64,000 nucleotides of DNA from an uncultured Actinomycetota bacterium. Lineage in GTDB: Bacteria; Actinomycetota; Humimicrobiia; Humimicrobiales; Humimicrobiaceae. The DNA is taken from positions 69,985 to 133,984 of the forward strand of contig CAZRML010000036.1 in assembly GCA_964601205.1 (NCBI GenBank), written 5' to 3'. The position numbers and the translations under genes were made by a program. The notes under the pieces were generated by a model. The model saw only the letters and a program-made list of their open reading frames with translations, did no database searches and was not told the origin of the DNA. This document shows, piece after piece, positions 1 through 64,000 of the stretch. The number at the start of each line of letters is the position of its first letter. Positions within the stretch are counted from its first letter, which is position 1.

Positions 1-375
1 TGGGAAGGGAAAGGATATGATGAAGTCAAATTAGAGTATCCAGAAATTTTCAATCAGTGGATGAGAGAACCCTATAAGGCATCCATCCCTAAAGGAGAGA
101 TGCTGTATGATGCCCAGAGCAGAGCCTGGAAAACTTTAAAAGAAATTGTGGAAAATAATGCCGGCACTTTTCTGGCAATTGTAACACATAGAATCATTAA
201 CAAACTTCTAATCTCAAAAATGCTTGATATTGGCGAATCAGGCATCTGGAAAATTAACCAGGACCCGTGCTGCATCAACATTTTTGAATTCAATTACGGT
301 TACTTCTTTGCCTCCAGGTTAAATTATAATTTTCATATAGCAGATATAAAAGATAGTTTTTTTAAAATAGATTAA
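1..375 (+). CDS. histidine phosphatase (phosphoglycerate mutase-like) family protein, 5'-truncated by window edge
   Basis: Reading frame is open from nt 1 and in frame with ORF 61-375. The C-terminal region resembles the PGM/CobC histidine phosphatase fold. Confidence 0.5.
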   Translation, partial: WEGKGYDEVKLEYPEIFNQWMREPYKASIPKGEMLYDAQSRAWKTLKEIVENNAGTFLAIVTHRIINKLLISKMLDIGESGIWKINQDPCCINIFEFNYGYFFASRLNYNFHIADIKDSFFKID

Positions 376-633
376 ATAATACAGAATTGCTGCCATTAAT
401 GCTGTTGTGCTGCCAGAGAAAGATGAAACCCTGATATTTATATAATTCCACATTACCCCTGCAATAAGAAATGAGAAAAAACTGCATATTCCTGTGCTTG
501 TTTTAATTTAGCCAACAGCAATCCGGGTTATTTGAATAAAGTTTCCAATAATTAAATATATAATAGCCCTGCTTCAAAACCTTATAAAAAAGCTTTATTC
601 TATTCTGCAAGAGCCTGCTTATACTATCGAGGC

Positions 634-1722
634 CTATTCAAATAATACTTTAAACTTCCCATATCCGCGTTCTTCCAGCTCATCCAATCTTACAAAATCC
701 AGTGCGCCGCTATTTATACAATAACGCAACCCCCCTTCTTCAGCAGGCCCGTCGTAAAACAGGTGGCCTAAATGACTGTCTCCGCTTCTGCTTCTTACTT
801 CTATTCTTTCCATACCGGCAGATTTATCCGTGTAATAGTTTACAACGTTCCACTGTATGGGCCTGGTAAATGATGGCCAGCCTGTACCAGAATTATATTT
901 ATCCGTAGATAAAAACAAGGGCTCTCCCGTTACTATGTCAACATAAAGACCGGCTTCTTTGTTATCCCAGTATTCATTTTCAAAAGGGCTTTCCGTAAAG
1001 CTCTCCCGGGTAATACTGAACTGCAGACCGGTTAATTTTTTCTTTATTTCTTCATCGGCTGGCTTTGGGTAATCTTTCAGGTTGACTAACGGTTTTAGTT
1101 CTGGTATTTTGCTTAAATTTATATGAGAGTAGCCGCCGGCATTTTTTTCCAGATAGTTCTGGTGGTAATCCTCTGCCAGAACATAATTTTTAACAGGCTC
1201 TATCTCTGTTACAATCTTTTCGCTATATTTTGCCTGTTCATCCGCTGTTACCGAATCAATTACTTTTTTATCTTCCTCATCCACATAATATATACCCGAA
1301 CGGTATTGACCGCCCCGGTCATTTCCCTGCCGGTTCAGAACTGTGGGGTCAATTACTGCATAATAATAACTGAGAAGCCGTGCAAGGGATATTTTTTCAG
1401 GGTCATAAACCACATATACCGTCTCTGCATGTCCCGTTTCTTTGATAGAATTATAATCTGTTTTATCACCTGTTCCATTTGCATATCCCACATTGGTGTA
1501 CTCAATTCCGCTTATCCGGTCAATATAGGCCTGAAGCCCCCAGAAACATCCACCTGCCAGATATATTTCTTTATACCTGCTGTTTTTATAATCCGGAACA
1601 ATCATTATAGATTCCTTTTGGTTGTCTTTTTTAGAATTGTTATTTATATTAAAAAATATAAAGCCCAATACTGTCGCAATAATAATGATAATTATTACTA
1701 TTATAATTATATATGTCTTCAT
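634..1722 (-). CDS. membrane-anchored bifunctional peptide methionine sulfoxide reductase MsrA/MsrB fusion
   Basis: N-terminal poly-Ile TM helix. MsrA active-site motif GCFWG. C-terminal MsrB motifs (GTGWPSF, HLGHLF). Confidence 0.85.
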
Positions 1723-1870
1723 ATTCCTGAATAATTACTCCTTACCCCGGGAGATTATATCCCATTAGCCTGTAACATAGGCCTGAAAATTTTTATAGTA
1801 CAAATATTGTCAATAGAAAGTAAAGGCTCAACTTACAACTACCGGAAATCCTCTAACAGAACAAACACCA

Positions 1871-2560
1871 CTACTTCTTCTCTTTTCTAAAGCACAGGAA
1901 CCAATCAAGACAATACTTATCTTCTTCCTTTGTTTCCATCCGCTCTTTTGCGGTGCCACATGAACCCGGAGGAGGAATTATGCAATCATCTCCCGGCCTC
2001 CAGTCTGCAGGAGTTGCAACCTTATCTTTGTCCGCCTTCTGAAGAGCCAATACCAGCCTCTTTATTTCATCAAAATTTCTGCCGGTAGAAGATGGATAAT
2101 ACAGGATAGCCCTGATTATTGCCCTGGGGTCAATAATAAATACTGCCCTTACCGCCTGGCTTGTAGACTGGTTGGGGTGTATCATACCGAACTTGTTAGC
2201 TACTTCCATCTTTATGTCTTCGATTAAAGGAAAGGTTACCTCTACATTTTTATGTCCTTTCCATTCAATTTTTTCCTGTATGGTCCTGAGCCAGGCAATA
2301 TGAGCATAAAGAGAGTCCACCGAAAGACCAATAAGTTCGGTATTTAGTTTTCTAAACTCATCAATCATGGAAGCAAAAGTTATAAATTCTGTGGTGCAAA
2401 CCGGTGTAAAGTCTGCCGGGTGACTGAACAGTATAACCCATTTCCCTTTATAATCCTGTGGGAAATTAATCTCGCCCTGAGTAGTTACAGCCTTAAATGA
2501 TGGAGCAGGGTCTCCTATGAGCGGCATTTTGTATTCTTTTTTTTCTTCTAATTCTTCCAT
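1871..2560 (-). CDS. peroxiredoxin (Prx6/archaeal-type Prx with C-terminal Cys pair)
   Basis: FTPVCTTE peroxidatic cysteine motif. C-terminal CIIPPPGSC. An AAGGGG Shine-Dalgarno precedes the first ATG. Lies 18 bp downstream of perR. Confidence 0.85.
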   Translation of the reverse strand: MEELEEKKEYKMPLIGDPAPSFKAVTTQGEINFPQDYKGKWVILFSHPADFTPVCTTEFITFASMIDEFRKLNTELIGLSVDSLYAHIAWLRTIQEKIEWKGHKNVEVTFPLIEDIKMEVANKFGMIHPNQSTSQAVRAVFIIDPRAIIRAILYYPSSTGRNFDEIKRLVLALQKADKDKVATPADWRPGDDCIIPPPGSCGTAKERMETKEEDKYCLDWFLCFRKEKK

Positions 2561-2578
2561 TGCCTATTCCCCTTTCAA

Positions 2579-2989
2579 TTATTTGTTTTTATTACGGCAT
2601 TCCGGACAAATGCCCCTGAAATACACATCCTTCTCGGTTATTTTGAAATCTTTCAAAACATTAGAAGATAAAGTATCGGTATCTATCGGAAAGTCATATA
2701 TCTTTCCGCATAACTCACATTTAAAATGGCCATGGGCAGATACTTCACTATCATACCTTACCTCATTATCTTCTATGTTTACGACCCTTACCAGCCCTGC
2801 TTTCCTGAATATATCCATGGTATTATATACAGTAGCTTTCGAAAGAGTTGGCATTTCTTTAACCAGATACCTGAATATCTGGTCAGCCGTCGGATGATTC
2901 CTCTCATTGTTAAGATACTCAAATATCTTCATTCTCTGGTAAGAAGGCCTTATATTCTTTTCCTTTAATTTTTCAGCAATACTTCTCAT
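2579..2989 (-). CDS. perR: Fur-family peroxide-responsive repressor (PerR-like)
   Basis: Fur-family N-terminal DNA-binding helix-turn-helix with HGH and CxxC ... CPEC metal sites. Cotranscribed with the peroxiredoxin. Perfect Per box in its own promoter. Confidence 0.75.
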   Translation of the reverse strand: MRSIAEKLKEKNIRPSYQRMKIFEYLNNERNHPTADQIFRYLVKEMPTLSKATVYNTMDIFRKAGLVRVVNIEDNEVRYDSEVSAHGHFKCELCGKIYDFPIDTDTLSSNVLKDFKITEKDVYFRGICPECRNKNK

Positions 2990-3022
2990 TTTCTGATTCT
3001 ACCTAAAATCTTATTATATAGA

Positions 3023-3037
3023 TTATAATCATTATAA
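3023..3037. promoter_or_regulatory. PerR/Fur box TTATAATCATTATAA (perfect 7-1-7 inverted repeat)
   Basis: Exact match to the Bacillus Per box consensus TTATAATNATTATAA. Lies 34 bp upstream of the perR start, in the divergent perR/dagK intergenic region. Confidence 0.6.
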
Positions 3038-3216
3038 ATTAATTCTAATTATAATGCAATAATAATTAAAAATTTAGAATAATATTAAGATTAGAACTAA
3101 ATTATTGAGCTTTAGCAGGGATATTTTTATAGCGGAATCAAATTGTTAATGGGCAGCGTGCTTGTTCCAGGATAAATATCTTTAAATTATTAATAATAAG
3201 GGTTATTATCATCAAT

Positions 3217-4140
3217 ATGAAATATCTGGTTGTATTAAATCCAAGTGCTGCAAAGGGTTCGGCTTTAAAGAACAAACCAAAAATTGAAAAACTATTGGAG
3301 AAGTATCTGTCAGACTATTCTCTAATAGTTTCAGCCAGACCCGGTGATCCTACTATCCTGGCCCGGGAGGCTGCAGAAAAAGATTATGATGTGGTCGTTG
3401 CCGTAGGCGGTGACGGCACTTCAAATGAAATCATTAACGGCCTTATGGCATCTAAACTTGAAGGTAAGAAAATCCCGAAGCTGGCAGTGATCCCCGCAGG
3501 ACGGGGTAATGATTTTGCTGCCAGCATGGGTATTCCCGCAGAGTTTGAAGATGCTGTAAAAGCAATTACAACCGGAAAAACGAGAACCATTGATGTGGGA
3601 CAGGTCTTTGGAGGAAATTATCCTCAGGGGAAATTCTTTGGGAATGGAATTGGCATTGGCTTTGATACCATTGTTGGTTTTGAAGCAGCAAAATTACCCG
3701 GCTTCCTCTCGGGGATACCGGGTTATTTGATCGCTGCTATAAAAACGATATTTTTGTATTTTAAAGCTCCAACCCTGAGAGTCAAAATTGATAATGACAC
3801 TTTTGAACAACAGTGTCTTATTATATCAGTTATGAATGGATGGCGAATGGGCACTTCATTCAAGATGACACCATTATCGAAACCTGATGACGGATTGTTC
3901 AGTCTAATGATAGTGGAGCAGGTAAGCAGAATTGGTGCTATCAAACTGATGGGCAAAATTATGGCGGGGACGCAAGAAGGCCATCCCTCCATCAAAATGC
4001 CATTGACCGGCAGTATTGAAATCACTGCACTGAAAGGAAGCCTTCCAGTGCATGCTGACGGAGAAACGATTTGTGAAAAGGGAGATTCTCTGTATGCAAA
4101 AATATTTACAAAACAGATTGATTTAATAGTTGGAGGCTGA
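3217..4140 (+). CDS. diacylglycerol/lipid kinase family protein (YegS/DagK-like)
   Basis: GGDGT catalytic motif. Length and layout typical of DAGK_cat family. Confidence 0.8.
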   Translation: MKYLVVLNPSAAKGSALKNKPKIEKLLEKYLSDYSLIVSARPGDPTILAREAAEKDYDVVVAVGGDGTSNEIINGLMASKLEGKKIPKLAVIPAGRGNDFAASMGIPAEFEDAVKAITTGKTRTIDVGQVFGGNYPQGKFFGNGIGIGFDTIVGFEAAKLPGFLSGIPGYLIAAIKTIFLYFKAPTLRVKIDNDTFEQQCLIISVMNGWRMGTSFKMTPLSKPDDGLFSLMIVEQVSRIGAIKLMGKIMAGTQEGHPSIKMPLTGSIEITALKGSLPVHADGETICEKGDSLYAKIFTKQIDLIVGG

Positions 4141-4146
4141 TAATAA

Positions 4147-4905
4147 ATGATTAAATTTCTAATCAACCTTCTTATGAGGTTTATTCTATTTGTGACATGC
4201 GATATAAATAAAAAAGCATTGAAGGCTGTGCCGCGTAATGGTCCATTGATATTGATTGGAAATCATATAAACTCTTTAGACGTGCTTGTAGCCCTGGCCT
4301 TTTCATACCCCCGTAAGATCTTTTTTCTGGTTAAAAAGGAGACATTTGAGTCCCCCTTTTTAAAATTCCTGTTTAATACCTGGGGGTCCATTCCGGTTGA
4401 CCGGGGTACTGCTGATTTTCAAGCTTTAAACAAAGCAGCCGACGCTCTCAATCAGGGACATTTTTTTGTTATTGCACCTGAGGGTACACGCACAAAAAAT
4501 GGGCGGCTAATCAAGGCACATACCGGTGTGGTGGTAATTGCCATGAAAAGCAAGGCTACGATTATGCCTGTTGTCCAGTATGGTGGAGAAAAGTTTTTTG
4601 AGAACATCAAAAAGTTGCGCAGAACAAAGGTCACAATTCAGGTTGGCGCGCCATTCATTATTAGCCCGGGCAGTGCCTATCCAGATAAAGAAGAACGCCA
4701 GTTGATTGCAGATGAGATAATGTATCAAGTGGCAGAGCTCCTACCGGCAGAGTACCGGGGGTATTATTCAGATTTGAGTAAAGCTACGACAAATTATTTA
4801 AATTTTGATGTACCGGTAATCAAACCAATTCACCATCCCCGCTGGCATAAGATTGCGAATGCAGTCAGGAATTATTTTTCATTCGCCAGGAATCCTGCCG
4901 AGTAA
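4147..4905 (+). CDS. plsC: 1-acyl-sn-glycerol-3-phosphate acyltransferase (PlsC family)
   Basis: NHINSLD (HX4D) acyltransferase motif. PEGTR motif. Confidence 0.8.
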   Translation: MIKFLINLLMRFILFVTCDINKKALKAVPRNGPLILIGNHINSLDVLVALAFSYPRKIFFLVKKETFESPFLKFLFNTWGSIPVDRGTADFQALNKAADALNQGHFFVIAPEGTRTKNGRLIKAHTGVVVIAMKSKATIMPVVQYGGEKFFENIKKLRRTKVTIQVGAPFIISPGSAYPDKEERQLIADEIMYQVAELLPAEYRGYYSDLSKATTNYLNFDVPVIKPIHHPRWHKIANAVRNYFSFARNPAE

Positions 4906-5310
4906 ATTCCTTTGCAACATTTTCAATACGAACCAGATATTCTCTATCCAGGTTTTAAACAGCATTGTATATAAGCTGGTTTATTAATCCCAGATTTGAA
5001 AGCATAATGTAAGGTGCCTATCTTGAGATACCAGAGGTGTGGATCTGGGACTGGCATAAAAACTTTATAGTTATTAAGAAGTATATTTTTCCTCTTGTTG
5101 AATAGACTTTTTTGGATCAAATGATTAAGATACCTACGAAGAATTAGTCTTAAAATGGCTACCCCTGCTTCAGCACAGAAGATAACCCATATAGATAGGT
5201 ATTTGTCAAAGAAGCTTATTTTCTGTATCAACCTTTTCAGTCATGCAAACCATACCACCTGTATTTATCCGTAAAACACTCAAAATTATTTTATAATTAC
5301 TGGCAGACCC

Positions 5311-5541
5311 TTATTTAAGTACTTCCTTTATCTCTTCCACAGAAGGAATCTTTCCTGAAAATTTTACCTTTCCGTCTATAGCCAGGCCCGGGGTTGCCAT
5401 AATACCAAAATCAGTAATCTTTCCTATATCGGTTACCTTTTCAAATTCTGCTTCAATCCCCAGGCTTTTTATAGCCTTTCTGGCATTTGCCTCTGTCTGC
5501 TTGCACTTTGGACATCCAGTCCCGATAATTTGAATCTTCAT
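5311..5541 (-). CDS. thioredoxin-family small protein (redox-active disulfide protein 2 type)
   Basis: 76 aa with CPKC active-site motif. Typical partner of DUF318 permeases under ArsR control. Confidence 0.75.
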   Translation of the reverse strand: MKIQIIGTGCPKCKQTEANARKAIKSLGIEAEFEKVTDIGKITDFGIMATPGLAIDGKVKFSGKIPSVEEIKEVLK

Positions 5542-5579
5542 AATAAAATCCTTTCTTTTTATATATTTACTTTAAGTTT

Positions 5580-6626
5580 TTATACGAAAAAATATCCGAA
5601 CATCATTCCTGTAAAAGTAGCCATAATAATTACCAGGAGAGCATAAACAATACTCTTTCTTACTCCCATAATTCTTCCTATTACAATCATATTGGGAAGA
5701 GACAGCGATGGTCCTGCAAGAAGCAGGGTAAGAGCTGGCCCCTTACCCATGCCCAGGTCCATAAGCGCTTTTATTATTGGTACTTCTGTAAGAGTTGAAA
5801 AGTACATTAGTGCCCCAAAAATCGAAGCAAGGAAATTTGACCTTATACTATTTCCGCCAACCCAGGTTTCCACAACACTCTGGGGAAGGAAATATTTAAT
5901 GACCCCGGCAATAAATACCCCTGCAAGAAGTATGGGAAATATCTGCCAGGTAAGCTTTCCGGTTTCCTTCATCCAGTCCTTAAGTTCTGGTTTCTTAAAA
6001 CCTATTACCAGTATTACTATCAGTATTACAAGGGAAACTCCTGCATAAATCCACATTTTTGCAGCTCCAAATACCAGTATGCCCAGAAGGGACAGGAAGT
6101 AGATTATGCTTATATATTTCGGTTTTTTATATCCACTTTCATCAAATGCCTTGAACATTTCCTGATCTCCTTCCATTTTTTTTCTTTCTTCTTTTATCCA
6201 TATAAATGACATAATAAGGCCTATTACCACAGAGAAGGTTATCGAGCCTATTGCCCTGGCAATTCCAAGGTCATATCCAAGAAGTCGTGCGGTGTATACT
6301 ATGGCAAGGATATTTATAGCAGGTCCAGAGTAAAGAAAGGCTATGGCCGGACCCAGCCCGGCGCCTCTTTTTCTGATGCCTGCAAACAGGGGAAGTATTG
6401 TGCAGGAGCAGACTGCAAGTACGGCTCCTGATACAGATGCTACGCTGTAGGATATCCACTTTTTCGCCCGGGGTCCAAAATATTTAAGTATTGCCCCTTT
6501 GGATACAAATACAGCAATGGCACCAGCAATAAAGAAGGCTGGTACCAGACAGGTAAGTACATGGGCTGAAAGATATTCCAGTAGTGCACCCCATCCTGAT
6601 TTTATTGCTTCAATAAAAATTTCCAT
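5580..6626 (-). CDS. DUF318/ArsP-like permease
   Basis: Polytopic membrane protein. Conserved CSC motif (VCSCTILP) as in organoarsenical permease ArsP. GAGGAA Shine-Dalgarno. Confidence 0.7.
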   Translation of the reverse strand: MEIFIEAIKSGWGALLEYLSAHVLTCLVPAFFIAGAIAVFVSKGAILKYFGPRAKKWISYSVASVSGAVLAVCSCTILPLFAGIRKRGAGLGPAIAFLYSGPAINILAIVYTARLLGYDLGIARAIGSITFSVVIGLIMSFIWIKEERKKMEGDQEMFKAFDESGYKKPKYISIIYFLSLLGILVFGAAKMWIYAGVSLVILIVILVIGFKKPELKDWMKETGKLTWQIFPILLAGVFIAGVIKYFLPQSVVETWVGGNSIRSNFLASIFGALMYFSTLTEVPIIKALMDLGMGKGPALTLLLAGPSLSLPNMIVIGRIMGVRKSIVYALLVIIMATFTGMMFGYFFV

Positions 6627-7001
6627 GAGTATCTGGTTCCTCTATACAAACTTAAGTACCCTCTCGTCTACCTTGTCCCTTAACTTTCTGAAGACCATAA
6701 GCTTTTCATCTTTTTTCCTCTGGCTTTAGCGGGATCTATTATGCTCTATTGAAAGTACCATGATTTAGCAATTTTCTTTTTATTAAGTAAGAACATAATC
6801 CTCAACTTGCCTTCTTTGGAAAGGGACTTTAGTATCCTGTTTAGTTTTCTTAAATATTACATTTTTTTGACAATAATAATAATCTTATCGTATATCATAT
6901 CTATATATTTAAAAATGTCAATATATTATACTTAATTTATTTCCTTTTTGTAGAGTGCAGATGACAAATAAATTATTTCAGGAATTTTAATATTTACGGT
7001 T

Positions 7002-7358
7002 TTATTGCCTGTTACAGATATCTTCCCTGTTTACATTGACAAGCCTGGCAAGGTCATCTCTTATCCGGGGGTCATCTTTTATTATGGAAATTATATTCTT
7101 TAGAAGTTTTTTGGTTCCAGGATCAAGATTGGGGTCCAAATTGTAGTTTATCCACTTTCCATCTTTGTTGAAATTTACCAGGCCACTGTTTTCAAGTTTT
7201 TTTAGGTGGCTTGATATAGTTGACTGGGAGAGCCCGATAAGATCTCTTATCTCACAAACGCAGAGGTCTTTCTTACTGATTAAGAGGGAGATAATTCTTA
7301 ATCTTCCTTCATCTGATATTGCTTTTAAAATCTTTATGACTGTTTTTAAATCCTGCAT
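7002..7358 (-). CDS. arsR: ArsR/SmtB family metalloregulator
   Basis: Winged helix-turn-helix with CVCE metal-binding motif (LCVCEIRDLIGLSQSTISSHLKKL). Confidence 0.85.
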   Translation of the reverse strand: MQDLKTVIKILKAISDEGRLRIISLLISKKDLCVCEIRDLIGLSQSTISSHLKKLENSGLVNFNKDGKWINYNLDPNLDPGTKKLLKNIISIIKDDPRIRDDLARLVNVNREDICNRQ

Positions 7359-7860
7359 CTTTTCGTTTTTATTATAATTATAGCTTTATTATAAGTTCAT
7401 ATTTAAATATTTCAATTAGTTATGATATTTATCTATATTAACCTTAATCCATACCTTAAGGATGTAAGAAATCTATATAAAAATTTTAGCTACAAACACC
7501 ATCATGTACCCAGTTCTTGAAATTCATTTAACCGGTGCTACTTTATTGATAATTCGTAAAAATATGGGAATTACTTAAGATGAATATGACTAAAAGGCAA
7601 CAGGACTTAAACAGAAACAATATGAATTAATAGATAGATTAAAAAGGATAACCGAAGCTGATGAAAAATACTCAATTATGTTTATTTACTTATTAAATTT
7701 ATGCTCTATAGCACCAGAATTATTTGAAAGTTCTAAAGTAGAGCAAAAAAGACAGTTAATTAATTTTTTACTCTTGAACTTAAAGCTAAGAGGGCAAAAG
7801 CTAGAGTACACCTTGAATAAACCGTTTGATGTACTGGTAAATATGGATAGTCGTTCTAAC

Positions 7861-7934
7861 TGGCTGGGGAGGGAGGATTCGAACCTCCGATCACGGGTCC
7901 AAGGCCCGTTGCCTTACCCCTTGGCTACTCCCCA
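7861..7934 (-). tRNA. tRNA-Gln (anticodon TTG), CCA encoded
   Basis: Reverse complement folds as a cloverleaf. Acceptor TGGGGAG/CTCCCCA with U1-A72 and G73 as in bacterial tRNA-Gln. T-arm GGAGGTTCGAATCCTCC. Anticodon loop CCTTGGA. Confidence 0.8.
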
Positions 7935-8039
7935 CAAGGGCTAATAAATTTTATATCAGAACACGCTAAAATTCAAATTTAAAAGAGGCCAAACAAAACA
8001 AATTTTTTAATGGTTTTTATTAGTGTCGGGTTTATATCA

Positions 8040-8957
8040 TTACCCGTAAACAGTTAAACTATCAGGTGTAGTGTGGGATAAAAATACTCTGGAGGTTACT
8101 GATTTTAAACCTTCGCGCACCCCTATTGCAGTTTTTAAATCATCGCAGAATGCAAACACCGTGGGCCCGCTTCCTGTCATCTGGGTGGCAATGGCTCCCA
8201 GCTTATGCGCCCTGCTCTTTATTCCATTTATTGCTTTATCTTCAATTGCCACTACTTCTTCCAGGTCATTTCTTAATTTTTTGAAAAAATTACTAAATTT
8301 TCTTTCAACAATATTATTTACAAGCTCGGTGTGTATTGATTTTTTTTCTTCCCCCACCAGGTCAAACTTTTCATATACATCTTTTGATAAAAATTTCCCC
8401 CCATTTGTGGCAATTATAATCCAGTAAAAAGGAAGGCGCGGAAGCTCGGAAAGCTTTTCTCCCCTGCCCTCGGCAAGAACTGTTCCCCCTTTAAGACAGA
8501 ATGGGACATCGGAACCCACTTTTCCTGCCAGGTTCATTAAATCTTTAATATCCATATTAAGGCCGAATAATTTGTCCATTGCAACCAGGGTTGCAGCAGC
8601 ATTGGTGCTTCCTCCAGCAAGGCCGGCGCATACAGGAATATGCTTTTCTATATTAATATTAACTGAATATTTACCCCTTAAATTATACCTGTCCAGAATC
8701 AGGGCCGCAGCCTTATGAACCAGGTTTTTCTCGTCCAGGGGGATATCTTCATTATCGCAGGTAATATAAATTCCATTTTTACAGGGAGGCTCAGGATTAC
8801 TCTTTATTTTTGATATCCCAAAAGTAAGCTCATCGGAAAGACTTATGCTCTGCATTATGGATTTTATTTCATGATAGCCATCATTTCTTCCGTTTTTTGA
8901 AACATTTAGATATAGATTTATTTTCCCTGAAGCTCTAAGTTTTATAATATTTTCCAT
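8040..8957 (-). CDS. ispE: 4-diphosphocytidyl-2-C-methyl-D-erythritol kinase
   Basis: GHMP kinase. N-terminal KINLYL..GYH motif typical of IspE. Confidence 0.85.
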   Translation of the reverse strand: MENIIKLRASGKINLYLNVSKNGRNDGYHEIKSIMQSISLSDELTFGISKIKSNPEPPCKNGIYITCDNEDIPLDEKNLVHKAAALILDRYNLRGKYSVNINIEKHIPVCAGLAGGSTNAAATLVAMDKLFGLNMDIKDLMNLAGKVGSDVPFCLKGGTVLAEGRGEKLSELPRLPFYWIIIATNGGKFLSKDVYEKFDLVGEEKKSIHTELVNNIVERKFSNFFKKLRNDLEEVVAIEDKAINGIKSRAHKLGAIATQMTGSGPTVFAFCDDLKTAIGVREGLKSVTSRVFLSHTTPDSLTVYG

Positions 8958-8988
8958 TTTTTTACTCTGATTAATGATAGCATAATTA

Positions 8989-9870
8989 TCATATATTAGG
9001 TATCAGGTTTTTATACAGGTAAATATAATCTTTAACAGTTAGTTCCTGTGCCCGTACATTTTTATCTTTACCAATACCGGATAGCAATTTTATAATTAAT
9101 TCCACTTTATAGCAATATGCCGGGTTAGATTGAACCAGCGAGTTAATAAGTTTTTTTCTCCTGTGTGAAAAACAGCTATCTATAAAATTAAAAAAATCTA
9201 CGATATCAAAGCCAGGGTTTTCCATGAGCTTCTCATCTCTTCTGGTTAGCTCTATAACCGATGAATCCACAAAGGGGCGGGGTATGAAGCAATTCCGAGA
9301 AATTTTAAAGCAGTAATTAAAATCAGCCAGAAAATTTGCTTTTACAGTATAGGAACTATAATTCTTTCCCCCTACCGGAGAAAGAATCCTGTCTGCTATA
9401 TCCTTCTGTACAGTCAGCACCATTTTCTTTACCTGATTCCCCTCCGTAATCATCTTTATAAGCAGGGGTGCGGCAATACTGTAGGGAAGATTTGATACCA
9501 CCTTGTTTATATTATAGGTAGAGGTTATATTGCAATAATCCAGCTTTAAAGCATCCGCCTGTATCAATTCCAGTTTTGACTTTTTCTTTAAATCCCGGGA
9601 AAAAATATCCCTGAATGCTTTAATAAGCTGTTTATCAATCTCAATGCATATTACTTTCTTCACCAGGGGCAGCATTATCTCTGTCAGGCCCCCGATACCG
9701 CTGCCAATTTCAAGGATTATATCTTCGGGACCAACTGCGCCACAGCCTGCTATTTTTTTTGCGCTATTAGTGTCGATTAAAAAGTTTTGCCCCAGATTTT
9801 TTCTTAATCTTATACCGTACTCGTCCAGAATCCTTACCGTATTACCCGGGGAACTTATATATGAATGCAT
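8989..9870 (-). CDS. rsmA: 16S rRNA (adenine1518/1519-N6)-dimethyltransferase
   Basis: GQNFLID motif and SAM-binding fold. Conserved ksgA-ispE linkage. Confidence 0.9.
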   Translation of the reverse strand: MHSYISSPGNTVRILDEYGIRLRKNLGQNFLIDTNSAKKIAGCGAVGPEDIILEIGSGIGGLTEIMLPLVKKVICIEIDKQLIKAFRDIFSRDLKKKSKLELIQADALKLDYCNITSTYNINKVVSNLPYSIAAPLLIKMITEGNQVKKMVLTVQKDIADRILSPVGGKNYSSYTVKANFLADFNYCFKISRNCFIPRPFVDSSVIELTRRDEKLMENPGFDIVDFFNFIDSCFSHRRKKLINSLVQSNPAYCYKVELIIKLLSGIGKDKNVRAQELTVKDYIYLYKNLIPNI

Positions 9871-9881
9871 TTTTTTAATGA

Positions 9882-10703
9882 TTAAATTTTTTTTAAACGG
9901 AAGAACTCTTCTGCATTTTTTGATGTGATATCTGCAATCTCTTCAACACTTAATTTTTTAATTTCCGCAATTTTTTCAGCAACATATCTTACATAGCCGG
10001 GATAATTTTCTTTACCCCTTTTTACCTGCGGAGCAAGAAAGGGTGAATCTGTTTCTATGAATATCTTCTTAAGGGGAACTTCCTTTACAACCTCCAGCAC
10101 GTCACCCGCATTCGGAAAGGTAATAACCCCGGTAAAAGAAATATACAGCCCCAGGTCAAGGCATTTACCGGCAAAATCTAAATCTCCTGGAAAACAATGC
10201 ACAACGGCCCTGAATCCTTTTTGTCCTGCATACTTTTTTACTACATCAAGCGTCTGGCTGTTCCCATCTCTATTATGAATTATTACCGGCATATCATACT
10301 TTAAACCCAGCTCTATCTGGGAGCTAAATGCCCTTTTCATATCTTCTTCCGGGCTCAAATTTCTGTAAAAGTCAAAACCTATTTCCCCCACTGCCACCAA
10401 CTTGCTGAATTTTTTGCCGCTTTCGCCTTTATCCTGGTTACCGGAGATGTGGCTCTCTATCAGAGAATCAAGTTCTTTTAGCTCCTTATCCCCGAAACTA
10501 CCGGCATAATGGGGGTGGACCCCCACGCTGGCAAAAACATTCTCAAACCCGGTTGCAAATTCAAGCGACCTTCTGCTGCTGTCCAGGCTCGTGCCAACGT
10601 TTATTATATATCTTACGCCCTCGTTTTGAGATTTTGATACAGTCTCTTCAGGGGTTAAATTTTTAATCATATCAATATGTGCATGGGTATCTATAAAATA
10701 CAT
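9882..10703 (-). CDS. tatD: TatD family metal-dependent hydrolase/DNase
   Basis: MYFIDTHAHID motif. Start reassigned to the internal ATG with a GGAGG Shine-Dalgarno 1 nt after the metG stop. The longer ORF-track start overlaps metG. Confidence 0.85.
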   Translation of the reverse strand: MYFIDTHAHIDMIKNLTPEETVSKSQNEGVRYIINVGTSLDSSRRSLEFATGFENVFASVGVHPHYAGSFGDKELKELDSLIESHISGNQDKGESGKKFSKLVAVGEIGFDFYRNLSPEEDMKRAFSSQIELGLKYDMPVIIHNRDGNSQTLDVVKKYAGQKGFRAVVHCFPGDLDFAGKCLDLGLYISFTGVITFPNAGDVLEVVKEVPLKKIFIETDSPFLAPQVKRGKENYPGYVRYVAEKIAEIKKLSVEEIADITSKNAEEFFRLKKI

Positions 10704-10704
10704 A

Positions 10705-12243
10705 CTACTTTCCTCCGTCCATTCTTGGAAACAGTATTTCCCTCTTACCTGTTCTTGTCCCGCCTTCAAATTTTCCCCAGTCTCCATCTTCCTCAATCAA
10801 AACCTGCTCTATATTTTTATTTATCCCCAGCTGATTAAATATTTTCTGGCAGGATGAAGGTATAAAGGGTATAAGCAGGATAGTGGATAATCTTATCATC
10901 TCCACCACTTCATATAGCACTGAATCAAGTTTCTTACTGTCCTGGCCATTCTTACTTTTCGCAAGAACCCATGGCTGGCTGTCTTCAATGTATTTATTTG
11001 CCATATTTATAAATTCCCATACCACGGCAAGATAGTCAGAGAATCTAAAATCCTCAATATATGCGCATGCCTGTCTTTTTACATCCTCCCACTTTTCACT
11101 GAAAACCTTATTTACTGTTTTAGCGGGAATTATCCCATTCCTGTATTTTTCTACCATCACCAGAGTCCTGGAAACCAGATTACCAATATCATTGCTCAGG
11201 TCCGAGTTATATCTCCTTACGAAAGCTTCGTGAGTAAAGGACCCGTCCAGTCCGAATGATATTTCACGGGTAAGATAATATCTTACACCATCAGCTCCGT
11301 ACTTTTCTGAAACTTCGTCAGGGTCAAGAATAATTCCTTTGGATTTTGATAATTTCTCCTCCCCCATCAGTAGCCAGCCGTGGACCACAATGTGGCCGGG
11401 CAATTCAACTCCCAGTGACATAAGCATCGCCGGCCAGATTATTGCGTGGAACTTTAATATATCTTTTCCTATATGATGCTGGTCAGCAGGCCAGTATTTA
11501 TCAAATAAGCTCCTATCTTCGGTTCCATATCCCAGAGCCGAAATATAATTTAAAAGAGCGTCTACCCACACATAACAATAATGGTCATGGTCAAACGGGA
11601 TCTGGACACCCCACTTAACCGCAGTCCTTGAAATACTTATATCTTTCAATCCCTGCTTAAGGATTCCCAGTACCTCATTTTTTCTGGCTTCAGGTATTAT
11701 AAAATCAGGATTATCTTCAATGTGCTTCATTATCCTTTTTTCATATTTTGATAGCTTAAAAAAGTAATTTTCCTCTTTTACATTCTCCACCTCTCCATGA
11801 CACTGCGGGCATCTGCCGTCTACCAGCTGTGATTCGAGCAAAAAAGTTTCGCAGGGCACGCAGTATTTACCTTCATAGGTGCCCCTGTAAAGGTCCCCGT
11901 TCTCTTTTAACTTAAGAAGCACGTTCTGAACTACTTTTTCGTGTTTTTTATCTGTGGTTCTTATATAAGAATTATTGCTGATGTTATATAACTTCAGGAG
12001 CCTCTTCATATCGGCTGACATTCTGTCAACATATTCCTGGGGAGTCATACCCTTTTCTACTGCACTTTTGTTTATTTTCTGCCCGTGTTCGTCGGCTCCG
12101 GTCAGAAAAAAAGTGTCCCTGCCTGAAAGAGTGTGGAACCTTGCCACTATATCGGTAAGTATAAATTCATATATCTGGCCCAGGTGAAGTTTTGCATTCA
12201 TATATGGGATAGCAGTTGTAATGTAAAATTTTTTTCTTTGCAA
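10705..12243 (-). CDS. metG: methionyl-tRNA synthetase (short form)
   Basis: Class I aaRS motifs. Variant HIGH motif reads HLGQ. KMSKS reads KLSKSK. Zinc knuckle CVPC..CPQC. Confidence 0.9.
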   Translation of the reverse strand: MQRKKFYITTAIPYMNAKLHLGQIYEFILTDIVARFHTLSGRDTFFLTGADEHGQKINKSAVEKGMTPQEYVDRMSADMKRLLKLYNISNNSYIRTTDKKHEKVVQNVLLKLKENGDLYRGTYEGKYCVPCETFLLESQLVDGRCPQCHGEVENVKEENYFFKLSKYEKRIMKHIEDNPDFIIPEARKNEVLGILKQGLKDISISRTAVKWGVQIPFDHDHYCYVWVDALLNYISALGYGTEDRSLFDKYWPADQHHIGKDILKFHAIIWPAMLMSLGVELPGHIVVHGWLLMGEEKLSKSKGIILDPDEVSEKYGADGVRYYLTREISFGLDGSFTHEAFVRRYNSDLSNDIGNLVSRTLVMVEKYRNGIIPAKTVNKVFSEKWEDVKRQACAYIEDFRFSDYLAVVWEFINMANKYIEDSQPWVLAKSKNGQDSKKLDSVLYEVVEMIRLSTILLIPFIPSSCQKIFNQLGINKNIEQVLIEEDGDWGKFEGGTRTGKREILFPRMDGGK

Positions 12244-12284
12244 TATAAGCTCCCGTGATTTTATTTATTAAAAATATTACCCTT

Positions 12285-13115
12285 CTAAATTTGTGTTGAA
12301 ATATTATACAATCTTTGCCTGTCTATGTCATATCTGGACTGTATAATTTTAAGTGAATTTTTTTTACTAAAGCCTTCCTTTAAAAGACGGATGAGTTCCT
12401 TTTTTATATCTTCCTCTGAAAAATTCTTTATAAGCTGCCTTTTGTATCCTTCAACAACCAGGACCATCTCACCCTTTACCTTCTTTTCCTTTATTTTCTC
12501 CAGAATACAGTCTAAATTGCCCCTTATTGCTTCTTCGTATATTTTTGAAATCTCTCTAACCAGGCTAGCTTTCCGATTGCCAAATCTTTCAATAAGTTCA
12601 GAAACCAGGGACTCTATTCTCTTTGGAGACTCATAGATTATAAGTGTATAGGGGAAAAATGCCAGCTCAATAAGTTTATTTTTTCTTTTTGCCTTTGCTT
12701 TCGGCAGAAAACCCACAAATAAAAAACTATCAGTGGGAAGACCGGATACAACCAGGGCGCTTACTGCCGCGTTTGGACCGGGTATTACAGTCAGGGGTAT
12801 ATTTTTTCTTATACATTCACTTATTACCTTAAACCCCGGGTCCTGTATGGCCGGTATCCCCGACTCTGAAACCAGGGCGATATCTTCACCTTTTTCAAGT
12901 TCATCTATTATATAACCAATCCTGGCCTCCCTGTTATATTCATTGTAGCTTATAATATTTTTTTTAAATATATTGTATTTTTGAAGCAGCTTTCGCGTGG
13001 TTCTGGTATCTTCCGCAACAATAAGGCCCGCCTCCCTTAATGTTCTTAAAAGCCTTAAACTTACGTCCTCCAGATTACCAATAGGAGTTGCGCATATAAA
13101 AAGAGTGCCGTTAAT
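12285..13115 (-). CDS. rsmI: 16S rRNA 2'-O-ribose C1402 methyltransferase RsmI; start codon non-canonical or sequence error
   Basis: Continuous frame encodes GTLFICATPIGNLEDV...FLPKAKAKRK (RsmI/tetrapyrrole-methylase fold). First in-frame ATG/GTG/TTG is the GTG at 12716, downstream of the SAM-binding N-terminal domain. An ATT at 13115-13113 lies 4 nt after a GGAGGG Shine-Dalgarno. Confidence 0.7.
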   Translation of the reverse strand: MNGTLFICATPIGNLEDVSLRLLRTLREAGLIVAEDTRTTRKLLQKYNIFKKNIISYNEYNREARIGYIIDELEKGEDIALVSESGIPAIQDPGFKVISECIRKNIPLTVIPGPNAAVSALVVSGLPTDSFLFVGFLPKAKAKRKNKLIELAFFPYTLIIYESPKRIESLVSELIERFGNRKASLVREISKIYEEAIRGNLDCILEKIKEKKVKGEMVLVVEGYKRQLIKNFSEEDIKKELIRLLKEGFSKKNSLKIIQSRYDIDRQRLYNISTQI

Positions 13116-13402
13116 ATTACCCTCCGATACATATTACTTTAATTTTATTTCTTTAAACGCTTTTTCCAGATTTACGAATCTAATTTCCGATATATCACTT
13201 AACCGCTCTGTTTTTCCCGCACCTTTCATATATACCATCAAAAGCAACCTTATACAACGGAACATCAAATTTTTTCTTTATTACCCTCAAATCTTTCTAT
13301 CCAGCATGACTGAATAATTATTTATATAATATAAGAATTGTTAAAGCCAATCAAATAAATCAAATCTTGAAAAAAAACAAATATTAAGTCAAAATTTTAA
13401 CC

Positions 13403-14422
13403 ATGAAATATAAAAATTTACCCGGATTCCCCAGAAGGATAATTGTTTCAATTATTATCCTTATCTCTGTCTATTTCCTTGGTTCTATTGGATATATGGT
13501 AATTGAAGATATGAGCTTTATGGATTCACTTTTTATGACCACTATAACCATAACCACTGTGGGTTTCGGGCTGTTAGAACCACTCTCAAAAGCAGGGACC
13601 ATATTTACAATTTTACTAATTATCATAGGAACCGGTACAGTTGCATATATTTTAATAAACTTAACTGACTTTATATTAAGTGAGTTTTTTTTTGGAAGAA
13701 TAGAAAAAAGAAGGAAGATAAAAATGATTTCAAAATTAAAGGACCATTACATAATCTGTGGACTGGGCAGGGTAGGACTTGAAATTGCCAGCGAACTTTC
13801 GGCAAATAATAAAAATTTTATAGTAATTGATAAATCAGATAATGCGATTGAAACTGCAAAACAAAATAACTGGCTGTACATGCAGGGGGACGCTTCTGGT
13901 GATGACATTCTTATTGAAGCCCGGATAAAAGAAGCCAGGTGCTTATTCGCTGCGCTTGATACAGATGCGGAAAACGTATATATAACCCTATCTGCCAAAT
14001 CTTTAAATCCATCTATTTTTATAGTTGCCAGGGCAATGGTTCACGAAACTATCAACAAACTTGAAAAGGCAGGAGCGGATAAGGTAGTCTCGCCTCAACT
14101 TATAGGAGGAAGAAGAATGGTAGATATGGCGCTCCAGCCCTCAATCTGTGATTTTCTGGATACCATAATGAAGGTAGAAGAAAATGAGATTAAACTGGCA
14201 GAAATTGAAATTAAAGAAAATAGCAGGATTGACGGCATGAGCATACGTGAAGCAGGCACTAAATATGGTATTGAAGCCCTGATTATATCCGTAATTGAAA
14301 AAGGAGAAAAAATTTCAGTCAAAAAAGCAGGCGGGGATACCGGCATGATGCATGGCCATAAAATAATTGCTATCGGCACCGGGGACCAGATAAAACACTT
14401 AACGGACCTTGCTTCCATGTAA
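13403..14422 (+). CDS. MthK-like K+ channel with RCK (TrkA-N/TrkA-C) domains
   Basis: Two TM helices flank a pore helix with selectivity-filter-like TTVGFG. Rossmann GxGxxG (GLGRVG) RCK domain follows. Confidence 0.8.
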   Translation: MKYKNLPGFPRRIIVSIIILISVYFLGSIGYMVIEDMSFMDSLFMTTITITTVGFGLLEPLSKAGTIFTILLIIIGTGTVAYILINLTDFILSEFFFGRIEKRRKIKMISKLKDHYIICGLGRVGLEIASELSANNKNFIVIDKSDNAIETAKQNNWLYMQGDASGDDILIEARIKEARCLFAALDTDAENVYITLSAKSLNPSIFIVARAMVHETINKLEKAGADKVVSPQLIGGRRMVDMALQPSICDFLDTIMKVEENEIKLAEIEIKENSRIDGMSIREAGTKYGIEALIISVIEKGEKISVKKAGGDTGMMHGHKIIAIGTGDQIKHLTDLASM

Positions 14423-14526
14423 CTTATAATCACATGCAGTTTTTATTCCTGCTTTGATTAAATGCGGCCGGCCACTACCCGGGCAGATAAAGATTGGAAC
14501 CCCTGCAATTATCGCTTATTATTGCC

Positions 14527-15195
14527 CTATTCATTGTCCCCAAATACTGCGTAATCTCCACTTAAAAAATATGCTACTCTCTCCCCTATGTTTACGGACT
14601 GGTCACCAATTCTTTCAAGGTATCTGCATGCCAGCACGATACTGGTTACAAATTTTATATCTTTTTCTCTTTTGTGATAAGAAAATAATTTACCCAGGAC
14701 AATCTTATGGATCTCGTCAACCATATCATCTGACTTTCCTATCTTTAAAGCCAGTTTTAAATCCTTATTTTTAAAGGACTCAATAGCCCCGTTAAGTTCT
14801 GACATGGCGAGGTTCCCCATTTCTACTATCAAGTCTATAATTTCTCTATCGGGATGTTCCCTATCCTCTTTTGCAAGTCTTTTTACAATTTGAGATATGT
14901 TTACCGCCAGGTCACCAATTCTTTCCAGAGATTTAATTATTATACTTATGGAATGCAAATACCTTAAATCTCTTGCTACCGGCTGGTGTTCGGCCTGCAA
15001 AACAATACATTTTTCCTCAATTGATATATCAAATTCATCAATTTCTTCATCCCCATCTATGACCTTCTGCGCCAGTCCTACGTTCATTTCTATAAAAGCT
15101 TTTATCGCAGTACTGACCGCTTCCTGTGTTTTGCTGCCCATCAATATCACATCATTGCTGATTTCTTCTATTTTCTGTCCAAATGTTTTTCTCAT
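14527..15195 (-). CDS. phoU: phosphate signalling complex protein PhoU
   Basis: Two PhoU repeats. Lies immediately downstream of pstA. Confidence 0.85.
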   Translation of the reverse strand: MRKTFGQKIEEISNDVILMGSKTQEAVSTAIKAFIEMNVGLAQKVIDGDEEIDEFDISIEEKCIVLQAEHQPVARDLRYLHSISIIIKSLERIGDLAVNISQIVKRLAKEDREHPDREIIDLIVEMGNLAMSELNGAIESFKNKDLKLALKIGKSDDMVDEIHKIVLGKLFSYHKREKDIKFVTSIVLACRYLERIGDQSVNIGERVAYFLSGDYAVFGDNE

Positions 15196-15199
15196 ATTG

Positions 15200-16072
15200 T
15201 TATTCCTTTCTAATCAACCTGAACCGTGTCCTTATAGCAGTTCCGGAAACAGCAAAAATCAACACCAGAATCAAAAGCACCAGTGCGGTGCCCCACTGCA
15301 TATCCTCCGGAGTGTCAGTAAGCTGAGTGGCCAGTACGTAAAGATGATAGGGCAATGCCATCACCTGGCTGAAGATAGAATTCGGTAAATTCGGCTGTGA
15401 GAACGCAGCCACGGTAAACATTATGGGAGCAGTTTCTCCCGCTGCTCTCCCTATTCCTATAACCGACCCGGTTATTATACCCGGCAAAGCCCGCGGCAGC
15501 ACCACCTTTACTATTGTCTGCCACCTGGTAGCACCCAGGGCCAGGGAAGCATGTCGGTAAGACTCAGGAACCGTCTTTAATGCCTCCTCTGTAGACGTTA
15601 TTATAACCGGTAATATAAGCAGTGCGAGGGTCAGGGAACCGGCAAGAATTGACCTTCCAAAATTAAGCATCATAACAAAAAACCCCAGCCCGAATAAACC
15701 ATATACCACAGAAGGCACTCCCGACATATTTATAATAGATAGTCTTATTATCCTGGTCAGCCTGTTTTTGGAGGCATACTCATTAAGATAAACCGCCGCT
15801 AAAATCCCTACAGGCAGTGAGAATAAAAAAGTTCCTATCATTAAATAAAGCGTTCCCAGAATGGCAGGAAAAATACCGCCTTCCCTCATACCAAGTTCAG
15901 GCTTTCTGGACAAGAATTCCCAGTTAATTGCTCCGCTTCCTTTAACTACCAGATACACCACTATCCCAACCACAAATGCTATCACTATAAGGGTTAAAAA
16001 AAGTAGAATTGCGTATGATACTCTTTCTATGATTCTTTTTCTTTTTCTGCTTATTTCTTTTGCTTCCCACAT
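15200..16072 (-). CDS. pstA: phosphate ABC transporter permease PstA
   Basis: ABC transmembrane permease domain (BPD_transp_1 fold). Pst operon context. Confidence 0.85.
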   Translation of the reverse strand: MWEAKEISRKRKRIIERVSYAILLFLTLIVIAFVVGIVVYLVVKGSGAINWEFLSRKPELGMREGGIFPAILGTLYLMIGTFLFSLPVGILAAVYLNEYASKNRLTRIIRLSIINMSGVPSVVYGLFGLGFFVMMLNFGRSILAGSLTLALLILPVIITSTEEALKTVPESYRHASLALGATRWQTIVKVVLPRALPGIITGSVIGIGRAAGETAPIMFTVAAFSQPNLPNSIFSQVMALPYHLYVLATQLTDTPEDMQWGTALVLLILVLIFAVSGTAIRTRFRLIRKE

Positions 16073-16164
16073 AATTGATTTTAAGTTTTTAACTTATTTC
16101 GCTTTTAGATATTTTTTTATTATTCAATTCTTTCCCGGCACGATACCGGCATCATCATCAATTT

Positions 16165-17052
16165 TTAACTTCCTCTTATTCTATTTATAAACCTGTCAGA
16201 AATGAAATTAATAATAAAGGTAATTATAAAAAGAATGAGCCCTATTGCGAAAAGAGCTGAATAATGGAGTCCTCCCTGTACGGTTTCTCCCATTTCTGCA
16301 GCAATTGTTGCAGTAATAGTCCTGACCGGCTGCAACCACGAGAAAACAATCCTCGGTGAGTTCCCGGTCACCATCAGAACAGTCATAGTCTCGCCCACTA
16401 TCCTCCCCAGCCCCAGCATTACTGCAGCTACCATACCGGAGGATGCTGATGGTATTACGGTTCGCATGGTTGTTTCCCATTTTGTTGCGCCCAGAGCAAT
16501 TGAAGCGTGCCTGTATTTATCAGGAACCGCATTCACTGCATCTTCTGAAATTGATATAATGGTGGGCAAACTCATAAAAGCCAGCATTACCGAACCGGTA
16601 AGAGCCGTAAGCCCTACATTCAGGTTAAAGATATTCATAATTATGGGGGCAAGGAGCTTAATGCCGATAAATCCAATTACTACAGAAGGAATGGTTGCCA
16701 GAACCTCTATTACCGGTTTTAATATTTCCCGCAGGACTCTGGGAGCAAGCTCGCCAATATAAATAGCAGTGCCCAGGCCAAGAGGCACGGCAATTACAAT
16801 TGCACCAAATGTAATCAGCAATGAACCGGTCAGCAGCGGAAGAAAGCCAAATTCCCCGAGCACCGTTGGAGACCACTTCTGGCCGGTTAAAAACTCCAGG
16901 GTTGGATAAGTAGCAAAGAATTTTATAGAATTCGCAACCAGGAAACCGAGTATTAAAGCCAGGACAATAATTGAAATTATTCCATTTAGAAAAACGAATC
17001 TGTGGATAAGGAAGCTTTTTATTTTTCTCAGTCTAATTTCAAGCCGTGACAT
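16165..17052 (-). CDS. pstC: phosphate ABC transporter permease PstC
   Basis: ABC transmembrane permease domain. Pst operon context. Confidence 0.85.
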   Translation of the reverse strand: MSRLEIRLRKIKSFLIHRFVFLNGIISIIVLALILGFLVANSIKFFATYPTLEFLTGQKWSPTVLGEFGFLPLLTGSLLITFGAIVIAVPLGLGTAIYIGELAPRVLREILKPVIEVLATIPSVVIGFIGIKLLAPIIMNIFNLNVGLTALTGSVMLAFMSLPTIISISEDAVNAVPDKYRHASIALGATKWETTMRTVIPSASSGMVAAVMLGLGRIVGETMTVLMVTGNSPRIVFSWLQPVRTITATIAAEMGETVQGGLHYSALFAIGLILFIITFIINFISDRFINRIRGS

Positions 17053-17124
17053 ATCTTCATTTTAAAAGAATTAAAATTTTTTTGCTATCAAATTAAAAAA
17101 AAATGATATTCAAACCTTTGTGCC

Positions 17125-17151
17125 GTGGATATATTAACCAAATATATCCAC
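17125..17151. other. perfect 10-bp-stem hairpin GTGGATATAT-N7-ATATATCCAC in pstS-pstC spacer, followed by T6 on + strand
   Basis: Inverted repeat read directly from the sequence. Lies inside a 179-bp intercistronic gap of the pst operon. Confidence 0.5.
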
Positions 17152-17231
17152 AACTTTTTTACTATCACATTATAAGTTTCTTATAGTTACTTACAAAATG
17201 AATAAAACACAGTCAAAATAATACAGAATCT

Positions 17232-18152
17232 TTATTTAACAGGGACAAATCCCTCTCTCGAACCTATTTCTTGCCCTTTATCACTTAATATAAAATCTAA
17301 ATAGCCTTTTGCTATAGGAGATAGTTCCTTACCCGGTGAGTAAATATATAATCCTCTGGAGATTGGATAAGAGCCATCTTTTATCGTTTCTATGGAAGCC
17401 TCTATCCCTTCCACTTTTAAAGTCCTGAGGGACTCTTCAAGATACCCCAGTCCGATATATCCAACAGCATTGCTATTATTTTTAATCTGATTTACAACAT
17501 CAGCGTTTGATTGAAGCCTTAAAGCAGTTTCCGTATAGTCACTTTTCTTTAGAGTTTTTCCCAGTTGAACTATTTCTTCCAGAAAATATTCCCCCGTACC
17601 GGAGCTTGAATCCCTGGCAACTATAACTATTTCTGCATCCTCACCGCCGACATCCTTCCAGTTATTAACTTCTCCCCTGTATATTCCAGAGAGTTCCTCT
17701 ACGATAAGGTCATCAACAGTTACATTGCTGCTTACTACAACTGCAATTCCATCATAAAGAACGGTGTACTCCTTTATGTCATAGCCGGCATTTCTGGCAG
17801 CTTCTATCTCTTCCTCTTTTATCTGTCTTGAAGCATTCGCAAGGTCGTTTATTCCATTAATCAAATCAGCAATACCTCCGCCGGAACCTCCTCCATTTAC
17901 AATTATTGTCCCGCCATATTCTTTCATAAAAGCCGATGCCCATGCTTCTGAAACCTGAAGAAGGGTTGTAGACCCTGATAATACAAGTTCCTGCCCATCA
18001 AAAGGAAGGCCTCCGTCTGCTTCTACTCCTGCTTTCTCTTCTGGTTTACCCGTATCTCCGCAACCGGCAAAAGCCATACTGCTTATCATTATTACTATAA
18101 TACCGGCAATAATTAACGGTAAAAACTTACTATTTTTCATTTGCTCACCCAT
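17232..18152 (-). CDS. pstS: phosphate-binding lipoprotein PstS
   Basis: Periplasmic phosphate-binding fold. Lipobox FAGC after the signal peptide. Start chosen at MGEQMKNSK, downstream of the Pho-box repeats (the ORF track extends to 18206). Confidence 0.8.
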   Translation of the reverse strand: MGEQMKNSKFLPLIIAGIIVIMISSMAFAGCGDTGKPEEKAGVEADGGLPFDGQELVLSGSTTLLQVSEAWASAFMKEYGGTIIVNGGGSGGGIADLINGINDLANASRQIKEEEIEAARNAGYDIKEYTVLYDGIAVVVSSNVTVDDLIVEELSGIYRGEVNNWKDVGGEDAEIVIVARDSSSGTGEYFLEEIVQLGKTLKKSDYTETALRLQSNADVVNQIKNNSNAVGYIGLGYLEESLRTLKVEGIEASIETIKDGSYPISRGLYIYSPGKELSPIAKGYLDFILSDKGQEIGSREGFVPVK

Positions 18153-18210
18153 CTTTCTTATATTAATTATTTTAAACCGGACAAATATTAACACATAAAA
18201 AAGCATATCT

Positions 18211-18249
18211 GGTTAAAAAAGAATTAAAATAATGTTAAAAAAATATTAA
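18211..18249 (-). promoter_or_regulatory. Pho box: four TTAAYA-like direct repeats at 11-bp phasing upstream of pstS
   Basis: On the minus strand: TTAATA (18249-18244), TTAACA (18238-18233), TTAATT (18227-18222), TTAACC (18216-18211). One per helical turn, 60-95 bp upstream of the pstS start. Matches the Gram-positive PhoP repeat TT(A/T/C)ACA. Confidence 0.5.
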
Positions 18250-18965
18250 AAACTGTTTGTAATCTTGTATCCATAGCCATGAACCGTTTTTATAAACCTC
18301 TTTCCGAATTCTTTGTAATTCATTTTCTCTCGTATTCTTCTTATATGAACATCAAGAGTTCTGGTATCTCCGTAATAATCCTCTCCCCATACTTTCTTTA
18401 TTAATTCCATACGGGGAACCAGGCAGTTAAGATTCTTTAACAGTGTCAGAACAATGGCGTACTCCTTTGGATTCAGCCTGATTCTTGCTGTGTCAAGAAA
18501 TATATCGTGCTTTATCTCATCAACTGCCAGCTTTACTTCCTTAAAAATAAAATTTCCCTTTATAGGCCTGTCCGGGCTGTGATATACACCATTATCAATC
18601 CTCCTGAGTACGTTTTTTACTCTGGCCAGCAGTTCCCTGACTCCAAATGGTTTTACTATATAATCATCGGCGCCCAGCTCCAGCCCGAGAACTTTATCAA
18701 GCTCTTCACCCTTTGCGCTCAGGATTATAACCGGAATATCAGTCTTTTTCTTTATTTCCTTACATATATCAAGCCCTTCCATATCCGGAAGCATTAAATC
18801 AAGAATAATTAGGTCGGGCATAAATTGATTTAAGGAATCTAAAAAACTTCTGCCATCCTTAAAACTTTTAGCCCTGTAGCCTTCTTTTAACAAATTATGC
18901 TCCAGAATTTCACATATATTTTCTTCATCATCAACAATGTAAATTAGCCTTTGTTTTGGTTCCAT
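18246..18965 (-). CDS. phoB: OmpR-family response regulator PhoB/PhoP
   Basis: Receiver domain (DD...D...K) plus winged-helix trans_reg_C. Adjacent to phoR and the pst genes. Confidence 0.85.
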   Translation of the reverse strand: MEPKQRLIYIVDDEENICEILEHNLLKEGYRAKSFKDGRSFLDSLNQFMPDLIILDLMLPDMEGLDICKEIKKKTDIPVIILSAKGEELDKVLGLELGADDYIVKPFGVRELLARVKNVLRRIDNGVYHSPDRPIKGNFIFKEVKLAVDEIKHDIFLDTARIRLNPKEYAIVLTLLKNLNCLVPRMELIKKVWGEDYYGDTRTLDVHIRRIREKMNYKEFGKRFIKTVHGYGYKITNSF

Positions 18966-18974
18966 TTTTAAATA

Positions 18975-20291
18975 TTACTTTTTTGGCATTATTATCTCAA
19001 ATACAGTTTCTTTACCGGGGGCACTGCGGGCATTTATCCTTCCTTTGTGTAACTCAACTGTGTGTTTTACGATAGAAAGTCCCAGACCCGACCCAATCTG
19101 TCTTGAAGACTTTGAACTTTTACCCCTGTAGAATCTCTGAAAAATATAGGGGAGCTCATCTTTATCTATACCTCTGCCATTATCTCTGATTGTAATTAGT
19201 ATATTGCTCCTATCTTCCTTTAAATCCACATTTACCTCTGCCCTCTTTCCCCCATAAAATATAGAATTTTCAATAATATTTCTCACCATCCGGGTAAAAA
19301 GCTCTTCGTCCGTCTGATAATTAATCAAATCGCTACTGCAGTTAAAGCTAATTTTAGTTTCATTTTTTTCCGCCAAAAAATTAAGAGATTTTATAGTCTC
19401 CTCTATTAAATAAACAAGATTATATTCCTTTTCAAACAGGACATTGCGCTTAAATTCTATATTTGAAAGATTTAAAACATCCCTGATTAAAAAATTGAGC
19501 CTTTCTACCTCTTCTAAACTTCTGCCCAGGTAATCTTTTACTTTCTTCCTGTCCATAGATTCATCATTTAAAATTGTATCGATATACCCTCGTATAGAAG
19601 TCAGGGGTGTCCTCATCTCGTGGGATATATTAGCCACAAACTGGCTTCTTAACCTTGAAAATTCTACCTCCTGTGTAATATTTTCAAACAAAATAAGAAG
19701 TTCCTTGCATTTTTCCCCGTATAACCGTGTACCTGAATTAATGGGAATAATTTCCACAAGAAAACTCCTGTCTTCGTCTCCGTAAAAGGTGATTTTCTTA
19801 CTGTAGCGATCAGGCTTATCTAAAACCCTGCCAATTGACTTTTCAAGCTTTTCATTCTTAAAGACAAATGCAGTTTTCCTGCCCAGAACTTCATCCTTTT
19901 TTAAATAAAACGAGTTTAAAATATTTTCATTAATTCTTGAGATTTTCTTACTGCAGTCAATTATTAACGCACCCGGGTCTATACTATTAAGAACCAGATC
20001 TACAAGTTCTGTTTCGCGTTCAATTACTATTTTAGACATTGCCAGTAAATTTTTTGTATCTGCAATTACCGGATTTTTCTGAAGTTCTTCTTCTGTGAAG
20101 TCGGGTAAAGCCTTTTTTCCCCTTAGGTATTTAGTATTAGATTTTAATAACTTATTTATTTCCAGTAACGTATTGTTTTTGTTTTTGAGCTTTATAGCCA
20201 GGAGGGATAAAACTACAGCCAGAAGCACTATTATTAGAATAGAAAAGTATAAAAGAGCCTGTATTAATAACATCTCATTCAAATTGATCAA
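18975..20291 (-). CDS. phoR: sensor histidine kinase PhoR
   Basis: N-terminal TM helix. HisKA H-box (SHEMRTPL). HATPase_c N, G1 and G2 boxes. Confidence 0.85.
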   Translation of the reverse strand: MINLNEMLLIQALLYFSILIIVLLAVVLSLLAIKLKNKNNTLLEINKLLKSNTKYLRGKKALPDFTEEELQKNPVIADTKNLLAMSKIVIERETELVDLVLNSIDPGALIIDCSKKISRINENILNSFYLKKDEVLGRKTAFVFKNEKLEKSIGRVLDKPDRYSKKITFYGDEDRSFLVEIIPINSGTRLYGEKCKELLILFENITQEVEFSRLRSQFVANISHEMRTPLTSIRGYIDTILNDESMDRKKVKDYLGRSLEEVERLNFLIRDVLNLSNIEFKRNVLFEKEYNLVYLIEETIKSLNFLAEKNETKISFNCSSDLINYQTDEELFTRMVRNIIENSIFYGGKRAEVNVDLKEDRSNILITIRDNGRGIDKDELPYIFQRFYRGKSSKSSRQIGSGLGLSIVKHTVELHKGRINARSAPGKETVFEIIMPKK

Positions 20292-20517
20292 TAAACACCA
20301 AAAATTTTATTAAAAAAAATTATAGCATATACATTTTTTTTAAAATACCCTTCAACAATTAATAAAATAATCCGGCATTTATTTGATATCCATTACAGTA
20401 ACAGGCACTCTGGTTTATGATATGCACTGGATTTAAATAAGACTTTATACAGTAAATTTAAAAAAGAATTTATAAAAGTATCTGCTGCAGAATCTGTTTT
20501 TTTACCCGCTAAAAGCC

Positions 20518-20593
20518 TGGTGGCGAGACGCAGAATTGAACTGCGGACACATGGATTTTCAGTCCACTGCTCTACCAACTGAGCTATCTCGCC
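20518..20593 (-). tRNA. tRNA-Phe (GAA)
   Basis: Cloverleaf. Anticodon loop CTGAAAA. Acceptor GGCGAGA/TCTCGCC. CCA encoded. Confidence 0.9.
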
Positions 20594-20609
20594 AGCCAAT
20601 CTATAAAAC

Positions 20610-20686
20610 TGGCGGAGCTGACGGGATTTGAACCCGCGATCTCATGCGTGACAGGCATGTGTCCTAAACCGCTAGACGACAGCTCC
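20610..20686 (-). tRNA. tRNA-Asp (GTC)
   Basis: Anticodon loop CTGTCAC. Acceptor GGAGCTG/CAGCTCC, G73, CCA encoded. Close to the E. coli tRNA-Asp pattern. Confidence 0.9.
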
Positions 20687-20702
20687 GCTTCACTAACAAT
20701 TA

Positions 20703-20778
20703 TGGTGGGCGTTGCAGGGATTGAACCTGCGACCCCCTGCTTGTAAGGCAGGTGCTCTCCCAGCTGAGCTAAACGCCC
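20703..20778 (-). tRNA. tRNA-Val (TAC)
   Basis: Anticodon loop CTTACAA. Acceptor GGGCGTT/AACGCCC, A73, CCA. Confidence 0.9.
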
Positions 20779-20786
20779 ACTCTTCA

Positions 20787-20861
20787 TGGTAGCCTGTAGG
20801 AGAATCGAACTCCTGTTGCAAGGTTGAAAACCTTGTGTCCTAACCCCTAGACGAACAGGCC
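20787..20861 (-). tRNA. tRNA-Glu (TTC)
   Basis: Anticodon loop TTTTCAA. Short D-loop GTCTAGGGGTTAGGAC typical of tRNA-Glu. CCA encoded. Confidence 0.9.
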
Positions 20862-20867
20862 ACTAAA

Positions 20868-20943
20868 TGGTGAGCCGTGAAGGGATCGAACCTTCGACAC
20901 CCGGATTAAAAGTCCGGTGCTCTACCTACTGAGCTAACGGCCC
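20868..20943 (-). tRNA. tRNA-Lys (TTT)
   Basis: Anticodon loop CTTTTAA. Acceptor GGGCCGT/ACGGCTC, A73, CCA. Confidence 0.9.
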
Positions 20944-20970
20944 TGCTAATTAAACACTGCAACAAAACTA

Positions 20971-20994
20971 AAAAACCAGAGCTTCTGGCTTTTT
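20971..20994 (-). terminator. weak intrinsic terminator-like hairpin (CCAGA-GCT-TCTGG flanked by A5/T5), bidirectional
   Basis: 5-bp GC-containing stem with T-runs on both strands. Sits between the ytxH-like gene and the tRNA cluster. Confidence 0.3.
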
Positions 20995-21089
20995 AGTTGA
21001 ATTAGCAAACGTAAAGTCTACTATAGTAAAAACCCATTGTCAACACAGATAACCGGGGTTAGTGAGGATAAATTCTGGTGGACATCCCT

Positions 21090-21389
21090 TCAGTCTCCAT
21101 TCTTAATATTAGAGGATACTTTACCGGCTTTTTCCATACTCTTATTTAGCAACTCCCCACCTATGACCTTCGCTTCAGCAATAGCGAATTTTCCTCTATC
21201 AGCTGCTTCCTTCAACTTTTCGACAACTTTTTTCCTGGTTTTTAACCCTGATTGAGGAGCCAATAATAGCCCCAGTACATATCCCGAAAAAATTGAAACC
21301 AGAACAATTATCAGTATATCAAATAAATCTTTAATACTGGATCTCTTCTCCCGGCTGTCTTCCATATCCCTGCTAACATTACTTTCCAT
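21090..21389 (-). CDS. YtxH-family small stress protein
   Basis: N-terminal TM helix followed by LLAPQSGLKTRKK, the YtxH signature. Confidence 0.6.
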   Translation of the reverse strand: MESNVSRDMEDSREKRSSIKDLFDILIIVLVSIFSGYVLGLLLAPQSGLKTRKKVVEKLKEAADRGKFAIAEAKVIGGELLNKSMEKAGKVSSNIKNGD

Positions 21390-21511
21390 TTATAAAACCC
21401 TCCTCGGGTAAGGTTATTTATTTCTTTATTATAAACTATTTAACACTTATATTGAACATATCAGTATAATTGGAATCAGCAATCAGTGTACACCATAAAA
21501 CATTTAACCCA

Positions 21512-22381
21512 TTAATCCAGCAAAAACCCTATAACCTCCGCCCAGCCCCTGTTCATAATTCCGTCGGCAATATATACATTATCATACTTATTAAGCTCAC
21601 CGGATATATCTTCTTTGCCATCCAGGGCGTTCCTCATTAAAAAACAGTATTTTACTTCACCTGCCATTTTTAAGTCTTCAGTAGAATCCCCCAGGGCTAT
21701 ACAATTATCGGCGCCAAATTTTCTTATTTTTTTATCAAGTTTTATTCCCCCTGATTTATCAACACCTGCCGGTATTAATATATAAATATTCAATTTTTCC
21801 ACATTAAGGTCTACCTTTACAAGTGATGATGAAAATCCATTATTAACCAGAACCAGACCTCCATAACCATTTCTTGCAAGCAAACTATTGGCTTTATCCA
21901 GATCTATTTCTCCAAAAAATACAGCATTATAATTTCTGTACCTGCTCCATTCTATCCTGCTTTCTATCTTACCCGGAAAGCTTTTCTTAAGAAGATCGAT
22001 AATTTTTATTAAATCCCTGCCGCCATCCCCCGTGTCATAAACTGCTCCGCTATCATCAAATGTGGTGTAAACCTTTTCCCCCAGATTATAAATCAGCTCC
22101 GCACCGAGCTCCGCAATATAATTTTTCAATCCCATCACCTGTGCGTTTAACCTTAACTGAAATCCATTCCTTCCCGATGCCAGCACAACGTCTAAGCCCT
22201 TGTGTTCCAGCCTGGCTAGCGATCCCAGCGCATCAAGGTAATAATCATTTTTATAATCTTTAATGAGGCAGCCGCTGCCATTTAACAATGTCCCGTCAAG
22301 GTCAGTGTATATGACTCTTAAATCTTTTAAATTTTCCTTTATCTCATTTTTGTAATCTCTAAAAAATTTATAATCTACCAT
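21512..22381 (-). CDS. HAD-superfamily hydrolase (HAD-IIB/Cof-like)
   Basis: N-terminal DLDGTLL motif I. Downstream Lys and Asp motifs. Confidence 0.65.
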   Translation of the reverse strand: MVDYKFFRDYKNEIKENLKDLRVIYTDLDGTLLNGSGCLIKDYKNDYYLDALGSLARLEHKGLDVVLASGRNGFQLRLNAQVMGLKNYIAELGAELIYNLGEKVYTTFDDSGAVYDTGDGGRDLIKIIDLLKKSFPGKIESRIEWSRYRNYNAVFFGEIDLDKANSLLARNGYGGLVLVNNGFSSSLVKVDLNVEKLNIYILIPAGVDKSGGIKLDKKIRKFGADNCIALGDSTEDLKMAGEVKYCFLMRNALDGKEDISGELNKYDNVYIADGIMNRGWAEVIGFLLD

Positions 22382-22674
22382 GTTTTACTTTCTATCTTTT
22401 TAAATAAATTTTATTTTCTGCCTGCGTTATTCCCTGCTATGTTACACTTGCCCCTATTCTTATATATCCTACATTTTACCGGCTCAAGACCGGGCCCATC
22501 AAAAAAACGGTACTTTAACCAGAGTAATTATAAAGTTATTTTCAGAATTTTCAATTTGATTATTGCCTTTATGTAAAAACCTGTCTTCTATTAATCATAT
22601 TTAAGTATAGGATTTCTGCCATAAAACCCATATTTTTACGAATTTTAAACTGAAGTGTTTATTATCCTGAAGAA

Positions 22675-23799
22675 TCAGTGAAACTCAGAGCGAACTTTTA
22701 TAAAATGCATAACATCGCTTTTTGTTATCATCCCTTTAAACTTATCTCCGGACATTACTATCAGGTGACCGAGATCATTTTTTATCATTTTCTTTATTGC
22801 CTCGGACACTTCCATTGAAACATCCACTTTTTCGTTTTCTGAAATTTTTCTTACCACATCTCCTGCCCTTAAATCAGCCCATTCCTCCCTCGGAATCTCT
22901 TTTACATCATTTATGGAAACAACACCTATAATTTTCCGGGTTTCCCTATCTTCCACAACCGGAAATCTCCCGAACCTGTATTTCATAAAATAATCATCTA
23001 CAAGCTCCTGTAATGTTATATCCCCGGTTACATCTACAACATTCTGATTCATAGCCTCTTCCACTTTTATTCCTTTTATAGACGTTTCAAAAACAGTCTG
23101 GCGATAGCCCGTCTGGGCAGATGATTGCAAAAACCATCCTATAAAAGCAAGCCACATCCCGTTTAAAAAATTACCCGCGAATATAAAAAACACGCCAACA
23201 GCAATTATTGCAAACCCCAGCACCCTTCCTGCTGTTGATGCTATAAACGTTGCCCTTTCCAGGTTTCCGGTTGATTTCCATATAATTGAACGCAGGACTC
23301 TCCCGCCATCCAGCGGGTAACCGGGAAGTAAATTAAAAGCCCCGAGAACCATATTAATAATAGCCAGGTATTTAACCGGCTCCTCAACCAGAGCATAACC
23401 CCTGGTAAAAAACCATATAATGCCAAAAAATATAGCCAGAACAAAACTCGCAACAGGCCCGGCTATGGCCATGATGAACTCGCTAAAGGGGGTATCCGGT
23501 TCTTTTTCTATCTGTGCCATACCCCCGAATAAAAAAAGCGTTATCCTTTCAACTGGTATACCCTTTTTTATAGCAACCAGTGAATGGCTCATCTCATGAA
23601 TTAATACCGAAGCAAAGAAAAGGATTACCGTAATAATAGTAATCAATGCCAGAGTTCCAGCGTTTAACGACGGAAGAACACCGGGGAAATAGAAAAAACC
23701 AAAATAATATGAAAACAATGCGAATATAATAAACCAGCTATAATCCAGCCTTACCTCTATCCCGAAGATTTTAAACAATTTTATCGAAGACTTAAACAT
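22675..23799 (-). CDS. site-2 protease (M50 family) with tandem CBS domains
   Basis: HEMSHSL (HExxH) in a TM helix. LDGG motif. C-terminal CBS pair. Confidence 0.85.
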   Translation of the reverse strand: MFKSSIKLFKIFGIEVRLDYSWFIIFALFSYYFGFFYFPGVLPSLNAGTLALITIITVILFFASVLIHEMSHSLVAIKKGIPVERITLFLFGGMAQIEKEPDTPFSEFIMAIAGPVASFVLAIFFGIIWFFTRGYALVEEPVKYLAIINMVLGAFNLLPGYPLDGGRVLRSIIWKSTGNLERATFIASTAGRVLGFAIIAVGVFFIFAGNFLNGMWLAFIGWFLQSSAQTGYRQTVFETSIKGIKVEEAMNQNVVDVTGDITLQELVDDYFMKYRFGRFPVVEDRETRKIIGVVSINDVKEIPREEWADLRAGDVVRKISENEKVDVSMEVSEAIKKMIKNDLGHLIVMSGDKFKGMITKSDVMHFIKVRSEFH

Positions 23800-24065
23800 T
23801 TATTTATCCACTCCTTAAAATTCAGTCATAAATTTTATACCCTTATGCATTTTATTTTAACAGTGATTTTACACTAAAAACGGGGCCATTTTAATCCTAC
23901 TTCATTATAACCTATTTATATTAAAAAAAAATATCCAGACGCCCGCCACAGTTATTATAATTAAATACTAATTATTGAACCCCGGCAAATATTATCTTTT
24001 TGCGGTATAAACAAATCAATCTTAAAATATGATAAAATAATTACTTAAAAATATAAAATTAAATA

Positions 24066-24770
24066 ATGGAACTTTCTCAAATACTATTATCAGAAATAAA
24101 ATTTGACCTTTCCGCTTTTACACTGGATATAATAATACCCTGCGCTCTGGCATTAATCTTTGGAGGCATAATAGGCTTTCAGAGAGAAAAAGCAGAAAGA
24201 CCGGTGGGGCTCAGAACCCATGCTCTCGTGTGCCTTGGCTCAACAGTTTTTACATTAATCTCATATACTGGATTTTCTTCAATTGATTATGGCACTGTGG
24301 ACCCATCAAGAATAGCAGCAGGCATCGTAACAGGAATCGGCTTTATAGGTGCAGGGGCAATTTTCAGGCAGGGGACCCTGGTAAGAGGAGTAACTACTGC
24401 CGCAAGCATATGGATAGTTTCTTCGGTTGGAATGGCGCTTGGTGTTAAGTTATATTACCTGGCATTGGTAGTGACCATCCTGGGTTTTGTCACTCTAAGC
24501 ATACTGAAATACTTTGAGGACAGATTGATAAATGTACCAAAATATTCGCTTAGGGTAACCACATCCTGCGATTTTACCGGTCTGGATAAGATAATAAATT
24601 TACTGAGAGAAGAGCCCATAGAAATAAAAAGTAAAAAATACAAATCCGATAGTGAAAACCATAAGAAAATTTTTACCATTACTTTTTCCAGTAAAAATAC
24701 TGATACATCTACGATTATAATTAATAAGCTGAGCAAACTAAAAGATATTGAAGAAATAAATATTTATTAA
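24066..24770 (+). CDS. MgtC/SapB family membrane protein
   Basis: N-terminal MgtC TM domain (ALIFGGIIGFQRE) plus C-terminal ACT-like domain. Confidence 0.8.
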   Translation: MELSQILLSEIKFDLSAFTLDIIIPCALALIFGGIIGFQREKAERPVGLRTHALVCLGSTVFTLISYTGFSSIDYGTVDPSRIAAGIVTGIGFIGAGAIFRQGTLVRGVTTAASIWIVSSVGMALGVKLYYLALVVTILGFVTLSILKYFEDRLINVPKYSLRVTTSCDFTGLDKIINLLREEPIEIKSKKYKSDSENHKKIFTITFSSKNTDTSTIIINKLSKLKDIEEINIY

Positions 24771-24786
24771 ACCTTTAACATCAAAT

Positions 24787-25638
24787 TTGCATTATATAAA
24801 TAAAATAAAAAAAATAGTCATAAATATATTGAGGTATCTGAAGAAGCTTTCAGAAAAATATATATCAGATGGCGGAATAATTATGGCTTCGTCAATTTCT
24901 TTTTACTTCCTTTTTTCTATTTTCCCCGTCCTGTTACTGCTTATTTCTCTTTCAGGTCTATTAATAGACACCTTTAATATCCATGCAACAATTCTTGATT
25001 TTATTGAGGAGAGAATTCCAATTATATATAGTTTTACAGAGTCCAATATAACAAAAATAACCGAAAATAGAACCAGCATAGGAATAACCGGCTTTGTATT
25101 TTTAGCAATATCAACTACTTATTTTTTTGATTCCATACAATTTTCCCTTAATAGAATTTATAAAACCAAAACCCAGAGAAAATTCTGGAAACAAAAAATC
25201 TTTGGCTTCATTATAATAACCACGATATTTATAATTGTTTTATTATCTTTTCTTATATCCACGTCTTTCTTTTACCTGGCCAACAAAATAATGGATTTTT
25301 TAAATTTAAATGAATCAATATCATCACTCTTATTTAAGACTATATCCATTTTAATCGGGCTCATTCTCAATTTTGCTATTTTTAGTCTTATTTATTTTTT
25401 TGGAACCAACAGGAAAACCCATTTTAGATATCACATATATAAAGGTTCCCTGTTCGCAGCAATAACATGGGAATTATCCAAGCATATCTTTATTTTTTAC
25501 ATATATAAATTCGTAAATTTTGAACTAACCTACGGCTCAATTGGCTCAATAATCAGCTTCCTCCTCTGGATTTACATATCCAGCCTCATTCTTATTATGG
25601 GAGCTGAAATAAATTCAACGGATTTGGCACAGGGATGA
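24787..25638 (+). CDS. YihY/BrkB family inner-membrane protein
   Basis: Six predicted TM helices. N-terminal SISFYFLFSIFPVLL motif typical of the YihY family. Confidence 0.75.
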   Translation: MHYINKIKKIVINILRYLKKLSEKYISDGGIIMASSISFYFLFSIFPVLLLLISLSGLLIDTFNIHATILDFIEERIPIIYSFTESNITKITENRTSIGITGFVFLAISTTYFFDSIQFSLNRIYKTKTQRKFWKQKIFGFIIITTIFIIVLLSFLISTSFFYLANKIMDFLNLNESISSLLFKTISILIGLILNFAIFSLIYFFGTNRKTHFRYHIYKGSLFAAITWELSKHIFIFYIYKFVNFELTYGSIGSIISFLLWIYISSLILIMGAEINSTDLAQG

Positions 25639-26096
25639 AATTTATTGCAGACATAATGGTTGGAAAACTTGCCAGGTACCTTCGCATGGCCGGTTATGAT
25701 GTTTTATATGATAATAACGCCAGTGATGACCGGATATTAAAAACAGCCCTCAAAACAGACAGGGTGGTACTGACCAGAGATACCCTTATGCTCACCAGAA
25801 AGGAATTTAAAAACGGAACCATAAAATATCTATTTATAAAAAATGATAGCCTCAAAAATCAGCTGGCGCAGGTTAAATCAGAACTTAAAATTCCGCTGAA
25901 ACCGAATTTAATAAGATGTATTGAATGCAATCAGAAACTTATGATAGTAAAAAAAGAAGATGTAAAAGATAAAGTTCCCCCCTATGTGTTTAAAACACAG
26001 AAAAACTTTATGTACTGCAAGAATTGTGAGAAATATTACTGGAGGGGTACCCATTATCAGAATATAAAAAATATCTTTCTGAGCCTGGAGAAATAA
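25635..26096 (+). CDS. Mut7-C RNase-domain (DUF82/PIN-like) protein with C-terminal zinc ribbon
   Basis: MKFIADIMVGKLARYLRMAGYDVLY N-terminal signature. CIEC..CKNC ribbon. Its start overlaps the yihY stop (ATGA). Confidence 0.7.
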   Translation: MKFIADIMVGKLARYLRMAGYDVLYDNNASDDRILKTALKTDRVVLTRDTLMLTRKEFKNGTIKYLFIKNDSLKNQLAQVKSELKIPLKPNLIRCIECNQKLMIVKKEDVKDKVPPYVFKTQKNFMYCKNCEKYYWRGTHYQNIKNIFLSLEK

Positions 26097-26143
26097 TAAA
26101 AATGGTTTTTGAAGGTGAGACACTTGATAAAGAAAAATGTATT

Positions 26144-28108
26144 TTATAAATCCCCGTAATAGCGGTTTTTCTTAAGCTCCGCAAGTTCCGAATTCAATCT
26201 CTCCCACTCATGTATTTTAATATCAAGTTCTTTTTTTTTATCTGCGTATTTTAAAAACGGCAGATCTTTTCTGGAATCTTCATTCTGAACTGTTCCGGCC
26301 TCAAACCGGCTCGCAAGCTCCCCAAGTTCAGTTTCAAGCCGCTCTATTATATTTTCGCACTCCGCAATTTCCCCGGTTATTTTACGTAAATATTTATAAA
26401 ATTCCTTCCTTTCGAGATAAGTATTTTTCCCCGCACCGGATGGTTGCCCTCCTTTTTTACTACCGGTTTGTTTTTGTTTTATTTCAAGCTCGCGGAGAGA
26501 TGCAACTTTTTTCTTTTCAAGAAAATTATTTATGCCCCCCATATATTTTTTTATTTTGTGGTCCTTAAATTCATAAACATTGTCCACCAGGCCATCCATA
26601 AACTCTCTATCATGTGAGGTCAGTATCATTGTGCCGGTAAAATTCTTAAGCGCCTGTTTGAGAATATCTTTGGAGCGCATATCAAGATGGTTGGTCGGCT
26701 CATCAAGCACAAGTAAATTAAACGGTTCCAGCAGCAATTTTACCAGTGCAAGCCTTGACCTTTCCCCACCGGATAAAACTTTTACTTTTTTATCTATATC
26801 ATCACTTCCAAACAGGAAAGCTCCGAGGAGCGCCCTTATCTTAACACCCGCATCAACAGGAGCAACTCTGCTGGTAGTATCAAGAACAGTTATCTCTCCA
26901 TCCATCAGTTCATCCTGATTTTGCGCAAAATAACCAATCTTAACATTATGACCTATTTTGAGCTGACCATTAAAATCCAGGTCGCCAACAAGAATCCGGG
27001 ATAACGTAGTCTTGCCTTCCCCGTTTTTACCAACAAATGCAATCCTTTCGCCCCTTCTTACCCCGAGATCTATGTCTTCAAGAACAGTTTTACCACTGAA
27101 ACTCACTGACAGACCGGAAGCATCAATAACCAGGCTGCCCGAGCGGGGGGCGGCAGGAAACCTGATACGAATAGCCCTGTTGTCATCTTCATCTACACTG
27201 ATGGGCTGAAGTTTTTCAAGGTATTTGATACGGGATTGCACCTGGCGCGCTTTAGTGGCCTTATACCTGAAGCGTTCAATAAATTTCCTGGTCTCTGCAA
27301 TTTGCTTTTGCTGGTTTTTGTAAGTGGCCAGCTGTACAAGCCTCTGTTCTTTTCTCAATATGGTATATTTTGAATAGGGGACTTTATAATCATAAATTTT
27401 ACCCCTCGAAATTTCAATTGTGCGGTCTGTAACATTGTCAAGAAGAGCCCTATCGTGGCTGATGATAACTACCGCTCCCCGGTATTCTGATAGGAACTGC
27501 TCTATCCACTGGATTGAATCAATATCAAGATGGTTTGTCGGTTCATCAAGCAGTAGCAGGTCGGGGCCCCTGAGGAGGATTTTTGCCAGTTCAATTCTCA
27601 TTCTCCATCCACCGCTAAACTCTTTTGTCTGTCTTGATAAATCTTCGGGCTTAAATCCCAGTCCTGTCAGCGTTTTCTCAATTTTCTCATTTATTTTTGC
27701 CCCGCCCAGCATCTCGATCCTCTCATTCATATCAGACAAACTGTTAATTAACTTAAGGTAACCTGCGGAATTGTAATCGGTTCTCTTTTCTACTTCGCGA
27801 TTCAATTCAGTAATTTTTTCTTCCAGCTCTATAACCTTAGAAAATGCAGTTTTCGCTTCATTAAAAAGTGTCCTGCTGTTTATATGTCTCATCTGCTGCG
27901 GAAGGTATCCCGTGGTCAGGCCCGGTGGTCTTTCAATAATTCCTGAATCGGTTGTCTGCAGGCCCAGGATAATTTTTAGCAGAGTCGTTTTACCGGCACC
28001 GTTATTTCCGACGAGTCCTATTTTATCTCCGGGATTTATCTGAAATGAAATATCATCAAGTAATTTACGACCGCCAAAGCTTAAATTTATATGACTAATT
28101 GATATCAC
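26144..28108 (-). CDS. ABC-F family ATPase (EttA/Uup-like translation factor)
   Basis: Two ABC domains (Walker A GNNGAGKTT and GKNGEGKTT, LSGG signatures). Inter-domain linker and C-terminal coiled coil. No TM domain. Confidence 0.85.
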   Translation of the reverse strand: MISISHINLSFGGRKLLDDISFQINPGDKIGLVGNNGAGKTTLLKIILGLQTTDSGIIERPPGLTTGYLPQQMRHINSRTLFNEAKTAFSKVIELEEKITELNREVEKRTDYNSAGYLKLINSLSDMNERIEMLGGAKINEKIEKTLTGLGFKPEDLSRQTKEFSGGWRMRIELAKILLRGPDLLLLDEPTNHLDIDSIQWIEQFLSEYRGAVVIISHDRALLDNVTDRTIEISRGKIYDYKVPYSKYTILRKEQRLVQLATYKNQQKQIAETRKFIERFRYKATKARQVQSRIKYLEKLQPISVDEDDNRAIRIRFPAAPRSGSLVIDASGLSVSFSGKTVLEDIDLGVRRGERIAFVGKNGEGKTTLSRILVGDLDFNGQLKIGHNVKIGYFAQNQDELMDGEITVLDTTSRVAPVDAGVKIRALLGAFLFGSDDIDKKVKVLSGGERSRLALVKLLLEPFNLLVLDEPTNHLDMRSKDILKQALKNFTGTMILTSHDREFMDGLVDNVYEFKDHKIKKYMGGINNFLEKKKVASLRELEIKQKQTGSKKGGQPSGAGKNTYLERKEFYKYLRKITGEIAECENIIERLETELGELASRFEAGTVQNEDSRKDLPFLKYADKKKELDIKIHEWERLNSELAELKKNRYYGDL

Positions 28109-28111
28109 GAT

Positions 28112-30706
28112 TTATTTCTTAACCTTAAAATCCAGCAGTCTTCCTTCAGGACCGGTAACATCTACTGTTATCGTATCTCCTTCTTTTATCTCACCATTTA
28201 GCAGTTTCATTGCCAGTTTGTTCTGTACTTCATTCTGGATAACTCTCTTCAGCGGCCTTGCCCCGTAAACAGGGTCAAACCCTTCCTGTGCGATAAGTTT
28301 TTTTGCCTTATCTGTTATTTCAAGAGAAAGCTTTTTCCTTTTTAAGGTTTCCTTTAAATTTTTAATCTGGATTTCAACTATTCCTTTTATTTCATCAATG
28401 CCCAGCCTGTGGAAAATAACTATATCATCAACACGATTTAAAAATTCCGGCTTAAAATTGGCCTTCATTGCCTCTGTGATTCTTTTTTTCATTTCTTCTT
28501 CATCTTTATCGCCCAGTTCGGTTATCCACTGGCTGCCGATATTGGACGTCATGATAATAACAGTGTTTTTAAAATCAACCGTTCTTCCATGTCCGTCAGT
28601 TAGCCGCCCATCATCCATTATCTGTAGTAATATATTAAAAACATCGCCATGGGCTTTTTCAATTTCGTCCAGGAGTATTACGCTGTAAGGCTTTCTTCTC
28701 ACAGCTTCGGTTAGATATCCTCCTTCTTCATAACCAACATATCCGGGTGGGGCGCCTATGAGCCTTGAAACGGTATGTTTCTCCATATATTCAGACATAT
28801 CTATTCTTACCATTGCTCTTTCATCGTCAAACAGAAACTCTGCCAGGGCCTTTGAAAGTTCAGTTTTTCCCACCCCTGTAGGGCCCAGGAATATAAAAGA
28901 ACCAATGGGCCGGTTGGGATCCTGGAGGCCTGCTCTTGCCCTCCTTATGGTATTGGACACCGCGGTTATAGCCTCATCCTGCCCCACGACCCTCCTTTTT
29001 AGTCTGTCTTCCATATGAACCAGCTTTTCAATTTCAGCTTCCATCAGTCTTGTAACCGGAATACCTGTCCACTTTGATACAGTCTCTGCAATATCTTCCT
29101 CATCCACTTCCTCTTTTAGCATTTTATTTTCCTTCTGGAGCTGTTCAAGTTTTTTATTTTCTTCATCTAACTTTTTCTGGAGTTCTAAAAGTTTTCCATA
29201 TTTTAATTCCGCTGCCTTCTGGAGGTCAGCGTCCCTTTCGGCATGCTCGGACTCTATTTTCGTTTTTTCTATTTCTTCCTTCAGATTTCTTATATTTTTT
29301 ATTATTTCTTTTTCCTGCTGCCAGTGGGCTTTCATTGAATTTGCTTTTTCTTTAAGGTTAGAAAGCTCCTTATTTATTTTTTCCATTCTTGAAATTGAAG
29401 CCTTATCTTTTTCTTTTTTTAAGGCCTGAATTTCTATCTCATATTGTTTTATTCTCCTCTCAACCTCATCAATTTCTGTAGGCATACTATCAATCTCAAT
29501 GCGTAGCCTTGAAGCAGCTTCGTCTATAAGGTCAATGGCTTTATCCGGTAGAAATCTGTCAGATATATATCTATCTGAAAGTACTGCGGCGGCAATAAGA
29601 GCAGAGTCTTTTATCCTTACTCCGTGGTGTACCTCATATCTTTCCCTCAGACCCCTGAGTATGGAGATAGTATCTTCCACCGAGGGCTCGCTTATCTGAA
29701 CAGGCTGAAATCTTCTTTCCAGGGCCGCATCCTTCTCAATGTACTTCCTGTATTCATCAAGAGTAGTGGCCCCTATGGCATGGAGCTCTCCCCGGGCAAG
29801 CATGGGCTTTAGCATATTTGATGCATCAACAGCACCTTCTGCTGCTCCTGCCCCCACTACAGTATGGAGCTCGTCCAGAAATAAAATTATATTGCCTTCC
29901 GCCTTTGATATTTCTTTCAGGACCGCCTTTAATCTATCCTCAAATTCTCCCCTGTATTTAGAGCCGGCTACCAGGGTACCCATGTCAAGCGCTATCACCT
30001 TTTTATTTTTTAACCCTTCCGGGACATCACCCGAGACAATCCTGTTGGCCAGCCCTTCAACTATGGCGGTCTTCCCAACCCCGGGTTCCCCTATAAGAAC
30101 AGGATTATTCTTTGTTCTTCTTGACAGTACCTGGATAACCCTTCTTATCTCATCATCTCTTCCTATAACCGGGTCTAGCTTACCTTTTCTTGCAACATCG
30201 GTAATATCTTTTCCATATCTTTTTAGAGCCTGGTACTTGTCCTCAGGATTCTGGTCCGTTATTCTCTGGCTGCCCCTGATATTAACCAGAATCTGATATA
30301 TCCTATCTTTTGTTACTCCAGAATTTTTTAAAATTTTACCGGCTTCACCATCACTCTCTGAAAGCGCTATCAAAATATGCTCGGTTGAGACATACTCATC
30401 TTTTAACTGCCCGGCCTCATTGAATGCATTGTTTAGAATATCGTTAAGCCCGGGAGTTATATATAATTGTGCTGCCTGCCCGCTTACCCTGGGCTGCTTT
30501 GCAATAAGATCATTTACTTTACCAGATAAGTCATCAATGTTAATCTCAAGTTTTTTTAGTATAGGATTTATTATCCCTTCCTTCTGCTTCAGCATAGCGG
30601 AAAGGAGATGAAAATCATCAATACTCTGATTCCCGTTCTCTGACGCTATCCTCTGTGCTTCTGACAGCGCCTCCTGCGCTTTTATGGTAAATTTATCTAT
30701 TTGCAT
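28112..30706 (-). CDS. clpB: ATP-dependent chaperone ClpB
   Basis: Clp_N, two AAA+ modules ([16 protein letters not shown]), long middle coiled coil. 864 aa. Confidence 0.95.
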
Positions 30707-30760
30707 ATATTTTAATCACTCCAATCGTTATTTATTATATAGATTTAACCCGGTTAAAAA

Positions 30761-31747
30761 TCAAACCACTATATTTGTTCTCGGGTTTTCGTCATAACTG
30801 TCCAAAAAATCATCAAAGTGTTTCTTCTGCTCTCCAGTCAATCCTTCCGGCAGTATTATTTTAGTTTTTACGTAAAGGTCACCAGAACCACCGCCCTTTA
30901 ATTTAGGCATTCCCTTGCCCTTCAGGCGGAGAGTTTTTCCTCCCTGAGTCTTTGGAGGCACCTTTACCATCACTCTACCCTCAAAAGTCGGGACATCTAT
31001 CTTCGCTCCAGTGTAAACTTCCTTTACAGTAACCAGAACCTCACAATAAAGATCATCATTTTTCCTGGTAAAAAAATTATGTCCGGCCACATTTACAATT
31101 AAATACAGGTCTCCTGCCTGTCCACCTGCTGGGCCCGGGCCGCCTTCTCCCGCTACTCTTATTTTTCCACCATCCTTAATGCCCCGGGGAATCTTCACAT
31201 TTATAGTCCTTGCCTTTCCGTCTCTCTGCAATTTAATCATTCTCTGTGTCCCTGTATATGCCTCCCTCAATGTTATATTAAGAGTTGATTGCATATCCTG
31301 TCCTTTTTGAGCAGCAGTTTTTGTCCTTCTTCCGAACTTTGAGCCAAAATTCGTTGAAAATCCAGAAGATTTTTCATTTGCTCCTCCTCCGAAAAACATT
31401 TCAAAAAAATCGGAAAAGCCGCTCCCCAGGTCTTCAAAGCTAAAACCTTTATTTTCAAAATTATAGGTATATGTCCTCCCGCCACCGGGCCAGCCTGTAC
31501 CTGTACCTGCACCTGCATACTGTTTCCAGTTAGCGCCCAGCTGGTCATACCTGGCTCTCTTCTGGGTATCCTTTAATACCTCGTATGCTTCCCCGATTTC
31601 TTTAAATTTTTCTTCAGCAACAGGATTATCAGGATTTGCGTCCGGATGATATTTTCTCGCCAGCTTCCTGTAGGCCTTTTTTATCTCATCCTGAGTGGCA
31701 TTCTTATCCACTCCCAGTATTTTATAATAATCCTTATATTCAACCAT
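30761..31747 (-). CDS. J-domain co-chaperone lacking zinc finger (CbpA-like DnaJ)
   Basis: N-terminal J domain with HPD. Gly/Phe-rich region. DnaJ_C domains. No CxxCxGxG repeats. Confidence 0.85.
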
Positions 31748-31777
31748 TCACTTTCACCTTTAATCTCAATAAATATG

Positions 31778-31810
31778 CTGCCCATAACTTTTAGTTAGAG
31801 TTATGGGCAG
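31778..31810. other. perfect 12-bp inverted repeat CTGCCCATAACT-N9-AGTTATGGGCAG between hsp20 and cbpA
   Basis: Read directly from the sequence. Lies 31-63 nt upstream of the cbpA start codon. No T-run follows on the transcribed strand. Confidence 0.5.
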
Positions 31811-31859
31811 ACACATACGCTTCCACTTTATAAACTTTCAAAGCATTACGTTTATGCTT

Positions 31860-32297
31860 TTACTTACTGCTTACTTCTATCTTCTTTGGTTTCTTTGCTT
31901 CTGCTTTAGGTATATTTATTTCCAGCACCCCATCTCTGTAAGTGGCTTTAATCTGGTCAGATTTTACCGGAACTCCAATATTAAATGACCTGTAGAAAGA
32001 ACCATAACTTCTCTCCACCCTGATATAGCCTTTATCCTTTTCCTCTTTCTCTTCTTTCCGCTCTCCTTTAATTACCAGCTGGTCCTCATCAACCGATACG
32101 TCTATATCTTCCATCTTCATTCCGGGTAAATCTGCCTTTATCATAATTTTCCTGTCGGTCTCCTTAATGTCTACATCAGGTGCCCAGATTGCCGACTTCT
32201 TACTTTTATCTCTTTCGGTAACACCTTCAAACCATCTACCTATCTCGTCACGAAGCTGAACCATATCACTGAATGGATCCCATCTAACTATTGGCAT
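31860..32297 (-). CDS. small heat shock protein (Hsp20/alpha-crystallin)
   Basis: Alpha-crystallin domain. C-terminal IXI-like motif region. Confidence 0.85.
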   Translation of the reverse strand: MPIVRWDPFSDMVQLRDEIGRWFEGVTERDKSKKSAIWAPDVDIKETDRKIMIKADLPGMKMEDIDVSVDEDQLVIKGERKEEKEEKDKGYIRVERSYGSFYRSFNIGVPVKSDQIKATYRDGVLEINIPKAEAKKPKKIEVSSK

Positions 32298-32332
32298 AAA
32301 AATACACCTCCTCTTAAAATCAATTTAGCTTT

Positions 32333-34291
32333 TTATTTATTCTTTTTATCATCTCCGTCTTTTTCCTCAAATTCTGCATCAATTACTTCTTCATCATTTC
32401 CTTCCTGTCCACTTTCTGCCTGCTGGCCTCCGGATGCTCCACTTCCACCGGGCCCTCCGCTACCGCCGGCTCCTGCTCCTGCTGAGCTGGCCCCTGACTG
32501 TGCATAAAGCTTCTGCGATAGCTCATTCTGCAGGCTCTGTAATTTTTCTATTTCATTCTTTATCTGTTCTGCATTATCCGACTCCGTGCTCTTCCTTAAA
32601 ACTTTAATCTGGTCTTCTATTCTGCTTTTCATATCAGAAGGAACCTTATCGCCAACATCCTTCATTAGCTTCTCTGTAGAATAAATCAGGTTATCAGCAT
32701 TGTTTTTGGCGTCAACAACCGCCCTCCTGTTCTTATCTTCATCCGCGTGCTCCTGAGCTTCTTTAACCATCCTCTGTATTTCATCATCAGACAGATGTGA
32801 TGTTGCAGTAATTGTAATTTTCTGCTCCTTGCCTGTGGCGGTATCTTTTGCAGAAACATTTACAATCCCATTGGCATCAATATCAAAGGTTACCTCTATC
32901 TGTGGAATCCCTCTCGGAGCAGGCGGTATTCCATCCAGCCTGAACCGGCCTATGGTTTTATTATCTCTTGCCATCTCACGTTCTCCCTGAAGAGCATGAA
33001 TATCCACACTGGTCTGATTATCTGCTGCAGTGGTGAATATCTCACTCTTCTTTGTGGGTATGGTTGTATTTTTCTCAATTAATTTAGTCATTACCCCGCC
33101 CAGGGTTTCAATACCAAGAGACAGGGGCGTAACATCCAGAAGTACCACGTCTTTTACATCGCCCTTCATCACTCCGGCCTGAATTGCTGCTCCAACTGCA
33201 ACTACTTCATCGGGGTTTACGCTCTTATTGGGCTCTTTCCCGGTATAATCCTTTACCATTTTTTGTATTACCGGCATTCTGGTTGCCCCGCCAACAAGAA
33301 TTACTTCATCAATATCTCCTGCTTTTAGGCCTGAATCCTTTAAAGCCTTCTCAAGAGGTTTCTTGCATCTATCAGTAAGGTCCGCTGTTAATTGCTCAAA
33401 TTTTGCCCGTGTAATCTTAACATCAAGATGTTTAGGGCCATTAGCATCAGCTGTAATAAACGGAAGATTTATATTTGTCTCCGTAACTGAAGACAGCTCA
33501 ACCTTTGCTTTTTCTGATGCCTCTATCAATCTCTGAAGAGCCTGCCTGTCTCCCCTTAAATCAATACCCTGTTCTTTTTTAAATTCATCGGCAACATAAT
33601 TCATAATTCTATCATCATAATCATCTCCACCCAGGTGCATGTCACCGTGGCTCGCTTTTACCTCAAATACTCCCTCGCCAACTTCCAGTATTGAAACATC
33701 GAAGGTACCTCCACCAAGGTCAAACACCAGAATCTTTTCTTCCTTCTTCTTATCCAGTCCATAAGCCAGTGATGCTGCTGTTGGCTCATTAATTATTCTT
33801 AAAACATTAAGCCCCGCAATTTTCCCGGCATTCTTTGTTGCCTGCCTCTGGGAATCGTTAAAATAAGCAGGAACAGTAATTACTGCATCCGTAATACCGG
33901 TCCCCAGATAACTCTCGGCATCTGTTTTTAGTTTCTGAAGTATCATTGCAGATACCTCTTCAGGGGTATAATCCTTGCCCCCCATCTCTACTTCCGCCAG
34001 GTTGTTCCTTCCTTTTTTTACCACATAGGACACTATCTTCCTTTCACTCTCAACCTCGCTATACTTTCTACCTATAAACCTTTTAATAGAGTAGACAGTG
34101 TTTTCAGGGTTTAATGCTGCCTGCCTCTTTGCCAGCTGCCCTACCAATCTTTCACCCTTTTTGGTGATAGCAACAACTGAAGGCGTGGTCCTGTTACCTT
34201 CGCTATTAGTTATAACTGCCGGCTTACCACCCTCCATAACAGCTATACATGAGTTAGTTGTTCCCAGGTCAATTCCTACTGCTTTTGCCAT
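32333..34291 (-). CDS. dnaK: molecular chaperone DnaK
   Basis: IDLGTTNS and DLGGGTFD motifs. Gly-rich acidic C-terminal tail. Confidence 0.95.
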
Positions 34292-34371
34292 AACGTATAC
34301 ATCCTTTCTAAATAATTTCTTTACTTTGCAATAAAACCGGTTTAAAACCTATTTCACATAAAAATTCTTAA

Positions 34372-34701
34372 TTATTCTTCATCTCTGTTTATGTGCATAA
34401 GATAATTTTTAAAACAATCCACCACTTCCTCAGGACACTTTCCAAGAATTACATTATCCCTTCTTCTTATCAGTATAATTATTGACTTTAAATTCATACC
34501 CTCGTCATACATAAGCTCTCTTATATACTTCAGCCATCTGATATCAACCTTAGAATAATATCTCTTCCTGCCTCTCCTTAAGGGTCTTACCAGCCTGAAC
34601 TTTTCATAATAATAAAGTGTCCTGCTGTTAACTCCTAAAAAATCAGCTACCAGCTCTATTGGATAACTTTTATCATATTCGTCAAACAATAATCCCACCA
34701 A
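34372..34701 (-). CDS. hspR: MerR-family heat-shock repressor HspR
   Basis: MerR helix-turn-helix (VADFLGVNSRTLYYYEK). First gene of the dnaK-cbpA-clpB unit. Confidence 0.75.
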   Translation of the reverse strand: MVGLLFDEYDKSYPIELVADFLGVNSRTLYYYEKFRLVRPLRRGRKRYYSKVDIRWLKYIRELMYDEGMNLKSIIILIRRRDNVILGKCPEEVVDCFKNYLMHINRDEE

Positions 34702-34785
34702 CCTTTTATACTGGTTTAATTTTATTAGAAAGCAACAGTTCTGTCAAGTATATTATAAAAGATTTTTATCAATTTGCGGAAAATT

Positions 34786-34805
34786 TTTTTACTTTAAAGT
34801 AAAAA
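34786..34805. promoter_or_regulatory. 20-bp perfect palindrome TTTTTACTTTAAAGTAAAAA upstream of hspR
   Basis: Perfect dyad 85-105 bp upstream of the hspR start codon. Candidate operator. Does not match the HAIR consensus. Confidence 0.3.
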
Positions 34806-35163
34806 TGTTTTTACTATGGAGTGAAATATACATTATGAAAGACACGTTTTTGTTTGTCTATTAATTTGTGGTATAGATTTAGATATTATCTTATCTGCCA
34901 GAGCAGGTTTCCTTTATTATGGAGTTCTAAAAGCATTTCCAATTCTTAAAGTTCCATGAGAAGATAGTGTTAATTTTTGAGCCAGAAGAAGGGCCAATTT
35001 ACCTTTTTCAATATTCATTTCCCGTATGCCACTTTCTTTTTTAAGGTTCTCATTGAGTGACTCTATAAAGCTTCTTCTATCTTTTTTTAATAAAGGTAAA
35101 TCTGCTATTTAAAAAAATATATCAAGGAAAAATTTTCTCTTTTGTTGTTTATAATTATTACTA

Positions 35164-36339
35164 TTATTTACTTTTATAAACCACTTTGCCTTTTACCAGG
35201 GTTTCATCAACTTCAAAGTTTTCATTTAATATGACTATATCGGCATCTTTACCCGGTTCAAGACTCCCTTTTCTATTCTCAACTCCCAGTCTTCTCGCAG
35301 GATTTATAGTTGCCATTCTGATAGCATCCACCAATGATATACCTGCTATATCCACCATATTTCTCACAGCTCTATCCGGGGTTAGAATGCTTCCCGCCAG
35401 TGTACCATCCGCCAGTCTAGCTTCACCATTCTTAACTGAAACCTCCTGTCCGCCAAGTTCATATGAACCATCTGGCATACCTGCTGCCCTCATAGCATCT
35501 GTGATAAGAATTATTTTTTCCATCTCTTTAACCTTAGTTACCATCTTCATGGCTAAAGGATGCAAATGTATCCCGTCAGAAATCATTTCCACTATTATTT
35601 CCGGAGAAAATAGTGCTGCTCCTACAATACCGGGTTCCCTATGTGCAAATCCCGTCATAGCATTGAATATGTGAGTAACATGACTTATACCCGCTTTAAC
35701 ACCTTCGCGTGCCTGCTCATAAGTGGCATTGGAATGTCCAATTGAGATGATAATGCCATGCTTATGTAACCATTGTATAAGGTCAAGTGCGCCGGGCATC
35801 TCAGGTGCCACAGTAGTTATACGAATAATATTTCCTGAAGCTTCATTAAATTCAATAAATTCATCTATGGAAGCATTTCTTATATCCTCCTCTTTCTGAG
35901 CACCTTTCCTTATTGGATTTATATAGGGACCTTCAACATTTGCACCCAGAACCTCAGAATATCCTGTACCTCTAACAAATGCTTCATTAACACTTTTAAG
36001 GCTTTTTAAAATCCTATCCTTACTCATGGTCATAGTAGTAGGGAGAAAAGCTGTGGTGCCAAATCTGGAATGTGCCCTGGATATTTCTTTTATCGCATCG
36101 TAATTTCCATCCATTGTATCAAAACCGCCGCCGCCATGTACATGTATATCAATAAAACCCGGGACAATAAAACCATCAGTAACATTGATAACTTCTGAAT
36201 TTGAAGTCCCGGCTATATTTTTTTTATCTTCCACTGAAACAATTTTCCCATCCTCTATAACTACAGCTCTGTCTTTTACCAATTCAAAAGGAGTTATCAG
36301 TGTACCGGTTAAAATTATACTTTTTTTATTACTATCCAT
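35164..36339 (-). CDS. nagA: N-acetylglucosamine-6-phosphate deacetylase
   Basis: IDIHVHGGGG metal-binding motif. Amidohydrolase fold. Confidence 0.85.
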   Translation of the reverse strand: MDSNKKSIILTGTLITPFELVKDRAVVIEDGKIVSVEDKKNIAGTSNSEVINVTDGFIVPGFIDIHVHGGGGFDTMDGNYDAIKEISRAHSRFGTTAFLPTTMTMSKDRILKSLKSVNEAFVRGTGYSEVLGANVEGPYINPIRKGAQKEEDIRNASIDEFIEFNEASGNIIRITTVAPEMPGALDLIQWLHKHGIIISIGHSNATYEQAREGVKAGISHVTHIFNAMTGFAHREPGIVGAALFSPEIIVEMISDGIHLHPLAMKMVTKVKEMEKIILITDAMRAAGMPDGSYELGGQEVSVKNGEARLADGTLAGSILTPDRAVRNMVDIAGISLVDAIRMATINPARRLGVENRKGSLEPGKDADIVILNENFEVDETLVKGKVVYKSK

Positions 36340-36389
36340 TTAATTAATTTCCTTTCTAATTTTTACCTAAATTATAAAATCCAGCTTAC

Positions 36390-37781
36390 CTACTTATCTT
36401 TTTCTATTAATGGAAGGCTGGCAGCAGCAATAGATTGGCCTACTCTTCTGCTGGATTCATCGGGAAGGCTTAAAGTAATTTTACTATAAAGTTCAGGAAA
36501 TTCTTTTCTTAGAACTTCTTCGGCGTTTTGTAATATTATCTGACCACCCTGCCCTGAAGTAACTCTTCCAAGAATAAGAACATTTTCTATATCATAAAAA
36601 TTTTCATAATAAGCAATGCTGTAACCGAGGTAACAACCAATTGTCTCAAAAATTTTTCCGGCTGACTCATCGCCCTTTTCTACCATACTCTGAATAGACT
36701 TTAGTTTCTCTGCAGGTGTTTTTTTATCATCAAGAGTAATTCCCGCTTTTTCAGCGAGTCTTATCACTGCTACCTGTGAAAAATATTGTACCCCGCATCC
36801 ACAGTCACCGGACCATTCATCCAGAGGTGCATCGGAATTCATATCAACAGGTATGAAAGCCAGTTCATTTAGCCAGTTGTTAATATTTCCTTTTTTATTT
36901 ATATATCCTCCCGCTTCGCTGGATCCCATGGCTATACCTAAAACTCCATTTCTTTTCAGGGACATGGAACCGGCCAGAGCAGTAACCTCACCATCGTTTA
37001 TTACTTTAAGAGGAACTCCCCACTTTTTTTGAATATCTAAAAAGATATTTTTAACTTTTTTGTCAAAAAGCTCTCTGGGTATACCTCTGAATATTGAACC
37101 GTTCATTACTCTGTTATTTATATATATTCCAGCAGAGCTTCCCCCTATGGCATCAACACGGGGCATATGAGCTGCGGCATGGTGTAACATGGACATTATT
37201 TCATGATAATGATAAGAGGGATCGGTCTTAGTACCCGGATTCCAGACAACTTCCTCGCTGAAAATTGCCTTCCCATCTATAACAGCGCTTACTTTTCTGT
37301 CACTTGCACCAAGGTCAAAACCAATACGGCATCCTTCAAGATTTCCTCCCAGCGATATAGATTCTTCCCCGGCAGAAGGGATTTCATCAATATTCATATT
37401 AACCACTTGAAAAGGTTTCTCATATATGCCGGACATAAACCCGGCATCAAAAGCACGTTCACCTCTTCTGGAATATATTCTTTTTATACGATTACCAATT
37501 GTATTTGACCCACCAATTATTACTTTATGCCCACCATAAATCCAGAGAAGTGTCTTTATTAACCGCTCAATATATTGATAATTAAAGGAAGAAAATACAG
37601 AATCATCCGAAAAAACACGGGTTTTATATACCAGCCGACATTCATTTCCTTTTTCAATACCTATTGATAAAGGAGCATCATAGTTAGAATTCCTGACGCT
37701 TTCAATAAAAGCCCTTTGCCATAAAATAGCAGGCTGAAATTTATCATCAAGGGGAGGATTACACTTCATTCTGGTCTCCAA
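36390..37781 (-). CDS. putative sugar kinase (ASKHA/ROK-like fold) with ~150-aa N-terminal domain of unknown function
   Basis: C-terminal two-thirds shows a GFDLGASDRK phosphate-1-like motif and Gly-rich segments (GIAMGSSEAGG). Has a partial ROK-like Cys motif (GDCGCG). Sits between nagA and the ROK regulator. Confidence 0.45.
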   Translation of the reverse strand: METRMKCNPPLDDKFQPAILWQRAFIESVRNSNYDAPLSIGIEKGNECRLVYKTRVFSDDSVFSSFNYQYIERLIKTLLWIYGGHKVIIGGSNTIGNRIKRIYSRRGERAFDAGFMSGIYEKPFQVVNMNIDEIPSAGEESISLGGNLEGCRIGFDLGASDRKVSAVIDGKAIFSEEVVWNPGTKTDPSYHYHEIMSMLHHAAAHMPRVDAIGGSSAGIYINNRVMNGSIFRGIPRELFDKKVKNIFLDIQKKWGVPLKVINDGEVTALAGSMSLKRNGVLGIAMGSSEAGGYINKKGNINNWLNELAFIPVDMNSDAPLDEWSGDCGCGVQYFSQVAVIRLAEKAGITLDDKKTPAEKLKSIQSMVEKGDESAGKIFETIGCYLGYSIAYYENFYDIENVLILGRVTSGQGGQIILQNAEEVLRKEFPELYSKITLSLPDESSRRVGQSIAAASLPLIEKDK

Positions 37782-37837
37782 TAGTTTTTTTCTATATTAG
37801 TATTACTCATTTACCCCCATGTAAAATATTTATAATT

Positions 37838-39052
37838 TCATGAAGAAACAGAAAAATAAAATATTTCTTTTAGAGGAATAGCCGCAGAAGCAATTATCCT
37901 GAAATCCTTCCCCAGGGAAATAGAGCATATTTCTAACTTATCTGTTAAAATCTCAAGGGCTTTTTTAAACACTATCTTTTTTACTTCAGAAATAAGAAAA
38001 AAGTTATTGTATGCAATCTTTCCACCCAGTATTATTACATCAGGATTTAATATGTTAACGAGATTAATAATTCCTATTGCAAGATATCCAGCAGTCTCAA
38101 CTGTAATTTCCTTTGCAAGCTTATCATTTCTATCCAGTGCTTCACGATAAATATAAGGGGTAACCCTGGCTATATCACCTTTTGCCAGCTCAATCATAAT
38201 GGTGTCTTTCCCATTTTCTACAGAAGTAAGTATCCTGGAATAAACAGCAGGCCAGTTTATATAATTTTCAAGACAGCCCCTGTTTCCGCAATCACACTTC
38301 ACTCCATTTTTATCTATAGTAGTATGACCAAATTCACCTGTTCCACCACTACTACCACGAACTATGTGGCCATTTACTATAATACCTGCCCCTACACCAT
38401 CGCCAATCGTAATATATATTAAATTCTCCAGATCTTTATATGCTCCAAATCTCTTCTCTGCCAGTACAATAGCATTTGTATCATTTTCCAACCAGACTTT
38501 AAGTTTAAATTTTTTCTCAATTATTTCTTTTAATGGGATGTTTTTTAATTTCAGTTTTGTATTTTCATAAATTACAGCTTTGTCCACACTTATAATTCCG
38601 GGAGAGGTAACAGAAATTCCAATACACCTCCTTAAATCATTCCTGGAATATGTATTCAAGAATTTATTAATAGATTCTAAAAGATACCCAATAAATTTTT
38701 CTCCCGTTAATTTATTTACCTGATAAATTTCCTCTCTCTTAATTCCCGCCTCTAAATTTGTTTCAGCTATTTTTACATAGGAGTTTGTAGTTGCAACTGC
38801 AATAATGAATTTACTATCAGAAGAGAACCTTAATAGTATGGGTTTTCTACCGCCGCTTGACTTTCCCACACCTTCTTCATAAACAAGCCCCTGCTTTATT
38901 AACTTTTTAACTGCCGCTGTTACAGTTGTGGAGCTTATTTTATTTTTTTTGGCTATTTCGCTACGTGAAATTGGACCATTGTTTTGAATGGTCTTAAGAA
39001 TTATTGACCTGTTTAATTCCTGGATTAATTTTAAATCGCCGGTTCTTTGCAT
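37838..39052 (-). CDS. ROK-family transcriptional repressor (NagC/XylR-like)
   Basis: N-terminal winged helix-turn-helix ([30 protein letters not shown]). ROK domain with [10 protein letters not shown] zinc motif. Confidence 0.85.
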
Positions 39053-39065
39053 TTTAATTTTAATT

Positions 39066-39158
39066 AATATTATTACCCTAAGATACTTACTTTCTCCAGT
39101 GACTTTATTAAGTTACTCCATAATATATTAACCTCAGTTTATTGTCAATAGAATTTTA
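39066..39158 (-). promoter_or_regulatory. conserved ~93-bp promoter/operator element, copy A
   Basis: About 93% identical to 55024-55116. On the minus strand it carries TTGACA-N17-TATTAT. Downstream lies the imperfect dyad AGTAACTTAATAAAGTCACT. Confidence 0.6.
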
Positions 39159-39371
39159 CATTCCTTTACTGACATACATCCATAATAATAATATTATCCT
39201 ACCATATTAAATAATTTAATTCTTTCATGCAATAGATAAATATAATATAGTTTTTAACAGTAAATTATAATATTTACAACTCTTATCACACTTAAAAACT
39301 AAGTAGAAAGGTGCCAGGTAAAACATAAAAATAATATCCTTCCGACAATTACAAACTCCCTCAAAAATTTC

Positions 39372-40790
39372 CTATCTTACATCAAAAATCTTACCTGGAT
39401 TCATGATACCATTGGGGTCAAAAGCTTTCTTAATTCTTCTCATTAAATCTATTTCCGCCGGGCTGCATACAATCCCCATAAAATCTTTCCTTTTAGAGCC
39501 AATACCATGCTCGCCGCTTAAAGTCCCCCCGAGCTTTTTTGTCGCCTGATACAGCTCTTTTAAAGCTTCTGCCTCAAGAGCATACCATTCTTCCATTGTG
39601 CTTTCTGGATTTTTAACCAGCGTTGCATGCAGGTTTCCATCACCAGCATGGCCGTAACATGGAATTTTTATACCATACTTTTTAGAAATCCCGTCCAGCT
39701 CTAACATTAAGTCAGGAATTACTGATATCGGCACTACTATATCTTCCAGACTCTGATGAGGACTAAAAACCATAAAAGCTTCTGCAATATTACGCCTAAC
39801 ACTCCATATTCTTTCCTGGGTTGTATAGTTGTCTGCCCAGTATACCTCCAGGGCGCCTTCTTTTATGCACATCTCTCCAACTGTTTCAGCATCCTGAGAA
39901 ACTATATCTTCCCTGTTTCCATCAACCTCTATTATTAACATAGCCCCTGCGCTCTTATAGGGAAGCTTTTCATTTAAATACTGGCATGACGCCTGAACAG
40001 AGATCTTGTCCATAAATTCTATTGAGGTAGGAACAATCTTTGCTTTGGTCATAATTATGGGAACCATCTCAATGGCAGATTTAACATCTTTAAATAATAC
40101 AAGTAAGTCAATTTTTGCCGTGGGAAGTGGAATCAATTTTATTATTACCCTGGTAACAATACCTAAAGTACCTTCTGAACCTATTATGAGCTGTTTTATA
40201 TCATAGCCTGTTACATCTTTTAGAAGTTTGCCTCCAAGACTGACTATCTCACCTTCCGGAGTAACCAGTTCCAGCCCCATAATGTAGCGGCCTGTGACCC
40301 CGTACTTGACAGCCCTTCCACCCCCGGCATTCTCAGCCACGTTACCACCAATAAAACAGGTTTCTACGCTCATAGGATAACCGGCATAAAATAAACCTTT
40401 TTCAGAAATAATTTCATTTACTTCATTAGTTATTACCCCCGGCTCCAGTGTCATCATCATATTGTTGTAATCTATTTCTAAGATACGGTTCATCTTTTCA
40501 AAAGATATTACAATCCCGCCAAATACTGGGATAGCACCACCGGAAAGACCACTTCCGGCCCCACGGGGAGTAACCGGTATTAATCTACTGTTTGCCAGTT
40601 TTAGAATACTGGCTATCTCTTCTGCAGAGCCAGGGGTCACTACAACTTCCGGCATATGACCATATTGCTCTGAGGGTGTTTCATCATGTGAGTAAGCTTC
40701 TATCTTTTCCCTGCCGGTTAAAACATTTTTACTGCCGACAATTTCAGCTAATTTATTTAAAATTTCCTCTGTTACCAGATTATATTTCAT
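39372..40790 (-). CDS. FAD-linked 2-hydroxyacid (lactate/glycolate) dehydrogenase, GlcD/LctD-like
   Basis: FAD_binding_4 (PCMH) domain plus FAD-oxidase C-terminal domain. Immediately downstream of etfBA. Confidence 0.8.
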   Translation of the reverse strand: MKYNLVTEEILNKLAEIVGSKNVLTGREKIEAYSHDETPSEQYGHMPEVVVTPGSAEEIASILKLANSRLIPVTPRGAGSGLSGGAIPVFGGIVISFEKMNRILEIDYNNMMMTLEPGVITNEVNEIISEKGLFYAGYPMSVETCFIGGNVAENAGGGRAVKYGVTGRYIMGLELVTPEGEIVSLGGKLLKDVTGYDIKQLIIGSEGTLGIVTRVIIKLIPLPTAKIDLLVLFKDVKSAIEMVPIIMTKAKIVPTSIEFMDKISVQASCQYLNEKLPYKSAGAMLIIEVDGNREDIVSQDAETVGEMCIKEGALEVYWADNYTTQERIWSVRRNIAEAFMVFSPHQSLEDIVVPISVIPDLMLELDGISKKYGIKIPCYGHAGDGNLHATLVKNPESTMEEWYALEAEALKELYQATKKLGGTLSGEHGIGSKRKDFMGIVCSPAEIDLMRRIKKAFDPNGIMNPGKIFDVR

Positions 40791-41791
40791 CTTGACCGGC
40801 CCCTTTTTTTAAGTCTTTCTTTAATCAAAGGTACGACCTCAAAAAGATCTGCTACTATTCCAAAGTCTGATATCTTAAAAATCTGTGCGTCAGGGTCGCT
40901 GTTAATTGCTATAATAGTATCTGATGTCTTTATGCCGGCTAAATGCTGGATAGAGCCCGAAATGCCTATGGCTATATATAATTTTGGAGATACTGTTTTG
41001 CCGCTTAAGCCAACCTGATGGGGATAGGATATCCAGCCCCTATCAACCGCGTCCCTTGATGCGCCTATTGAGCCGCCCAGGTTTTTAGCCAGGTCATAAA
41101 TAAGGCTAAAATTTTCTTTTTTCTTCAGTCCCTTTCCACCGGATACCACAATATCCGCATCCTGAATATTTTCTGCTTCATCTTCAGTTTTTCTAAATTT
41201 TATTCTTTCTACTCTTCCATCAATTAACCCGGGCTTTAGCTTAATTTTAATAATTTTACCTTTTCTACTGCTGTCCAGGGGAGCCGGCCTGGTTGACTTC
41301 ATCCTGACTGTAGCCATCTGTGGCTTGCTTTGAGGAGTTTTAATTGTTGCCAGGATGTTACCTCCAATAGCAGGTCTTGTCTGAAGAAGATTGCCAGTAT
41401 CTTTTTCAATATCAAGCTCGGTACAATCAGCAGTAAGTCCGGTTTCAAGTCTTACGGCAACATGGGGCATTAAAGTTCTGCCACCTGTTGTAGCACCGGC
41501 TATTACAATTTCCGGTTTATATCCTTTAATCAAATCCACCAGGACATTGCTATAGTTTTCTACAATAAAGTAATTTAACCTGGGATCATCTACCAGATAA
41601 ACCTTATCGGCCCCTCTATATATGAGCTCGCTTAATTTATCATCACTTATATCATGGCCCAGAAGCACTGACGCCAGCTCTACTCCTAAACTGTTAGCCA
41701 GCTTCCTACCACGGGTTAAAATCTCATAAGATACTTCCCTTATTTTCCCATCACTCTGTTCGGCTATAGTCCAGACACTGTTAGAACTCAC
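40787..41791 (-). CDS. etfA: electron transfer flavoprotein alpha subunit
   Basis: ETF alpha N-terminal domain and C-terminal FAD-binding domain. Overlaps the downstream dehydrogenase start by 4 nt. Confidence 0.85.
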   Translation of the reverse strand: MSSNSVWTIAEQSDGKIREVSYEILTRGRKLANSLGVELASVLLGHDISDDKLSELIYRGADKVYLVDDPRLNYFIVENYSNVLVDLIKGYKPEIVIAGATTGGRTLMPHVAVRLETGLTADCTELDIEKDTGNLLQTRPAIGGNILATIKTPQSKPQMATVRMKSTRPAPLDSSRKGKIIKIKLKPGLIDGRVERIKFRKTEDEAENIQDADIVVSGGKGLKKKENFSLIYDLAKNLGGSIGASRDAVDRGWISYPHQVGLSGKTVSPKLYIAIGISGSIQHLAGIKTSDTIIAINSDPDAQIFKISDFGIVADLFEVVPLIKERLKKRGRSR

Positions 41792-41804
41792 CTGTCATAT
41801 CTCC

Positions 41805-42602
41805 TTAAATTAATTTTTCTTTTTGAATAAAATCTACCAGTCTGTCAACAGCTTCTGAGAGCTCCTCTTCGTCAGCCGGCCTTAAAACTGTACCGCCTCT
41901 TGCTACCTTAGGATGGCTTATCCTAACTACACGGGTAGGAGAACCTTTTAGTCCTAGCTTTTCCTTATCAAGCTTTAAATCATCTGCTGACCATATCGGT
42001 ATTTCTGTCTTTTTAGCCTTCTTCTTTCCCCTTAGTGTAGGAAGCCTCGGATAACTTATTTCTTTTACCACAGTAAGAAGGCAGGGAAGTGGTAACTTTA
42101 GAGTTTCATATCCATCCTCAACCAGCCGCTCCACTATTATCTTTTTACCGGAAATTTCTACAATTTTACTTACATAAGTTGCAATAGGAATATCAAGTAA
42201 CGAACCTATGCCGGGACCTACCTGCCCGGTATCACCATCAGTGGCGCGCTCTCCGGCTAAAATCAAATCATAATTTCCTATCTTCTGTATCGATTTAGAC
42301 AGGGTAAAAGATGTGGCCCAGGTATCAGAACCTTTAAATTCTTTTCCTGCCAGAAGTATTCCTTCATCACAACCCATGGAGATTGCTTCTTTTAAAGCCT
42401 TTTCCGCACCCGGGGGACCCATTGAAATTACTACTATTTTCCCGCCATATTTTTCCTTTAACTGTATGCCAACTTCAATGGCATACAGGTCAAGGGGGTT
42501 GACTATGCTTTCTACCCCTTCCCTTATCATAGTGCCTGTGGCCTCATCCATTTTTACATTCCCTGTTTCGGGAACCTGTTTTATGAGGATGATAATTTGC
42601 AA
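41805..42602 (-). CDS. etfB: electron transfer flavoprotein beta subunit
   Basis: ETF beta fold. Conserved N-terminal MQIIILIKQVP motif. Confidence 0.85.
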   Translation of the reverse strand: MQIIILIKQVPETGNVKMDEATGTMIREGVESIVNPLDLYAIEVGIQLKEKYGGKIVVISMGPPGAEKALKEAISMGCDEGILLAGKEFKGSDTWATSFTLSKSIQKIGNYDLILAGERATDGDTGQVGPGIGSLLDIPIATYVSKIVEISGKKIIVERLVEDGYETLKLPLPCLLTVVKEISYPRLPTLRGKKKAKKTEIPIWSADDLKLDKEKLGLKGSPTRVVRISHPKVARGGTVLRPADEEELSEAVDRLVDFIQKEKLI

Positions 42603-42788
42603 TTTATTCTCCTATGCTTGTAACAATCATAGATTTAATATTCTTTTCTAGTTTCATACTATATATAACTATTGAATTATTCGTATTTTTAATTCCCACA
42701 ATTATCTTCTATGCTACATTTTCAATAAAGAGCTTTCAGTAATAAAACCTAAACAAAATAATTATCACCTTATAAACTTCATTAAAAA

Positions 42789-44588
42789 CTATCGTTTATT
42801 CTTAATACACTCAATCGCCCTTTTAACCGGCGAATCAGAAAATTTCTCCTCAGATGAACTTTTTTGTATTAATTCAATAGTTTCAAATAGAGCTTCACAT
42901 GCATCCAGGTATTTTAATCCTGTCAAATCTGATATAATTCTGCTTCCCCTATCAATTAGTTTCTTATTAGTTGGATTTACATATACCATAACATTCTTTA
43001 CGATTCTTCCCATTCTTGCCATGGTTGCCGTAGAAATTGTGTTAAATACTAATTTGATTGCTGTATGTAAGAATAAGTCCAGTTGGGATTCCGGGGCATT
43101 ATAAGGAATATTCATTACTATATCTTTATCAATATTTTTCGGTAGAATGTCATTTATAATGATATATCCCTTTCTATTATACTTTTTTATATGATTATCA
43201 AATAATTTCCTATATTGAGAATTTTCTTCTTCATACTTAGAGACTTCCCTTCCAGCAAGAAATATTATTGCCGTAGAAGCAGCATTTTGATATCTACCCG
43301 GGCTGTCTTCATAACCAATTTGAAATTTATATATCTCTGAATTACTAATTTTAGGGGGTGATTCGCATAAATTAGACGAAGCCCCCATTGATTCATATAA
43401 ATCTGAATCCCAGTTTAGCCCACGGGGCTCTCTCATGAGCATATTAAACCATGCAGATTTTGTATCAATTAATGGATTTTTTACAAACGCCCATGATTGC
43501 GGTGATTTAAAATCGTCATTTTTTCTAAAATGGGGAATACTAAAAGTTGGTGCTCTTTCTGTGGTATCCGTAAGTATATCAAGCATAAAGGAATCAGAGA
43601 AATAGGTTATAAAACCTTCACGACCATATACTTCCTCTTCCAATTCCACAACACATGCAAGCTGATTAAGAGATTCCCTGGAAGATATAGTTGAAAGCAA
43701 CCCTTTATATCTTTCTACATAATCATCTTTGCACCATTTTTTAATATTCAAAACAGATAATTCATCAATTGTTAATATTTTGTTAAGAACTTTAGCTATT
43801 GCCATCTCAAGAGCCGTACCTATAACCAGCAATTCAACAGTAATGGCCTGCATTCTTGTAGATCCTGTAATAGCCATAGGTCCTGTCGTGAGGTCAAGTT
43901 TGGTTATTTTTTCCTCTTTTATGACTTCCCTTGACCTCTTAAGATGATTTGAAAGGATACCGGCCGGATTGTTAAAGACAAAAAAGACTTTTGCTCCGGA
44001 TTCAAATGCCTGCCATACAGTACCTATTACTGATGGTGTTTCCCCTCCTTCGGTTATAGCTACAAACACATCCCCCTCTTTAATTTTAGCTTCTTTAACC
44101 TGTTGCCTACCGAATGATTGGAAATCTTCAAAATTTTCCAGGGACCTGATTAAAGCGAAATCTCCACCAGTCATAATGCTATAGGAAGAATCGGATATTA
44201 AAGGAAGTTTTGTTTTTAATGCAGGCAATAATTCTTCTGCTCTACTCCAGAATGTACGCCACATTTTTTCCAAAAGTATCCCGAGCCTGCCTGTAGACCC
44301 GCAACCACTGAAACATATTCTCTTTCCTTCTAGCATAGCAGCATACAAAGAACTAACTAACTCATTAAATTCATCTGTTTCCAATACTTTTTTATAAACA
44401 GGGACTATATCCTCATCTACTCTAAAAAGCATTTTCAATCCGGACTGTGTATTATTCTGGACCGTCTCACTAAAATTCATTGTTTTTGGGTGCTGGGATT
44501 CTGTAATCAATTCACCCAAGTGGAATTCTTTTTCATTTTTTATAAACTCTTCTGCTTTCTTTCTTGAATTTGGTAGGCTCATCACCAC
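42789..44588 (-). CDS. GCKR/MurQ-family double-SIS-domain protein (N-acetylmuramic acid-6-phosphate etherase-like)
   Basis: N-terminal region aligns to the MurQ signature (ESQHPKT...FSGCGSTGRLG). About 600 aa with two SIS domains, as in glucokinase-regulator family proteins. Confidence 0.6.
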   Translation of the reverse strand: MVMSLPNSRKKAEEFIKNEKEFHLGELITESQHPKTMNFSETVQNNTQSGLKMLFRVDEDIVPVYKKVLETDEFNELVSSLYAAMLEGKRICFSGCGSTGRLGILLEKMWRTFWSRAEELLPALKTKLPLISDSSYSIMTGGDFALIRSLENFEDFQSFGRQQVKEAKIKEGDVFVAITEGGETPSVIGTVWQAFESGAKVFFVFNNPAGILSNHLKRSREVIKEEKITKLDLTTGPMAITGSTRMQAITVELLVIGTALEMAIAKVLNKILTIDELSVLNIKKWCKDDYVERYKGLLSTISSRESLNQLACVVELEEEVYGREGFITYFSDSFMLDILTDTTERAPTFSIPHFRKNDDFKSPQSWAFVKNPLIDTKSAWFNMLMREPRGLNWDSDLYESMGASSNLCESPPKISNSEIYKFQIGYEDSPGRYQNAASTAIIFLAGREVSKYEEENSQYRKLFDNHIKKYNRKGYIIINDILPKNIDKDIVMNIPYNAPESQLDLFLHTAIKLVFNTISTATMARMGRIVKNVMVYVNPTNKKLIDRGSRIISDLTGLKYLDACEALFETIELIQKSSSEEKFSDSPVKRAIECIKNKR

Positions 44589-44705
44589 TCCTTTTATTTT
44601 TTCTCTATTATTTACAGTAGATCTTAAAATAATTATTCAACGATTTAGTTTTTCAATAATCGCTCTTTCATATGGAAATATCTATTTTACTTCTTTAACT
44701 CAGGA

Positions 44706-46094
44706 CTAATATAAACTTCCAATGGGTGATTTATATTTTTTCTTTTTGGTTTTTTGTTTGAATTCATCTTTAGCAGCATTAATTATATTTCTATTCCTAA
44801 ATAGTCTTATGCAACTTAAAGCTAATATTTTTGCCGCCAATATCATCCCGGCATGCCCAATATGCATACCACTAGACGCTGTCACCTGCCAGGAATGAGG
44901 GGATACGCCCAGCGGAAAGCAAGCTGTAATAAATTTAGCTGCAGGAACAATCCAGCTAACATCCCCAAGATCAGTTGAACCTGGATAATTAATACCCGCC
45001 CCATAAGGAGGTATCATGGTATCGCAAAGATACCTATTTTCTAAATATTTATAAGATCCATCATCTAAATGGGATATATAAAGAGCTTCTTCTCTCTGTC
45101 CTCTATTAAAATTAGAGGCCATTTCTCTGGCAAAATCTTTATCTTTTTGAGTAAATTTTTCTAATTCTATTTTTTCCATAATATCCCACAACATTTTATT
45201 CAATACATCATTATTTAAAAAATTATAGCATCCAGTTATTAATTTTATTTCTAAACTGGTATCAGTCATCAATGCTGCTCCTCTGGCTATGTTTAAAACT
45301 CTTTCATATATTTCTTCCACAGCTTCCCTCCCTGGAGCCCTAACAAAGTACCATACTTCGGCCAGATCTGGAACGATATTCGGCATTATTCCGCCTTTTG
45401 TTATTACATAATGCAAACTGGCATCTTTTATTATATGTTCCCTTAAATAATTAGAACCAATATCAGTTAACTCTACTGCGTCTAATGCACTTCTTCCATT
45501 GAATGGATCTCCAGCAGCATGTGAAGCTATTCCCTTAAAAATAAGCTTAAATGAATTCATTGCCTGAGTCCCACCCAGGTTTATTGAGTTATAACAATCA
45601 GGATGCCATGTTAGGCATATGTCTACATCATTAAAAAGCCCTTCTTTAACCATTATTATTTTACCTGTAATAGTTTCTTCTGCCGGACAACCATAATACC
45701 TGATTGTTCCGCTAAATCTTCCTTCTTTAATAGCTTCTTTTACAGCAACTGCTGCAAACATTGCACCAGTACCTAAAAGATTGTGCCCACAGCCATGCCC
45801 GGACTCCTTTCCCTTAATGGGCTTTTTAAATGGTTTTTTCTCCTGGCCCAAACCCGGTAGAGCGTCGTACTCGCCCAATAAACCTATCACTGGCTTACCG
45901 TTACCATATTCAGCTATGAAAGCATTCTGACAATCCCTTGATTTTTTTATTTTAAATCCTTTAGTAGATAATACATCCATCTGGAGCCTTGCTGATTTAA
46001 CTTCCTTCTGGGACAATTCTGCATATTGCCATATTTTATTAGAGATTCTGATATATTCTTTTTTATTTTCGTTAATAAATTTAATTACCGACAT
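44706..46094 (-). CDS. M20D-family amidohydrolase (AbgB-like)
   Basis: M20 metal-binding motifs (GHGCGHN, HPDC..E). Dimerization domain. Confidence 0.75.
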   Translation of the reverse strand: MSVIKFINENKKEYIRISNKIWQYAELSQKEVKSARLQMDVLSTKGFKIKKSRDCQNAFIAEYGNGKPVIGLLGEYDALPGLGQEKKPFKKPIKGKESGHGCGHNLLGTGAMFAAVAVKEAIKEGRFSGTIRYYGCPAEETITGKIIMVKEGLFNDVDICLTWHPDCYNSINLGGTQAMNSFKLIFKGIASHAAGDPFNGRSALDAVELTDIGSNYLREHIIKDASLHYVITKGGIMPNIVPDLAEVWYFVRAPGREAVEEIYERVLNIARGAALMTDTSLEIKLITGCYNFLNNDVLNKMLWDIMEKIELEKFTQKDKDFAREMASNFNRGQREEALYISHLDDGSYKYLENRYLCDTMIPPYGAGINYPGSTDLGDVSWIVPAAKFITACFPLGVSPHSWQVTASSGMHIGHAGMILAAKILALSCIRLFRNRNIINAAKDEFKQKTKKKKYKSPIGSLY

Positions 46095-46126
46095 TTTTTA
46101 CTAATTGGATAACCCATATTAAAAAT

Positions 46127-46148
46127 TTAACAATAAAGTTATTGTTGA
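46127..46148. promoter_or_regulatory. near-perfect palindrome TTAACAATAA-AG-TTATTGTTGA upstream of M20 gene
   Basis: Arms match 9/10 (core 8-bp arms perfect) with a 2-bp spacer. Lies 33-54 bp upstream of the amidohydrolase start. Confidence 0.35.
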
Positions 46149-46311
46149 TTTACAAAAAAACAATAGTTATTCTAAGATAATCATTCCACATTAAATTTAT
46201 TCCTCTTCAAAAATTATATTCTGAAAAAATGTTAAAGACCCGAAATTAATTAGAGCAATTTCCGGTATACCTTTTGCAATTTAATTTCCTATATTAACCA
46301 ACAAAAAAATG

Positions 46312-47508
46312 CTATTTCTTTATAAAACTATTATCTTTTATCTTTTTTATCAGTTCAGGAATAATTTCATAAAGGTCACCCACCATGCCTATATCAGCAG
46401 TATCAAAAATTGGTGCAGAAGGATCATTATTTATTGCGACTATAAAATCCGATCTTCCCATTCCAGCAAGATGCTGCGCCGACCCGGATATCCCACATGC
46501 TATATAAATCCTGGGCCTGACCGTTTTTCCACTTAACCCCACCTGATGGGGATAGCTTATCCACCCTTTATCAACCGCTACTCTGCTTGCTCCAACCACT
46601 CCACCCAGTGTTTCAGCCAGCTCATTAATAAGTCTAAACCCTTTCTCATTGCCCAGGCCATTACCCCCTGAACAAATAACTTCAGCTTCAATGATATTTA
46701 GATTCTCCTCTATTTTTTCCATCTTCTTTACTTCAACTCTGTCCCGGATTTTTTCTTTATCAAATTTCATATTTACTACTTCACCTTTATATCCGGGAAT
46801 CTTTTCAGCTGGTTTCATAATTTTATATCTAACCGTAGCCATCTGGGGTCTGTTATTGGTACAGATTATGGTTGCCATAATATTCCCGCCAAAAGCGGGT
46901 CTAGTTTGCAGTAAATTTTTGTCTTTCTTATTAATCTCTAATCCCGTACAATCAGCTGTAAGGCCTGTTTCGATACTTGATGAAATTCTTGGTGCGATTG
47001 ACCTTCCAATAGCTGTCCCTCCTATCAGGAAGATGTTTGGTTTAATTTTATTTACAAAGTCAATTAAAATATTAGAATAAGGATCATCTCTGAAATTTTC
47101 CAGGCATTCGTCGTCATAAACAAATACTTTATCTACTCCATAGCTTATTAAATCTTCTGCCTTTTCTGTTACGCCCTTCCCCAGAAGCACGCAGTATAGC
47201 TTCTCACCAGTTTCTTTTGCCAGTTCTCTACCCTTTCCTATTAACTCATAGACCACAGGGGAAACCATACCATCTTTATACTCTCCAAAAATTAGTACCC
47301 CTTTATATCCGGACAGGTCAGCCTTTTTCTTTTCTTTTAATAGTTCAATAGCACCATAAGGACATTCTGAAACACATGCACCGCATAGCTTGCAATCTTC
47401 AGATATTACTGCCAGGCTGTCAATTATTGATATTGCATTAAAAGGACAGGCCTTAATACAAAGACCACAACCTGTACATTTTTCTTTAATAACCCTTATT
47501 TTTTTCAT
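46312..47508 (-). CDS. ferredoxin-fused electron transfer flavoprotein alpha subunit (2x[4Fe-4S] + EtfA)
   Basis: N-terminal CTGCGLCIKACP and CKLCGACVSECP motifs. Followed by complete ETF alpha domains. Confidence 0.85.
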   Translation of the reverse strand: MKKIRVIKEKCTGCGLCIKACPFNAISIIDSLAVISEDCKLCGACVSECPYGAIELLKEKKKADLSGYKGVLIFGEYKDGMVSPVVYELIGKGRELAKETGEKLYCVLLGKGVTEKAEDLISYGVDKVFVYDDECLENFRDDPYSNILIDFVNKIKPNIFLIGGTAIGRSIAPRISSSIETGLTADCTGLEINKKDKNLLQTRPAFGGNIMATIICTNNRPQMATVRYKIMKPAEKIPGYKGEVVNMKFDKEKIRDRVEVKKMEKIEENLNIIEAEVICSGGNGLGNEKGFRLINELAETLGGVVGASRVAVDKGWISYPHQVGLSGKTVRPRIYIACGISGSAQHLAGMGRSDFIVAINNDPSAPIFDTADIGMVGDLYEIIPELIKKIKDNSFIKK

Positions 47509-47518
47509 TAAGAACTCC

Positions 47519-48313
47519 TCATAAAATCTTCTTTTCTTTTAACTTTTCAATTAAAATTTTAGCCTGATATTCTGGCTTTCCTTTTATTATTTCACCTTTA
47601 CCACGGGCCGGAGGAGGAAATATTTTTACAACTTCTGTGGGAGAGCCTTCTGTACCATATCTCTTTTCTTTACCTCCTAAATCTTTTAAGTTCCATGTTG
47701 ATATTGGAGTTTCTTTTGCCATTTTCTGTCTTTTAAAAGATGGGTACCTTGGTTCATTTGCTTCCTTGGTAACTGTAACTACAACCGGTAATTTAGACTC
47801 CACTATTTCGTAATAATCATCTAAAACTCTCTCCAGAGATATCGATCTTTCTTTTAGATCTATAATTTTTCTAACATAACCTATAAACGGAATACCCAGC
47901 TCTTCAGCCAGGCTGGGACCAACCTGTCCGGTATCACCATCAGTGGTCTTCAAACCACACATTATGATATCATAACTACCTATTTTTTTTATACCAGATG
48001 CCAGGGTATAGGCTGTTGCCCAGGTATCAGCGCCGGCAAATTTTTTATCGGTTAGCAAAATAGCATTATTACAACCCATAGCTATAGCTTCTCTTAAAGC
48101 GGCATCGGCCTGAGGGGGCCCCATGCTGATAACATCTACTTCGCCACCGTATTTCTCTTTTAATCTGATAGCTTCTTCAATTGCATACATATCAAATGGA
48201 TTGACCTCAGACAGAACACCCTCACGGATCAGAGTCCCTTTTTCCTGATCCATCATCACATCTGTTTGTGCAGGTACCTGCTTTATACATACTATTATTT
48301 TTAATTTATCCAA
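47519..48313 (-). CDS. electron transfer flavoprotein beta subunit (second copy)
   Basis: ETF beta fold. Paired with the ferredoxin-fused EtfA. Confidence 0.85.
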   Translation of the reverse strand: MDKLKIIVCIKQVPAQTDVMMDQEKGTLIREGVLSEVNPFDMYAIEEAIRLKEKYGGEVDVISMGPPQADAALREAIAMGCNNAILLTDKKFAGADTWATAYTLASGIKKIGSYDIIMCGLKTTDGDTGQVGPSLAEELGIPFIGYVRKIIDLKERSISLERVLDDYYEIVESKLPVVVTVTKEANEPRYPSFKRQKMAKETPISTWNLKDLGGKEKRYGTEGSPTEVVKIFPPPARGKGEIIKGKPEYQAKILIEKLKEKKIL

Positions 48314-48350
48314 TTAAATCCCCCGTTTACTTTAAAAGTTGATTACTTTT

Positions 48351-49220
48351 TTAACCTTTCACTGCTCCTTCAACAAGACCCCGGATAATTACTTTCTGGA
48401 ACAGTAATGCTAATATTACCACGGGAATACTTGAAATTACCCCCGTAGCTAAAATTTTTGTCACTTCCATATTCTCCATATTACTTAGAACACCGACATA
48501 CACTGTAAATGGTGTAGATTTTGTTTTAGTCAGTATCAGACCTATTAAAAAATTAGACCATGCTATGATAAAAGTGTAAACAGACACAGCTCCGATTCCA
48601 GGCAATGCAACAGGTATAATTATTCTTAATAATGCTTTAAATCTTGTACAACCATCAACCAGGGCAGCTTCTTCTAAAGCATCTGGTATAGTATCATAAA
48701 ATGACTTCATTACCCATATTGAAAAAGGTAAGGTATACGCAGTTAATACAATTACCAGCCCCCATATAGTGTCATAAAGGCTCAGATTTACAAACTGAAG
48801 ATATAACGGGATCAGAATTGCCATCGTTGGAACCATTGATGCAAATAGAAAAAGAAGTAATATCATATTTCTGCCCCTCATCTTGCTCCTGGATAGAGGG
48901 TAAGCCGCAAGGCATGCACTCACAGTTGCAATTATTGTAGTGGGAATAGCTATTTTTAGACTGTTAATAAATGTAGCAACTGCTCTTTTAGATGAAACCA
49001 TTACATATCTGTAATTTTCAAAAAGTTCTGTTATTGTATTCCATTCGTTGGGAAATAAATGAAAGTTTGGATAATGATTTAAATATAACTCATGTTCACT
49101 CATTAAAGAACTAAAAATCATAATTATGACCGGAAACATAATTACAATAACCGAAGAATAAAGTAAAAAATAAAAAAATGCTCTAAGAAGATTCTCTTTT
49201 GTTTTTGGTTTTATAGACAT
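48351..49220 (-). CDS. ABC sugar transporter permease (MalG-like, CUT1)
   Basis: Six TM helices with an EAA loop (LEEAALVDGCTRF). Confidence 0.8.
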   Translation of the reverse strand: MSIKPKTKENLLRAFFYFLLYSSVIVIMFPVIIMIFSSLMSEHELYLNHYPNFHLFPNEWNTITELFENYRYVMVSSKRAVATFINSLKIAIPTTIIATVSACLAAYPLSRSKMRGRNMILLLFLFASMVPTMAILIPLYLQFVNLSLYDTIWGLVIVLTAYTLPFSIWVMKSFYDTIPDALEEAALVDGCTRFKALLRIIIPVALPGIGAVSVYTFIIAWSNFLIGLILTKTKSTPFTVYVGVLSNMENMEVTKILATGVISSIPVVILALLFQKVIIRGLVEGAVKG

Positions 49221-49256
49221 ATAAATATTTTCTAATTATTTTTATTATTAATTATA

Positions 49257-50171
49257 TTAGTACCTTACTTCCCTGTAAGTTATTCTATAGTAGAATACTG
49301 ATATTATAATTATTAACAATGATACAAAAAACGCTATCGCTGCTCCAAGCCCGAACTTCATAAAAGTAAATGAATAAAGATATGAAATATAATTAAGTAC
49401 AGAAGTAAAATTACCCGGCCCACCTCTGGTTAGTATATAAATCAAATCAAATGCCTTAAAAGTTTCTACAGATAGTAAAATAAATACAATTACCATAGAC
49501 GGCCTGACCAGTGGTAAGGTAATTGAAAAAAACCTTCCTACAGGAGACATTCCATCTACACCTGCTGCCTCATATAATTCTTTTGGAATAGTTTTTAGTG
49601 ATGCTGAAAGTAGGAACACGGTAATTGGCAAAATTTTATATACAGTCGTTAACACAATCATAATAAAAGCAGGCCATTGTTCAGATTGCCATTCTCTAAA
49701 ATTATTTAGTAATCCCATAGCTATCAATATATTATTAAAAGTACCAAGCCTGGGGCTAAATATCCATTTCCACATAAGCCCTACTACAACAGGAGGAAGT
49801 GCCCATGGTATTAAAAGAAGAGCCATTATTAAGTTGGAACCTCTTAAATCCATATTTAATAATACAGCCAGGAAAAGACCAAAAACTATTGCCAGGGCAG
49901 TAACAACCAGTGCAAAAAGTACTGTTATCCAGACTGAGTGGGCTATGTCAGGTATTTTAAATATGTTTATATAATTTTCAATTCCAATAAACTTCGGTGT
50001 CTTACCCAGTCTCCAATCAAACAAACTCATAACAAATGAATAGATAACAGGGAACACCATAACAAATAATATAAATACTATAGCGGGCAACATCATATTT
50101 AAATTAAAACTGTTTCTTCTTAAGGATAGCGGAATCTCTTTTTTTCTATTATTTAAATACATATTTACCAT
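49257..50171 (-). CDS. ABC sugar transporter permease (MalF-like, CUT1)
   Basis: Six TM helices. EAA-like loop (YEAAGVDGMSPV). Confidence 0.8.
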   Translation of the reverse strand: MVNMYLNNRKKEIPLSLRRNSFNLNMMLPAIVFILFVMVFPVIYSFVMSLFDWRLGKTPKFIGIENYINIFKIPDIAHSVWITVLFALVVTALAIVFGLFLAVLLNMDLRGSNLIMALLLIPWALPPVVVGLMWKWIFSPRLGTFNNILIAMGLLNNFREWQSEQWPAFIMIVLTTVYKILPITVFLLSASLKTIPKELYEAAGVDGMSPVGRFFSITLPLVRPSMVIVFILLSVETFKAFDLIYILTRGGPGNFTSVLNYISYLYSFTFMKFGLGAAIAFFVSLLIIIISVFYYRITYREVRY

Positions 50172-50234
50172 ATAATACTATCTAATAACAAAAAAGGAAG
50201 GCAGGTGAAAAATCACCTGCCTTTTAACCATTTA

Positions 50235-51647
50235 TTATTCCAAATATGATTCCCACGTTGAATAGAATAAATCCTCAAGCTGGTTGAGTGTTTCTTCTTC
50301 ATCAATTTTATTACTAAAGTAGTTTTCAAAAATCGGTATACTTCCATTCTCTATTTCACTCATATTTGGTTCTACATATCTTACCGACCTGCTGGCCATA
50401 TCCAATGAAATCGGTATATAGGGGTACTCGGTAACATATTCCTCATCATTTGCAAGTGCTAATCTTACCGGGCAGAACCCATCATGCTCGTTTCTCCACT
50501 TCTGTATTGGAATAGATGAATAGAACAGGCAAAAAGCTAACGCATTATCCAGGTTTTCAGCACCATCTCTAATTACATACCCCATATCACCTGTAACACA
50601 ATAGCTTTCATTATCTCCATCTACAGGTACTTCGGCCCAACCTATCTTATCCGAATTTTCCGGGAAGTTATTTAAAATATCAGCATAAACCCATCCCATA
50701 TAATTCCAGGATAGACCTACACCGCCTGCTGAAAATGAAGACCTTGACTGTCCAGGGTCACCGGCTGCCATAACGGGATCAGAAAAATCACTGGCATAAA
50801 GTGCTTTTTCTACCTGCAGAGCTCTTATACCGTATTCATCATTAAACAATGCTTCGGGGTTACTTGGATCCTCGTTCCAGTATTCGCCGCCCACATTCTT
50901 TAATAATGCATAAAATACAGGATTCCAGCTCTGACCGGGTTGTGACACTCCTGTAAAACCATAAGTTTCAGGTAACCCGTCATTATCTTCATCTACGGTA
51001 CAATCCGCTGCACACTGGAGAAAATCATTAATCTGTTTTGGTGGTGTATCATAACCTGCTTTTGATAGTATTTCCGTATTATACTGGATACCCCATATTC
51101 CAACAAAGAAAGGAACACCAAACCACTTGTCCCCGGAGCCAACAGCCTTGTGAATGCCCGGTACTATATCATCTTTTAATTCCTGTGGAATCATATCGGT
51201 TACATCCATTAGATAATCCTTAAACTGGTTTGTCCATGCCCCCCAGCTCCACATAAGATCAAAATCTGCAGTTCCGGTTTCGAGTTCCATAGCTATTTTT
51301 GATGCATACTCTGCATATGGAATCGCTACCCAATTAACTTCTACTTCAGGATACGCATCTAAAAACATCGATGTAACGCTTTCTTCCAGAGCCATTTCAT
51401 CTTTATAAGAATAAATATTTAACTGTCCGGATGGTTTAAGCCCTGCTTTCTCAATCCAGTAAGTTGCAGTTTCCACCGCTTCTTCTACTTCTTCAGCTTC
51501 TTCTGCTACTTCCTCTGCTTCTTCTGCTACTTCTTCTGCTACTTCCTCAGCTTTTGCGCAACCCATTGGTAAAATAGCCATTGAAATTGTAAAAACTACA
51601 ATAGCTACCCATGCAATTGACTTAACTTTAGAAATCATCTTACACAA
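50235..51647 (-). CDS. ABC transporter extracellular solute-binding lipoprotein (family 1) with acidic AEEV repeat linker
   Basis: Signal peptide with lipobox (MGC). Low-complexity AEEVAEEVAEEAEEV tether. SBP_bac_1 fold. Confidence 0.8.
   Translation of the reverse strand: MCKMISKVKSIAWVAIVVFTISMAILPMGCAKAEEVAEEVAEEAEEVAEEAEEVEEAVETATYWIEKAGLKPSGQLNIYSYKDEMALEESVTSMFLDAYPEVEVNWVAIPYAEYASKIAMELETGTADFDLMWSWGAWTNQFKDYLMDVTDMIPQELKDDIVPGIHKAVGSGDKWFGVPFFVGIWGIQYNTEILSKAGYDTPPKQINDFLQCAADCTVDEDNDGLPETYGFTGVSQPGQSWNPVFYALLKNVGGEYWNEDPSNPEALFNDEYGIRALQVEKALYASDFSDPVMAAGDPGQSRSSFSAGGVGLSWNYMGWVYADILNNFPENSDKIGWAEVPVDGDNESYCVTGDMGYVIRDGAENLDNALAFCLFYSSIPIQKWRNEHDGFCPVRLALANDEEYVTEYPYIPISLDMASRSVRYVEPNMSEIENGSIPIFENYFSNKIDEEETLNQLEDLFYSTWESYLE
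51476..51552. repeat. in-frame tandem repeat (12-nt GCTTCTTCTGCTAC-type units) encoding (A/E)EEV acidic linker of the SBP
   Basis: Directly visible repeated gcttcttctgctacttc units. Encodes the low-complexity linker after the lipobox. Confidence 0.7.
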
Positions 51648-51851
51648 TCTCCTTTCACACTTTAAAATAGTGCTGAGTCTTCAATCTGATAATCTTTTTT
51701 ACTATAATTATCACCTCCTAATATCTCTAAAAAGATTTATAAAATTTTTCACCTCCTGCTTTATTTTTTTTTATCCAAATTACATACAAAATAACTTTTT
51801 AATATCCATCAATTCGTTAGAGCTTTTACAAATAATTAATACAAATATATT

Positions 51852-53048
51852 TTAATAACCATTGAAATCGTAAATACAGCAAGAATCTTTTACCAGCTCA
51901 GCTATATCTCTTACCTCTATATCATAACCCCTGCTATCCATAGCCCCCTTTAGCATTTGCAGACATAGAGGACAGGCCACTGCAACTACGTCAACGTCTA
52001 ATTCCTTGATCTGGTCTGCCCTGGCCAGATCCATTTTTACATTGGGAAGATCCATCCATAGAACAGGCCCTCCACCTCCGCAGCAATATGAATTTCCTCT
52101 TGACAGCTCAAGTTCAACCAGTTCAACTCCTGGAATGCTTTTCAATATTTCCCTGGGTTCCTCATAAATATTATTACGTCTCCCCAGATAACATGAATCA
52201 TGGTATGTAATTTTTTTATTTATCTTCTTACCAATTTTAATTATTTTTGAATTTATTAGTTCCCAGAGTACCTGGGTATAATGTTTAACCTCTATATTTT
52301 CCAGACCTTCATAATAGTTTAAGAAAATGTCATAATCGTGAGGAGAAAAGCAAATTATCTTCTTAATTTTATACTTTTTAAAAATCTCCAGATTATGTTC
52401 AACCATTTCTTCATATATTCCTTCATCTCCCAGCATCATAGCCTGGGAACCGCTATCCATTTCCTGGCTACCAAGCATGCGAAATTTTACTCCTGCTCTT
52501 TTCAAAATATCTATTACAGCTTCTGCAGCAACTCTTGCATCTTCATCATAGGGGACAAACGACCCAACATATAGAAGAGTTTCAGCTTCTTCATCCTTAA
52601 TACCCATCTTATTAACCCAGTCATCTTTAACTTTTGGCAGACCACCATAAGGATTTCCGAACTTCATGATATTGCTCAGGACATCCCTTATTCTTGGATC
52701 AATGTTTCCGTTTTCTACTTTCATTGCCCTCAAAATTTCTGTAGTAGTTGCTCCGCTTACAACGTTCTTCCGGGTTTTTTTGGTAAGAAATACATTTTCA
52801 CCACAATACCATTCACATGCTCTACAGCCACTGCAGGCATAAAGTATTTCGTCAGGTATGTCAGAAATATTATATTCACCCTTTAATACTCCGAGCGCTA
52901 CCTGCGCAATGCCTCTTGGTGAAACAGACCCGATTTGTAACTGATTGTATGCCGGGCAATCCTTATTGCACAATCCGCAAGAGCAGCTCAAACAATTCTC
53001 TAGCGCTTTACCATAATCCTTTAACGTAACTATATTGTGTTTATCCAT
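51852..53048 (-). CDS. Fe-S oxidoreductase, GlcF/HdrD-like (2x[4Fe-4S] ferredoxin + two CCG domains)
   Basis: CLSCSCGLCNKDCP and CSGCRACEWYC cluster motifs. C-terminal CCG domains (SYCCGGGG, CPLC). Confidence 0.8.
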   Translation of the reverse strand: MDKHNIVTLKDYGKALENCLSCSCGLCNKDCPAYNQLQIGSVSPRGIAQVALGVLKGEYNISDIPDEILYACSGCRACEWYCGENVFLTKKTRKNVVSGATTTEILRAMKVENGNIDPRIRDVLSNIMKFGNPYGGLPKVKDDWVNKMGIKDEEAETLLYVGSFVPYDEDARVAAEAVIDILKRAGVKFRMLGSQEMDSGSQAMMLGDEGIYEEMVEHNLEIFKKYKIKKIICFSPHDYDIFLNYYEGLENIEVKHYTQVLWELINSKIIKIGKKINKKITYHDSCYLGRRNNIYEEPREILKSIPGVELVELELSRGNSYCCGGGGPVLWMDLPNVKMDLARADQIKELDVDVVAVACPLCLQMLKGAMDSRGYDIEVRDIAELVKDSCCIYDFNGY

Positions 53049-53061
53049 AACCTAAAACTCC

Positions 53062-54585
53062 TTAAAATATTATTTTTGGATTCATTATGTTTTTTGGATC
53101 AATTGACTTTTTTATTTTCTTCATCAATTTATAAGCATTTTTACCCATATTCCTTTCCATAATCTCTACTTCCAGATCCCTTGGTATCCACGCATGGGTA
53201 GTAGCTATTGCTCCATCACACTCAAATATTAATTCAACATATTTTTTATACCAATCAAGAAATTCCCCCCTGAACTTCTTATTCATATTTTTTCTATAAA
53301 CATGTATTGTAGCCCAGGTTTTATTAAAGCCTAAAACTCCTGGTAAAACTCTTCCAATATCTCTGGCAATTGTGCAATTTGCTAGATTAGGATATATCTC
53401 TTTATTTTCCATGTCATAGCAATGTTTCCTAAATTTAGCATGCCATTCTATGAGTCTGCTATCAGGAATGTTTGGATCTAAAAATATTGGCTTAGCAGAA
53501 TAACCATCTGCATTAATATGCTTGCTGAATACATCCGTAGCGATACCTAAACTTACATTTACCTTCTTATAAAGCCCTTTCCATTCTCTTGAATGTGCAT
53601 CCCACCAATTAGTAATTTCTGTCACTTCCGGGGCACAAAATCCATTATGTTTTTTTATAATATCCTCAGCAATATTCTTCATGCCATCAACTTCATACTG
53701 TAAACCATAAATAGAATAATGGACCACCATAGCTATTTCTTTCGGCCAGGGTTTCCCAATAGTTTGTTCGGAATATGATTCTTCATCTACTGAACACGAA
53801 ACCCTCCATAAATTATTTGAATATTTGCTCCTTTTTAATTCTAAATAAGCTTCTAGCCCTTCTTTAAAAGTTCCAAAGGCAGCTTCCCCATAGTGCTCTG
53901 CCGGAGGATAGTCTGTGAATCTTTCAGTTACTTTGGTAATAATACCCAATGTTCCTCTTGAACCAATAAACAAATTCATTAAATCCCATCCTGTCGATGA
54001 TTTTGTAGGTTTATTCGATCCCCTTCCTACATCAATTACGCTTCCATCAGGTAATACCACTTCAATTTTATAAATATTATTACCAGCAGGACCCCATCTA
54101 TTTTCCCAATAACCATATCCATTAACTGCAGGGCGAGAACCCAGGGTACATATTTCTTCTGATCCGGGGTAATCTGTGGGCATATACCCCCTCTTTATTA
54201 AATAACTAATCAGCTCCATCATATTTACCCCTGCTTCTCCAGTGATTCTATAGTCCTCCTCATTCAGCTCCAGAATTTTATTCATTTTTTTTGTTTCAAT
54301 AACTATGCCTCCGCGCATGCCTTCTGCACCATAAGTCCCAGATCTACCCCCTGAAGGGACTAATGGGATCCCATTTTTATCCGCAAATTTAACTATTTTT
54401 TGTACGTCTTCAGTACTAGTGGGAGTAACTACTGCATCAGGTAAAAATATTTCTAGATAATCTTCATGTAACAAACACTCAGGTCCATGTGTAACCGTAT
54501 AGCACATCCTGGTAGGCTTATCAGTAAATACATTCAAATCTCCTATAGCTTTCCTAAGCTCACTTATTTCCTTTTCTGAAACCAT
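53062..54585 (-). CDS. FAD-linked oxidase, GlcD/AGPS-like
   Basis: PCMH-type FAD-binding domain. Extended C-terminal substrate domain. AGGAAGGAGAG Shine-Dalgarno. Paired with the CCG Fe-S protein. Confidence 0.75.
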   Translation of the reverse strand: MVSEKEISELRKAIGDLNVFTDKPTRMCYTVTHGPECLLHEDYLEIFLPDAVVTPTSTEDVQKIVKFADKNGIPLVPSGGRSGTYGAEGMRGGIVIETKKMNKILELNEEDYRITGEAGVNMMELISYLIKRGYMPTDYPGSEEICTLGSRPAVNGYGYWENRWGPAGNNIYKIEVVLPDGSVIDVGRGSNKPTKSSTGWDLMNLFIGSRGTLGIITKVTERFTDYPPAEHYGEAAFGTFKEGLEAYLELKRSKYSNNLWRVSCSVDEESYSEQTIGKPWPKEIAMVVHYSIYGLQYEVDGMKNIAEDIIKKHNGFCAPEVTEITNWWDAHSREWKGLYKKVNVSLGIATDVFSKHINADGYSAKPIFLDPNIPDSRLIEWHAKFRKHCYDMENKEIYPNLANCTIARDIGRVLPGVLGFNKTWATIHVYRKNMNKKFRGEFLDWYKKYVELIFECDGAIATTHAWIPRDLEVEIMERNMGKNAYKLMKKIKKSIDPKNIMNPKIIF

Positions 54586-54753
54586 TGCTCTCCTTCCTAT
54601 TAATAAATTTCCCAGAACACTTTTAAAAAATAATTACCCTACTATTTAAATATTTATTACATTCCTAACAAAAAAATTTTTTTTAAAAACTAAATATGCT
54701 AATCCCCGGTAGAGAAATTATATCATACGTATTTTAGAGAGATTTAACCTGTT

Positions 54754-55017
54754 TTAACCATTCAATTTAAGATAATTTAGAGATCTCGTCACCTCCAAAA
54801 AAATAGCCAGCGATTTATAGTCGGAATTAACTTTATGGTGCCTACCATTCATCTCTATTAAATCTACAGTAGCTTTCTTTTCTATAGTAGAGCTTAATTT
54901 GTTTTCTTTTTTCATCTCATACATTGAATTGTGGCTATTTACCTTTCTAAGAACGATCCCGGGAATAATAGATTTATTTAATTCCTGAATTAATTTTACG
55001 TCTCTAATTCTCAACAT
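54754..55017 (-). pseudogene. decayed 5' fragment of ROK-family regulator gene (helix-turn-helix-only 87-aa ORF), probable remnant of a partial duplication
   Basis: N-terminus MLRIRDVKLIQELNKSII parallels [18 protein letters not shown] of the ROK regulator at 39052. The helix-turn-helix region is similar but diverged, and the ROK domain is absent. Preceded by conserved element copy B. Confidence 0.5.
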
Positions 55018-55023
55018 AAATTT

Positions 55024-55116
55024 ATATTATTATTTTAAGATACTTACTTTCTCCAGTGACTTTATTAAGTTACTACATAATATATTAACCTTTACTTATT
55101 GTCAATAGCATTTTAT
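55024..55116 (-). promoter_or_regulatory. conserved ~93-bp promoter/operator element, copy B
   Basis: About 93% identical to 39066-39158. Same TTGACA-N17-TATTAT and downstream dyad. Confidence 0.6.
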
Positions 55117-55418
55117 TTTTGCATTCAAAATTGAGTTTTTCTGCTCCTGTTTTCTGTCAAAACCCGATTTTATCTTAACCCTGCTATCCTCATCTATCTT
55201 AAATTTGTTTATTAATAGAAAATTAAAAACCGAAAGTGCCCTGTTAATTCATTCCCAGGGTACATTATCATTAAGACATATGCTTACATAATAAAACTAA
55301 GAACGGTGATAAATTAAAAAAGACCCGAAAATTTTTATCTTTATAATTACCACGACCCTAGCTAAATTTACATATTATTACTTTTATTAATGTTTATTTA
55401 TTGTAATTTTCTCTCTAT

Positions 55419-55427
55419 GATATAATG
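55419..55427 (+). promoter_or_regulatory. extended -10 promoter TGATATAAT, 11 bp upstream of ATG (predicts near-leaderless transcript)
   Basis: TGnTATAAT motif read directly. The ATG of the small membrane-protein ORF is at 55438. Confidence 0.4.
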
Positions 55428-55437
55428 CAATAAAATA

Positions 55438-55674
55438 ATGCCTTTAGAACTGGATTCTTACCCTGCCACTTCTGTTGCATTTTTTTTATTTTCTTTCTTT
55501 GCCTGGATTTATGAAGGATATCTCTGGTGGCTTATTTTTGGTATACTTATTACTATAATATACAGTATCAAAAGTTATGGTCTGCTGAAATCATATTATA
55601 CAGAAAACAGAAGAGACGTAAGTCCGGTAATTAAAAAAAATTTAAACCATTTTTTAAAGGAATGTAAAACATGA
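55438..55674 (+). CDS. small two-TM membrane protein, hypothetical
   Basis: 78 aa with two hydrophobic helices (W/F-rich). Its stop overlaps the nrdR start (ATGA). Confidence 0.45.
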   Translation: MPLELDSYPATSVAFFLFSFFAWIYEGYLWWLIFGILITIIYSIKSYGLLKSYYTENRRDVSPVIKKNLNHFLKECKT

Positions 55675-56126
55675 AATGTCCATTTTGCTCAAACCCTGAT
55701 ACCAGAGTCATAGACTCCAGACTAACAGAGTCAAACGACTGTGTTAGAAGGAGAAGGTTATGTGAAAAATGCGGTAAAAGGTTTACAACTTATGAAAGAT
55801 TTGAGAATGAGCCCATCGCAGTCATAAAAAAAGATAATACAAGAGAACCCTTTGACAGAAATAAAATACTGAGCGGCCTTATCAGAGCCTGCATTAAAAG
55901 AAATATAAGCACTGAAATTCTAAATAATATAGTGGATGACATAGAAAATGAAATCTCAAACATGCCCTCAAATGAAATACACTCAAGGGAAATAGGTAAC
56001 CTTGTCTTAAAGAGATTAAAAAAACTGGACAAAGTCGCCTACATAAGATTCGCTTCTGTTTATAAGCAATTTAACGATATAAAACAATTTACCCGGGAAC
56101 TCTCTGAATTGAAAAAAACTAAATAA
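55671..56126 (+). CDS. nrdR: transcriptional repressor NrdR
   Basis: N-terminal zinc ribbon MKCPFC...CEKCGKRFTTYE followed by an ATP-cone. Confidence 0.9.
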   Translation: MKCPFCSNPDTRVIDSRLTESNDCVRRRRLCEKCGKRFTTYERFENEPIAVIKKDNTREPFDRNKILSGLIRACIKRNISTEILNNIVDDIENEISNMPSNEIHSREIGNLVLKRLKKLDKVAYIRFASVYKQFNDIKQFTRELSELKKTK

Positions 56127-56230
56127 TGCACAGGTATTATTAGCCTGTTTTATTTAAAAGGGTCCATCCCCGGGGCCGGAACTGCATCTCCCATATCTCT
56201 ATCACACAGTCTGTAAATTATTATATCATC

Positions 56231-57397
56231 CTAAAGCTTATATCTTAATACAGCTCCGATGCTCCCTGCTTTTGTTAATCTATCATTTCCTTCAATATCA
56301 ACTATTTCGCAACCCTGACTTAAGGCATCCTCAACAATTCCATCAACCACATCATTATAAAAGATGAGCTTTCCATCACAATAGGGACATTTCTTCTTAT
56401 CCTCTATTGTTATATAACCACAATCACTGCAAATATAACCACTGTGAGTAAAGTGCCTGTCATATATCAGGGTTTTTATTTGCTCTATCAATAAAGATTT
56501 TATTGTGGCATCAATTCCCAGAACGCCCATTCCATTGGGATTAAACTCATCAAACAAACTGTTTATAAGATTATTTTTAACTTCTGACTCAAATTTATCA
56601 ATAACCTCTTTTGCTTTTTCTGCTATCAATGAAACATTCGAATCCGGTTCCGCATCAATGTTTCCTATAAGTACGGATTTAAGGTAACTATGCATTAAGT
56701 TTCTAAATTTGGGAATTACTTCTTTTCTACCTGATAATATAATGTAATCAAACTTTTTTCCCTTATAAAGCTCCAGAGTTTTATCATTTATCAGTTTAAA
56801 AAAATGATTTAGCTTTTCTTCCAGCCTTCCGAGTATTTTCTTCTCCCTCAACGCAGCCTGGCTCCTGAAATTGACCTTCGATGGCACATCACTTATAAAT
56901 GCACCCAGGTATTCATTAACTTCACCAAGATAAATAGAATATATCTGAGCTTTCTCTCTATCAACCATAAGTACCCCGTATTTTTTAGAATTATTAATCA
57001 AATTTCTAATATTCTGGGTGTAGGGACTCGGGTCAATTATAATTTTTGACTTCATTATTATAGGCAGGCTGAACTCTTCCCACAGACCATCACCAGAGCA
57101 AAAAATTGCCAGGGTTCTCGTTGAACCAGCCCTGAACTTATCGTTCACAAATGATTTTATTTTCTCGAAAATCTCATATATCTCCTTTTTATCATTTCTA
57201 TCAACATTAGTATCAGCCTCCAGCTTCTCCCTGGCGCTCACGATCATGGAGTTTAATTTTGTCTGATAATTTTTTTTAGAAGTCCTGGAACCATCAACCA
57301 TTAAATAAATGCTCACCACCGGTTTACCACCGGGAGCATAATTTAATATTTTTTTAAAACCCGAACTTTTTACTTCCTGATGTAACATAAAAACCAA
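56231..57397 (-). CDS. bacterial eRF1/Pelota-family protein lacking GGQ, with zinc-ribbon insert in domain 3
   Basis: C-terminal third aligns to eRF1/Pelota domain 3 (GIDATIKSLLIEQIKTLIY ... KAGSIGAVLRY, compare GFGGIGGILRY). The middle region aligns to domain 2, with GGQ replaced by RSQ (FRSQAALREKK versus GRGGQSALRFARLR). A CSDCG...CPYCDG ribbon is inserted. Confidence 0.6.
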   Translation of the reverse strand: MVFMLHQEVKSSGFKKILNYAPGGKPVVSIYLMVDGSRTSKKNYQTKLNSMIVSAREKLEADTNVDRNDKKEIYEIFEKIKSFVNDKFRAGSTRTLAIFCSGDGLWEEFSLPIIMKSKIIIDPSPYTQNIRNLINNSKKYGVLMVDREKAQIYSIYLGEVNEYLGAFISDVPSKVNFRSQAALREKKILGRLEEKLNHFFKLINDKTLELYKGKKFDYIILSGRKEVIPKFRNLMHSYLKSVLIGNIDAEPDSNVSLIAEKAKEVIDKFESEVKNNLINSLFDEFNPNGMGVLGIDATIKSLLIEQIKTLIYDRHFTHSGYICSDCGYITIEDKKKCPYCDGKLIFYNDVVDGIVEDALSQGCEIVDIEGNDRLTKAGSIGAVLRYKL

Positions 57398-57536
57398 CTT
57401 TCTATTAATTTATGATATCATCAGATATCTTTTTAGAATAAAATATATGTTCTTTTTTATTATTATCTCATAAACTTCCATTTATAACTAAAATTTATTA
57501 TCATTATACAATATCAATTCAAGAAAGAGAGCAATT

Positions 57537-58391
57537 GTGTTTGGTTATATAGGATATAAGATCCTTGAATTTATTGTTATTTTAACTCCTTACCCCATAA
57601 CATATTTTATTGCAGAATTTGGTGCCAGACTGTGGTTTTCAACAGGCAGCAATGTAAAAACTATAAAAACAAATATATCTAAAGTTCTTGATATTGATTT
57701 AAACAGCCCGCAGGTGCACAAAATTGCACTCAGGGTTTTTATAAACTGGGCAAAAAACATTGGTGACTTTCTTAAACACTCTATCATCACGGCTGAAGAA
57801 TTAAAAAGAAGAATAGAAATCAAAGGTCTGGATAACCTGGATAATGCCTTAAAAAAAGGAAAGGGCGTGGTCATATTTACAGCCCATATCGGAAATTTTG
57901 AGTGGGGTGCGTGCAGACTTGCTGTCGAAGGATATAAGATATGGGGTGTCAGTATCTACAGGGAGAACAACCTCACCAGAAAATTTTTTGAAAAAAAAAG
58001 ATTATCCAAAGGGCTTAAGACCCTTTACATAAATAAAATTTTAAATATTTTTAGAATACTAAAAAACAATGAAATAATAGCCATACCCTCCGACTGGGAC
58101 CCCACCGGCCAGGCCGCCAGGCCCTTTAAATTCTTTGGGAAAACTGCTTACTTTCCTACAGGTGCAGTGCAGATTGCACTAAGATCCGGCGCACAGTTAT
58201 TACCGAGTTTTATCTGGAGAAAAGATAAATACAGTCATTTTCAGATAATCGGCAGTCCGATAAAATTAACACAGAAAGGAAACAGGGAAACACTCATTAA
58301 CAAAAACACCGAGAAAACCCTAAAAGTCATGGAAAAATATGTACACAGCCACATTTCAGAATGGGAAATGTTTCATAACATATGGGAATAA
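57537..58391 (+). CDS. LpxL/HtrB-family lipid A biosynthesis (lauroyl/myristoyl) acyltransferase-like protein
   Basis: HIGNFE (HX4E) motif. Size and N-terminal TM anchor typical of LpxL/LpxM. GTG start. Confidence 0.65.
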   Translation: MFGYIGYKILEFIVILTPYPITYFIAEFGARLWFSTGSNVKTIKTNISKVLDIDLNSPQVHKIALRVFINWAKNIGDFLKHSIITAEELKRRIEIKGLDNLDNALKKGKGVVIFTAHIGNFEWGACRLAVEGYKIWGVSIYRENNLTRKFFEKKRLSKGLKTLYINKILNIFRILKNNEIIAIPSDWDPTGQAARPFKFFGKTAYFPTGAVQIALRSGAQLLPSFIWRKDKYSHFQIIGSPIKLTQKGNRETLINKNTEKTLKVMEKYVHSHISEWEMFHNIWE

Positions 58392-58517
58392 CAGGTCCGG
58401 AAATTCAGGTATATAAAGGAAATTTATTTATTTGCAATTTACTATTGAGTATATGTATACTTTAATATTATAACACTTACAGCCATCATATTTTTTATAC
58501 AGTTAATAACAATTAAA

Positions 58518-61346
58518 TTGAAAATAAAAGCAAAAAATAAAAACAGCAAATCCGCGTCAGAAAGTGACTATTTTAGCGGTATACCCTGGCATAACAAATC
58601 CATAGAAGAGGTTACGGGTGAGCTAAGCACCAGCCCTAAAACCGGTCTTAGCGTAAAAGAAGCCGAAAACAGAATTCTAAAATACGGGTATAATGAGCTT
58701 GAAGAGAAAAAAGGCAGGACACCTTTTAGAATATTCATTTCCCAGTTTAATGATTTTATGATATGGATACTTATTGCTGCTGCCTTCATTTCCGGAATAA
58801 TCATAAGGGAAATTACCGATGCAATCGTAATCCTTGCCATACTGATATTAAACTCGGTTCTGGGCTTTATCCAGGAATTCCGTGCAGAAAAGGCCCTGAG
58901 CGCTTTAAAGGAACTTGCCTCACCCAGCGCTCTGGTAATACGGGATGGCAGGGAGAAAAATATACATTCCAAAGACCTGGTCCCGGGAGATATTATTAAA
59001 CTAACAGCAGGGGACCTGGTTCCTGCAGATTGCAGAATAATTGAACAGACGAACCTGCGGGTCAATGAATCAATCCTTACCGGTGAATCCATACCGCTGA
59101 ACAAGATTGCCGATACATTAAATAAAGAAAATCCTCCGCTCGGAGATAAAAAAAACATGCTCTTCAGTGGCACCACTATAGTCAAGGGCAGGTGTGTTGC
59201 AGCTGTTACCGGTACGGGACAACACACCGAAATCGGTAAAATTGCCAGCATGGTTCAGGAGGATGAAGAATCCACACCTCTTCAAATTGAACTAAAATCT
59301 GTTGGTAAAAAAATCGGGATAATATGTCTTGCGGTAAGCGCAATTGTCTTTTTGTCCGGGATACTCAAGGGTAATTCAGTAGCACAGATGTTCCTGGTTG
59401 CGGTCGCACTGGCAGTTGCTTCAATACCCGAAGGACTTCCCGCTATAGTTACGGTATCTCTTGCTCTTGGCGTTCAGAAAATGGCAAAAAACAACGCTAT
59501 AGTTAGAAAACTGAGCTCTGTAGAAACTCTCGGAAGTATATCGGTTATATGCACGGACAAAACAGGCACTCTTACTAAAAACAAAATGATGGTCAGAAAA
59601 ATATATTCGGGGTCCGATGCTGTCTCTGATTATGATAAGTTCATAGAAGAATATAACAGGAAGAACGCCCCTGGCAATATTCTAAATTCCAAAAATATTA
59701 AAAGTAATAATGCTTTAAACCTGTTACTTAAAAATGCCTTACTCTGCAATGATGCTTACTACACCGATAAGGAAGCAGGACAAATTACTGGAGACCCTAC
59801 CGAAGCAGCTCTGATTGAGCTGGGAAGTTTTTTCTCAATGGATAAAAGCGAACTGGAAAAAGTTTATCCAAGAAAAGGAGAGGAGCCTTTTGATTCTGAA
59901 CGTAAAATGATGACTACTGTCAGTGAAATTCCTCCTGAAGAAAGAAATAATAACCAGAAATACATTTTATTTTCCAAAGGAGCTCCCGAAGTAATACTGG
60001 CGAAATGCACCGGGATAATTAAGAATGGAAAAATACAGAACCTCAGCGATGAAGAAAGAGAAAAAATAAACAATAACAACCTCCTTCTGGCAGGTAAAGC
60101 TATGAGAAATCTTGGCTTTGCTTTTAAGCCACTTGAAAATTTTTCCCCGGAAATGGAAGTAAAAGAAGCAGAAGAAGGTTTTGTTTACCTGGGTTTGGTA
60201 GGAATGATTGACCCTCCGCGCCCCGAAGTCTATGACGCCATTGAAAAATGCAGGAGGGCCAACATAGGGATTATTATGGTAACCGGCGACCATAAAATAA
60301 CCGCACGCGCTATTGGAGAGGAACTGGGCATACTTGGACCGGAAGATAAGATTATTGATGGCTCCGAATTTGATACACTGACAGGAGAAGAACTTGAAGA
60401 ACAGATAGAGAATATCAAAATTTTTGCCAGGGTATCCCCATCCAACAAAGTTGATATTGTTGGAGCATTAAAGAAAAAAAATCATATAGTGGCTATGACA
60501 GGTGATGGCATAAATGATGCCCCCTCATTAAAAAAAGCAGATATCGGCGTAGCCATGGGCATAGTGGGTACTGATGTCAGTAAAGAGTCTAGTGATATGA
60601 TTCTAACTGATGATAATTTCGCCACCATAGTTAAAGCCGTAAAACAGGGCAGGGTTATATATGACAACCTGAAAAAATTTATTTTATTTCTGCTCTCCTG
60701 TAATATTTCCGAAGTTCTTCTAATGTTTATTTCAATACTTGTCGGTGACTATGTATTCTTTCTCATTACCGGAGATAAGGGTTTCCTTTACATCCCGCTT
60801 CTGCCAGTGCAAATTCTGTGGATGAACCTTATTACCGACGGGCTTCCGGCAATGGCGCTGGGAATAGACCCGCCTGAAAAGAATATAATGGATAGAAAAG
60901 CAACCAAAAGCAGGGAGCATATCCTGAGCAGGAGCGGTCTTACCCTGATACTGTGGCAGGGATTAATTTTAACATCAGGAGCGCTTTTTATATATTTTGC
61001 AGGACCTCTCATTTTTAATACCAGTAATTTTGAGCTCGACCGCGGGATTTTCCAGACTTCAGTTTTTACTACTCTGGTATTAACCCAGCTCCTTCACACT
61101 TTTAATTTCAGATTCAAAAGCAGTGGTATTTTCAGAAGGGATATTTTTGAAAATAAATTTCTTGATCTTGCAGTAGTTGCATCTATTTTGCTCCATGTAG
61201 CAATAATTTATGTCCCCTGGTTCCAGAACATATTTAAAACCACCGCACTCGGCCTGTACAACTGGCTTTTAATTATTATATGCTCTGTAACAAGCGTCCT
61301 GATAATAAATTTCGTAAACATAATTATCTATAAAAGGGGAAATTAA
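58518..61346 (+). CDS. P-type ATPase, Ca2+-transporting (P2A/SERCA-PMCA-like)
   Basis: DKTGTLT phosphorylation site. TGES actuator motif. TGDGINDAP hinge motif. Ten TM helices. PEGL in M4. Confidence 0.9.
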   Translation: MKIKAKNKNSKSASESDYFSGIPWHNKSIEEVTGELSTSPKTGLSVKEAENRILKYGYNELEEKKGRTPFRIFISQFNDFMIWILIAAAFISGIIIREITDAIVILAILILNSVLGFIQEFRAEKALSALKELASPSALVIRDGREKNIHSKDLVPGDIIKLTAGDLVPADCRIIEQTNLRVNESILTGESIPLNKIADTLNKENPPLGDKKNMLFSGTTIVKGRCVAAVTGTGQHTEIGKIASMVQEDEESTPLQIELKSVGKKIGIICLAVSAIVFLSGILKGNSVAQMFLVAVALAVASIPEGLPAIVTVSLALGVQKMAKNNAIVRKLSSVETLGSISVICTDKTGTLTKNKMMVRKIYSGSDAVSDYDKFIEEYNRKNAPGNILNSKNIKSNNALNLLLKNALLCNDAYYTDKEAGQITGDPTEAALIELGSFFSMDKSELEKVYPRKGEEPFDSERKMMTTVSEIPPEERNNNQKYILFSKGAPEVILAKCTGIIKNGKIQNLSDEEREKINNNNLLLAGKAMRNLGFAFKPLENFSPEMEVKEAEEGFVYLGLVGMIDPPRPEVYDAIEKCRRANIGIIMVTGDHKITARAIGEELGILGPEDKIIDGSEFDTLTGEELEEQIENIKIFARVSPSNKVDIVGALKKKNHIVAMTGDGINDAPSLKKADIGVAMGIVGTDVSKESSDMILTDDNFATIVKAVKQGRVIYDNLKKFILFLLSCNISEVLLMFISILVGDYVFFLITGDKGFLYIPLLPVQILWMNLITDGLPAMALGIDPPEKNIMDRKATKSREHILSRSGLTLILWQGLILTSGALFIYFAGPLIFNTSNFELDRGIFQTSVFTTLVLTQLLHTFNFRFKSSGIFRRDIFENKFLDLAVVASILLHVAIIYVPWFQNIFKTTALGLYNWLLIIICSVTSVLIINFVNIIIYKRGN

Positions 61347-61504
61347 ACGGGTATTAATAATTATAATTCAATTTTATATTATAATTTATCGACCGCAGAT
61401 TCTAAATACAGAAAATAATAAAACTCTTATGCTCCATTTTAAAAATTCCTCTAATATATTATTATATATTACAATTATCTAAATTTTTATTCTATAAAAG
61501 CATA

Positions 61505-62434
61505 ATGGATTCAATAGTAATAAAAGACCTGGTTAAAAGATACGGGAACAAAACAGTTCTGGATAATTTAAACCTCAATATAAAAGAGGGTGAGTTTTAC
61601 TGTCTTATGGGTCCAAATGGTTCGGGTAAAACCACCCTTTCTTCAATTATTGCTTCCATAGGGACCCAGAACAGCGGAACGGTAGAAATATACGGCAAAA
61701 AGCCCTTCAGGGTAAAAGAAATGATAGGCTACCTGCCCCAGGAGAATTTCTCGGATTCATATCTAACAGGAAAAGAGAATCTGGTGTATTTTGCAAGAAT
61801 GCTTGGATATAAAAAAAGAGATGCACTGGCAACTGTTAATGACATTATGGGTAAAATCGGTCTATTAGAAGATGCCAGTAAGAGGGTCAGCAGATATTCA
61901 GGAGGTATGAGAAAAAGGCTGGAACTTGCTACAATACTTTTCCCCGGAATAAAAATTTTAATCCTTGATGAGCCGACCACAGGGCTTGACCCGTCAGCAA
62001 GAAGAAATTTTTTTGGCCTTATTGATTCAATAAAAGACAGCACAACTACCATACTGCTTATAAGCCATATCGGATCTGACGCAGAACAAGCATCAAAGGT
62101 AGGCCTAATGGATGAAGGTAGGATTATTGCAGAGGGAACACCGGAGGAACTCAAGAAAAATACCAACCTTAAAAACATAATAAATGTGGATGTATTAATA
62201 AAAAACGACGAAATAAAAGAAATTCTCAGAGTTTTTAATAAGGAAGAAGTGCTTCAGGAAACCGAAAAGGGATTCAAAATTTACACAGACCAAACTGCCG
62301 AAATTATCCCTGAAATAGTAAGAAGCATTGAAAAAAGGGGATATAAAGTAGCCGAGATAGGTTCTGTAGTGCCATCACTGGAAGACGTATTTTTTAAGCT
62401 TACAGGAAAATCAGTAAGGGAGGAAAAGATTTGA
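61505..62434 (+). CDS. ABC transporter ATP-binding protein (ABC-2/DrrA-like)
   Basis: Walker A GPNGSGKTT. YSGGMRKRL signature. Walker B ILDEPT. Confidence 0.85.
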   Translation: MDSIVIKDLVKRYGNKTVLDNLNLNIKEGEFYCLMGPNGSGKTTLSSIIASIGTQNSGTVEIYGKKPFRVKEMIGYLPQENFSDSYLTGKENLVYFARMLGYKKRDALATVNDIMGKIGLLEDASKRVSRYSGGMRKRLELATILFPGIKILILDEPTTGLDPSARRNFFGLIDSIKDSTTTILLISHIGSDAEQASKVGLMDEGRIIAEGTPEELKKNTNLKNIINVDVLIKNDEIKEILRVFNKEEVLQETEKGFKIYTDQTAEIIPEIVRSIEKRGYKVAEIGSVVPSLEDVFFKLTGKSVREEKI

Positions 62435-63198
62435 ATCAGATTTCTGCCACATTTACTAAAGGAATTAAAGATTACCTTACAAGCATATCGGCTCTTTTCT
62501 GGGTAATTGCCTGGCCCATTATCTGGTTATTCCTCGGGGTATTTGTTTTCATTGTCGGGGTGCCTGAAGAATATATTGCTCTTGCCAGAGGAAAAGTCAC
62601 TATATCAATGATAACTTTCTCTTTTGTGGTTGCAGGCATGACAAGCCTTGCTGCCAATATTTCCGAAGATAGATACAAAGGTCTTTTCTTAAAATTAAAA
62701 TCAATGCCTGTACAACCCTGGAAAGATTCAATAGGAAGAATACTTTCGGTTTTGTTTTTTTCAATTATAAGCGTTTTCATAATATTAATAATAGGAATTG
62801 CAATAGGAGCCAGATTTTCTTTTGACATCCTGGATCTCTTCAAAGCAACAGGTTTTTTATTGCTTGGCATTCTTGCCTCTGCAGGAGTCGGACTTATCTG
62901 CGGAACACTTTTTAAAAGTGTCCAGGGCGCTATAATGACAGCAGTCGGCATAGCCGTTATAACTTCGGCAATTTCAGGTATATTTTTTGATTACAGTCTT
63001 CTTCCTGAGATACTTCAGACTTTTGCAAGATACTGGCCGATGTCTTCATCCAATGCAATTATTGGTTACTACCTCACAGGAAGCTCTGGTTTTGAGGCCA
63101 CCTCTGCTTTAAATATTTCCCTTAATGTTGTAATATCTCTACTATTCTTTTCTGCCGGACTTATTATTTATTCCATATACTGCTGGAGAAAAGAGTAA
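62431..63198 (+). CDS. ABC-2 family transporter permease
   Basis: Six TM helices. Start overlaps the ATPase stop (ATGA). Confidence 0.75.
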   Translation: MNQISATFTKGIKDYLTSISALFWVIAWPIIWLFLGVFVFIVGVPEEYIALARGKVTISMITFSFVVAGMTSLAANISEDRYKGLFLKLKSMPVQPWKDSIGRILSVLFFSIISVFIILIIGIAIGARFSFDILDLFKATGFLLLGILASAGVGLICGTLFKSVQGAIMTAVGIAVITSAISGIFFDYSLLPEILQTFARYWPMSSSNAIIGYYLTGSSGFEATSALNISLNVVISLLFFSAGLIIYSIYCWRKE

Positions 63199-63255
63199 TT
63201 ACTAAAAAGATATGTTATGATTTTTATATAAAAAATTAATCGTAATATTTAGCCA

Positions 63256-63795
63256 GTGTCAGTAAGGAAAAAAATTAACAACTCAATACTTGAACTAACC
63301 ACCGGTGATATAACCGTTGAAGAGACCGGAGCAATAGTAAATGCTGCAAACACTGCTCTTTCTCCCGGCGGAGGAGTATCCGGAGCAATACACAGGGCAG
63401 CAGGACCGGGGCTGTGGGAAGAATGCAGGAATCTCGGAGGATGCAAAACAGGTGAGGCAAAATTAACCGGCGGATATAATCTTAAGGCAAAATATGTAAT
63501 TCATACCGTGGGCCCGGTATACAGCGGAAGAGCAGGTGACGGTGATGATTTAAAAAACAGTTATTATAACAGCCTGCTCCTTGCCAGTCAGAATAATATT
63601 AAAAGTATAGCCTTTCCATCTATAAGCACGGGAATTTTTGGATATCCTACCGGAGACGCATCAGTTATTGCCCTGGGAACCATTATTGATTTCCTTAAAG
63701 AACACCGGGAAATTGAACTGGTAAAAATGGTTCTTTTTTCTGACACAGACTATCACACTTACAGTTTATCACTTGAAAAGGTTTTAAAAGATTAA
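63256..63795 (+). CDS. macro-domain protein (O-acetyl-ADP-ribose deacetylase, YmdB-like)
   Basis: GAIVNAANTALSPGGGVSGAIHRAAG signature. IAFPSISTGIFGYP. Confidence 0.85.
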   Translation: MSVRKKINNSILELTTGDITVEETGAIVNAANTALSPGGGVSGAIHRAAGPGLWEECRNLGGCKTGEAKLTGGYNLKAKYVIHTVGPVYSGRAGDGDDLKNSYYNSLLLASQNNIKSIAFPSISTGIFGYPTGDASVIALGTIIDFLKEHREIELVKMVLFSDTDYHTYSLSLEKVLKD

Positions 63796-63817
63796 AATAT
63801 ATAACCACTAAGAGCAC

Positions 63818-64000
63818 TTAGAATAACCACAGTGCCTGCACAAATAACAGCCGCCCTCCGGTTCCATTATTTCCCCGCATTCAGGACATACTACAAGTGA
63901 CCTCGGACCGCTGGTTGCCCCCAGCTCAAACTTATCAGTACCATCAAAGTAATAATCTATGGCTTTTGCTATAGCATCGGGGCAGGAAAGAACATGAGTC
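63818..64000 (-). CDS. 3' end of a gene encoding a C-terminal zinc ribbon plus RxCGY motif (anaerobic ribonucleotide reductase NrdD-like); 5' part outside window
   Basis: Translation gives ...VCPECGEIMEPEGGCYLCRHCGYSKCS-stop. This is a CxxC...CxxC ribbon followed by a glycyl-radical-like RHCGY, as in NrdD C-termini. Confidence 0.35.

Follow-up and report, generated by a model that had tools for sequence, protein, structure and literature searches.

The island that runs from position 54585 down to 35164 of the window (the whole 64,000-nt stretch that was analysed) is two-layered, with an ancestral nag core and a 12-gene accessory cassette upstream of it. We give roughly even odds to the view, drawn from sequence, that the cassette extends the core to a MurNAc-type lactyl-ether N-acetyl amino sugar. 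The substrate would most likely be MurNAc or MurNAc-L-Ala from peptidoglycan debris. The uncultured host would be an anaerobe, probably of the Atribacterota. A sequence-only reading of this DNA had also proposed import and catabolism of such a sugar; the lactate module, NagA and the MurQ kinship of GKRP599 agree with it, but the MurQ cut-offs and the metal site of GlcD-like507 do not.

The pathway steps, all inferred from sequence and gene context, would run as follows. A CUT1 ABC system would take up the sugar, and a ROK-like kinase would convert it to the sugar 6-phosphate. GKRP599 would then cleave the D-lactyl ether to give GlcNAc-6P, and M20D would free L-alanine, either from MurNAc-L-Ala before this cleavage or from D-lactyl-L-Ala after it. 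GlcNAc-6P would be deacetylated by NagA, and D-lactate would be oxidised to pyruvate by EtfB265/EtfA334/LctD472, probably with electron confurcation. MurNAc use would thus add an energy-coupled flavoprotein oxidation of D-lactate to an ordinary N-acetylglucosamine operon.

In the ORF list of the window, the island is a head-to-tail run of 15 minus-strand ORFs. Their domain content in Pfam and NCBIfam profile searches matches the earlier description and bears out its list of functions (importer, Etf pairs, M20, MurQ/GKRP-like, Fer4 plus CCG, ROK and NagA). The features, from the cassette head onwards, are:

55019..55115, minus strand: promoter/leader repeat, copy 1 (97 nt), at the cassette head; TTGACA-17-TATTAT and the exact 30-mer AACTTAATAAAGTCACTGGAGAAAGTAAGT
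54754..55017, minus strand: orf87, decayed 5' remnant of a ROK repressor gene (phmmer against ROKreg404, E 9e-6)
53062..54585, minus strand: GlcD-like507, VAO/GlcD-fold flavoprotein of a distinct clade (Pfam FAD_binding_4, weak FAD-oxidase_C)
51852..53048, minus strand: CCG398, soluble 2x[4Fe-4S] and CCG protein, HdrD/TfrB/GlcF-like (Pfam Fer4_8, CCG)
50235..51647, minus strand: SBP470, CUT1-type solute-binding protein with an acidic repeat linker (Pfam SBP_bac_1, SBP_bac_8)
50198..50223, minus strand: hairpin with 11-bp stem and T-run between the SBP and permease genes (terminator-like scan, consensus match only)
49257..50171, minus strand: Perm304, ABC permease, UgpA/MalF-like (Pfam BPD_transp_1; NCBIfam)
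48351..49220, minus strand: Perm289, ABC permease, MalG/UgpE-like (Pfam BPD_transp_1; NCBIfam)
47519..48313, minus strand: EtfB264, bifurcating-type Etf beta, partner of GlcD-like/CCG (Pfam ETF; DGDTGQVGP)
46312..47508, minus strand: FdEtfA398, EtfA with N-terminal 2x[4Fe-4S] ferredoxin domain (Pfam Fer4 x2, ETF, ETF_alpha)
44706..46094, minus strand: M20_462, M20D N-acyl-L-amino-acid amidohydrolase (TIGR01891, 242.7 bits, cut-off 153.75)
42789..44588, minus strand: GKRP599, MurQ-related, SIS1-SIS2-lid (GKRP) architecture (Pfam GKRP_SIS_N, GKRP-like_C)
41805..42602, minus strand: EtfB265, bifurcating-type Etf beta, LctB-like (PDB matches; DGDTGQVGP aligned)
40787..41791, minus strand: EtfA334, Etf alpha without ferredoxin domain, LctC-like core (Pfam ETF, ETF_alpha; PDB matches)
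39372..40790, minus strand: LctD472, Etf-linked D-lactate (D-2-hydroxyacid) dehydrogenase (7QH2_C LctD, E 2.4e-106, full length)
39062..39158, minus strand: promoter/leader repeat, copy 2, preceding ROKreg-ROKlike-NagA
37838..39052, minus strand: ROKreg404, NagC/Mlc-type ROK repressor with wHTH (Pfam ROK, HTH_24/MarR)
36390..37781, minus strand: ROKlike463, divergent ROK/ASKHA sugar kinase (weak Pfam ROK match, 29.9 bits)
35164..36339, minus strand: NagA391, N-acetylglucosamine-6-phosphate deacetylase (TIGR00221, 389.6 bits, cut-off 225.65)

The placement of all genes on one strand holds, but the order first described does not. The GlcD-like and CCG genes come first and the importer next, separating this pair from its own EtfB/Fd-EtfA pair, and the ROK repressor is not central but third from the end, with its own predicted promoter. 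Two EtfAB pairs were found by Pfam as claimed, but FAD_binding_4/GlcD-like genes in the whole window number two (53062-54585 and 39372-40790) instead of three; phmmer against all six-frame ORFs of the window found no third. An ABC ATPase gene is absent from the island and from the window, as are nagB/glmD and muramidase genes from the window, and a Pfam profile search found no lactate permease or racemase encoded in the island. The adjoining plsY is truncated, which suggests local rearrangement.

Gene order is shared with four metagenomic relatives, including L001, L004 and L180, with proteins 75-96% identical, so the island is not a chance juxtaposition. It is a variant of known pathways with two uncharacterised enzyme families inside, and the proposal that the etherase-Etf linkage is an undescribed operon architecture was uncontradicted by literature searches.

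Judging from related loci, the nag core (ROK repressor, ROK-like kinase and NagA) is the older layer and not part of the acquired cassette. A syntenic relative (L176/L177; identities of 85% for DnaK, 93% for NrdR and 83% for the regulator at the site of ROKreg404) carries, in the interval from nrdR to merR-dnaK, regulator-ABC-GH3-kinase-NagA, and 0 of the 12 cassette genes are present at that locus. The kinase and NagA pair recurs in L178 with different upstream genes. NagA391 passed its equivalog cut-off, confirming the earlier identification. ROKreg404 scored 225 bits with the NagC model of NCBIfam, under the cut-off. ROKlike463, without any NCBIfam match, is a probable N-acetylhexosamine kinase: its family is 65-79% conserved, with members mostly labelled Atribacterota, and its homologues adjoin NagA in L176 and L178, so that the pairing is constant.

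The cassette is headed by a duplicate of the nag-core promoter/leader, and the two layers are predicted to be under shared control. The two copies are 90% identical and in direct orientation. Exact copies of the 30-mer number two in the window against 0 expected, and a copy with 2 mismatches precedes the GlcD-like gene of L180. Copy 2, the best sigma-70-like match of the region (11/12 in a consensus scan), is conserved in L001 and L176 and is predicted to drive the three core genes. Next to copy 1, the DNA likeness of orf87 to ROKreg404 extends some 60 nt into the coding sequence and then fades.

From their sequences, EtfB265, EtfA334 and LctD472 probably form an electron-confurcating complex of the Ldh-EtfAB type. 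The genes have the EtfB-EtfA-Ldh order of Acetobacterium woodii lctBCD and encode close homologues of its products. EtfB265 scored 198-228 bits against CarD, 7KOE_A, 5OL2_B, LctB and 4KPU_B, but 64-93 bits against non-bifurcating Etfs. Both Etf pairs of the island group with experimentally bifurcating Etfs, and both carry DGDTGQVGP. LctD472 retains Arg328, Asp346, His377, His384, Glu422 and His423 of A. woodii LctD (PMC9232219), so that the metal ligands and catalytic His are conserved and the lactate-binding set is complete. It departs from A. woodii LctD at Leu332, Glu344 and Tyr386, and another D-2-hydroxy acid is therefore possible. EtfA334, 50% identical to FdEtfA398, differs from A. woodii LctC in having no ferredoxin domain; in A. 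woodii, truncation of this domain abolishes confurcation (PMC9232219). The previously proposed resemblance to LctBCD is thus borne out by the LctD match, active site and Etf type, but not by the EtfA ferredoxin domain. An island without lactate permease or racemase fits D-lactate produced inside the cell.

The other four redox genes (GlcD-like507, CCG398, EtfB264 and FdEtfA398) probably encode a separate four-subunit flavin/iron-sulfur/Etf oxidoreductase whose substrate, by sequence comparison, is probably other than lactate. GlcD-like507 scored 138 bits with TIGR00387 of NCBIfam (cut-off 568). Unlike D-2-hydroxyacid/D-lactate dehydrogenases, it does not have the His/His/Glu metal site: in an hhalign alignment with LctD472, His377, His384 and Glu422 are not conserved and only His464 (equivalent to His423) is kept. 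Foldseek matched its AF2 model (pLDDT 84) to mouse LDHD and to alkyl-DHAP synthase with little difference between the two (query-normalised TM-score ~0.77, 22% identity). GlcD-like507 is therefore probably not a lactate dehydrogenase, and Etf-linked lactate oxidation by both modules, as had been proposed, is unlikely. The top NCBIfam match of CCG398 was TfrB (E 4.5e-40, under the cut-off), and the best PDB matches of FdEtfA398 were CarE 6FAH (E 3.8e-120) and LctC 7QH2_A (E 1.7e-110). L090, L092 and L094 all have the CCG gene next to the GlcD-like gene. In L090 and L094 all four genes are contiguous and 59-73% identical to those of the island (70-73% for EtfB264), and the module adjoins NagA, a ROK kinase, a GlmD-like deaminase and an ABC system in a cluster without a MurQ relative. 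The module is portable between amino-sugar clusters.

GKRP599 is a putative lactyl-ether etherase. The sequence-only reading took it for a double-SIS MurQ-like etherase, and its closest sequence-level relatives are indeed MurQ etherases and not isomerases. MurQ 4S12 aligns with residues 22-255 and 509-570, so the homology lies at the N- and C-terminal ends. However, the protein stays under every MurQ model cut-off (155 bits against 168 and 125 against 302 for two models), and its architecture is that of GKRP. Its AF2 model (pTM 0.81) matched full-length GKRPs best in Foldseek (TM 0.55), with GlmS and AgaS also matched. The motifs E[GN][FY]ED (E-x-x-ED), GSTRMQ, KL.LN..ST and TNKKL.DR are kept, but LLE..W..FW replaces the MurQ segment DASECPPTFG, which is invariant in 20/20 canonical MurQs of the same data set and is said, after Hadi et al. 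2008, to hold the catalytic Glu83.

The bacterial family of GKRP599 is large and uncharacterised. Polar residues invariant in the family lie in both domains (E107, E151, E154, D155, E180 and E183; further invariants are TDTTER at 340-345, K512, N516 and R547), as expected of an enzyme. We surveyed 80 family loci of the PVC superphylum (Planctomycetota, Verrucomicrobiota and relatives). Peptidoglycan-recycling genes were the commonest neighbours, with AnmK, MurQ, NamZ, AmiE-like and SSF genes adjoining in 35 loci. Canonical MurQ was present alongside in 19, suggesting that the substrate or role of the GKRP599 family may differ. No gene in the 80 loci linked the family to Etf or LctD, which confines the etherase-Etf linkage to one narrow lineage. 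Fusions to a glycoside hydrolase, a GlcNAc 2-epimerase or an SGNH esterase domain occur in some members. MurNAc-6P etherase activity is established for eukaryotic proteins of GKRP architecture, from Naegleria and lancelet (bioRxiv 10.64898/2026.05.08.723886).

It is unlikely that the cassette degrades another N-acyl or substituted amino-sugar conjugate and not a lactyl ether, with GKRP599 as a sugar-phosphate isomerase, deglycase or binding protein, M20D freeing an amino acid or acyl group, and the two flavoenzyme-Etf systems oxidising the freed non-lactate acids. The low MurQ scores and missing DASECPP would fit, as would the SIS folds of isomerases and deglycases, the many non-peptidoglycan neighbours or fusion partners of the family (sulfatases, GFO_IDH, rhamnosidase, GH2, GlcNAc 2-epimerase), the GlcD-like module in a cluster without a MurQ relative and the absent metal site of GlcD-like507. 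Against this stand the MurQ kinship, the recycling neighbours and the complete lactate-binding and catalytic set of LctD472; D-lactate made by an etherase also explains an adjoining Ldh-Etf module without permease or racemase. That GKRP599 is a regulator like vertebrate GKRP, with a role in sugar-phosphate binding and control of the ROK-like kinase and not in catalysis, is highly improbable. Vertebrate GKRPs are the best structural matches and share its long ungapped helix after GxGxSGR, and a sugar kinase gene lies in the same locus. But the invariant polar residues and the fusions to catabolic enzymes are enzyme-like, most PVC loci have no adjoining ROK kinase, and GKRP became an inhibitor of glucokinase only in jawed vertebrates (bioRxiv 10.64898/2026.05.08.723886).

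Somewhat less probable than the conjugate reading is a mosaic of independent units at a recombination-prone site, without a shared pathway: a stand-alone lctBCD-like lactate operon, an unrelated FAD/FeS/Etf oxidoreductase, an ABC importer and the nag core. The syntenic relative without cassette, the ABC genes interrupting a module contiguous elsewhere, the internal gaps (117-319 nt between some genes), the one promoter-like site before the regulator and the truncated plsY point this way, and in L004 the stretch after LctD has no match to ROKreg404. On the other hand, gene order is identical in L001, L004 and L180, 15/15 genes share a strand, the regulator promoter/leader is duplicated at the cassette head, the Ldh-Etf genes come without permease or racemase, and all non-redox genes are amino-sugar related.

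For the reading we prefer, MurNAc-type catabolism, the M20D gene offers a possible link to alanine. Among known structures, HmrA 3RAM and the Xaa-Arg dipeptidase PM20D2 come closest to M20_462. In L001 the gene inserted directly upstream of the M20D gene encodes a genuine alanine dehydrogenase (TIGR00518, 400 bits, cut-off 392); this one neighbour gene in one relative is the basis of the role assigned and points to L-alanine release. SBP470 shares just 26% identity with its counterpart in the GlcNAc-type operon of the syntenic L176. Its gene contains tandem 9/12-nt repeats at 51472-51555, and the predicted hairpin that follows it is likely an intra-operon attenuator.

The 15 ORFs between 35164 and 54585 all lie on one strand, as the sequence-only reading had stated, namely the minus strand, and domain searches (Pfam, NCBIfam) showed its gene inventory to be essentially correct apart from the following points. 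Instead of three GlcD-like dehydrogenases there are just two, a third being ruled out by a phmmer sweep over every ORF of the window. The cluster is headed by a GlcD-like/CCG gene pair and not by the importer, and the NagC/ROK repressor, which had been placed in the middle, is near the 3' end. In the order of transcription, and with protein lengths in amino acids as part of the names, the genes are:

53062-54585, minus strand: GlcD-like507, FAD_binding_4 flavoprotein
51852-53048, minus strand: CCG398, 2x[4Fe-4S] plus CCG domain
50235-51647, minus strand: SBP470, solute-binding protein
49257-50171, minus strand: Perm304, ABC permease
48351-49220, minus strand: Perm289, ABC permease
47519-48313, minus strand: EtfB264, Etf beta subunit
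46312-47508, minus strand: FdEtfA398, EtfA with N-terminal two-cluster ferredoxin domain
44706-46094, minus strand: M20_462, M20D amidohydrolase
42789-44588, minus strand: GKRP599, MurQ/GKRP-like protein
41805-42602, minus strand: EtfB265, Etf beta subunit
40787-41791, minus strand: EtfA334, Etf alpha subunit
39372-40790, minus strand: LctD472, LctD-type dehydrogenase
37838-39052, minus strand: ROKreg404, ROK repressor
36390-37781, minus strand: ROKlike463, ROK-like kinase
35164-36339, minus strand: NagA391, GlcNAc-6P deacetylase

The importer is probably of the CUT1 type, with an SBP_bac_1 protein and two BPD_transp_1 permeases; no ABC ATPase gene is encoded in the island. CUT1 importers usually use shared MsmX/MsiK-type ATPases. 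Within the SBP470 gene, tandem 9/12-nt repeats at 51472-51555 (minus strand) code for the acidic (A/V)EE linker that follows the signal peptide. The island lies between housekeeping genes: merR-dnaK-hsp20-dnaJ-clpB borders it at one end, and at the other end are nrdR and the genes of a baeRF protein, a lipid A acyltransferase and a P-type ATPase. In Rfam searches, neither a riboswitch nor a leader RNA was identified in the island, and the only matches were tRNA genes elsewhere in the window; five of these are clustered at 20521-20943 and one is isolated at 7864-7934 (all minus strand), and they are unrelated to the island.

GKRP599 is the candidate for the etherase that the sequence-only reading had postulated. 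MurQ (4S12) aligned to its residues 22-255 and 509-570, corresponding to the SIS domain and the C-terminal helical lid, and Pfam identified GKRP_SIS_N and GKRP-like_C. Residues 256-508 had no Pfam match, and the second SIS domain (PF22198, GKRP_SIS_2) was undetected by sequence. For the AF2 model of the protein (pTM 0.81, mean pLDDT 73, with pLDDT below 50 at 342-372 and 412-428), the top full-length Foldseek matches were vertebrate GKRPs (3W0L and 4BB9, E ~1e-12, TM 0.54-0.56, ~600 columns), followed by MurQ and double-SIS isomerases. Because the best full-length fold matches are vertebrate GKRPs, the predicted double-SIS/GKRP architecture is supported, the second SIS domain by fold only.

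The assignment as a MurQ/GCKR etherase held for the GKRP domains and the homology to MurQ, but not at the level of the HMM thresholds, since GKRP599 scored below every MurQ model cut-off (NF003915, 155 against 168 bits; TIGR00274, 125 against 302 bits; NF009222, 121 against 255 bits). Work by Hadi and colleagues in 2008 reportedly identified Glu83 (DASECPPTFG motif) and Glu114 (EGAED motif) as catalytic in E. coli MurQ. Canonical MurQs from the same data set contained GAGTSGRLGVLDA[SA]ECPPTFG and EGAED in 20/20 cases. The ~590-aa family of GKRP599 has GCG[AS]TGRL..LLE..W..FW in 16/16 members and E[GN][FY]ED in all but one; the latter aligns to the EGAED of MurQ, and E151, E154 and D155 are invariant. 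In contrast, the DASECPPTFG motif was present in 0/16 family members. The Glu83 segment is replaced by a long helix, which human GKRP shares without a gap, and an invariant Glu107 is found two residues upstream of the Glu83 position. Of the expected etherase residues, the EGAED-type motif was therefore kept and the DASECPPTFG motif lost. The GKRP architecture is compatible with etherase activity, because GKRP-architecture proteins of Naegleria and lancelet are reported to be efficient MurNAc-6P etherases (bioRxiv 10.64898/2026.05.08.723886).

The family comprises 406 clusters at 50% identity (E<=1e-30), drawn largely from Planctomycetota, Verrucomicrobiota and their relatives (the PVC superphylum), and the species genome collection contained no relative of GKRP599 closer than 50%. 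At least one peptidoglycan-recycling neighbour was present in 35/80 genome loci of the family. Neighbours among the 80 loci were SSF transporters (25), AmiE-like proteins (23), AnmK (21), MurQ (19) and NamZ (16), and Etf, LctD or M20D neighbours were found in 0/80. The frequent coexistence with canonical MurQ suggests that the substrate of the GKRP-like family is related, but not identical, to that of MurQ. A few members seem to carry additional domains of glycoside hydrolases, GlcNAc 2-epimerase or SGNH esterase in the same protein; the putative fusions called in P0363, P0377, P0380, P0385 and P0398 involve DUF4838/GH67N, GlcNAc 2-epimerase, GH2 TIM barrel, DUF6259 or SGNH esterase domains. 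In locus L007 the GKRP-like gene is preceded by an ORF with ankyrin repeats, which was rejected as a conserved partner, as it occurred in 1/80 loci.

A 2026 preprint assumes that GKRP originated by fusion of two murQ copies (bioRxiv 10.64898/2026.05.08.723886). The bacterial double-SIS family bears on the origin of eukaryotic GKRP; in this widespread family, both the GKRP architecture and the long helix that follows GxGxSGR are in place (PVC genomes, loci L010-L089, proteins P0001-P0120). The search for lactyl etherases other than MurQ continues, in mycobacteria among others (PMC13041923), and the uncharacterised MurQ/GKRP-like family is relevant to it.

The module EtfB265-EtfA334-LctD472 had been likened to the LctBCD lactate dehydrogenase of acetogens. 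LctD472 aligned over its full length to A. woodii LctD (7QH2_C, E 2.4e-106). According to the published list of functional residues (PMC9232219), Arg328, Asp346, the metal ligands His377, His384 and Glu422, and the catalytic His423 are all kept, and LctD472 departs from A. woodii LctD at Leu332, Glu344 and Tyr386. EtfB265 and EtfA334 scored far higher against bifurcating Etfs (CarDE, LctBC, 5OL2, 4KPU, 7KOE) than against non-bifurcating ones (198-228 against 64-93 bits for EtfB265). DGDTGQVGP is found in EtfB265 and also in EtfB264; the motif DGDT(A/G)QVGP is diagnostic of bifurcating-type EtfB. EtfA334 begins at the Etf core and has no N-terminal ferredoxin domain, which is present only in FdEtfA398 of the other module. 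In A. woodii, the ferredoxin domain of EtfA is required for confurcation, and its deletion abolishes it (PMC9232219). The bifurcating Etfs 5OL2 and 4KPU likewise do not have this domain.

The resemblance to A. woodii Ldh-EtfAB (LctBCD, PDB 7QH2) covers the dehydrogenase site, the EtfB type and the gene order EtfB-EtfA-Ldh, but does not extend to the ferredoxin domain of EtfA. Also unlike the A. woodii system, the module lies inside an amino-sugar locus and has no LctA regulator, and neither a lactate permease nor a racemase is present in the island, which fits a D-lactate source inside the cell.

M20_462 exceeded the TIGR01891 subfamily cut-off (242.7 against 153.75 bits) and resembles HmrA and PM20D2, enzymes that free L-amino acids of their N-acyl groups. 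In the metagenomic relative L001, a bona fide alanine dehydrogenase gene (7371-8480, TIGR00518 above cut-off) is inserted between the Fd-EtfA and M20 genes; the islands of the window and of the relatives L004 and L180 do not contain it. MurNAc-L-Ala and D-lactyl-L-Ala are both N-acyl-L-alanines. For this reason, and because the alanine dehydrogenase gene adjoins the M20 gene, we propose on one contextual clue that M20_462 releases L-alanine.

Lactate oxidation had also been attributed to the module of GlcD-like507, CCG398, EtfB264 and FdEtfA398. GlcD-like507 matched Pfam FAD_binding_4 (E 2.2e-34), fell far below the TIGR00387 cut-off (138 against 568 bits), and is a member of a distinct clade. 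An hhalign comparison of its family with LctD472 indicated that His377, His384 and Glu422 are replaced, and that His464 (equivalent to His423) is the sole conserved position of these in 27 family members. The non-conservation of the His/His/Glu metal site argues against the attribution, and the substrate is probably not lactate. The AF2 model (pLDDT 84) has a VAO fold, and Foldseek placed it as close to alkyl-DHAP synthase, an ether-forming enzyme, as to mouse LDHD (TMq 0.77, target-normalised TMt 0.86), with 22% identity.

The four genes are contiguous in the loci L090/L091 and L094/L095 (8703-13506 in L090, 9705-16360 in L094), with 59-73% identity to the window proteins. The L090/L094 cluster is a second, different one of the amino-sugar type, with genes for a GlmD-like deaminase, a PfkB kinase, KbaZ-like and GFO_IDH proteins, an ABC system, an ArgE/DapE-type M20 protein, a ROK kinase, NagA, a PRK02947 SIS protein and a URO-D-like protein, and it contains no MurQ relative. 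The M20 protein of these clusters was rejected as an orthologue of M20_462, as it had no BLAST match and belongs to the ArgE/DapE subfamily. An IS110-type transposase fragment lies between EtfB and Fd-EtfA in L094/L095. A 42%-identical pair was found on a Desulfobacterales contig, amid organic-acid genes. Patterns from the GlcD-like507 family alignment were too generic for a metagenome scan: 79 of its hits were ordinary GlcD homologues and 1 was a family member, so that nothing on gene context emerged. From the conserved adjacency we conclude that the four proteins would form one complex.

The best match of FdEtfA398 was CarE of CarCDE (PDB 6FAH, E 3.8e-120), including the N-terminal 2x[4Fe-4S] domain, and of the solved structures with which EtfB265 was compared, CarD matched best. 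In the window, however, the partner is a VAO/GlcD-fold flavoprotein with an HdrD-like CCG subunit and not an acyl-CoA dehydrogenase. A GlcD-fold flavoprotein gene beside the gene of an Fer4+CCG subunit is also characteristic of the two-subunit GlcD+CCG dehydrogenases, glycolate oxidase GlcDEF and DVU3027/3028, the latter being the Desulfovibrio D-lactate dehydrogenase. GlcD-like507 differs from these in the missing His/His/Glu site, in scores far below the GlcD cut-offs, and in closest relatives that are always accompanied by a bifurcating-type Etf with ferredoxin domain. Literature searches on glycolate dehydrogenase and EtfAB brought up no description of a matching four-gene module. The predicted four-subunit flavin/FeS/Etf oxidoreductase recurs in amino-sugar clusters and represents a sizeable uncharacterised family.

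A syntenic relative (L176/L177) has a plain regulator-SBP-permease-permease-GH3-kinase-NagA operon between nrdR and merR-dnaK. Identity to the window is 85% for DnaK, 93% for NrdR, 83% for ROKreg, 75% for the kinase and 66% for NagA, but only 26% between its SBP and SBP470, and none of the remaining cassette genes was found there. In another locus (L178), the kinase+NagA pair is accompanied by yet another upstream gene set. Because the cassette is missing from L176/L177 and the pair has other neighbours in L178, comparative gene order separates an ancestral nag core (ROKreg404, ROKlike463 and NagA391) from an accessory cassette of 12 genes, GlcD-like507 through LctD472. The gene order of cassette and core is kept in L001, L004 and L180, with 75-96% identity.

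NagA391 is above the TIGR00221 equivalog cut-off (389.6 against 225.65 bits). ROKlike463 matched Pfam ROK weakly (29.9 bits, threshold 22.9), had no NCBIfam model match and one weak PDB match, and contains a DLGAS phosphate loop and an NDG motif but no more than part of the Zn motif. NagA is its neighbour in L001, L176 and L178, and its homologues (65-79% identity) are mostly labelled Atribacterota, which makes this phylum the probable source of the window. The family is highly conserved (~468 aa), is extended by ~150 aa at the N-terminus, lacks a curated model, and consistently adjoins NagA in Atribacterota-labelled contigs. It is probably the N-acetylhexosamine kinase of Atribacterota.

The most economical reading, to which we give an even chance, is that the island extends the nag operon to the catabolism of a MurNAc-type sugar (MurNAc or MurNAc-L-Ala), with every step drawn from homology and context. 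D-lactate would be oxidised by the Ldh-EtfAB-type complex. The MurNAc import and lactate-splitting pathway of the sequence-only reading keeps the MurQ homology, the LctD site and NagA on its side; the MurQ cut-offs speak against it, and the missing metal site of GlcD-like507 speaks against lactate oxidation by both modules. Import, 6-phosphorylation, ether cleavage to GlcNAc-6P and D-lactate, and NagA would be shared with MurQ-dependent catabolism (E. coli murQ-murP/murR; B. subtilis murQ-murR-murP-amiE-nagZ-namZ); MurQ is a homologue of GKRP599, whose family adjoins AnmK, MurQ, NamZ and AmiE-like genes in PVC genomes. Unlike that pathway, the window has an ABC importer and a ROK-like kinase instead of the MurP PTS, a 599-aa double-SIS candidate etherase without DASECPP and below the MurQ cut-offs, an M20D enzyme in place of AmiE/AmiD-type amidases, and dedicated Etf-linked dehydrogenases. 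Literature searches identified no description of an etherase-Etf locus, and so did not contradict the earlier view of an undescribed architecture. The locus is best classed as a variant of known pathways, new in form, that contains two uncharacterised protein families. If the MurNAc-type reading is true, an abundant subsurface lineage couples peptidoglycan-sugar scavenging directly to flavin-based electron confurcation, showing how energy-limited fermenters exploit to the full the D-lactyl group that MurNAc in necromass carries.

Action of the cassette on a different amino-sugar conjugate is unlikely, though it is in line with the MurQ scores below cut-off and the lost DASECPP motif of GKRP599 and with the four-gene module in a cluster that has no MurQ relative; the intact LctD site is a point for lactate. 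That the island is a mosaic of unrelated units appears quite improbable: the cassette is missing from the syntenic relative L176/L177, but cassette and core stay together in the three relatives L001, L004 and L180. We regard as rather far-fetched a further reading, which combines two proposals. The four-gene module would be an undescribed Etf-coupled class acting on an amino-sugar substituent and not on a free 2-hydroxy acid (e.g. cleaving a lactyl or alkyl ether by oxidation, yielding pyruvate and free sugar). The GKRP-architecture family would represent a new subfamily of etherases, with substrates other than MurNAc-6P as well, from which eukaryotic GKRP would have come. The enzyme class would unite an HdrD-like subunit, a bifurcating Etf fused to ferredoxin, and a VAO-fold flavoprotein that has no hydroxy-acid metal site and is structurally no closer to LDHD than to alkyl-DHAP synthase; that this module cleaves a lactyl or other ether oxidatively is speculative. 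A regulatory, GKRP-like role of GKRP599 is hardly credible, and glucokinase regulation is not expected. Eukaryotic GKRPs share with GKRP599 the SIS1-SIS2-lid architecture (Foldseek TM 0.55, E 1e-12), the long helix after GxGxSGR and the E-x-x-ED motif, but identity is only ~14-18%, and GKRP599 is closer to MurQ, bacterial, and encoded in a catabolic operon.

At the sequence level, there are also signs of shared control of cassette and nag core. ROKreg404 is preceded by the top sigma-70-like site of the region, TTGACA-17-TATTAT at 39148-39120, and this promoter and its downstream leader (39062-39158, minus strand) are conserved in L001 and L176. A 90% identical, 97-nt copy is located at 55019-55115, ahead of the cassette, and an exact 30-mer within the element occurs twice in the window against 0 expected. 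The copy is followed by orf87 (54754-55017, minus strand), a decayed 5' fragment of a ROK repressor gene. In L180, the closest relative, the element likewise precedes the GlcD-like gene. Because the promoter/leader of ROKreg404 is duplicated ahead of the cassette, cassette and core are likely driven by the same promoter/leader and co-regulated. Generic scans gave no more sites than expected from shuffled sequence (promoters, 62 against 77; terminators, 17 against 12), and the promoter and terminator evidence is limited to the conserved duplicated promoter and a strong hairpin with T-run after the SBP gene in the cassette interior. The window trio has its own promoter and resembles NagC/ROK-regulated nag operons in its regulator, GlcNAc kinase and NagA; in L176 it is also part of a plain GlcNAc/chitobiose-type operon with ABC system and GH3. 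It differs from these operons in the divergent 463-aa kinase and in the duplication of the regulator promoter, which would drive the cassette.

Directly beside the duplicated promoter at the island head, upstream of nrdR (55671-56126), we also noted a truncated plsY (55453-55629, plus strand). The remnant corresponds to residues 144-202 of the 214-aa PlsY of L180 (91.5% identity), with ~480 nt missing in comparison with L180, and may be a rearrangement scar or an assembly issue.

Follow-up and report, generated by a model that had tools for sequence, protein, structure and literature searches.

A promoter-operator element is present twice within the 64-kb window (the whole stretch of DNA from an uncultured Actinomycetota bacterium that was analyzed), once directly upstream of the gene for a ROK-family transcriptional regulator (copy A, positions 39062 to 39158, minus strand) and once at the head of a 13-gene catabolic operon (copy B, 55019 to 55115, minus strand). 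Each copy carries a predicted sigma-70-type promoter, TTGACA-17-TATTAT, followed by a 29-nt putative protein-binding block at approximately +1 to +29. Judging from sequence, the element is probably a ROK operator-promoter of the NagC/Mlc-like kind, subject to autoregulation and controlling the catabolic operon as well; the block is most likely the operator to which the adjacent regulator binds. The regulator would then repress its own gene, ROK2, and nagA from copy A and the 13 transport and catabolic genes from copy B, and an amino-sugar effector would release it, so that both units are switched on together. Copy B probably arose by duplication of the promoter, the operator, and approximately 55 to 70 ROK codons to a site in front of the operon, after which selection kept the promoter and the block while the orphan gene stub decayed.

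The repeat, its promoter hexamers, and the 29-nt block

An unbiased repeat search returned 39062 to 39158 versus 55019 to 55115 as the longest direct repeat within the window. Aligned in register, the two copies are identical at 87 of 97 nt (90%), far beyond chance, and they share a perfect 39-nt run (39079 to 39117 in copy A coordinates); upstream of them the flanks are without a match (15/60 nt only). When the alignment is carried into the 5' coding sequence, identity at the DNA level is 79% over 161 nt, with 8 gaps. This duplication had been reported in a preliminary description of the window, and the pairwise alignment bears it out, although the identity of ~93% given there is slightly high (83/93, or 89%, over the same span) and the copy B coordinates, 55024 to 55116, are 1 nt out of register (28/93 identical as given; 55023 to 55115 is correct). 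All genes around both copies lie on the minus strand. The placement of the two copies at the same distance upstream of their ORFs, also part of that description, is approximate only, as the -10 hexamer is 67 nt from the ATG in copy A and 59 nt in copy B. Copy B is also present in a 96% relative, L111, at positions 9494 to 9580; apart from two substitutions in its right dyad arm (see below), the element there is 97% identical.

The previously noted TTGACA-N17-TATTAT was found in both copies, where it matches the sigma-70-type consensus at 11 of 12 positions; these are the two best sigma-70-like matches in the 19 kb between 37.5 and 56.5 kb. In copy A, the -35 TTGACA (39143 to 39148, minus strand) is invariant in ROK orthologs with 68 to 95% protein identity, and the -10 TATTAT (39120 to 39125, minus strand) follows after a 17-nt spacer, with a -10-like hexamer at the same place in the orthologs. 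The corresponding hexamers of copy B, at 55100 to 55105 and 55077 to 55082 (both minus strand), were recognized as sigma-70-like motif matches. Both predicted promoters thus have near-consensus hexamers at a spacing within 16 to 18 nt, and such hexamers are retained upstream of ROK orthologs. Read on the minus strand, AGTAACTTAATAAAGTCACTGGAGAAAGTAAGT comes after TATTAT in both copies. The ROK genes of the window clade (92 to 100% identity) have no recognizable Shine-Dalgarno sequence within 15 nt of the ATG, their leader being A/T only (39050 to 39085, minus strand); ROK orthologs at 68 to 83%, unlike the window clade, have AAGGA or GGAG at the usual distance from the ATG.

The conserved 29-nt block, ACTTAATAAAGTCACTGGAGAAAGTAAGT, which we propose as the operator, occupies 39085 to 39113 (minus strand) in copy A, corresponding to columns 10 to 38 of alignment A2, and recurs as an identical sequence in copy B (55042 to 55070, minus strand; alignment A2 and position weight matrix [PWM]). 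It starts 6 nt 3' of the -10 hexamer, which would place it at approximately +1 to +29 of the predicted transcript. The preliminary description had singled out an imperfect dyad, AGTAACTT-AATA-AAGTCACT (39098 to 39117 in copy A, minus strand), which overlaps the 5' part of the block. This 20-mer, AGTAACTTAATAAAGTCACT, occurs exactly twice in the window, with 0 occurrences expected from shuffles, and has an 8-4-8 shape in which 7 of 8 pairs match. Looser dyad patterns gave 6 matches in the window versus 3.7 expected, indicating no additional sites. Across 22 instances, the dyad is invariant only in the inner ACTT-AATA-AAGT (4+4), and the three outer pairs hold in only ~50% of the sequences; pairing is register specific (columns 6 to 25 of A2), with 80% of cells pairing versus 25 to 46% when the register is slid. 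The dyad is therefore present in both copies and its inner part is invariant in orthologs, but the 20 nt are only partly the conserved unit, as conservation extends 13 nt 3' of it, through TGGAGAAAGTAAGT. Within the 29 nt there is a second quasi-symmetry, ACTTA..CA-n-TG..TAAGT, centered on the sole freely variable column (position 39099) and overlapping the first, whose center lies between 39107 and 39108; the block is not a clean palindrome, and neither quasi-symmetry is statistically compelling. In copy B of L111 (block at 9538 to 9566), two substitutions change the right dyad arm from AAGTCACT to AAGACAGT, which could be either drift at tolerant positions or a weakened site.

Since the block lies inside the predicted transcript and the dyad can form an 8-bp hairpin, it might act in RNA, as a 5'-terminal stem-loop or a leader binding site for mRNA stability or translation, rather than as a DNA operator. 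The relative L084 has changes on both arms that produce a perfect palindrome, and one pair shows G-C, G-U, and A-U in different sequences, as such a reading would predict; however, pair counting over the 22 instances gave covariation that was not significant and not above shuffle controls. The RNAalifold consensus has 0 pairs, the leaders are no more stably folded than shuffled sequences (z = +0.9, -0.05, and +0.24) with a dyad hairpin of only -2 kcal/mol, no Rfam match to the element was obtained at E ≤ 1, and the most conserved part, TGGAGAAAGTAAGT, is unpaired. We therefore regard a role in RNA as very unlikely and treat the block as a candidate DNA site.

Conservation in orthologs and the probable link to the ROK regulator

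ROK orthologs were chosen by protein similarity only, and their upstream regions (25+ regions) were then read; the homologs come from uncultured low-GC Actinomycetota (Ca. Hydromicrobium and Humimicrobiia-like bins). They fall into five clades, with protein identities of 92 to 100%, 95%, 81 to 83%, 75 to 76%, and 68 to 72%, and all five retain TTGACA, a -10-like hexamer, and the block, ACTTAATAAAGnCAnTGGnnAAAGnAAGT. From 24 to 29 of the 29 block bases are kept (83 to 100%), whereas third codon positions of the ROK gene are just 49 to 60% identical. The distance from the -10 hexamer to the block varies by clade, between 6 and 13 nt, and the block therefore behaves as an element in its own right rather than as part of the core promoter. 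An nhmmer profile and a PWM were both built without the window copies. The ortholog-only profile recovered copy A (E = 2e-15) and copy B (E = 6e-16) and nothing else in the window, and the block PWM scored 52.9 bits at both copies, compared with ≤8 bits in the rest of the window and a maximum of 4.2 bits in shuffles; it gave 28 matches in 357 kb of related loci and no match of ≥10 bits in 1.15 Mb of unrelated loci.

Because the block is kept while synonymous positions are saturated, we conclude from these alignments that it is under purifying selection, as had been proposed, and that the proof lies in the orthologs and not in the A/B contrast alone. The core idea of the preliminary description, a shared promoter/operator heading both the ROK gene and the FAD-oxidase operon, likewise holds by way of ortholog conservation. 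In a wider alignment, copies A and B differ at 3 of 48 ortholog-invariant columns versus 13 of 57 variable ones (P = 0.028).

The gene behind copy A (37838 to 39052, minus strand) encodes a 404-aa, NagC/Mlc-like ROK-family transcriptional regulator, assigned from Pfam, NCBIfam, and an N-terminal alignment, with an HTH_24/MarR domain at residues 17 to 60 and a ROK domain at residues 107 to 366 (Pfam). The NCBIfam NagC and Mlc models cover residues 4 to 389, that is, the full length, at scores below their equivalog cutoffs (225 versus 650 bits). A Gly/Arg-type linker, SSGGRKP (residues 65 to 71), is kept in all aligned orthologs; in DNA-binding ROK proteins, the Gly/Arg-rich linker that follows the HTH contacts the ends of the operator (PMC4288165). 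Downstream in the copy A unit are a 463-aa ROK-like protein, ROK2 (36390 to 37781, minus strand; Pfam/NCBIfam), and NagA, a GlcNAc-6-P deacetylase that passes the TIGR00221 cutoff (35164 to 36339, minus strand). In the 463-aa protein, the N-terminal ~150 aa form an extension unmatched in Pfam and NCBIfam, and the ROK-domain score is weak; kinase and co-sensor for the regulator are candidate roles.

A link between block and regulator is suggested by more distant ROK orthologs (59 to 63%), in which the recognition helix is changed, with SPTTVSSAVKEF in place of the 12 residues of the window clade. At the same distance from the -10 hexamer, their upstream regions contain ACTTTTTCCAtTGGAAAAAGT, a 21-bp sequence that is perfectly palindromic and has TT/AA at +/-5,6, which is the rule reported for NagC/Mlc sites (PMC4288165). 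The right arm of this palindrome is TGGAGAAAGT of the window block, a match that appears to tie the block to the ROK protein family without settling the binding geometry in the window clade. The locus has a winged HTH and ROK domain, a Gly/Arg linker, a site abutting the core promoter of the regulator's own gene, and further sites at sugar operons, all of which are expected for a ROK operator.

The block might instead bind a factor other than the adjacent ROK protein, such as a global carbon regulator, an activator, or RNA polymerase itself through a promoter element. The connection of ROK protein and site was drawn by us from sequence context, and the block is not the canonical 23-bp ROK palindrome (PMC3553997, PMC4288165), which leaves room for such a factor; on the other hand, every ortholog has the element in front of its ROK gene, the element travels with ROK stubs when it is duplicated, and the operator differs where the ROK recognition helix differs. 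A global site would be expected to recur, but no copies were found elsewhere in the window or in the 1.15 Mb of unrelated DNA. We consider binding by another factor unlikely, and the ROK protein encoded behind copy A the best candidate for the block.

The catabolic operon and the origin of copy B

Directly behind copy B lies an 87-aa ORF (54754 to 55017, minus strand) that is a degenerate stub derived from the 5' end of a ROK gene. Its first 53 to 59 residues are 44 to 46% identical to the ROK N terminus, and no Pfam domain is detectable in it. In L111, whose FAD oxidase is 96% identical and whose whole upstream region is ~95% identical, the ATG of the stub is ACA; the small ROK-fragment ORF of the preliminary description is thus homologous to the ROK N terminus, but it is a decaying pseudogene and not a gene. 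The closest DNA relative of the window stub is the stub of an extra copy in L084 (72% over 195 nt). Copying of the stub from a more distant ROK donor is unsupported, as its protein is equidistant (~45%) from all ROK orthologs. Between the block and the start codon of the FAD oxidase there are 457 nt, which include the stub and an extended -10-like sequence, TGATATAAT, at 54717 to 54725. This sequence could be the core of another promoter that drives the FAD-oxidase operon, a possibility that we do not favor, as it is degraded in L111 to AGATAAAAT; we infer that the copy B promoter is the one driving the 13 genes.

The operon behind copy B (39372 to 54585, minus strand) has the same gene order in L001 and L111. 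Its front part encodes a GlcD-like FAD oxidase, a CCG Fe-S protein, a sugar ABC transporter (solute-binding protein [SBP] and two permeases), EtfB, and Fdx-EtfA, and its rear part encodes an M20 amidohydrolase, a 599-aa MurNAc-6-P-etherase-like SIS protein, EtfB, EtfA, and a GlcD-like FAD oxidase. There are thus two separate sets of GlcD-like FAD oxidase and EtfB/EtfA, with one EtfA fused to a ferredoxin domain, and the 599-aa etherase-like protein is a double-domain protein. The gene set suggests peptidoglycan-sugar breakdown coupled to electron-bifurcating lactate oxidation: from what is established about MurQ, NagA, and the lactate dehydrogenase/Etf complexes of anaerobes, the operon looks like one for taking up and degrading a substrate that contains MurNAc or GlcNAc and for oxidizing the lactate released.

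Several further features were observed in and beside the operon. A strong terminator-like hairpin (50198 to 50223, minus strand; 11 pairs, 6 of them G-C, and a T-run) separates the gene for the binding protein from that for the first permease. A hairpin after the binding-protein gene is in the usual place of the partial termination that sets the ratio of binding protein to permease. An L20-leader Rfam match over this hairpin is below threshold (28 versus 58.7 bits) and is probably due to chance. Inside the solute-binding-protein gene, in its 5' part, repeats with periods of 9 and 12 nt (TCTGCTACTTCT-like; 51472 to 51555) probably encode a low-complexity, Glu/Ala/Val-rich linker after the signal/lipoprotein region. 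Just outside the island, beside nrdR, a gene for a bacterial archaeo-eukaryotic release-factor-like protein (baeRF family 10; 56231 to 57397, minus strand) is kept in L111.

Fdx-EtfA (46312 to 47508, minus strand) and the 507-aa FAD oxidase (53062 to 54585, minus strand) have very few close relatives in the lineage, whereas the ROK protein has hundreds of orthologs. A search of contigs with Fdx-EtfA returned one close relative, L004, on a contig that ends before copy B; the others are distant Etf/ferredoxin genes, and it is these distant loci that served as the 1.15-Mb negative control for the PWM. FAD-oxidase orthologs at 61% (L112 to L114) are located mid-operon and are without the element, and the contig of a 72% ortholog (L115) is too short upstream to show the element region. 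The next-best matches of Fdx-EtfA and the FAD oxidase (55 to 67%) are in bins labelled Bathyarchaeota, Omnitrophota, and Cloacimonadota; sequence comparison suggests that the front of the operon may have been acquired horizontally and then wired to the copy B promoter.

The same arrangement recurs in relatives, where further copies of the element head amino-sugar genes. In L100, a full element with ROK codons 1 to 65 (86% identical to its own ROK gene) is followed by an SIS protein, an ABC transporter, a PIG-L deacetylase, and then the intact ROK gene. In L086, a second element with ROK codons 1 to 24 fused to codons 357 to 404 by an internal deletion (98% and 92% identical to its own ROK) lies upstream of an ABC transporter. 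In L084, a second, divergently oriented element with 22 ROK codons (93% identical to its own ROK gene) lies upstream of an AnmK-like gene; a search with AnmK for more cassette-headed anmK genes found no ortholog above ~46% identity. Because the stubs differ in length and age, at least three separate duplication events are indicated. In L100 (9830 to 10000) and L097 (300 to 417), the intact ROK gene has lost its -35 and -10 hexamers along with the left end of its block (ATTTAATAAAG...) and is now at the end of an operon driven by the upstream cassette copy. In L098 and L101, weaker blocks lie just 3' of the ROK stop codon, before an ABC transporter and a GlcNAc 2-epimerase operon; since these sites are stub-less, the block is kept even without a duplicated stub.

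Repeated copying raises the possibility that the A/B similarity is purely historical, the result of recent duplication or gene conversion, and says nothing about function. The two elements of L084 do not differ at any position between the -35 and codon 4 and share the lineage-specific TTGACT, ATTAACTT, and AAGTTAAT, yet its stub groups with that of the window; this mosaic is best explained by gene conversion between the two copies. The two elements of L086 are 98% identical as well. L084 and the window share only a 4.2-kb promoter-ROK-ROK2-NagA module (92% nucleotide identity), in which homology begins exactly at the -35. Given conversion in L084, some of the similarity between elements of one genome is, on this evidence, historical and not selective, and the argument of the preliminary description, that the element has stayed near-identical whereas the adjoining ORF has diverged, is correct as an observation but insufficient on its own as proof of selection. 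For the window pair, conversion is not needed, as copies A and B (87 to 90% identical) are no more alike than copy B and the elements of other genomes (82 to 89%) or than elements of different genomes among themselves (76 to 97%). Moreover, the -35, the -10, and the block contain none of the 10 A/B differences, which are confined to the -35/-10 spacer, the bases just 3' of the -10, those 3' of the block, and the edges; the block is equally conserved between genomes with saturated synonymous sites, which largely refutes history as the sole explanation. We hold that explanation to be highly improbable, and shared selection on promoter and block remains our reading of the pair.

More tentatively, and as a proposal that may well prove wrong, the promoter, operator, and stub would form a portable cassette that has been copied repeatedly, at least three times, to partly horizontally acquired amino-sugar operons, with conversion keeping the copies alike and functional; segmental duplication or Campbell-type integration, and not point mutation, would then be the main route by which the regulon has grown.

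Relation to known regulators and promoter captures

The sites recognized by ROK regulators are quasi-palindromes of ~23 bp; these proteins usually regulate their own genes, and their targets are sugar transporters and catabolic genes (PMC3553997, PMC9599254, PMC4288165). Shared control of the sort proposed here is ordinary, and our results leave the general understanding of ROK regulation unchanged; what is new is the operator sequence, from an uncultured lineage. For a lineage without a cultured member, it supplies a NagC/Mlc-like regulator with an operator and a regulon that can be tested, and it places under one predicted switch both a predicted pathway for peptidoglycan sugars (MurNAc etherase-like protein, NagA, ROK proteins, and M20 amidohydrolase) and two lactate-dehydrogenase/Etf-like modules. 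Regulon growth by repeated copying of a promoter-operator-stub cassette adds modest interest, as the stubs are traces of natural promoter capture, by which an incoming operon can join an existing regulon in one step.

The closest likeness is to RokL6 of Streptomyces coelicolor, whose autoregulatory inverted repeat was mapped experimentally at -7 to +14, after its own -10, in a gene with a 67-nt leader (bioRxiv 10.1101/2023.09.20.558697). Both are Actinomycetota ROK proteins of ~400 aa with an N-terminal winged HTH, both have a site right after their own -10 and a leader of ~67 nt, orthologs keep the site, and RokL6 controls an amino-sugar-related gene. The RokL6 site, however, is an inverted repeat of the form 8-7-8 that contains GC and serves two divergent promoters, whereas the window block is A/T-rich, only quasi-symmetric, 29 nt long, and common, through duplication, to two co-directional units 16 kb apart.

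The window regulator resembles NagC/Mlc of E. coli in its full-length model alignment, its Gly-Arg linker, and its putative targets in amino-sugar uptake and catabolism, including nagA; NagC/Mlc sites are likewise A/T-rich quasi-palindromes overlapping promoters, and the distant orthologs described above obey the TT/AA +/-5,6 rule. It differs in its score (225 versus 650 bits), in a block that does not fit TT-N9-AA, and in that paired operators and DNA looping are without support in the window. For the Thermotogae ROK regulons and bifidobacterial NagR, which were described by comparative genomics, repression was inferred from the position of the operator relative to the -35 and -10 (PMC3553997, PMC9599254). 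These are also autoregulated ROK repressors, with ~23-bp palindromes upstream of ABC transporters and sugar catabolic operons, but sites there are described as gained at many promoters, in contrast to the whole duplicated promoters with stubs of the regulator gene found here. The mode of capture has a parallel in rnk-citT of the E. coli long-term experiment, where a duplication put a foreign promoter and a truncated fusion ORF before another gene (PMC5918244): in both cases, a leftover stub of the promoter's own gene marks the event. That event took place in the laboratory and involved an unregulated promoter, whereas the captures described here are natural, number three or more in a single lineage, and include an operator; because the duplicated promoters bring this operator with them, the operon behind each would be recruited into the regulon.

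Follow-up and report, generated by a model that had tools for sequence, protein, structure and literature searches.

A bacterial aeRF1 homologue of baeRF family 10 with a C4 zinc ribbon, a candidate Balon-like ribosome hibernation factor of uncultured Actinomycetota

Within the 64-kb window (the whole stretch of DNA analyzed here), the product of the minus-strand gene at 56231..57388 is a bacterial aeRF1 homologue of 385 aa with three domains, a member of the aeRF1 superfamily that belongs to baeRF_family10. It adds a member to a known family, that of the Balon protein MSMEG_1130, and does not represent a new kind of system. Based on comparison with its closest solved relatives, we consider the protein probably (with a probability of roughly 0.6) a non-hydrolytic, Balon-like ribosome hibernation factor that would act in the A site.

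The gene and its relatives

The longest open reading frame at this locus (56231..57397, minus strand) has a TTG start (57395-57397) and encodes 388 aa. We rejected this start in favor of the ATG at 57386-57388, which gives a product (385 aa plus stop) with exactly the length of the deposited protein (P0001) and of nearly all homologues. Ribosome-binding-site spacing also favored the ATG: a Shine-Dalgarno-like AGAAAG lies 9 nt 5' of ATG 57388, whereas the same motif directly abuts the TTG. A chance ORF is ruled out by a dN/dS of 0.07–0.14 between the gene and its orthologues, which reflects purifying selection, by 221 word-sharing relatives, and by orthologues in 52 species-level genomes. A homologue search at E ≤ 1e-3 recovered 2,019 cluster representatives (50% identity), and a second run with a profile of distant members brought up largely the same clade and little else. 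The initial annotation had regarded bacterial versions of such proteins as rare, a view contradicted by this number of representatives in the sub-family alone and by the occurrence of Balon-type homologues in ∼20% of representative bacteria (Helena-Bueno et al. 2024, PMC10901736).

The protein scored 40.3 bits with PF18854 (baeRF_family10), above the gathering threshold of 27.1 (E = 5e-10), the match spanning residues 122-261 (125-264 in the 388-aa form), i.e., the RNase-H-like middle domain. All distant relatives also matched family 10 (102/102, best E = 7.6e-41), as did residues 11-375 of MSMEG_1130 (124.6 bits). Matches to Pfam eRF1_2 were weak, and that to the aRF1 model TIGR03676 (E = 2e-19) fell below its cutoff (69.5 vs. 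234.7 bits). Two NCBIfam ribosome hibernation factor models also aligned at sub-threshold scores: AOC03_06830 (E = 1e-18, residues 25-386), for which 67.8 bits against a cutoff of 330 means that the protein is not an equivalog, and MSMEG_1130_fam (1.6e-14, full-length, 53.7 bits vs. 480). The Rv2629 family model gave 12.4 bits against 320. Scores this far under the NCBIfam equivalog cutoffs, together with an identity of 19% to MSMEG_1130, count against a Balon-like reading.

A PDB search with the family profile ranked MSMEG_1130 first (9.2e-36, full length), followed by aRF1 (1.1e-29), eRF1 (∼4e-21, middle domain only), and Pelota (6.7e-13); Balon from Psychrobacter urativorans was matched at 6.9e-17. 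The AF2 model (pLDDT 87.2, pTM 0.76) contains three folded domains, and its best Foldseek matches were to ribosome-bound Msmeg1130 (8v9l_z, E = 1.9e-24, TM 0.65), with P. urativorans Balon at E = 3e-20 and TM 0.57. Foldseek E-values to aRF1, eRF1, and Balon ranged from 1e-17 to 1e-24, while Pelota reached only ∼1e-10, and the alignments to full-length aRF1 and Balon chains ran over 370–408 columns. The assignment to the eRF1/Pelota superfamily made in the initial annotation is borne out by the profile and structure searches alike.

MSMEG_1130 (Mycolicibacterium smegmatis, PDB 8v9j/8v9l), a hibernation factor characterized by cryo-EM, is the best profile and structure match among all solved structures. 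It falls in the same Pfam family, is collinear with the protein over all three domains, likewise lacks GGQ and NIKS, and also comes from Actinomycetota; the two share a YL..D motif in strand 1, a P[YF] linker motif, and an A-[AV]-LR[YW] C-terminus. The same three-domain aeRF1-like layout is found in Balon from P. urativorans (PDB 8rd8/8rdv/8rdw; AOC03_06830 family). MSMEG_1130 and Rv2629 bind the A site and recruit EF-Tu(GDP), and both have been tested for in vitro translation inhibition (PMC10901736). Balon, the closest characterized relative, was missing from the initial annotation. Archaeal aRF1 (Halobacterium, PDB 4af1) is homologous in all three domains (query residues 5-378 vs. 19-413) and shares the C-terminal GxxGxLR[YF], but the aRF1/eRF1 motifs GGQ, NIKS, and YxCxxxF are absent from the query. 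A bacterial host is expected to have its own RF1/RF2. The closest relatives outside the clade are zinc-ribbon family-10 proteins of Binatia, Acidobacteriota, WOR-3, Zixibacteria, and others (25–34% identity over the full length), which share with the query the C4 ribbon, the loop length (type B), and Pfam family 10.

The initial annotation had described a Pelota/Dom34-like condition. Of this, the non-hydrolytic ribosome-binding role survives as the best reading, whereas the likeness to Pelota does not, Pelota being the most distant solved relative in both sequence (6.7e-13 vs. 9.2e-36) and fold (∼1e-10 vs. 1.9e-24). A Pelota-like rescue factor would recognize stalled ribosomes, with an empty A site or truncated mRNA, and dissociate or recycle them without peptidyl-tRNA hydrolysis. 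The shared superfamily and the missing GGQ, as in Dom34, are consistent with such a role, a single gene in housekeeping synteny would suit a constitutive quality-control factor, and Burroughs and Aravind considered that baeRF-1 proteins might relieve stalled ribosomes non-catalytically, in the manner of Dom34. We nevertheless regard it as unlikely. The pelota model TIGR00111 gave zero matches to the query at E ≤ 1, an NCBIfam pelota match occurred in just 7 of the 102 distant relatives, and the N domain differs from that of Pelota, its profile matching Balon instead. Bacteria are not known to have ABCE1 or Hbs1, on which Pelota depends. Further, the solved family-10 member is a hibernation factor found on vacant and translating ribosomes (PMC10901736).

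Domain architecture and diagnostic motifs

Profile alignments, the AF2 model, and Foldseek agree on the standard aeRF-1 architecture of N domain, middle domain, and Pelota-type C domain. Helena-Bueno et al. (2024) define Balon homologues operationally as bacterial aeRF1 homologues that contain the three domains and are no shorter than 300 aa, a description that the protein fits with its 385 aa and complete domain set. The N-terminal domain (aa 1-120; 57029..57388, minus strand) is a homologue of the N domain with which Balon and aRF1 bind the decoding centre. Although the N-terminal ∼130 aa had initially been described as having no obvious match, full-length profile alignments place the N-terminus on MSMEG_1130 and aRF1, and a PDB search with a profile of the N domain by itself returned Balon chains only, 8v9j_z (7.8e-6) and 8rd8_B (0.011). 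The strand-1/loop motif VVSxYLxVDxxRxxKxxYxTxLNSM (aa 24-48) is conserved. NIKS is absent: the equivalent position, at the tip of the helical hairpin (aa 57-67), reads DTNVDRND and is the least conserved segment, with 0 of 11 positions invariant against 9 of 23 in aa 26-48. Because this tip is not conserved, there is no evidence for codon reading.

In Balon, an HP motif in the N domain contacts A1492 and A1913 (Helena-Bueno et al. 2024, PMC10901736). As the paper gives no residue numbers, we placed candidate sites through alignments, which paired the query's SRTSKK with EHPAND of P. urativorans Balon (loop THREHPAND vs. MVDGSRTSKKNY in the query), and the linker's YTQNI with FIHPL of MSMEG_1130, so that Q-N stands in place of H-P. 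The linker motif reads PYxRPL in the out-of-clade family-10 proteins vs. PYTQN[IL]R in the query. Both candidate regions are strongly conserved in the query clade. The lack of an H-P dipeptide at either candidate site may count against a Balon-like reading, as may the form of the EF-Tu-side element, a zinc ribbon unlike the solved hairpins.

The linker and middle domain (aa 121-262; 56603..57028, minus strand) correspond to the RNase-H-like domain 2 of eRF1, as indicated by PF18854, the weak eRF1_2 match, and the alignment to the eRF1 middle domain. Alignment to eRF1 also located the remnant of the catalytic (GGQ) loop at aa 166-181 (SDVPSKVNFRSQAALR; 56846..56893, minus strand). In the alignment to eRF1 chain 3jag (an AAQ mutant), the GGQ position falls on R175-S176-Q177 (nt 56858-56866), confirming the initial reading that RSQ replaces GGQ, and the loop leads into a conserved basic helix, REKKxLGRxEEKLHHFFK. 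Confidence in the AF2 model is low here (residues 165-180; loop pLDDT 52–73). Across the clade the loop is [RK]-S-[QENH], both glycines of GGQ being replaced, by R/K and S; in contrast, out-of-clade family-10 proteins carry G-G-W/F (or A-G-W) followed by xGxxE or [SA]Q. The wider family mostly has W or F at the position of the GGQ glutamine (GG[W/F]), with GGW[SA]Q in 19 of 137 members and GGQ in the loop of one of 137.

Peptidyl-tRNA hydrolysis by the protein therefore appears unlikely from its sequence, since GGQ is absent and, in 21% of its own clade, residue 177 is not glutamine but E, N, or H (25/118; Q 93, E 21, N 3, H 1, leaving Q in 79%), while the flanking V168, P169, V172, N173, and E182 are invariant. 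Were the protein instead catalytically active, as an alternative release factor or as a hydrolase of peptidyl-tRNA in which Q177 acts as the GGQ glutamine, several features of the loop would fit: Q177 aligns exactly with that glutamine, the loop is as long as that of eRF1, and its surroundings are highly conserved (mean top-residue frequency 0.88). Neither the replaced glycines nor the variable residue 177 fits this activity, nor do the W or F of the wider family and the unconserved NIKS-equivalent tip. Burroughs and Aravind (2019) singled out family 10 for its well-conserved catalytic-loop glutamine and proposed the possibility of such activity; however, GGQ mutations abolish eRF1 peptide release (Frolova 1999, as cited in PMC10901736), and the family-10 member MSMEG_1130, which lacks GGQ, leaves the peptidyl-transferase centre inert (PMC10901736). 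We consider this reading improbable.

The C-terminal domain (aa 263-385; 56234..56602, minus strand) is an eRF1 domain 3 of the Pelota type, aligning with the C-termini of aRF1, eRF1, and MSMEG_1130. The motifs initially reported are all present: GIDATIKSLL at aa 291-300 (nt 56489-56518), CSDC and CPYC at aa 320-323 and 334-337, and GSIGAVLRY at aa 375-383 (nt 56240-56266), followed by KL and the stop. Conservation over the whole family is 90% or higher at G291, L307, A379, L381, and R382. The four cysteines belong to a C4 zinc ribbon (aa 317-344, GYICSDCGYITIEDKKKCPYCDGKLIFY; 56357..56440, minus strand), itself a two-hairpin element (AF2 pLDDT 91–94). The ribbon lies in domain 3, as the initial annotation had it, but its description there as an insertion needs correcting: the cysteines are conserved in distant family-10 members (C320 100%, C323 88%, C334 99%, C337 96%) and align with the cysteine-bearing domain-3 insert of aRF1 4af1 (YECPNDH...CSDCGEE), which occupies the same position. 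The CxxC..CxxC pattern was found in 115 of 137 distant members (84%) and 116 of 117 clade members, and the ribbon is considered ancestral to aeRF-1 (Burroughs and Aravind). It aligns with a Cys-free stretch of MSMEG_1130 (VGTVGADGSLYADGEIAPHSHAAT), where that protein has a cysteine-free hairpin, and P. urativorans Balon has its beta-loop at the same site. The beta-hairpin insertion in the C domain of Balon is the EF-Tu(GDP) interface (PMC10901736). Because the ribbon sits where Balon has this cysteine-less beta-hairpin, it is a predicted EF-Tu(GDP)-facing element.

Genomic context and inheritance

The gene is monocistronic, without an effector or sensor partner, and convergent with nrdR (55671..56126, plus strand; TIGR00244, 201 bits vs. 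a cutoff of 125), which forms a separate transcription unit. On the other side it is divergent from a gene for an LpxL/PatA-family acyltransferase (57537..58391, plus strand; Pfam Lip_A_acyltrans, E = 9e-34), and a P-type ATPase is also among its neighbors. These orientations, and the single gene, agree with the initial annotation; its name lpxL for the acyltransferase gene is not established, the product reaching neither the NCBIfam cutoff for lipid A lauroyl acyltransferase (100.7 vs. 248) nor that for PIM acyltransferase (83.5 vs. 209). The two divergent genes have in common a 148-bp intergenic region (57389..57536), the presumed site of the gene's own promoter. Scanning for promoters gave 10 promoter-like matches against 8.8 ± 3.3 expected, i.e., chance level, and the single terminator-like site found belongs to nrdR; Rfam matched tRNAs only, with no family in the intergenic region.

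A search with an alignment of the clade only found orthologous loci in 52 species-level genomes, all from one lineage (uncultured Actinomycetota of the Humimicrobiaceae type). They share a stable, housekeeping five-gene synteny, nrdR being kept in nearly all clade loci. Given this synteny and the lack of mobile-element genes near the gene across the orthologous loci, we conclude that it has been inherited vertically. A functional link with nrdR or the acyltransferase was considered and rejected because the genes are convergent or divergent and the synteny is limited to one lineage.

A role as a conflict or anti-phage component that targets or shields ribosomes in infection, in line with the context suggested initially and with the diversification of baeRF-1 by biological conflicts and lateral transfer (Burroughs and Aravind), is very improbable given zero matches for the protein and three neighbors among PADLOC-DB 2.0 families (E ≤ 0.01), the vertical inheritance, and the lack of an effector or sensor partner.

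Association with HPF has been described for baeRF-1 (Burroughs and Aravind) and Balon (Helena-Bueno et al. 2024, PMC10901736). No hpf/raiA, prfA/prfB, or tuf was found within the window, and the closest heat-shock genes lie ∼25 kb from the gene. Placement in a stress-response operon, with RaiA/HPF, Hsp20, and the like, is a tendency of Balon genes and not a defining trait; here the gene stands between nrdR and the acyltransferase gene in 52 genomes. The nearest out-of-clade relative, from Binatia (P0125), is encoded 22 nt downstream of a gene with an S30AE/HPF domain, which speaks for a Balon-like reading. Of the seven distant family-10 loci sampled, this one alone has an HPF neighbor. This low frequency, and the lack of a stress or hibernation operon, count against such a reading.

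Proposed function and implications

From the likeness to MSMEG_1130 and Balon we infer ribosome binding, EF-Tu contact, and a role in hibernation. Under starvation or stress, the protein would enter idle ribosomes at the A site in an mRNA-independent manner, with its N domain on the decoding centre. The degenerate GGQ loop and basic helix of the middle domain would lie beside the peptidyl-transferase centre without activating it, and no peptide would be released; in Balon, a lasso loop around A2602 and a bL27 trap have been defined structurally on the ribosome (PMC10901736). Domain 3 would point toward the factor-binding site, where the zinc ribbon, as the intact form of Balon's beta-hairpin, may touch domain III of EF-Tu(GDP), and the ribosome would be reversibly silenced and protected. 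Two more speculative variants, which we think doubtful, are a zinc- or redox-gated hibernation factor, whose engagement of the ribosome or EF-Tu would be set by metal loading or cysteine oxidation, and an engagement of the peptidyl-transferase centre by the clade's [RK]-S-[QE] loop unlike that of any solved Balon.

If the assignment as a Balon-like hibernation factor is true, Balon-type hibernation would extend to uncultured, deep-branching Actinomycetota (Humimicrobiaceae/Hydromicrobium type), which inhabit anoxic sediments and soda lakes, where slow growth and dormancy should play a central part. For such bacterial proteins, labels of the type "peptide chain release factor 1 (eRF1)" are misleading. 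Most family-10 proteins would then keep an intact zinc ribbon where Balon gained its EF-Tu-binding hairpin, and the protein would offer a natural aRF1-to-Balon intermediate in which to study the change from release factor to hibernation factor.

Gene model, family membership and fold

The open reading frame at 56231–57397 (minus strand) encodes 388 aa if begun at TTG. A length of 385 aa is shared by the identical deposited protein and almost every homologue, and an AGAAAG motif that directly abuts the TTG lies 9 nt 5′ of an ATG at 57388; because homologue lengths and motif spacing favor this ATG, the 385-aa form and its numbering are used here. All motifs listed in the initial annotation were found: GIDATIKSLL (residues 291–300), RSQ (175–177), CSDC (320–323), CPYC (334–337), and GSIGAVLRY (375–383). 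The gene is genuine and evolves under purifying selection (dN/dS 0.07–0.14 against four orthologues); 52 species-level genomes carry an orthologue, and a library of 1.8 billion proteins yields 2,019 cluster representatives at E ≤ 1e-3.

The middle domain belongs to Pfam baeRF_family10 (40.3 bits vs. a cutoff of 27.1). Residues 11–375 of MSMEG_1130, the Mycolicibacterium smegmatis homologue of the ribosome hibernation factor Balon, were rebuilt from the alignment, checked to be identical to the PDB chain, and found to be a strong member as well (124.6 bits, E = 4.9e-36), so the query shares a curated family with this cryo-EM-characterized protein, to which it is 19% identical. Cryo-EM and pelleting assays showed that MSMEG_1130 binds the A site and recruits EF-Tu(GDP), and it was also put through an in vitro translation assay (PMC10901736). 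Matches to NCBIfam models were sub-threshold, both for aRF1/eRF1 (69.5 bits, cutoff 234.7, full-length) and for the families of Psychrobacter urativorans Balon (AOC03_06830; 67.8 vs. 330, residues 25–386) and MSMEG_1130 (53.7 vs. 480, full-length); the query is below cutoff in all three equivalog models for ribosome hibernation factors (AOC03_06830, MSMEG_1130, and Rv2629). Searched as a single sequence against the PDB, it matched eRF1 (2.5e-7) and MSMEG_1130 (7e-6, residues 55–386). With a profile of 144 family sequences, MSMEG_1130 came out on top (9.2e-36, full length), followed by halobacterial aRF1 4af1 (1.1e-29, full length), eRF1 (∼4e-21, middle domain only), P. urativorans Balon (6.9e-17), and Rv2629 (1.1e-16).

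An AF2 model from the family alignment has the three-domain fold and is confident (mean pLDDT 87.2, pTM 0.76) everywhere except in its first six residues and a loop spanning ∼165–180. Foldseek against the PDB matched it to ribosome-bound Msmeg1130 (8v9l_z, E = 1.9e-24, TM 0.65), aRF1 4af1 (7.4e-21, TM 0.51), P. urativorans Balon (8rdw_B, 3e-20, TM 0.57), and many eRF1 chains. A profile of residues 1–140 hit two distinct PDB sequences only, both Balon (8v9j_z, 7.8e-6; 8rd8_B, 0.011); since nothing but Balon is matched, the N-terminal third, ∼130 aa of which had been described as lacking any obvious match, is a Balon-type N domain and no orphan. The eRF1 NIKS motif is lost: the equivalent helical-hairpin tip (residues 57–67) is the least conserved stretch of the query, with 0 of 11 positions invariant, and with this tip unconserved nothing points to codon reading.

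We read the protein as a Balon-like, non-hydrolytic A-site hibernation factor, with a probability of roughly 0.6. By homology to MSMEG_1130 and Balon, it would bind the A site independently of mRNA, the peptidyl-transferase center would stay inert, and its zinc ribbon would contact EF-Tu(GDP). Against this reading stand the low identity to characterized MSMEG_1130, the three failed equivalog cutoffs, and the absence from the aligned query of the H-P dipeptide at both positions where solved Balons carry one. A Pelota-like ribosome rescue factor appears improbable; Pelota was the weakest of the relatives given in the profile search (6.7e-13), and Pelota/Dom34 reached only 1e-10 to 1e-5 in Foldseek. 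Some other ribosome-associated role takes up the probability left over by the named readings.

Catalytic loop and zinc ribbon

In the alignment, query FRSQAALR lies over eRF1 GGQSALR in a loop of equal length. Q177 falls on the GGQ glutamine, both GGQ glycines are lost, and the basic residues that follow are conserved. Across 137 distant full-length family-10 representatives, the equivalent tripeptide is mostly G-G-W/F or A-G-W; 70 carry a [GAS]x[WFY]xG loop, 19 GGW[SA]Q, and a single one (P0141) GGQ. An aromatic residue instead of the catalytic Gln is strongly conserved in most zinc-ribbon family-10 proteins. Among the close orthologues of the query (its clade), the tetrapeptides are FRSQ (48), FKSQ (19), FRSE (18), YRSQ (17), LRRQ (5), YKSE (3), FRRQ (2), FRSN (2), FRSH (1), and YRSN (1), with E, N, or H replacing Q177 in 25 of 118 members; nearby, V168, P169, V172, N173, and E182 are invariant. 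Judged from the alignments, this is not variation that a catalytic glutamine would tolerate. On the strength of a conserved glutamine, Burroughs and Aravind picked out family 10 as one that might be hydrolytic (PMC6514570); that statement appears to fail for the query clade and to be only partly valid for the sampled family, and we regard an active hydrolase as a long shot. Two changes are specific to the clade, from a GG[W/F] loop to [RK]-S-[QENH] and from a PYxRPL linker motif to PYTQN[IL]R.

The ribbon had been taken for an insertion, which was not borne out: its cysteines are 100, 88, 99, and 96% conserved in distant relatives, 115 of the 137 distant sequences and 116 of the 117 from the clade carry CxxC...CxxC, and a cysteine-bearing insert of aRF1 4af1 (YEC...CSDC) aligns with it by profile. 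As the majority state in the family, it is no distinguishing novelty. In MSMEG_1130, the stretch aligned with it by profile, VGTVGADGSLYADGEIAPHSHAAT, is cysteine-free. The ribbon in the Pelota domain of aeRF-1 is considered ancestral, and in many baeRF-1 families its place is taken by an insert of two strands, possibly a degenerate ribbon (Burroughs and Aravind, PMC6514570); a unique β-hairpin/β-loop in the Balon C domain is part of the EF-Tu(GDP) interface (PMC10901736). From the alignments we infer that the ribbon occupies the site of the EF-Tu-facing hairpin of Balon, and if this equation holds it would be the retained ancestral form of that element and no novel insertion.

Gene neighborhood and distribution

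As initially annotated, the gene is divergent from an acyltransferase gene (57537–58391, plus strand) and convergent with nrdR. The name lpxL for the former did not stand, as the product matches only the generic Lip_A_acyltrans family and scores below the cutoffs of both specific models (lipid A lauroyl acyltransferase, 100.7 vs. 248; phosphatidylinositol mannoside acyltransferase, 83.5 vs. 209); for an actinobacterial host, a role like that of PatA is no less plausible than one in lipid A synthesis. Upstream of nrdR, a predicted 78-aa membrane protein (55438–55674, plus strand; its stop overlaps the nrdR start in ATGA) matched no Pfam or NCBIfam family, and recurs there in most clade genomes (44–86% identity). 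Almost every clade locus has the order P-type ATPase ← acyltransferase ← baeRF → ← nrdR ← 78-aa membrane protein, down to loci with only 47% baeRF identity. Because baeRF is always a separate transcription unit and the arrangement is confined to a single lineage, we read this synteny as inherited rather than as functional linkage.

No hpf/raiA, release-factor, or EF-Tu genes occur within the 64-kb window, and the lack of a stress-operon context counts against the Balon-like reading. No PADLOC model matched, and a defense role seems far-fetched. Some 25 kb away and non-adjacent lies a minus-strand heat-shock cluster (26144–34698) encoding a MerR-family regulator (34372–34698), DnaK (32333–34291), Hsp20 (31860–32297), DnaJ (30761–31747), ClpB (28112–30706), and an ABC-F-type double-ABC protein with ABC_tran_Xtn (26144–28108), a class whose members include translation factors that bind the ribosome. 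Also on the minus strand are five tightly clustered tRNA genes (Phe-GAA, Asp-GTC, Val-TAC, Glu-TTC, Lys-TTT; 20518–20943) and a separate tRNA-Gln-TTG (7861–7934). Minus-strand genes for an FAD-linked oxidase (53062–54585) followed by a CCG/Fe-S subunit (51852–53048), a second FAD-linked oxidase (39372–40790), and electron-transfer-flavoprotein (ETF) pairs at 40787–42602 and, with an N-terminal ferredoxin domain, 46312–48313 suggest an anaerobe in which oxidation of the lactate or glycolate type is coupled to ETF; sugar ABC transporter genes also lie within this region (39372–54585, minus strand).

Among seven sampled neighborhoods of distant family-10 genes, one (L058, Binatia, GCA_026004195.1) has baeRF (P0125) directly 3′ of an S30AE/HPF-domain gene (4987–5979) ending 22 nt upstream. 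Its 330-aa product weakly matches Ribosomal_S30AE (HPF), Sigma70_r4_2, and PhyR_sigma-like, and may be a chimeric HPF; chimeric hpf genes often adjoin Balon genes (2025 preprint). At two loci, SppA/Peptidase_S49 or SDH_protease/NfeD-type serine protease genes follow 3′ on the same strand (L060, 7202–9577; L066, 6230–7045). These loci are unrelated (one from WOR-3, the other from the P0300/P0141 cluster, which has a member labeled Zixibacteria), and the association may be a recurring one; the remaining loci have nothing in common.

The 52 genomes that carry an orthologue all come from uncultured Actinomycetota, among them Ca. Humimicrobium, Ca. Hydromicrobium, and Humimicrobiaceae. The identical protein (P0001) is deposited under “delta proteobacterium ML8_D,” and clade locus L028 shares 86–97% protein identity with the window over eight consecutive genes; the label looks like a taxonomic mislabel. 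Distant members come from Binatia, Acidobacteriota, WOR-3, and Zixibacteria-like bacteria. In two MAGs, a clade-type baeRF gene occurs on two contigs each, beside the acyltransferase on both in JBNJCV01 (L033/L035) and only on L055 in JAZFRP01 (L038 begins at the gene). These pairs could be true paralogues or strain heterogeneity within bins; Balon paralogues occur in 38% of species (PMC10901736).

Meaning for the family

The family to which the protein belongs was described computationally in 2019 (PMC6514570), and one of its members was characterized structurally in 2024 (PMC10901736). The present result corrects the “eRF1” annotation of this protein and points to a useful intermediate linking aRF1 with Balon, but to no new type of system.
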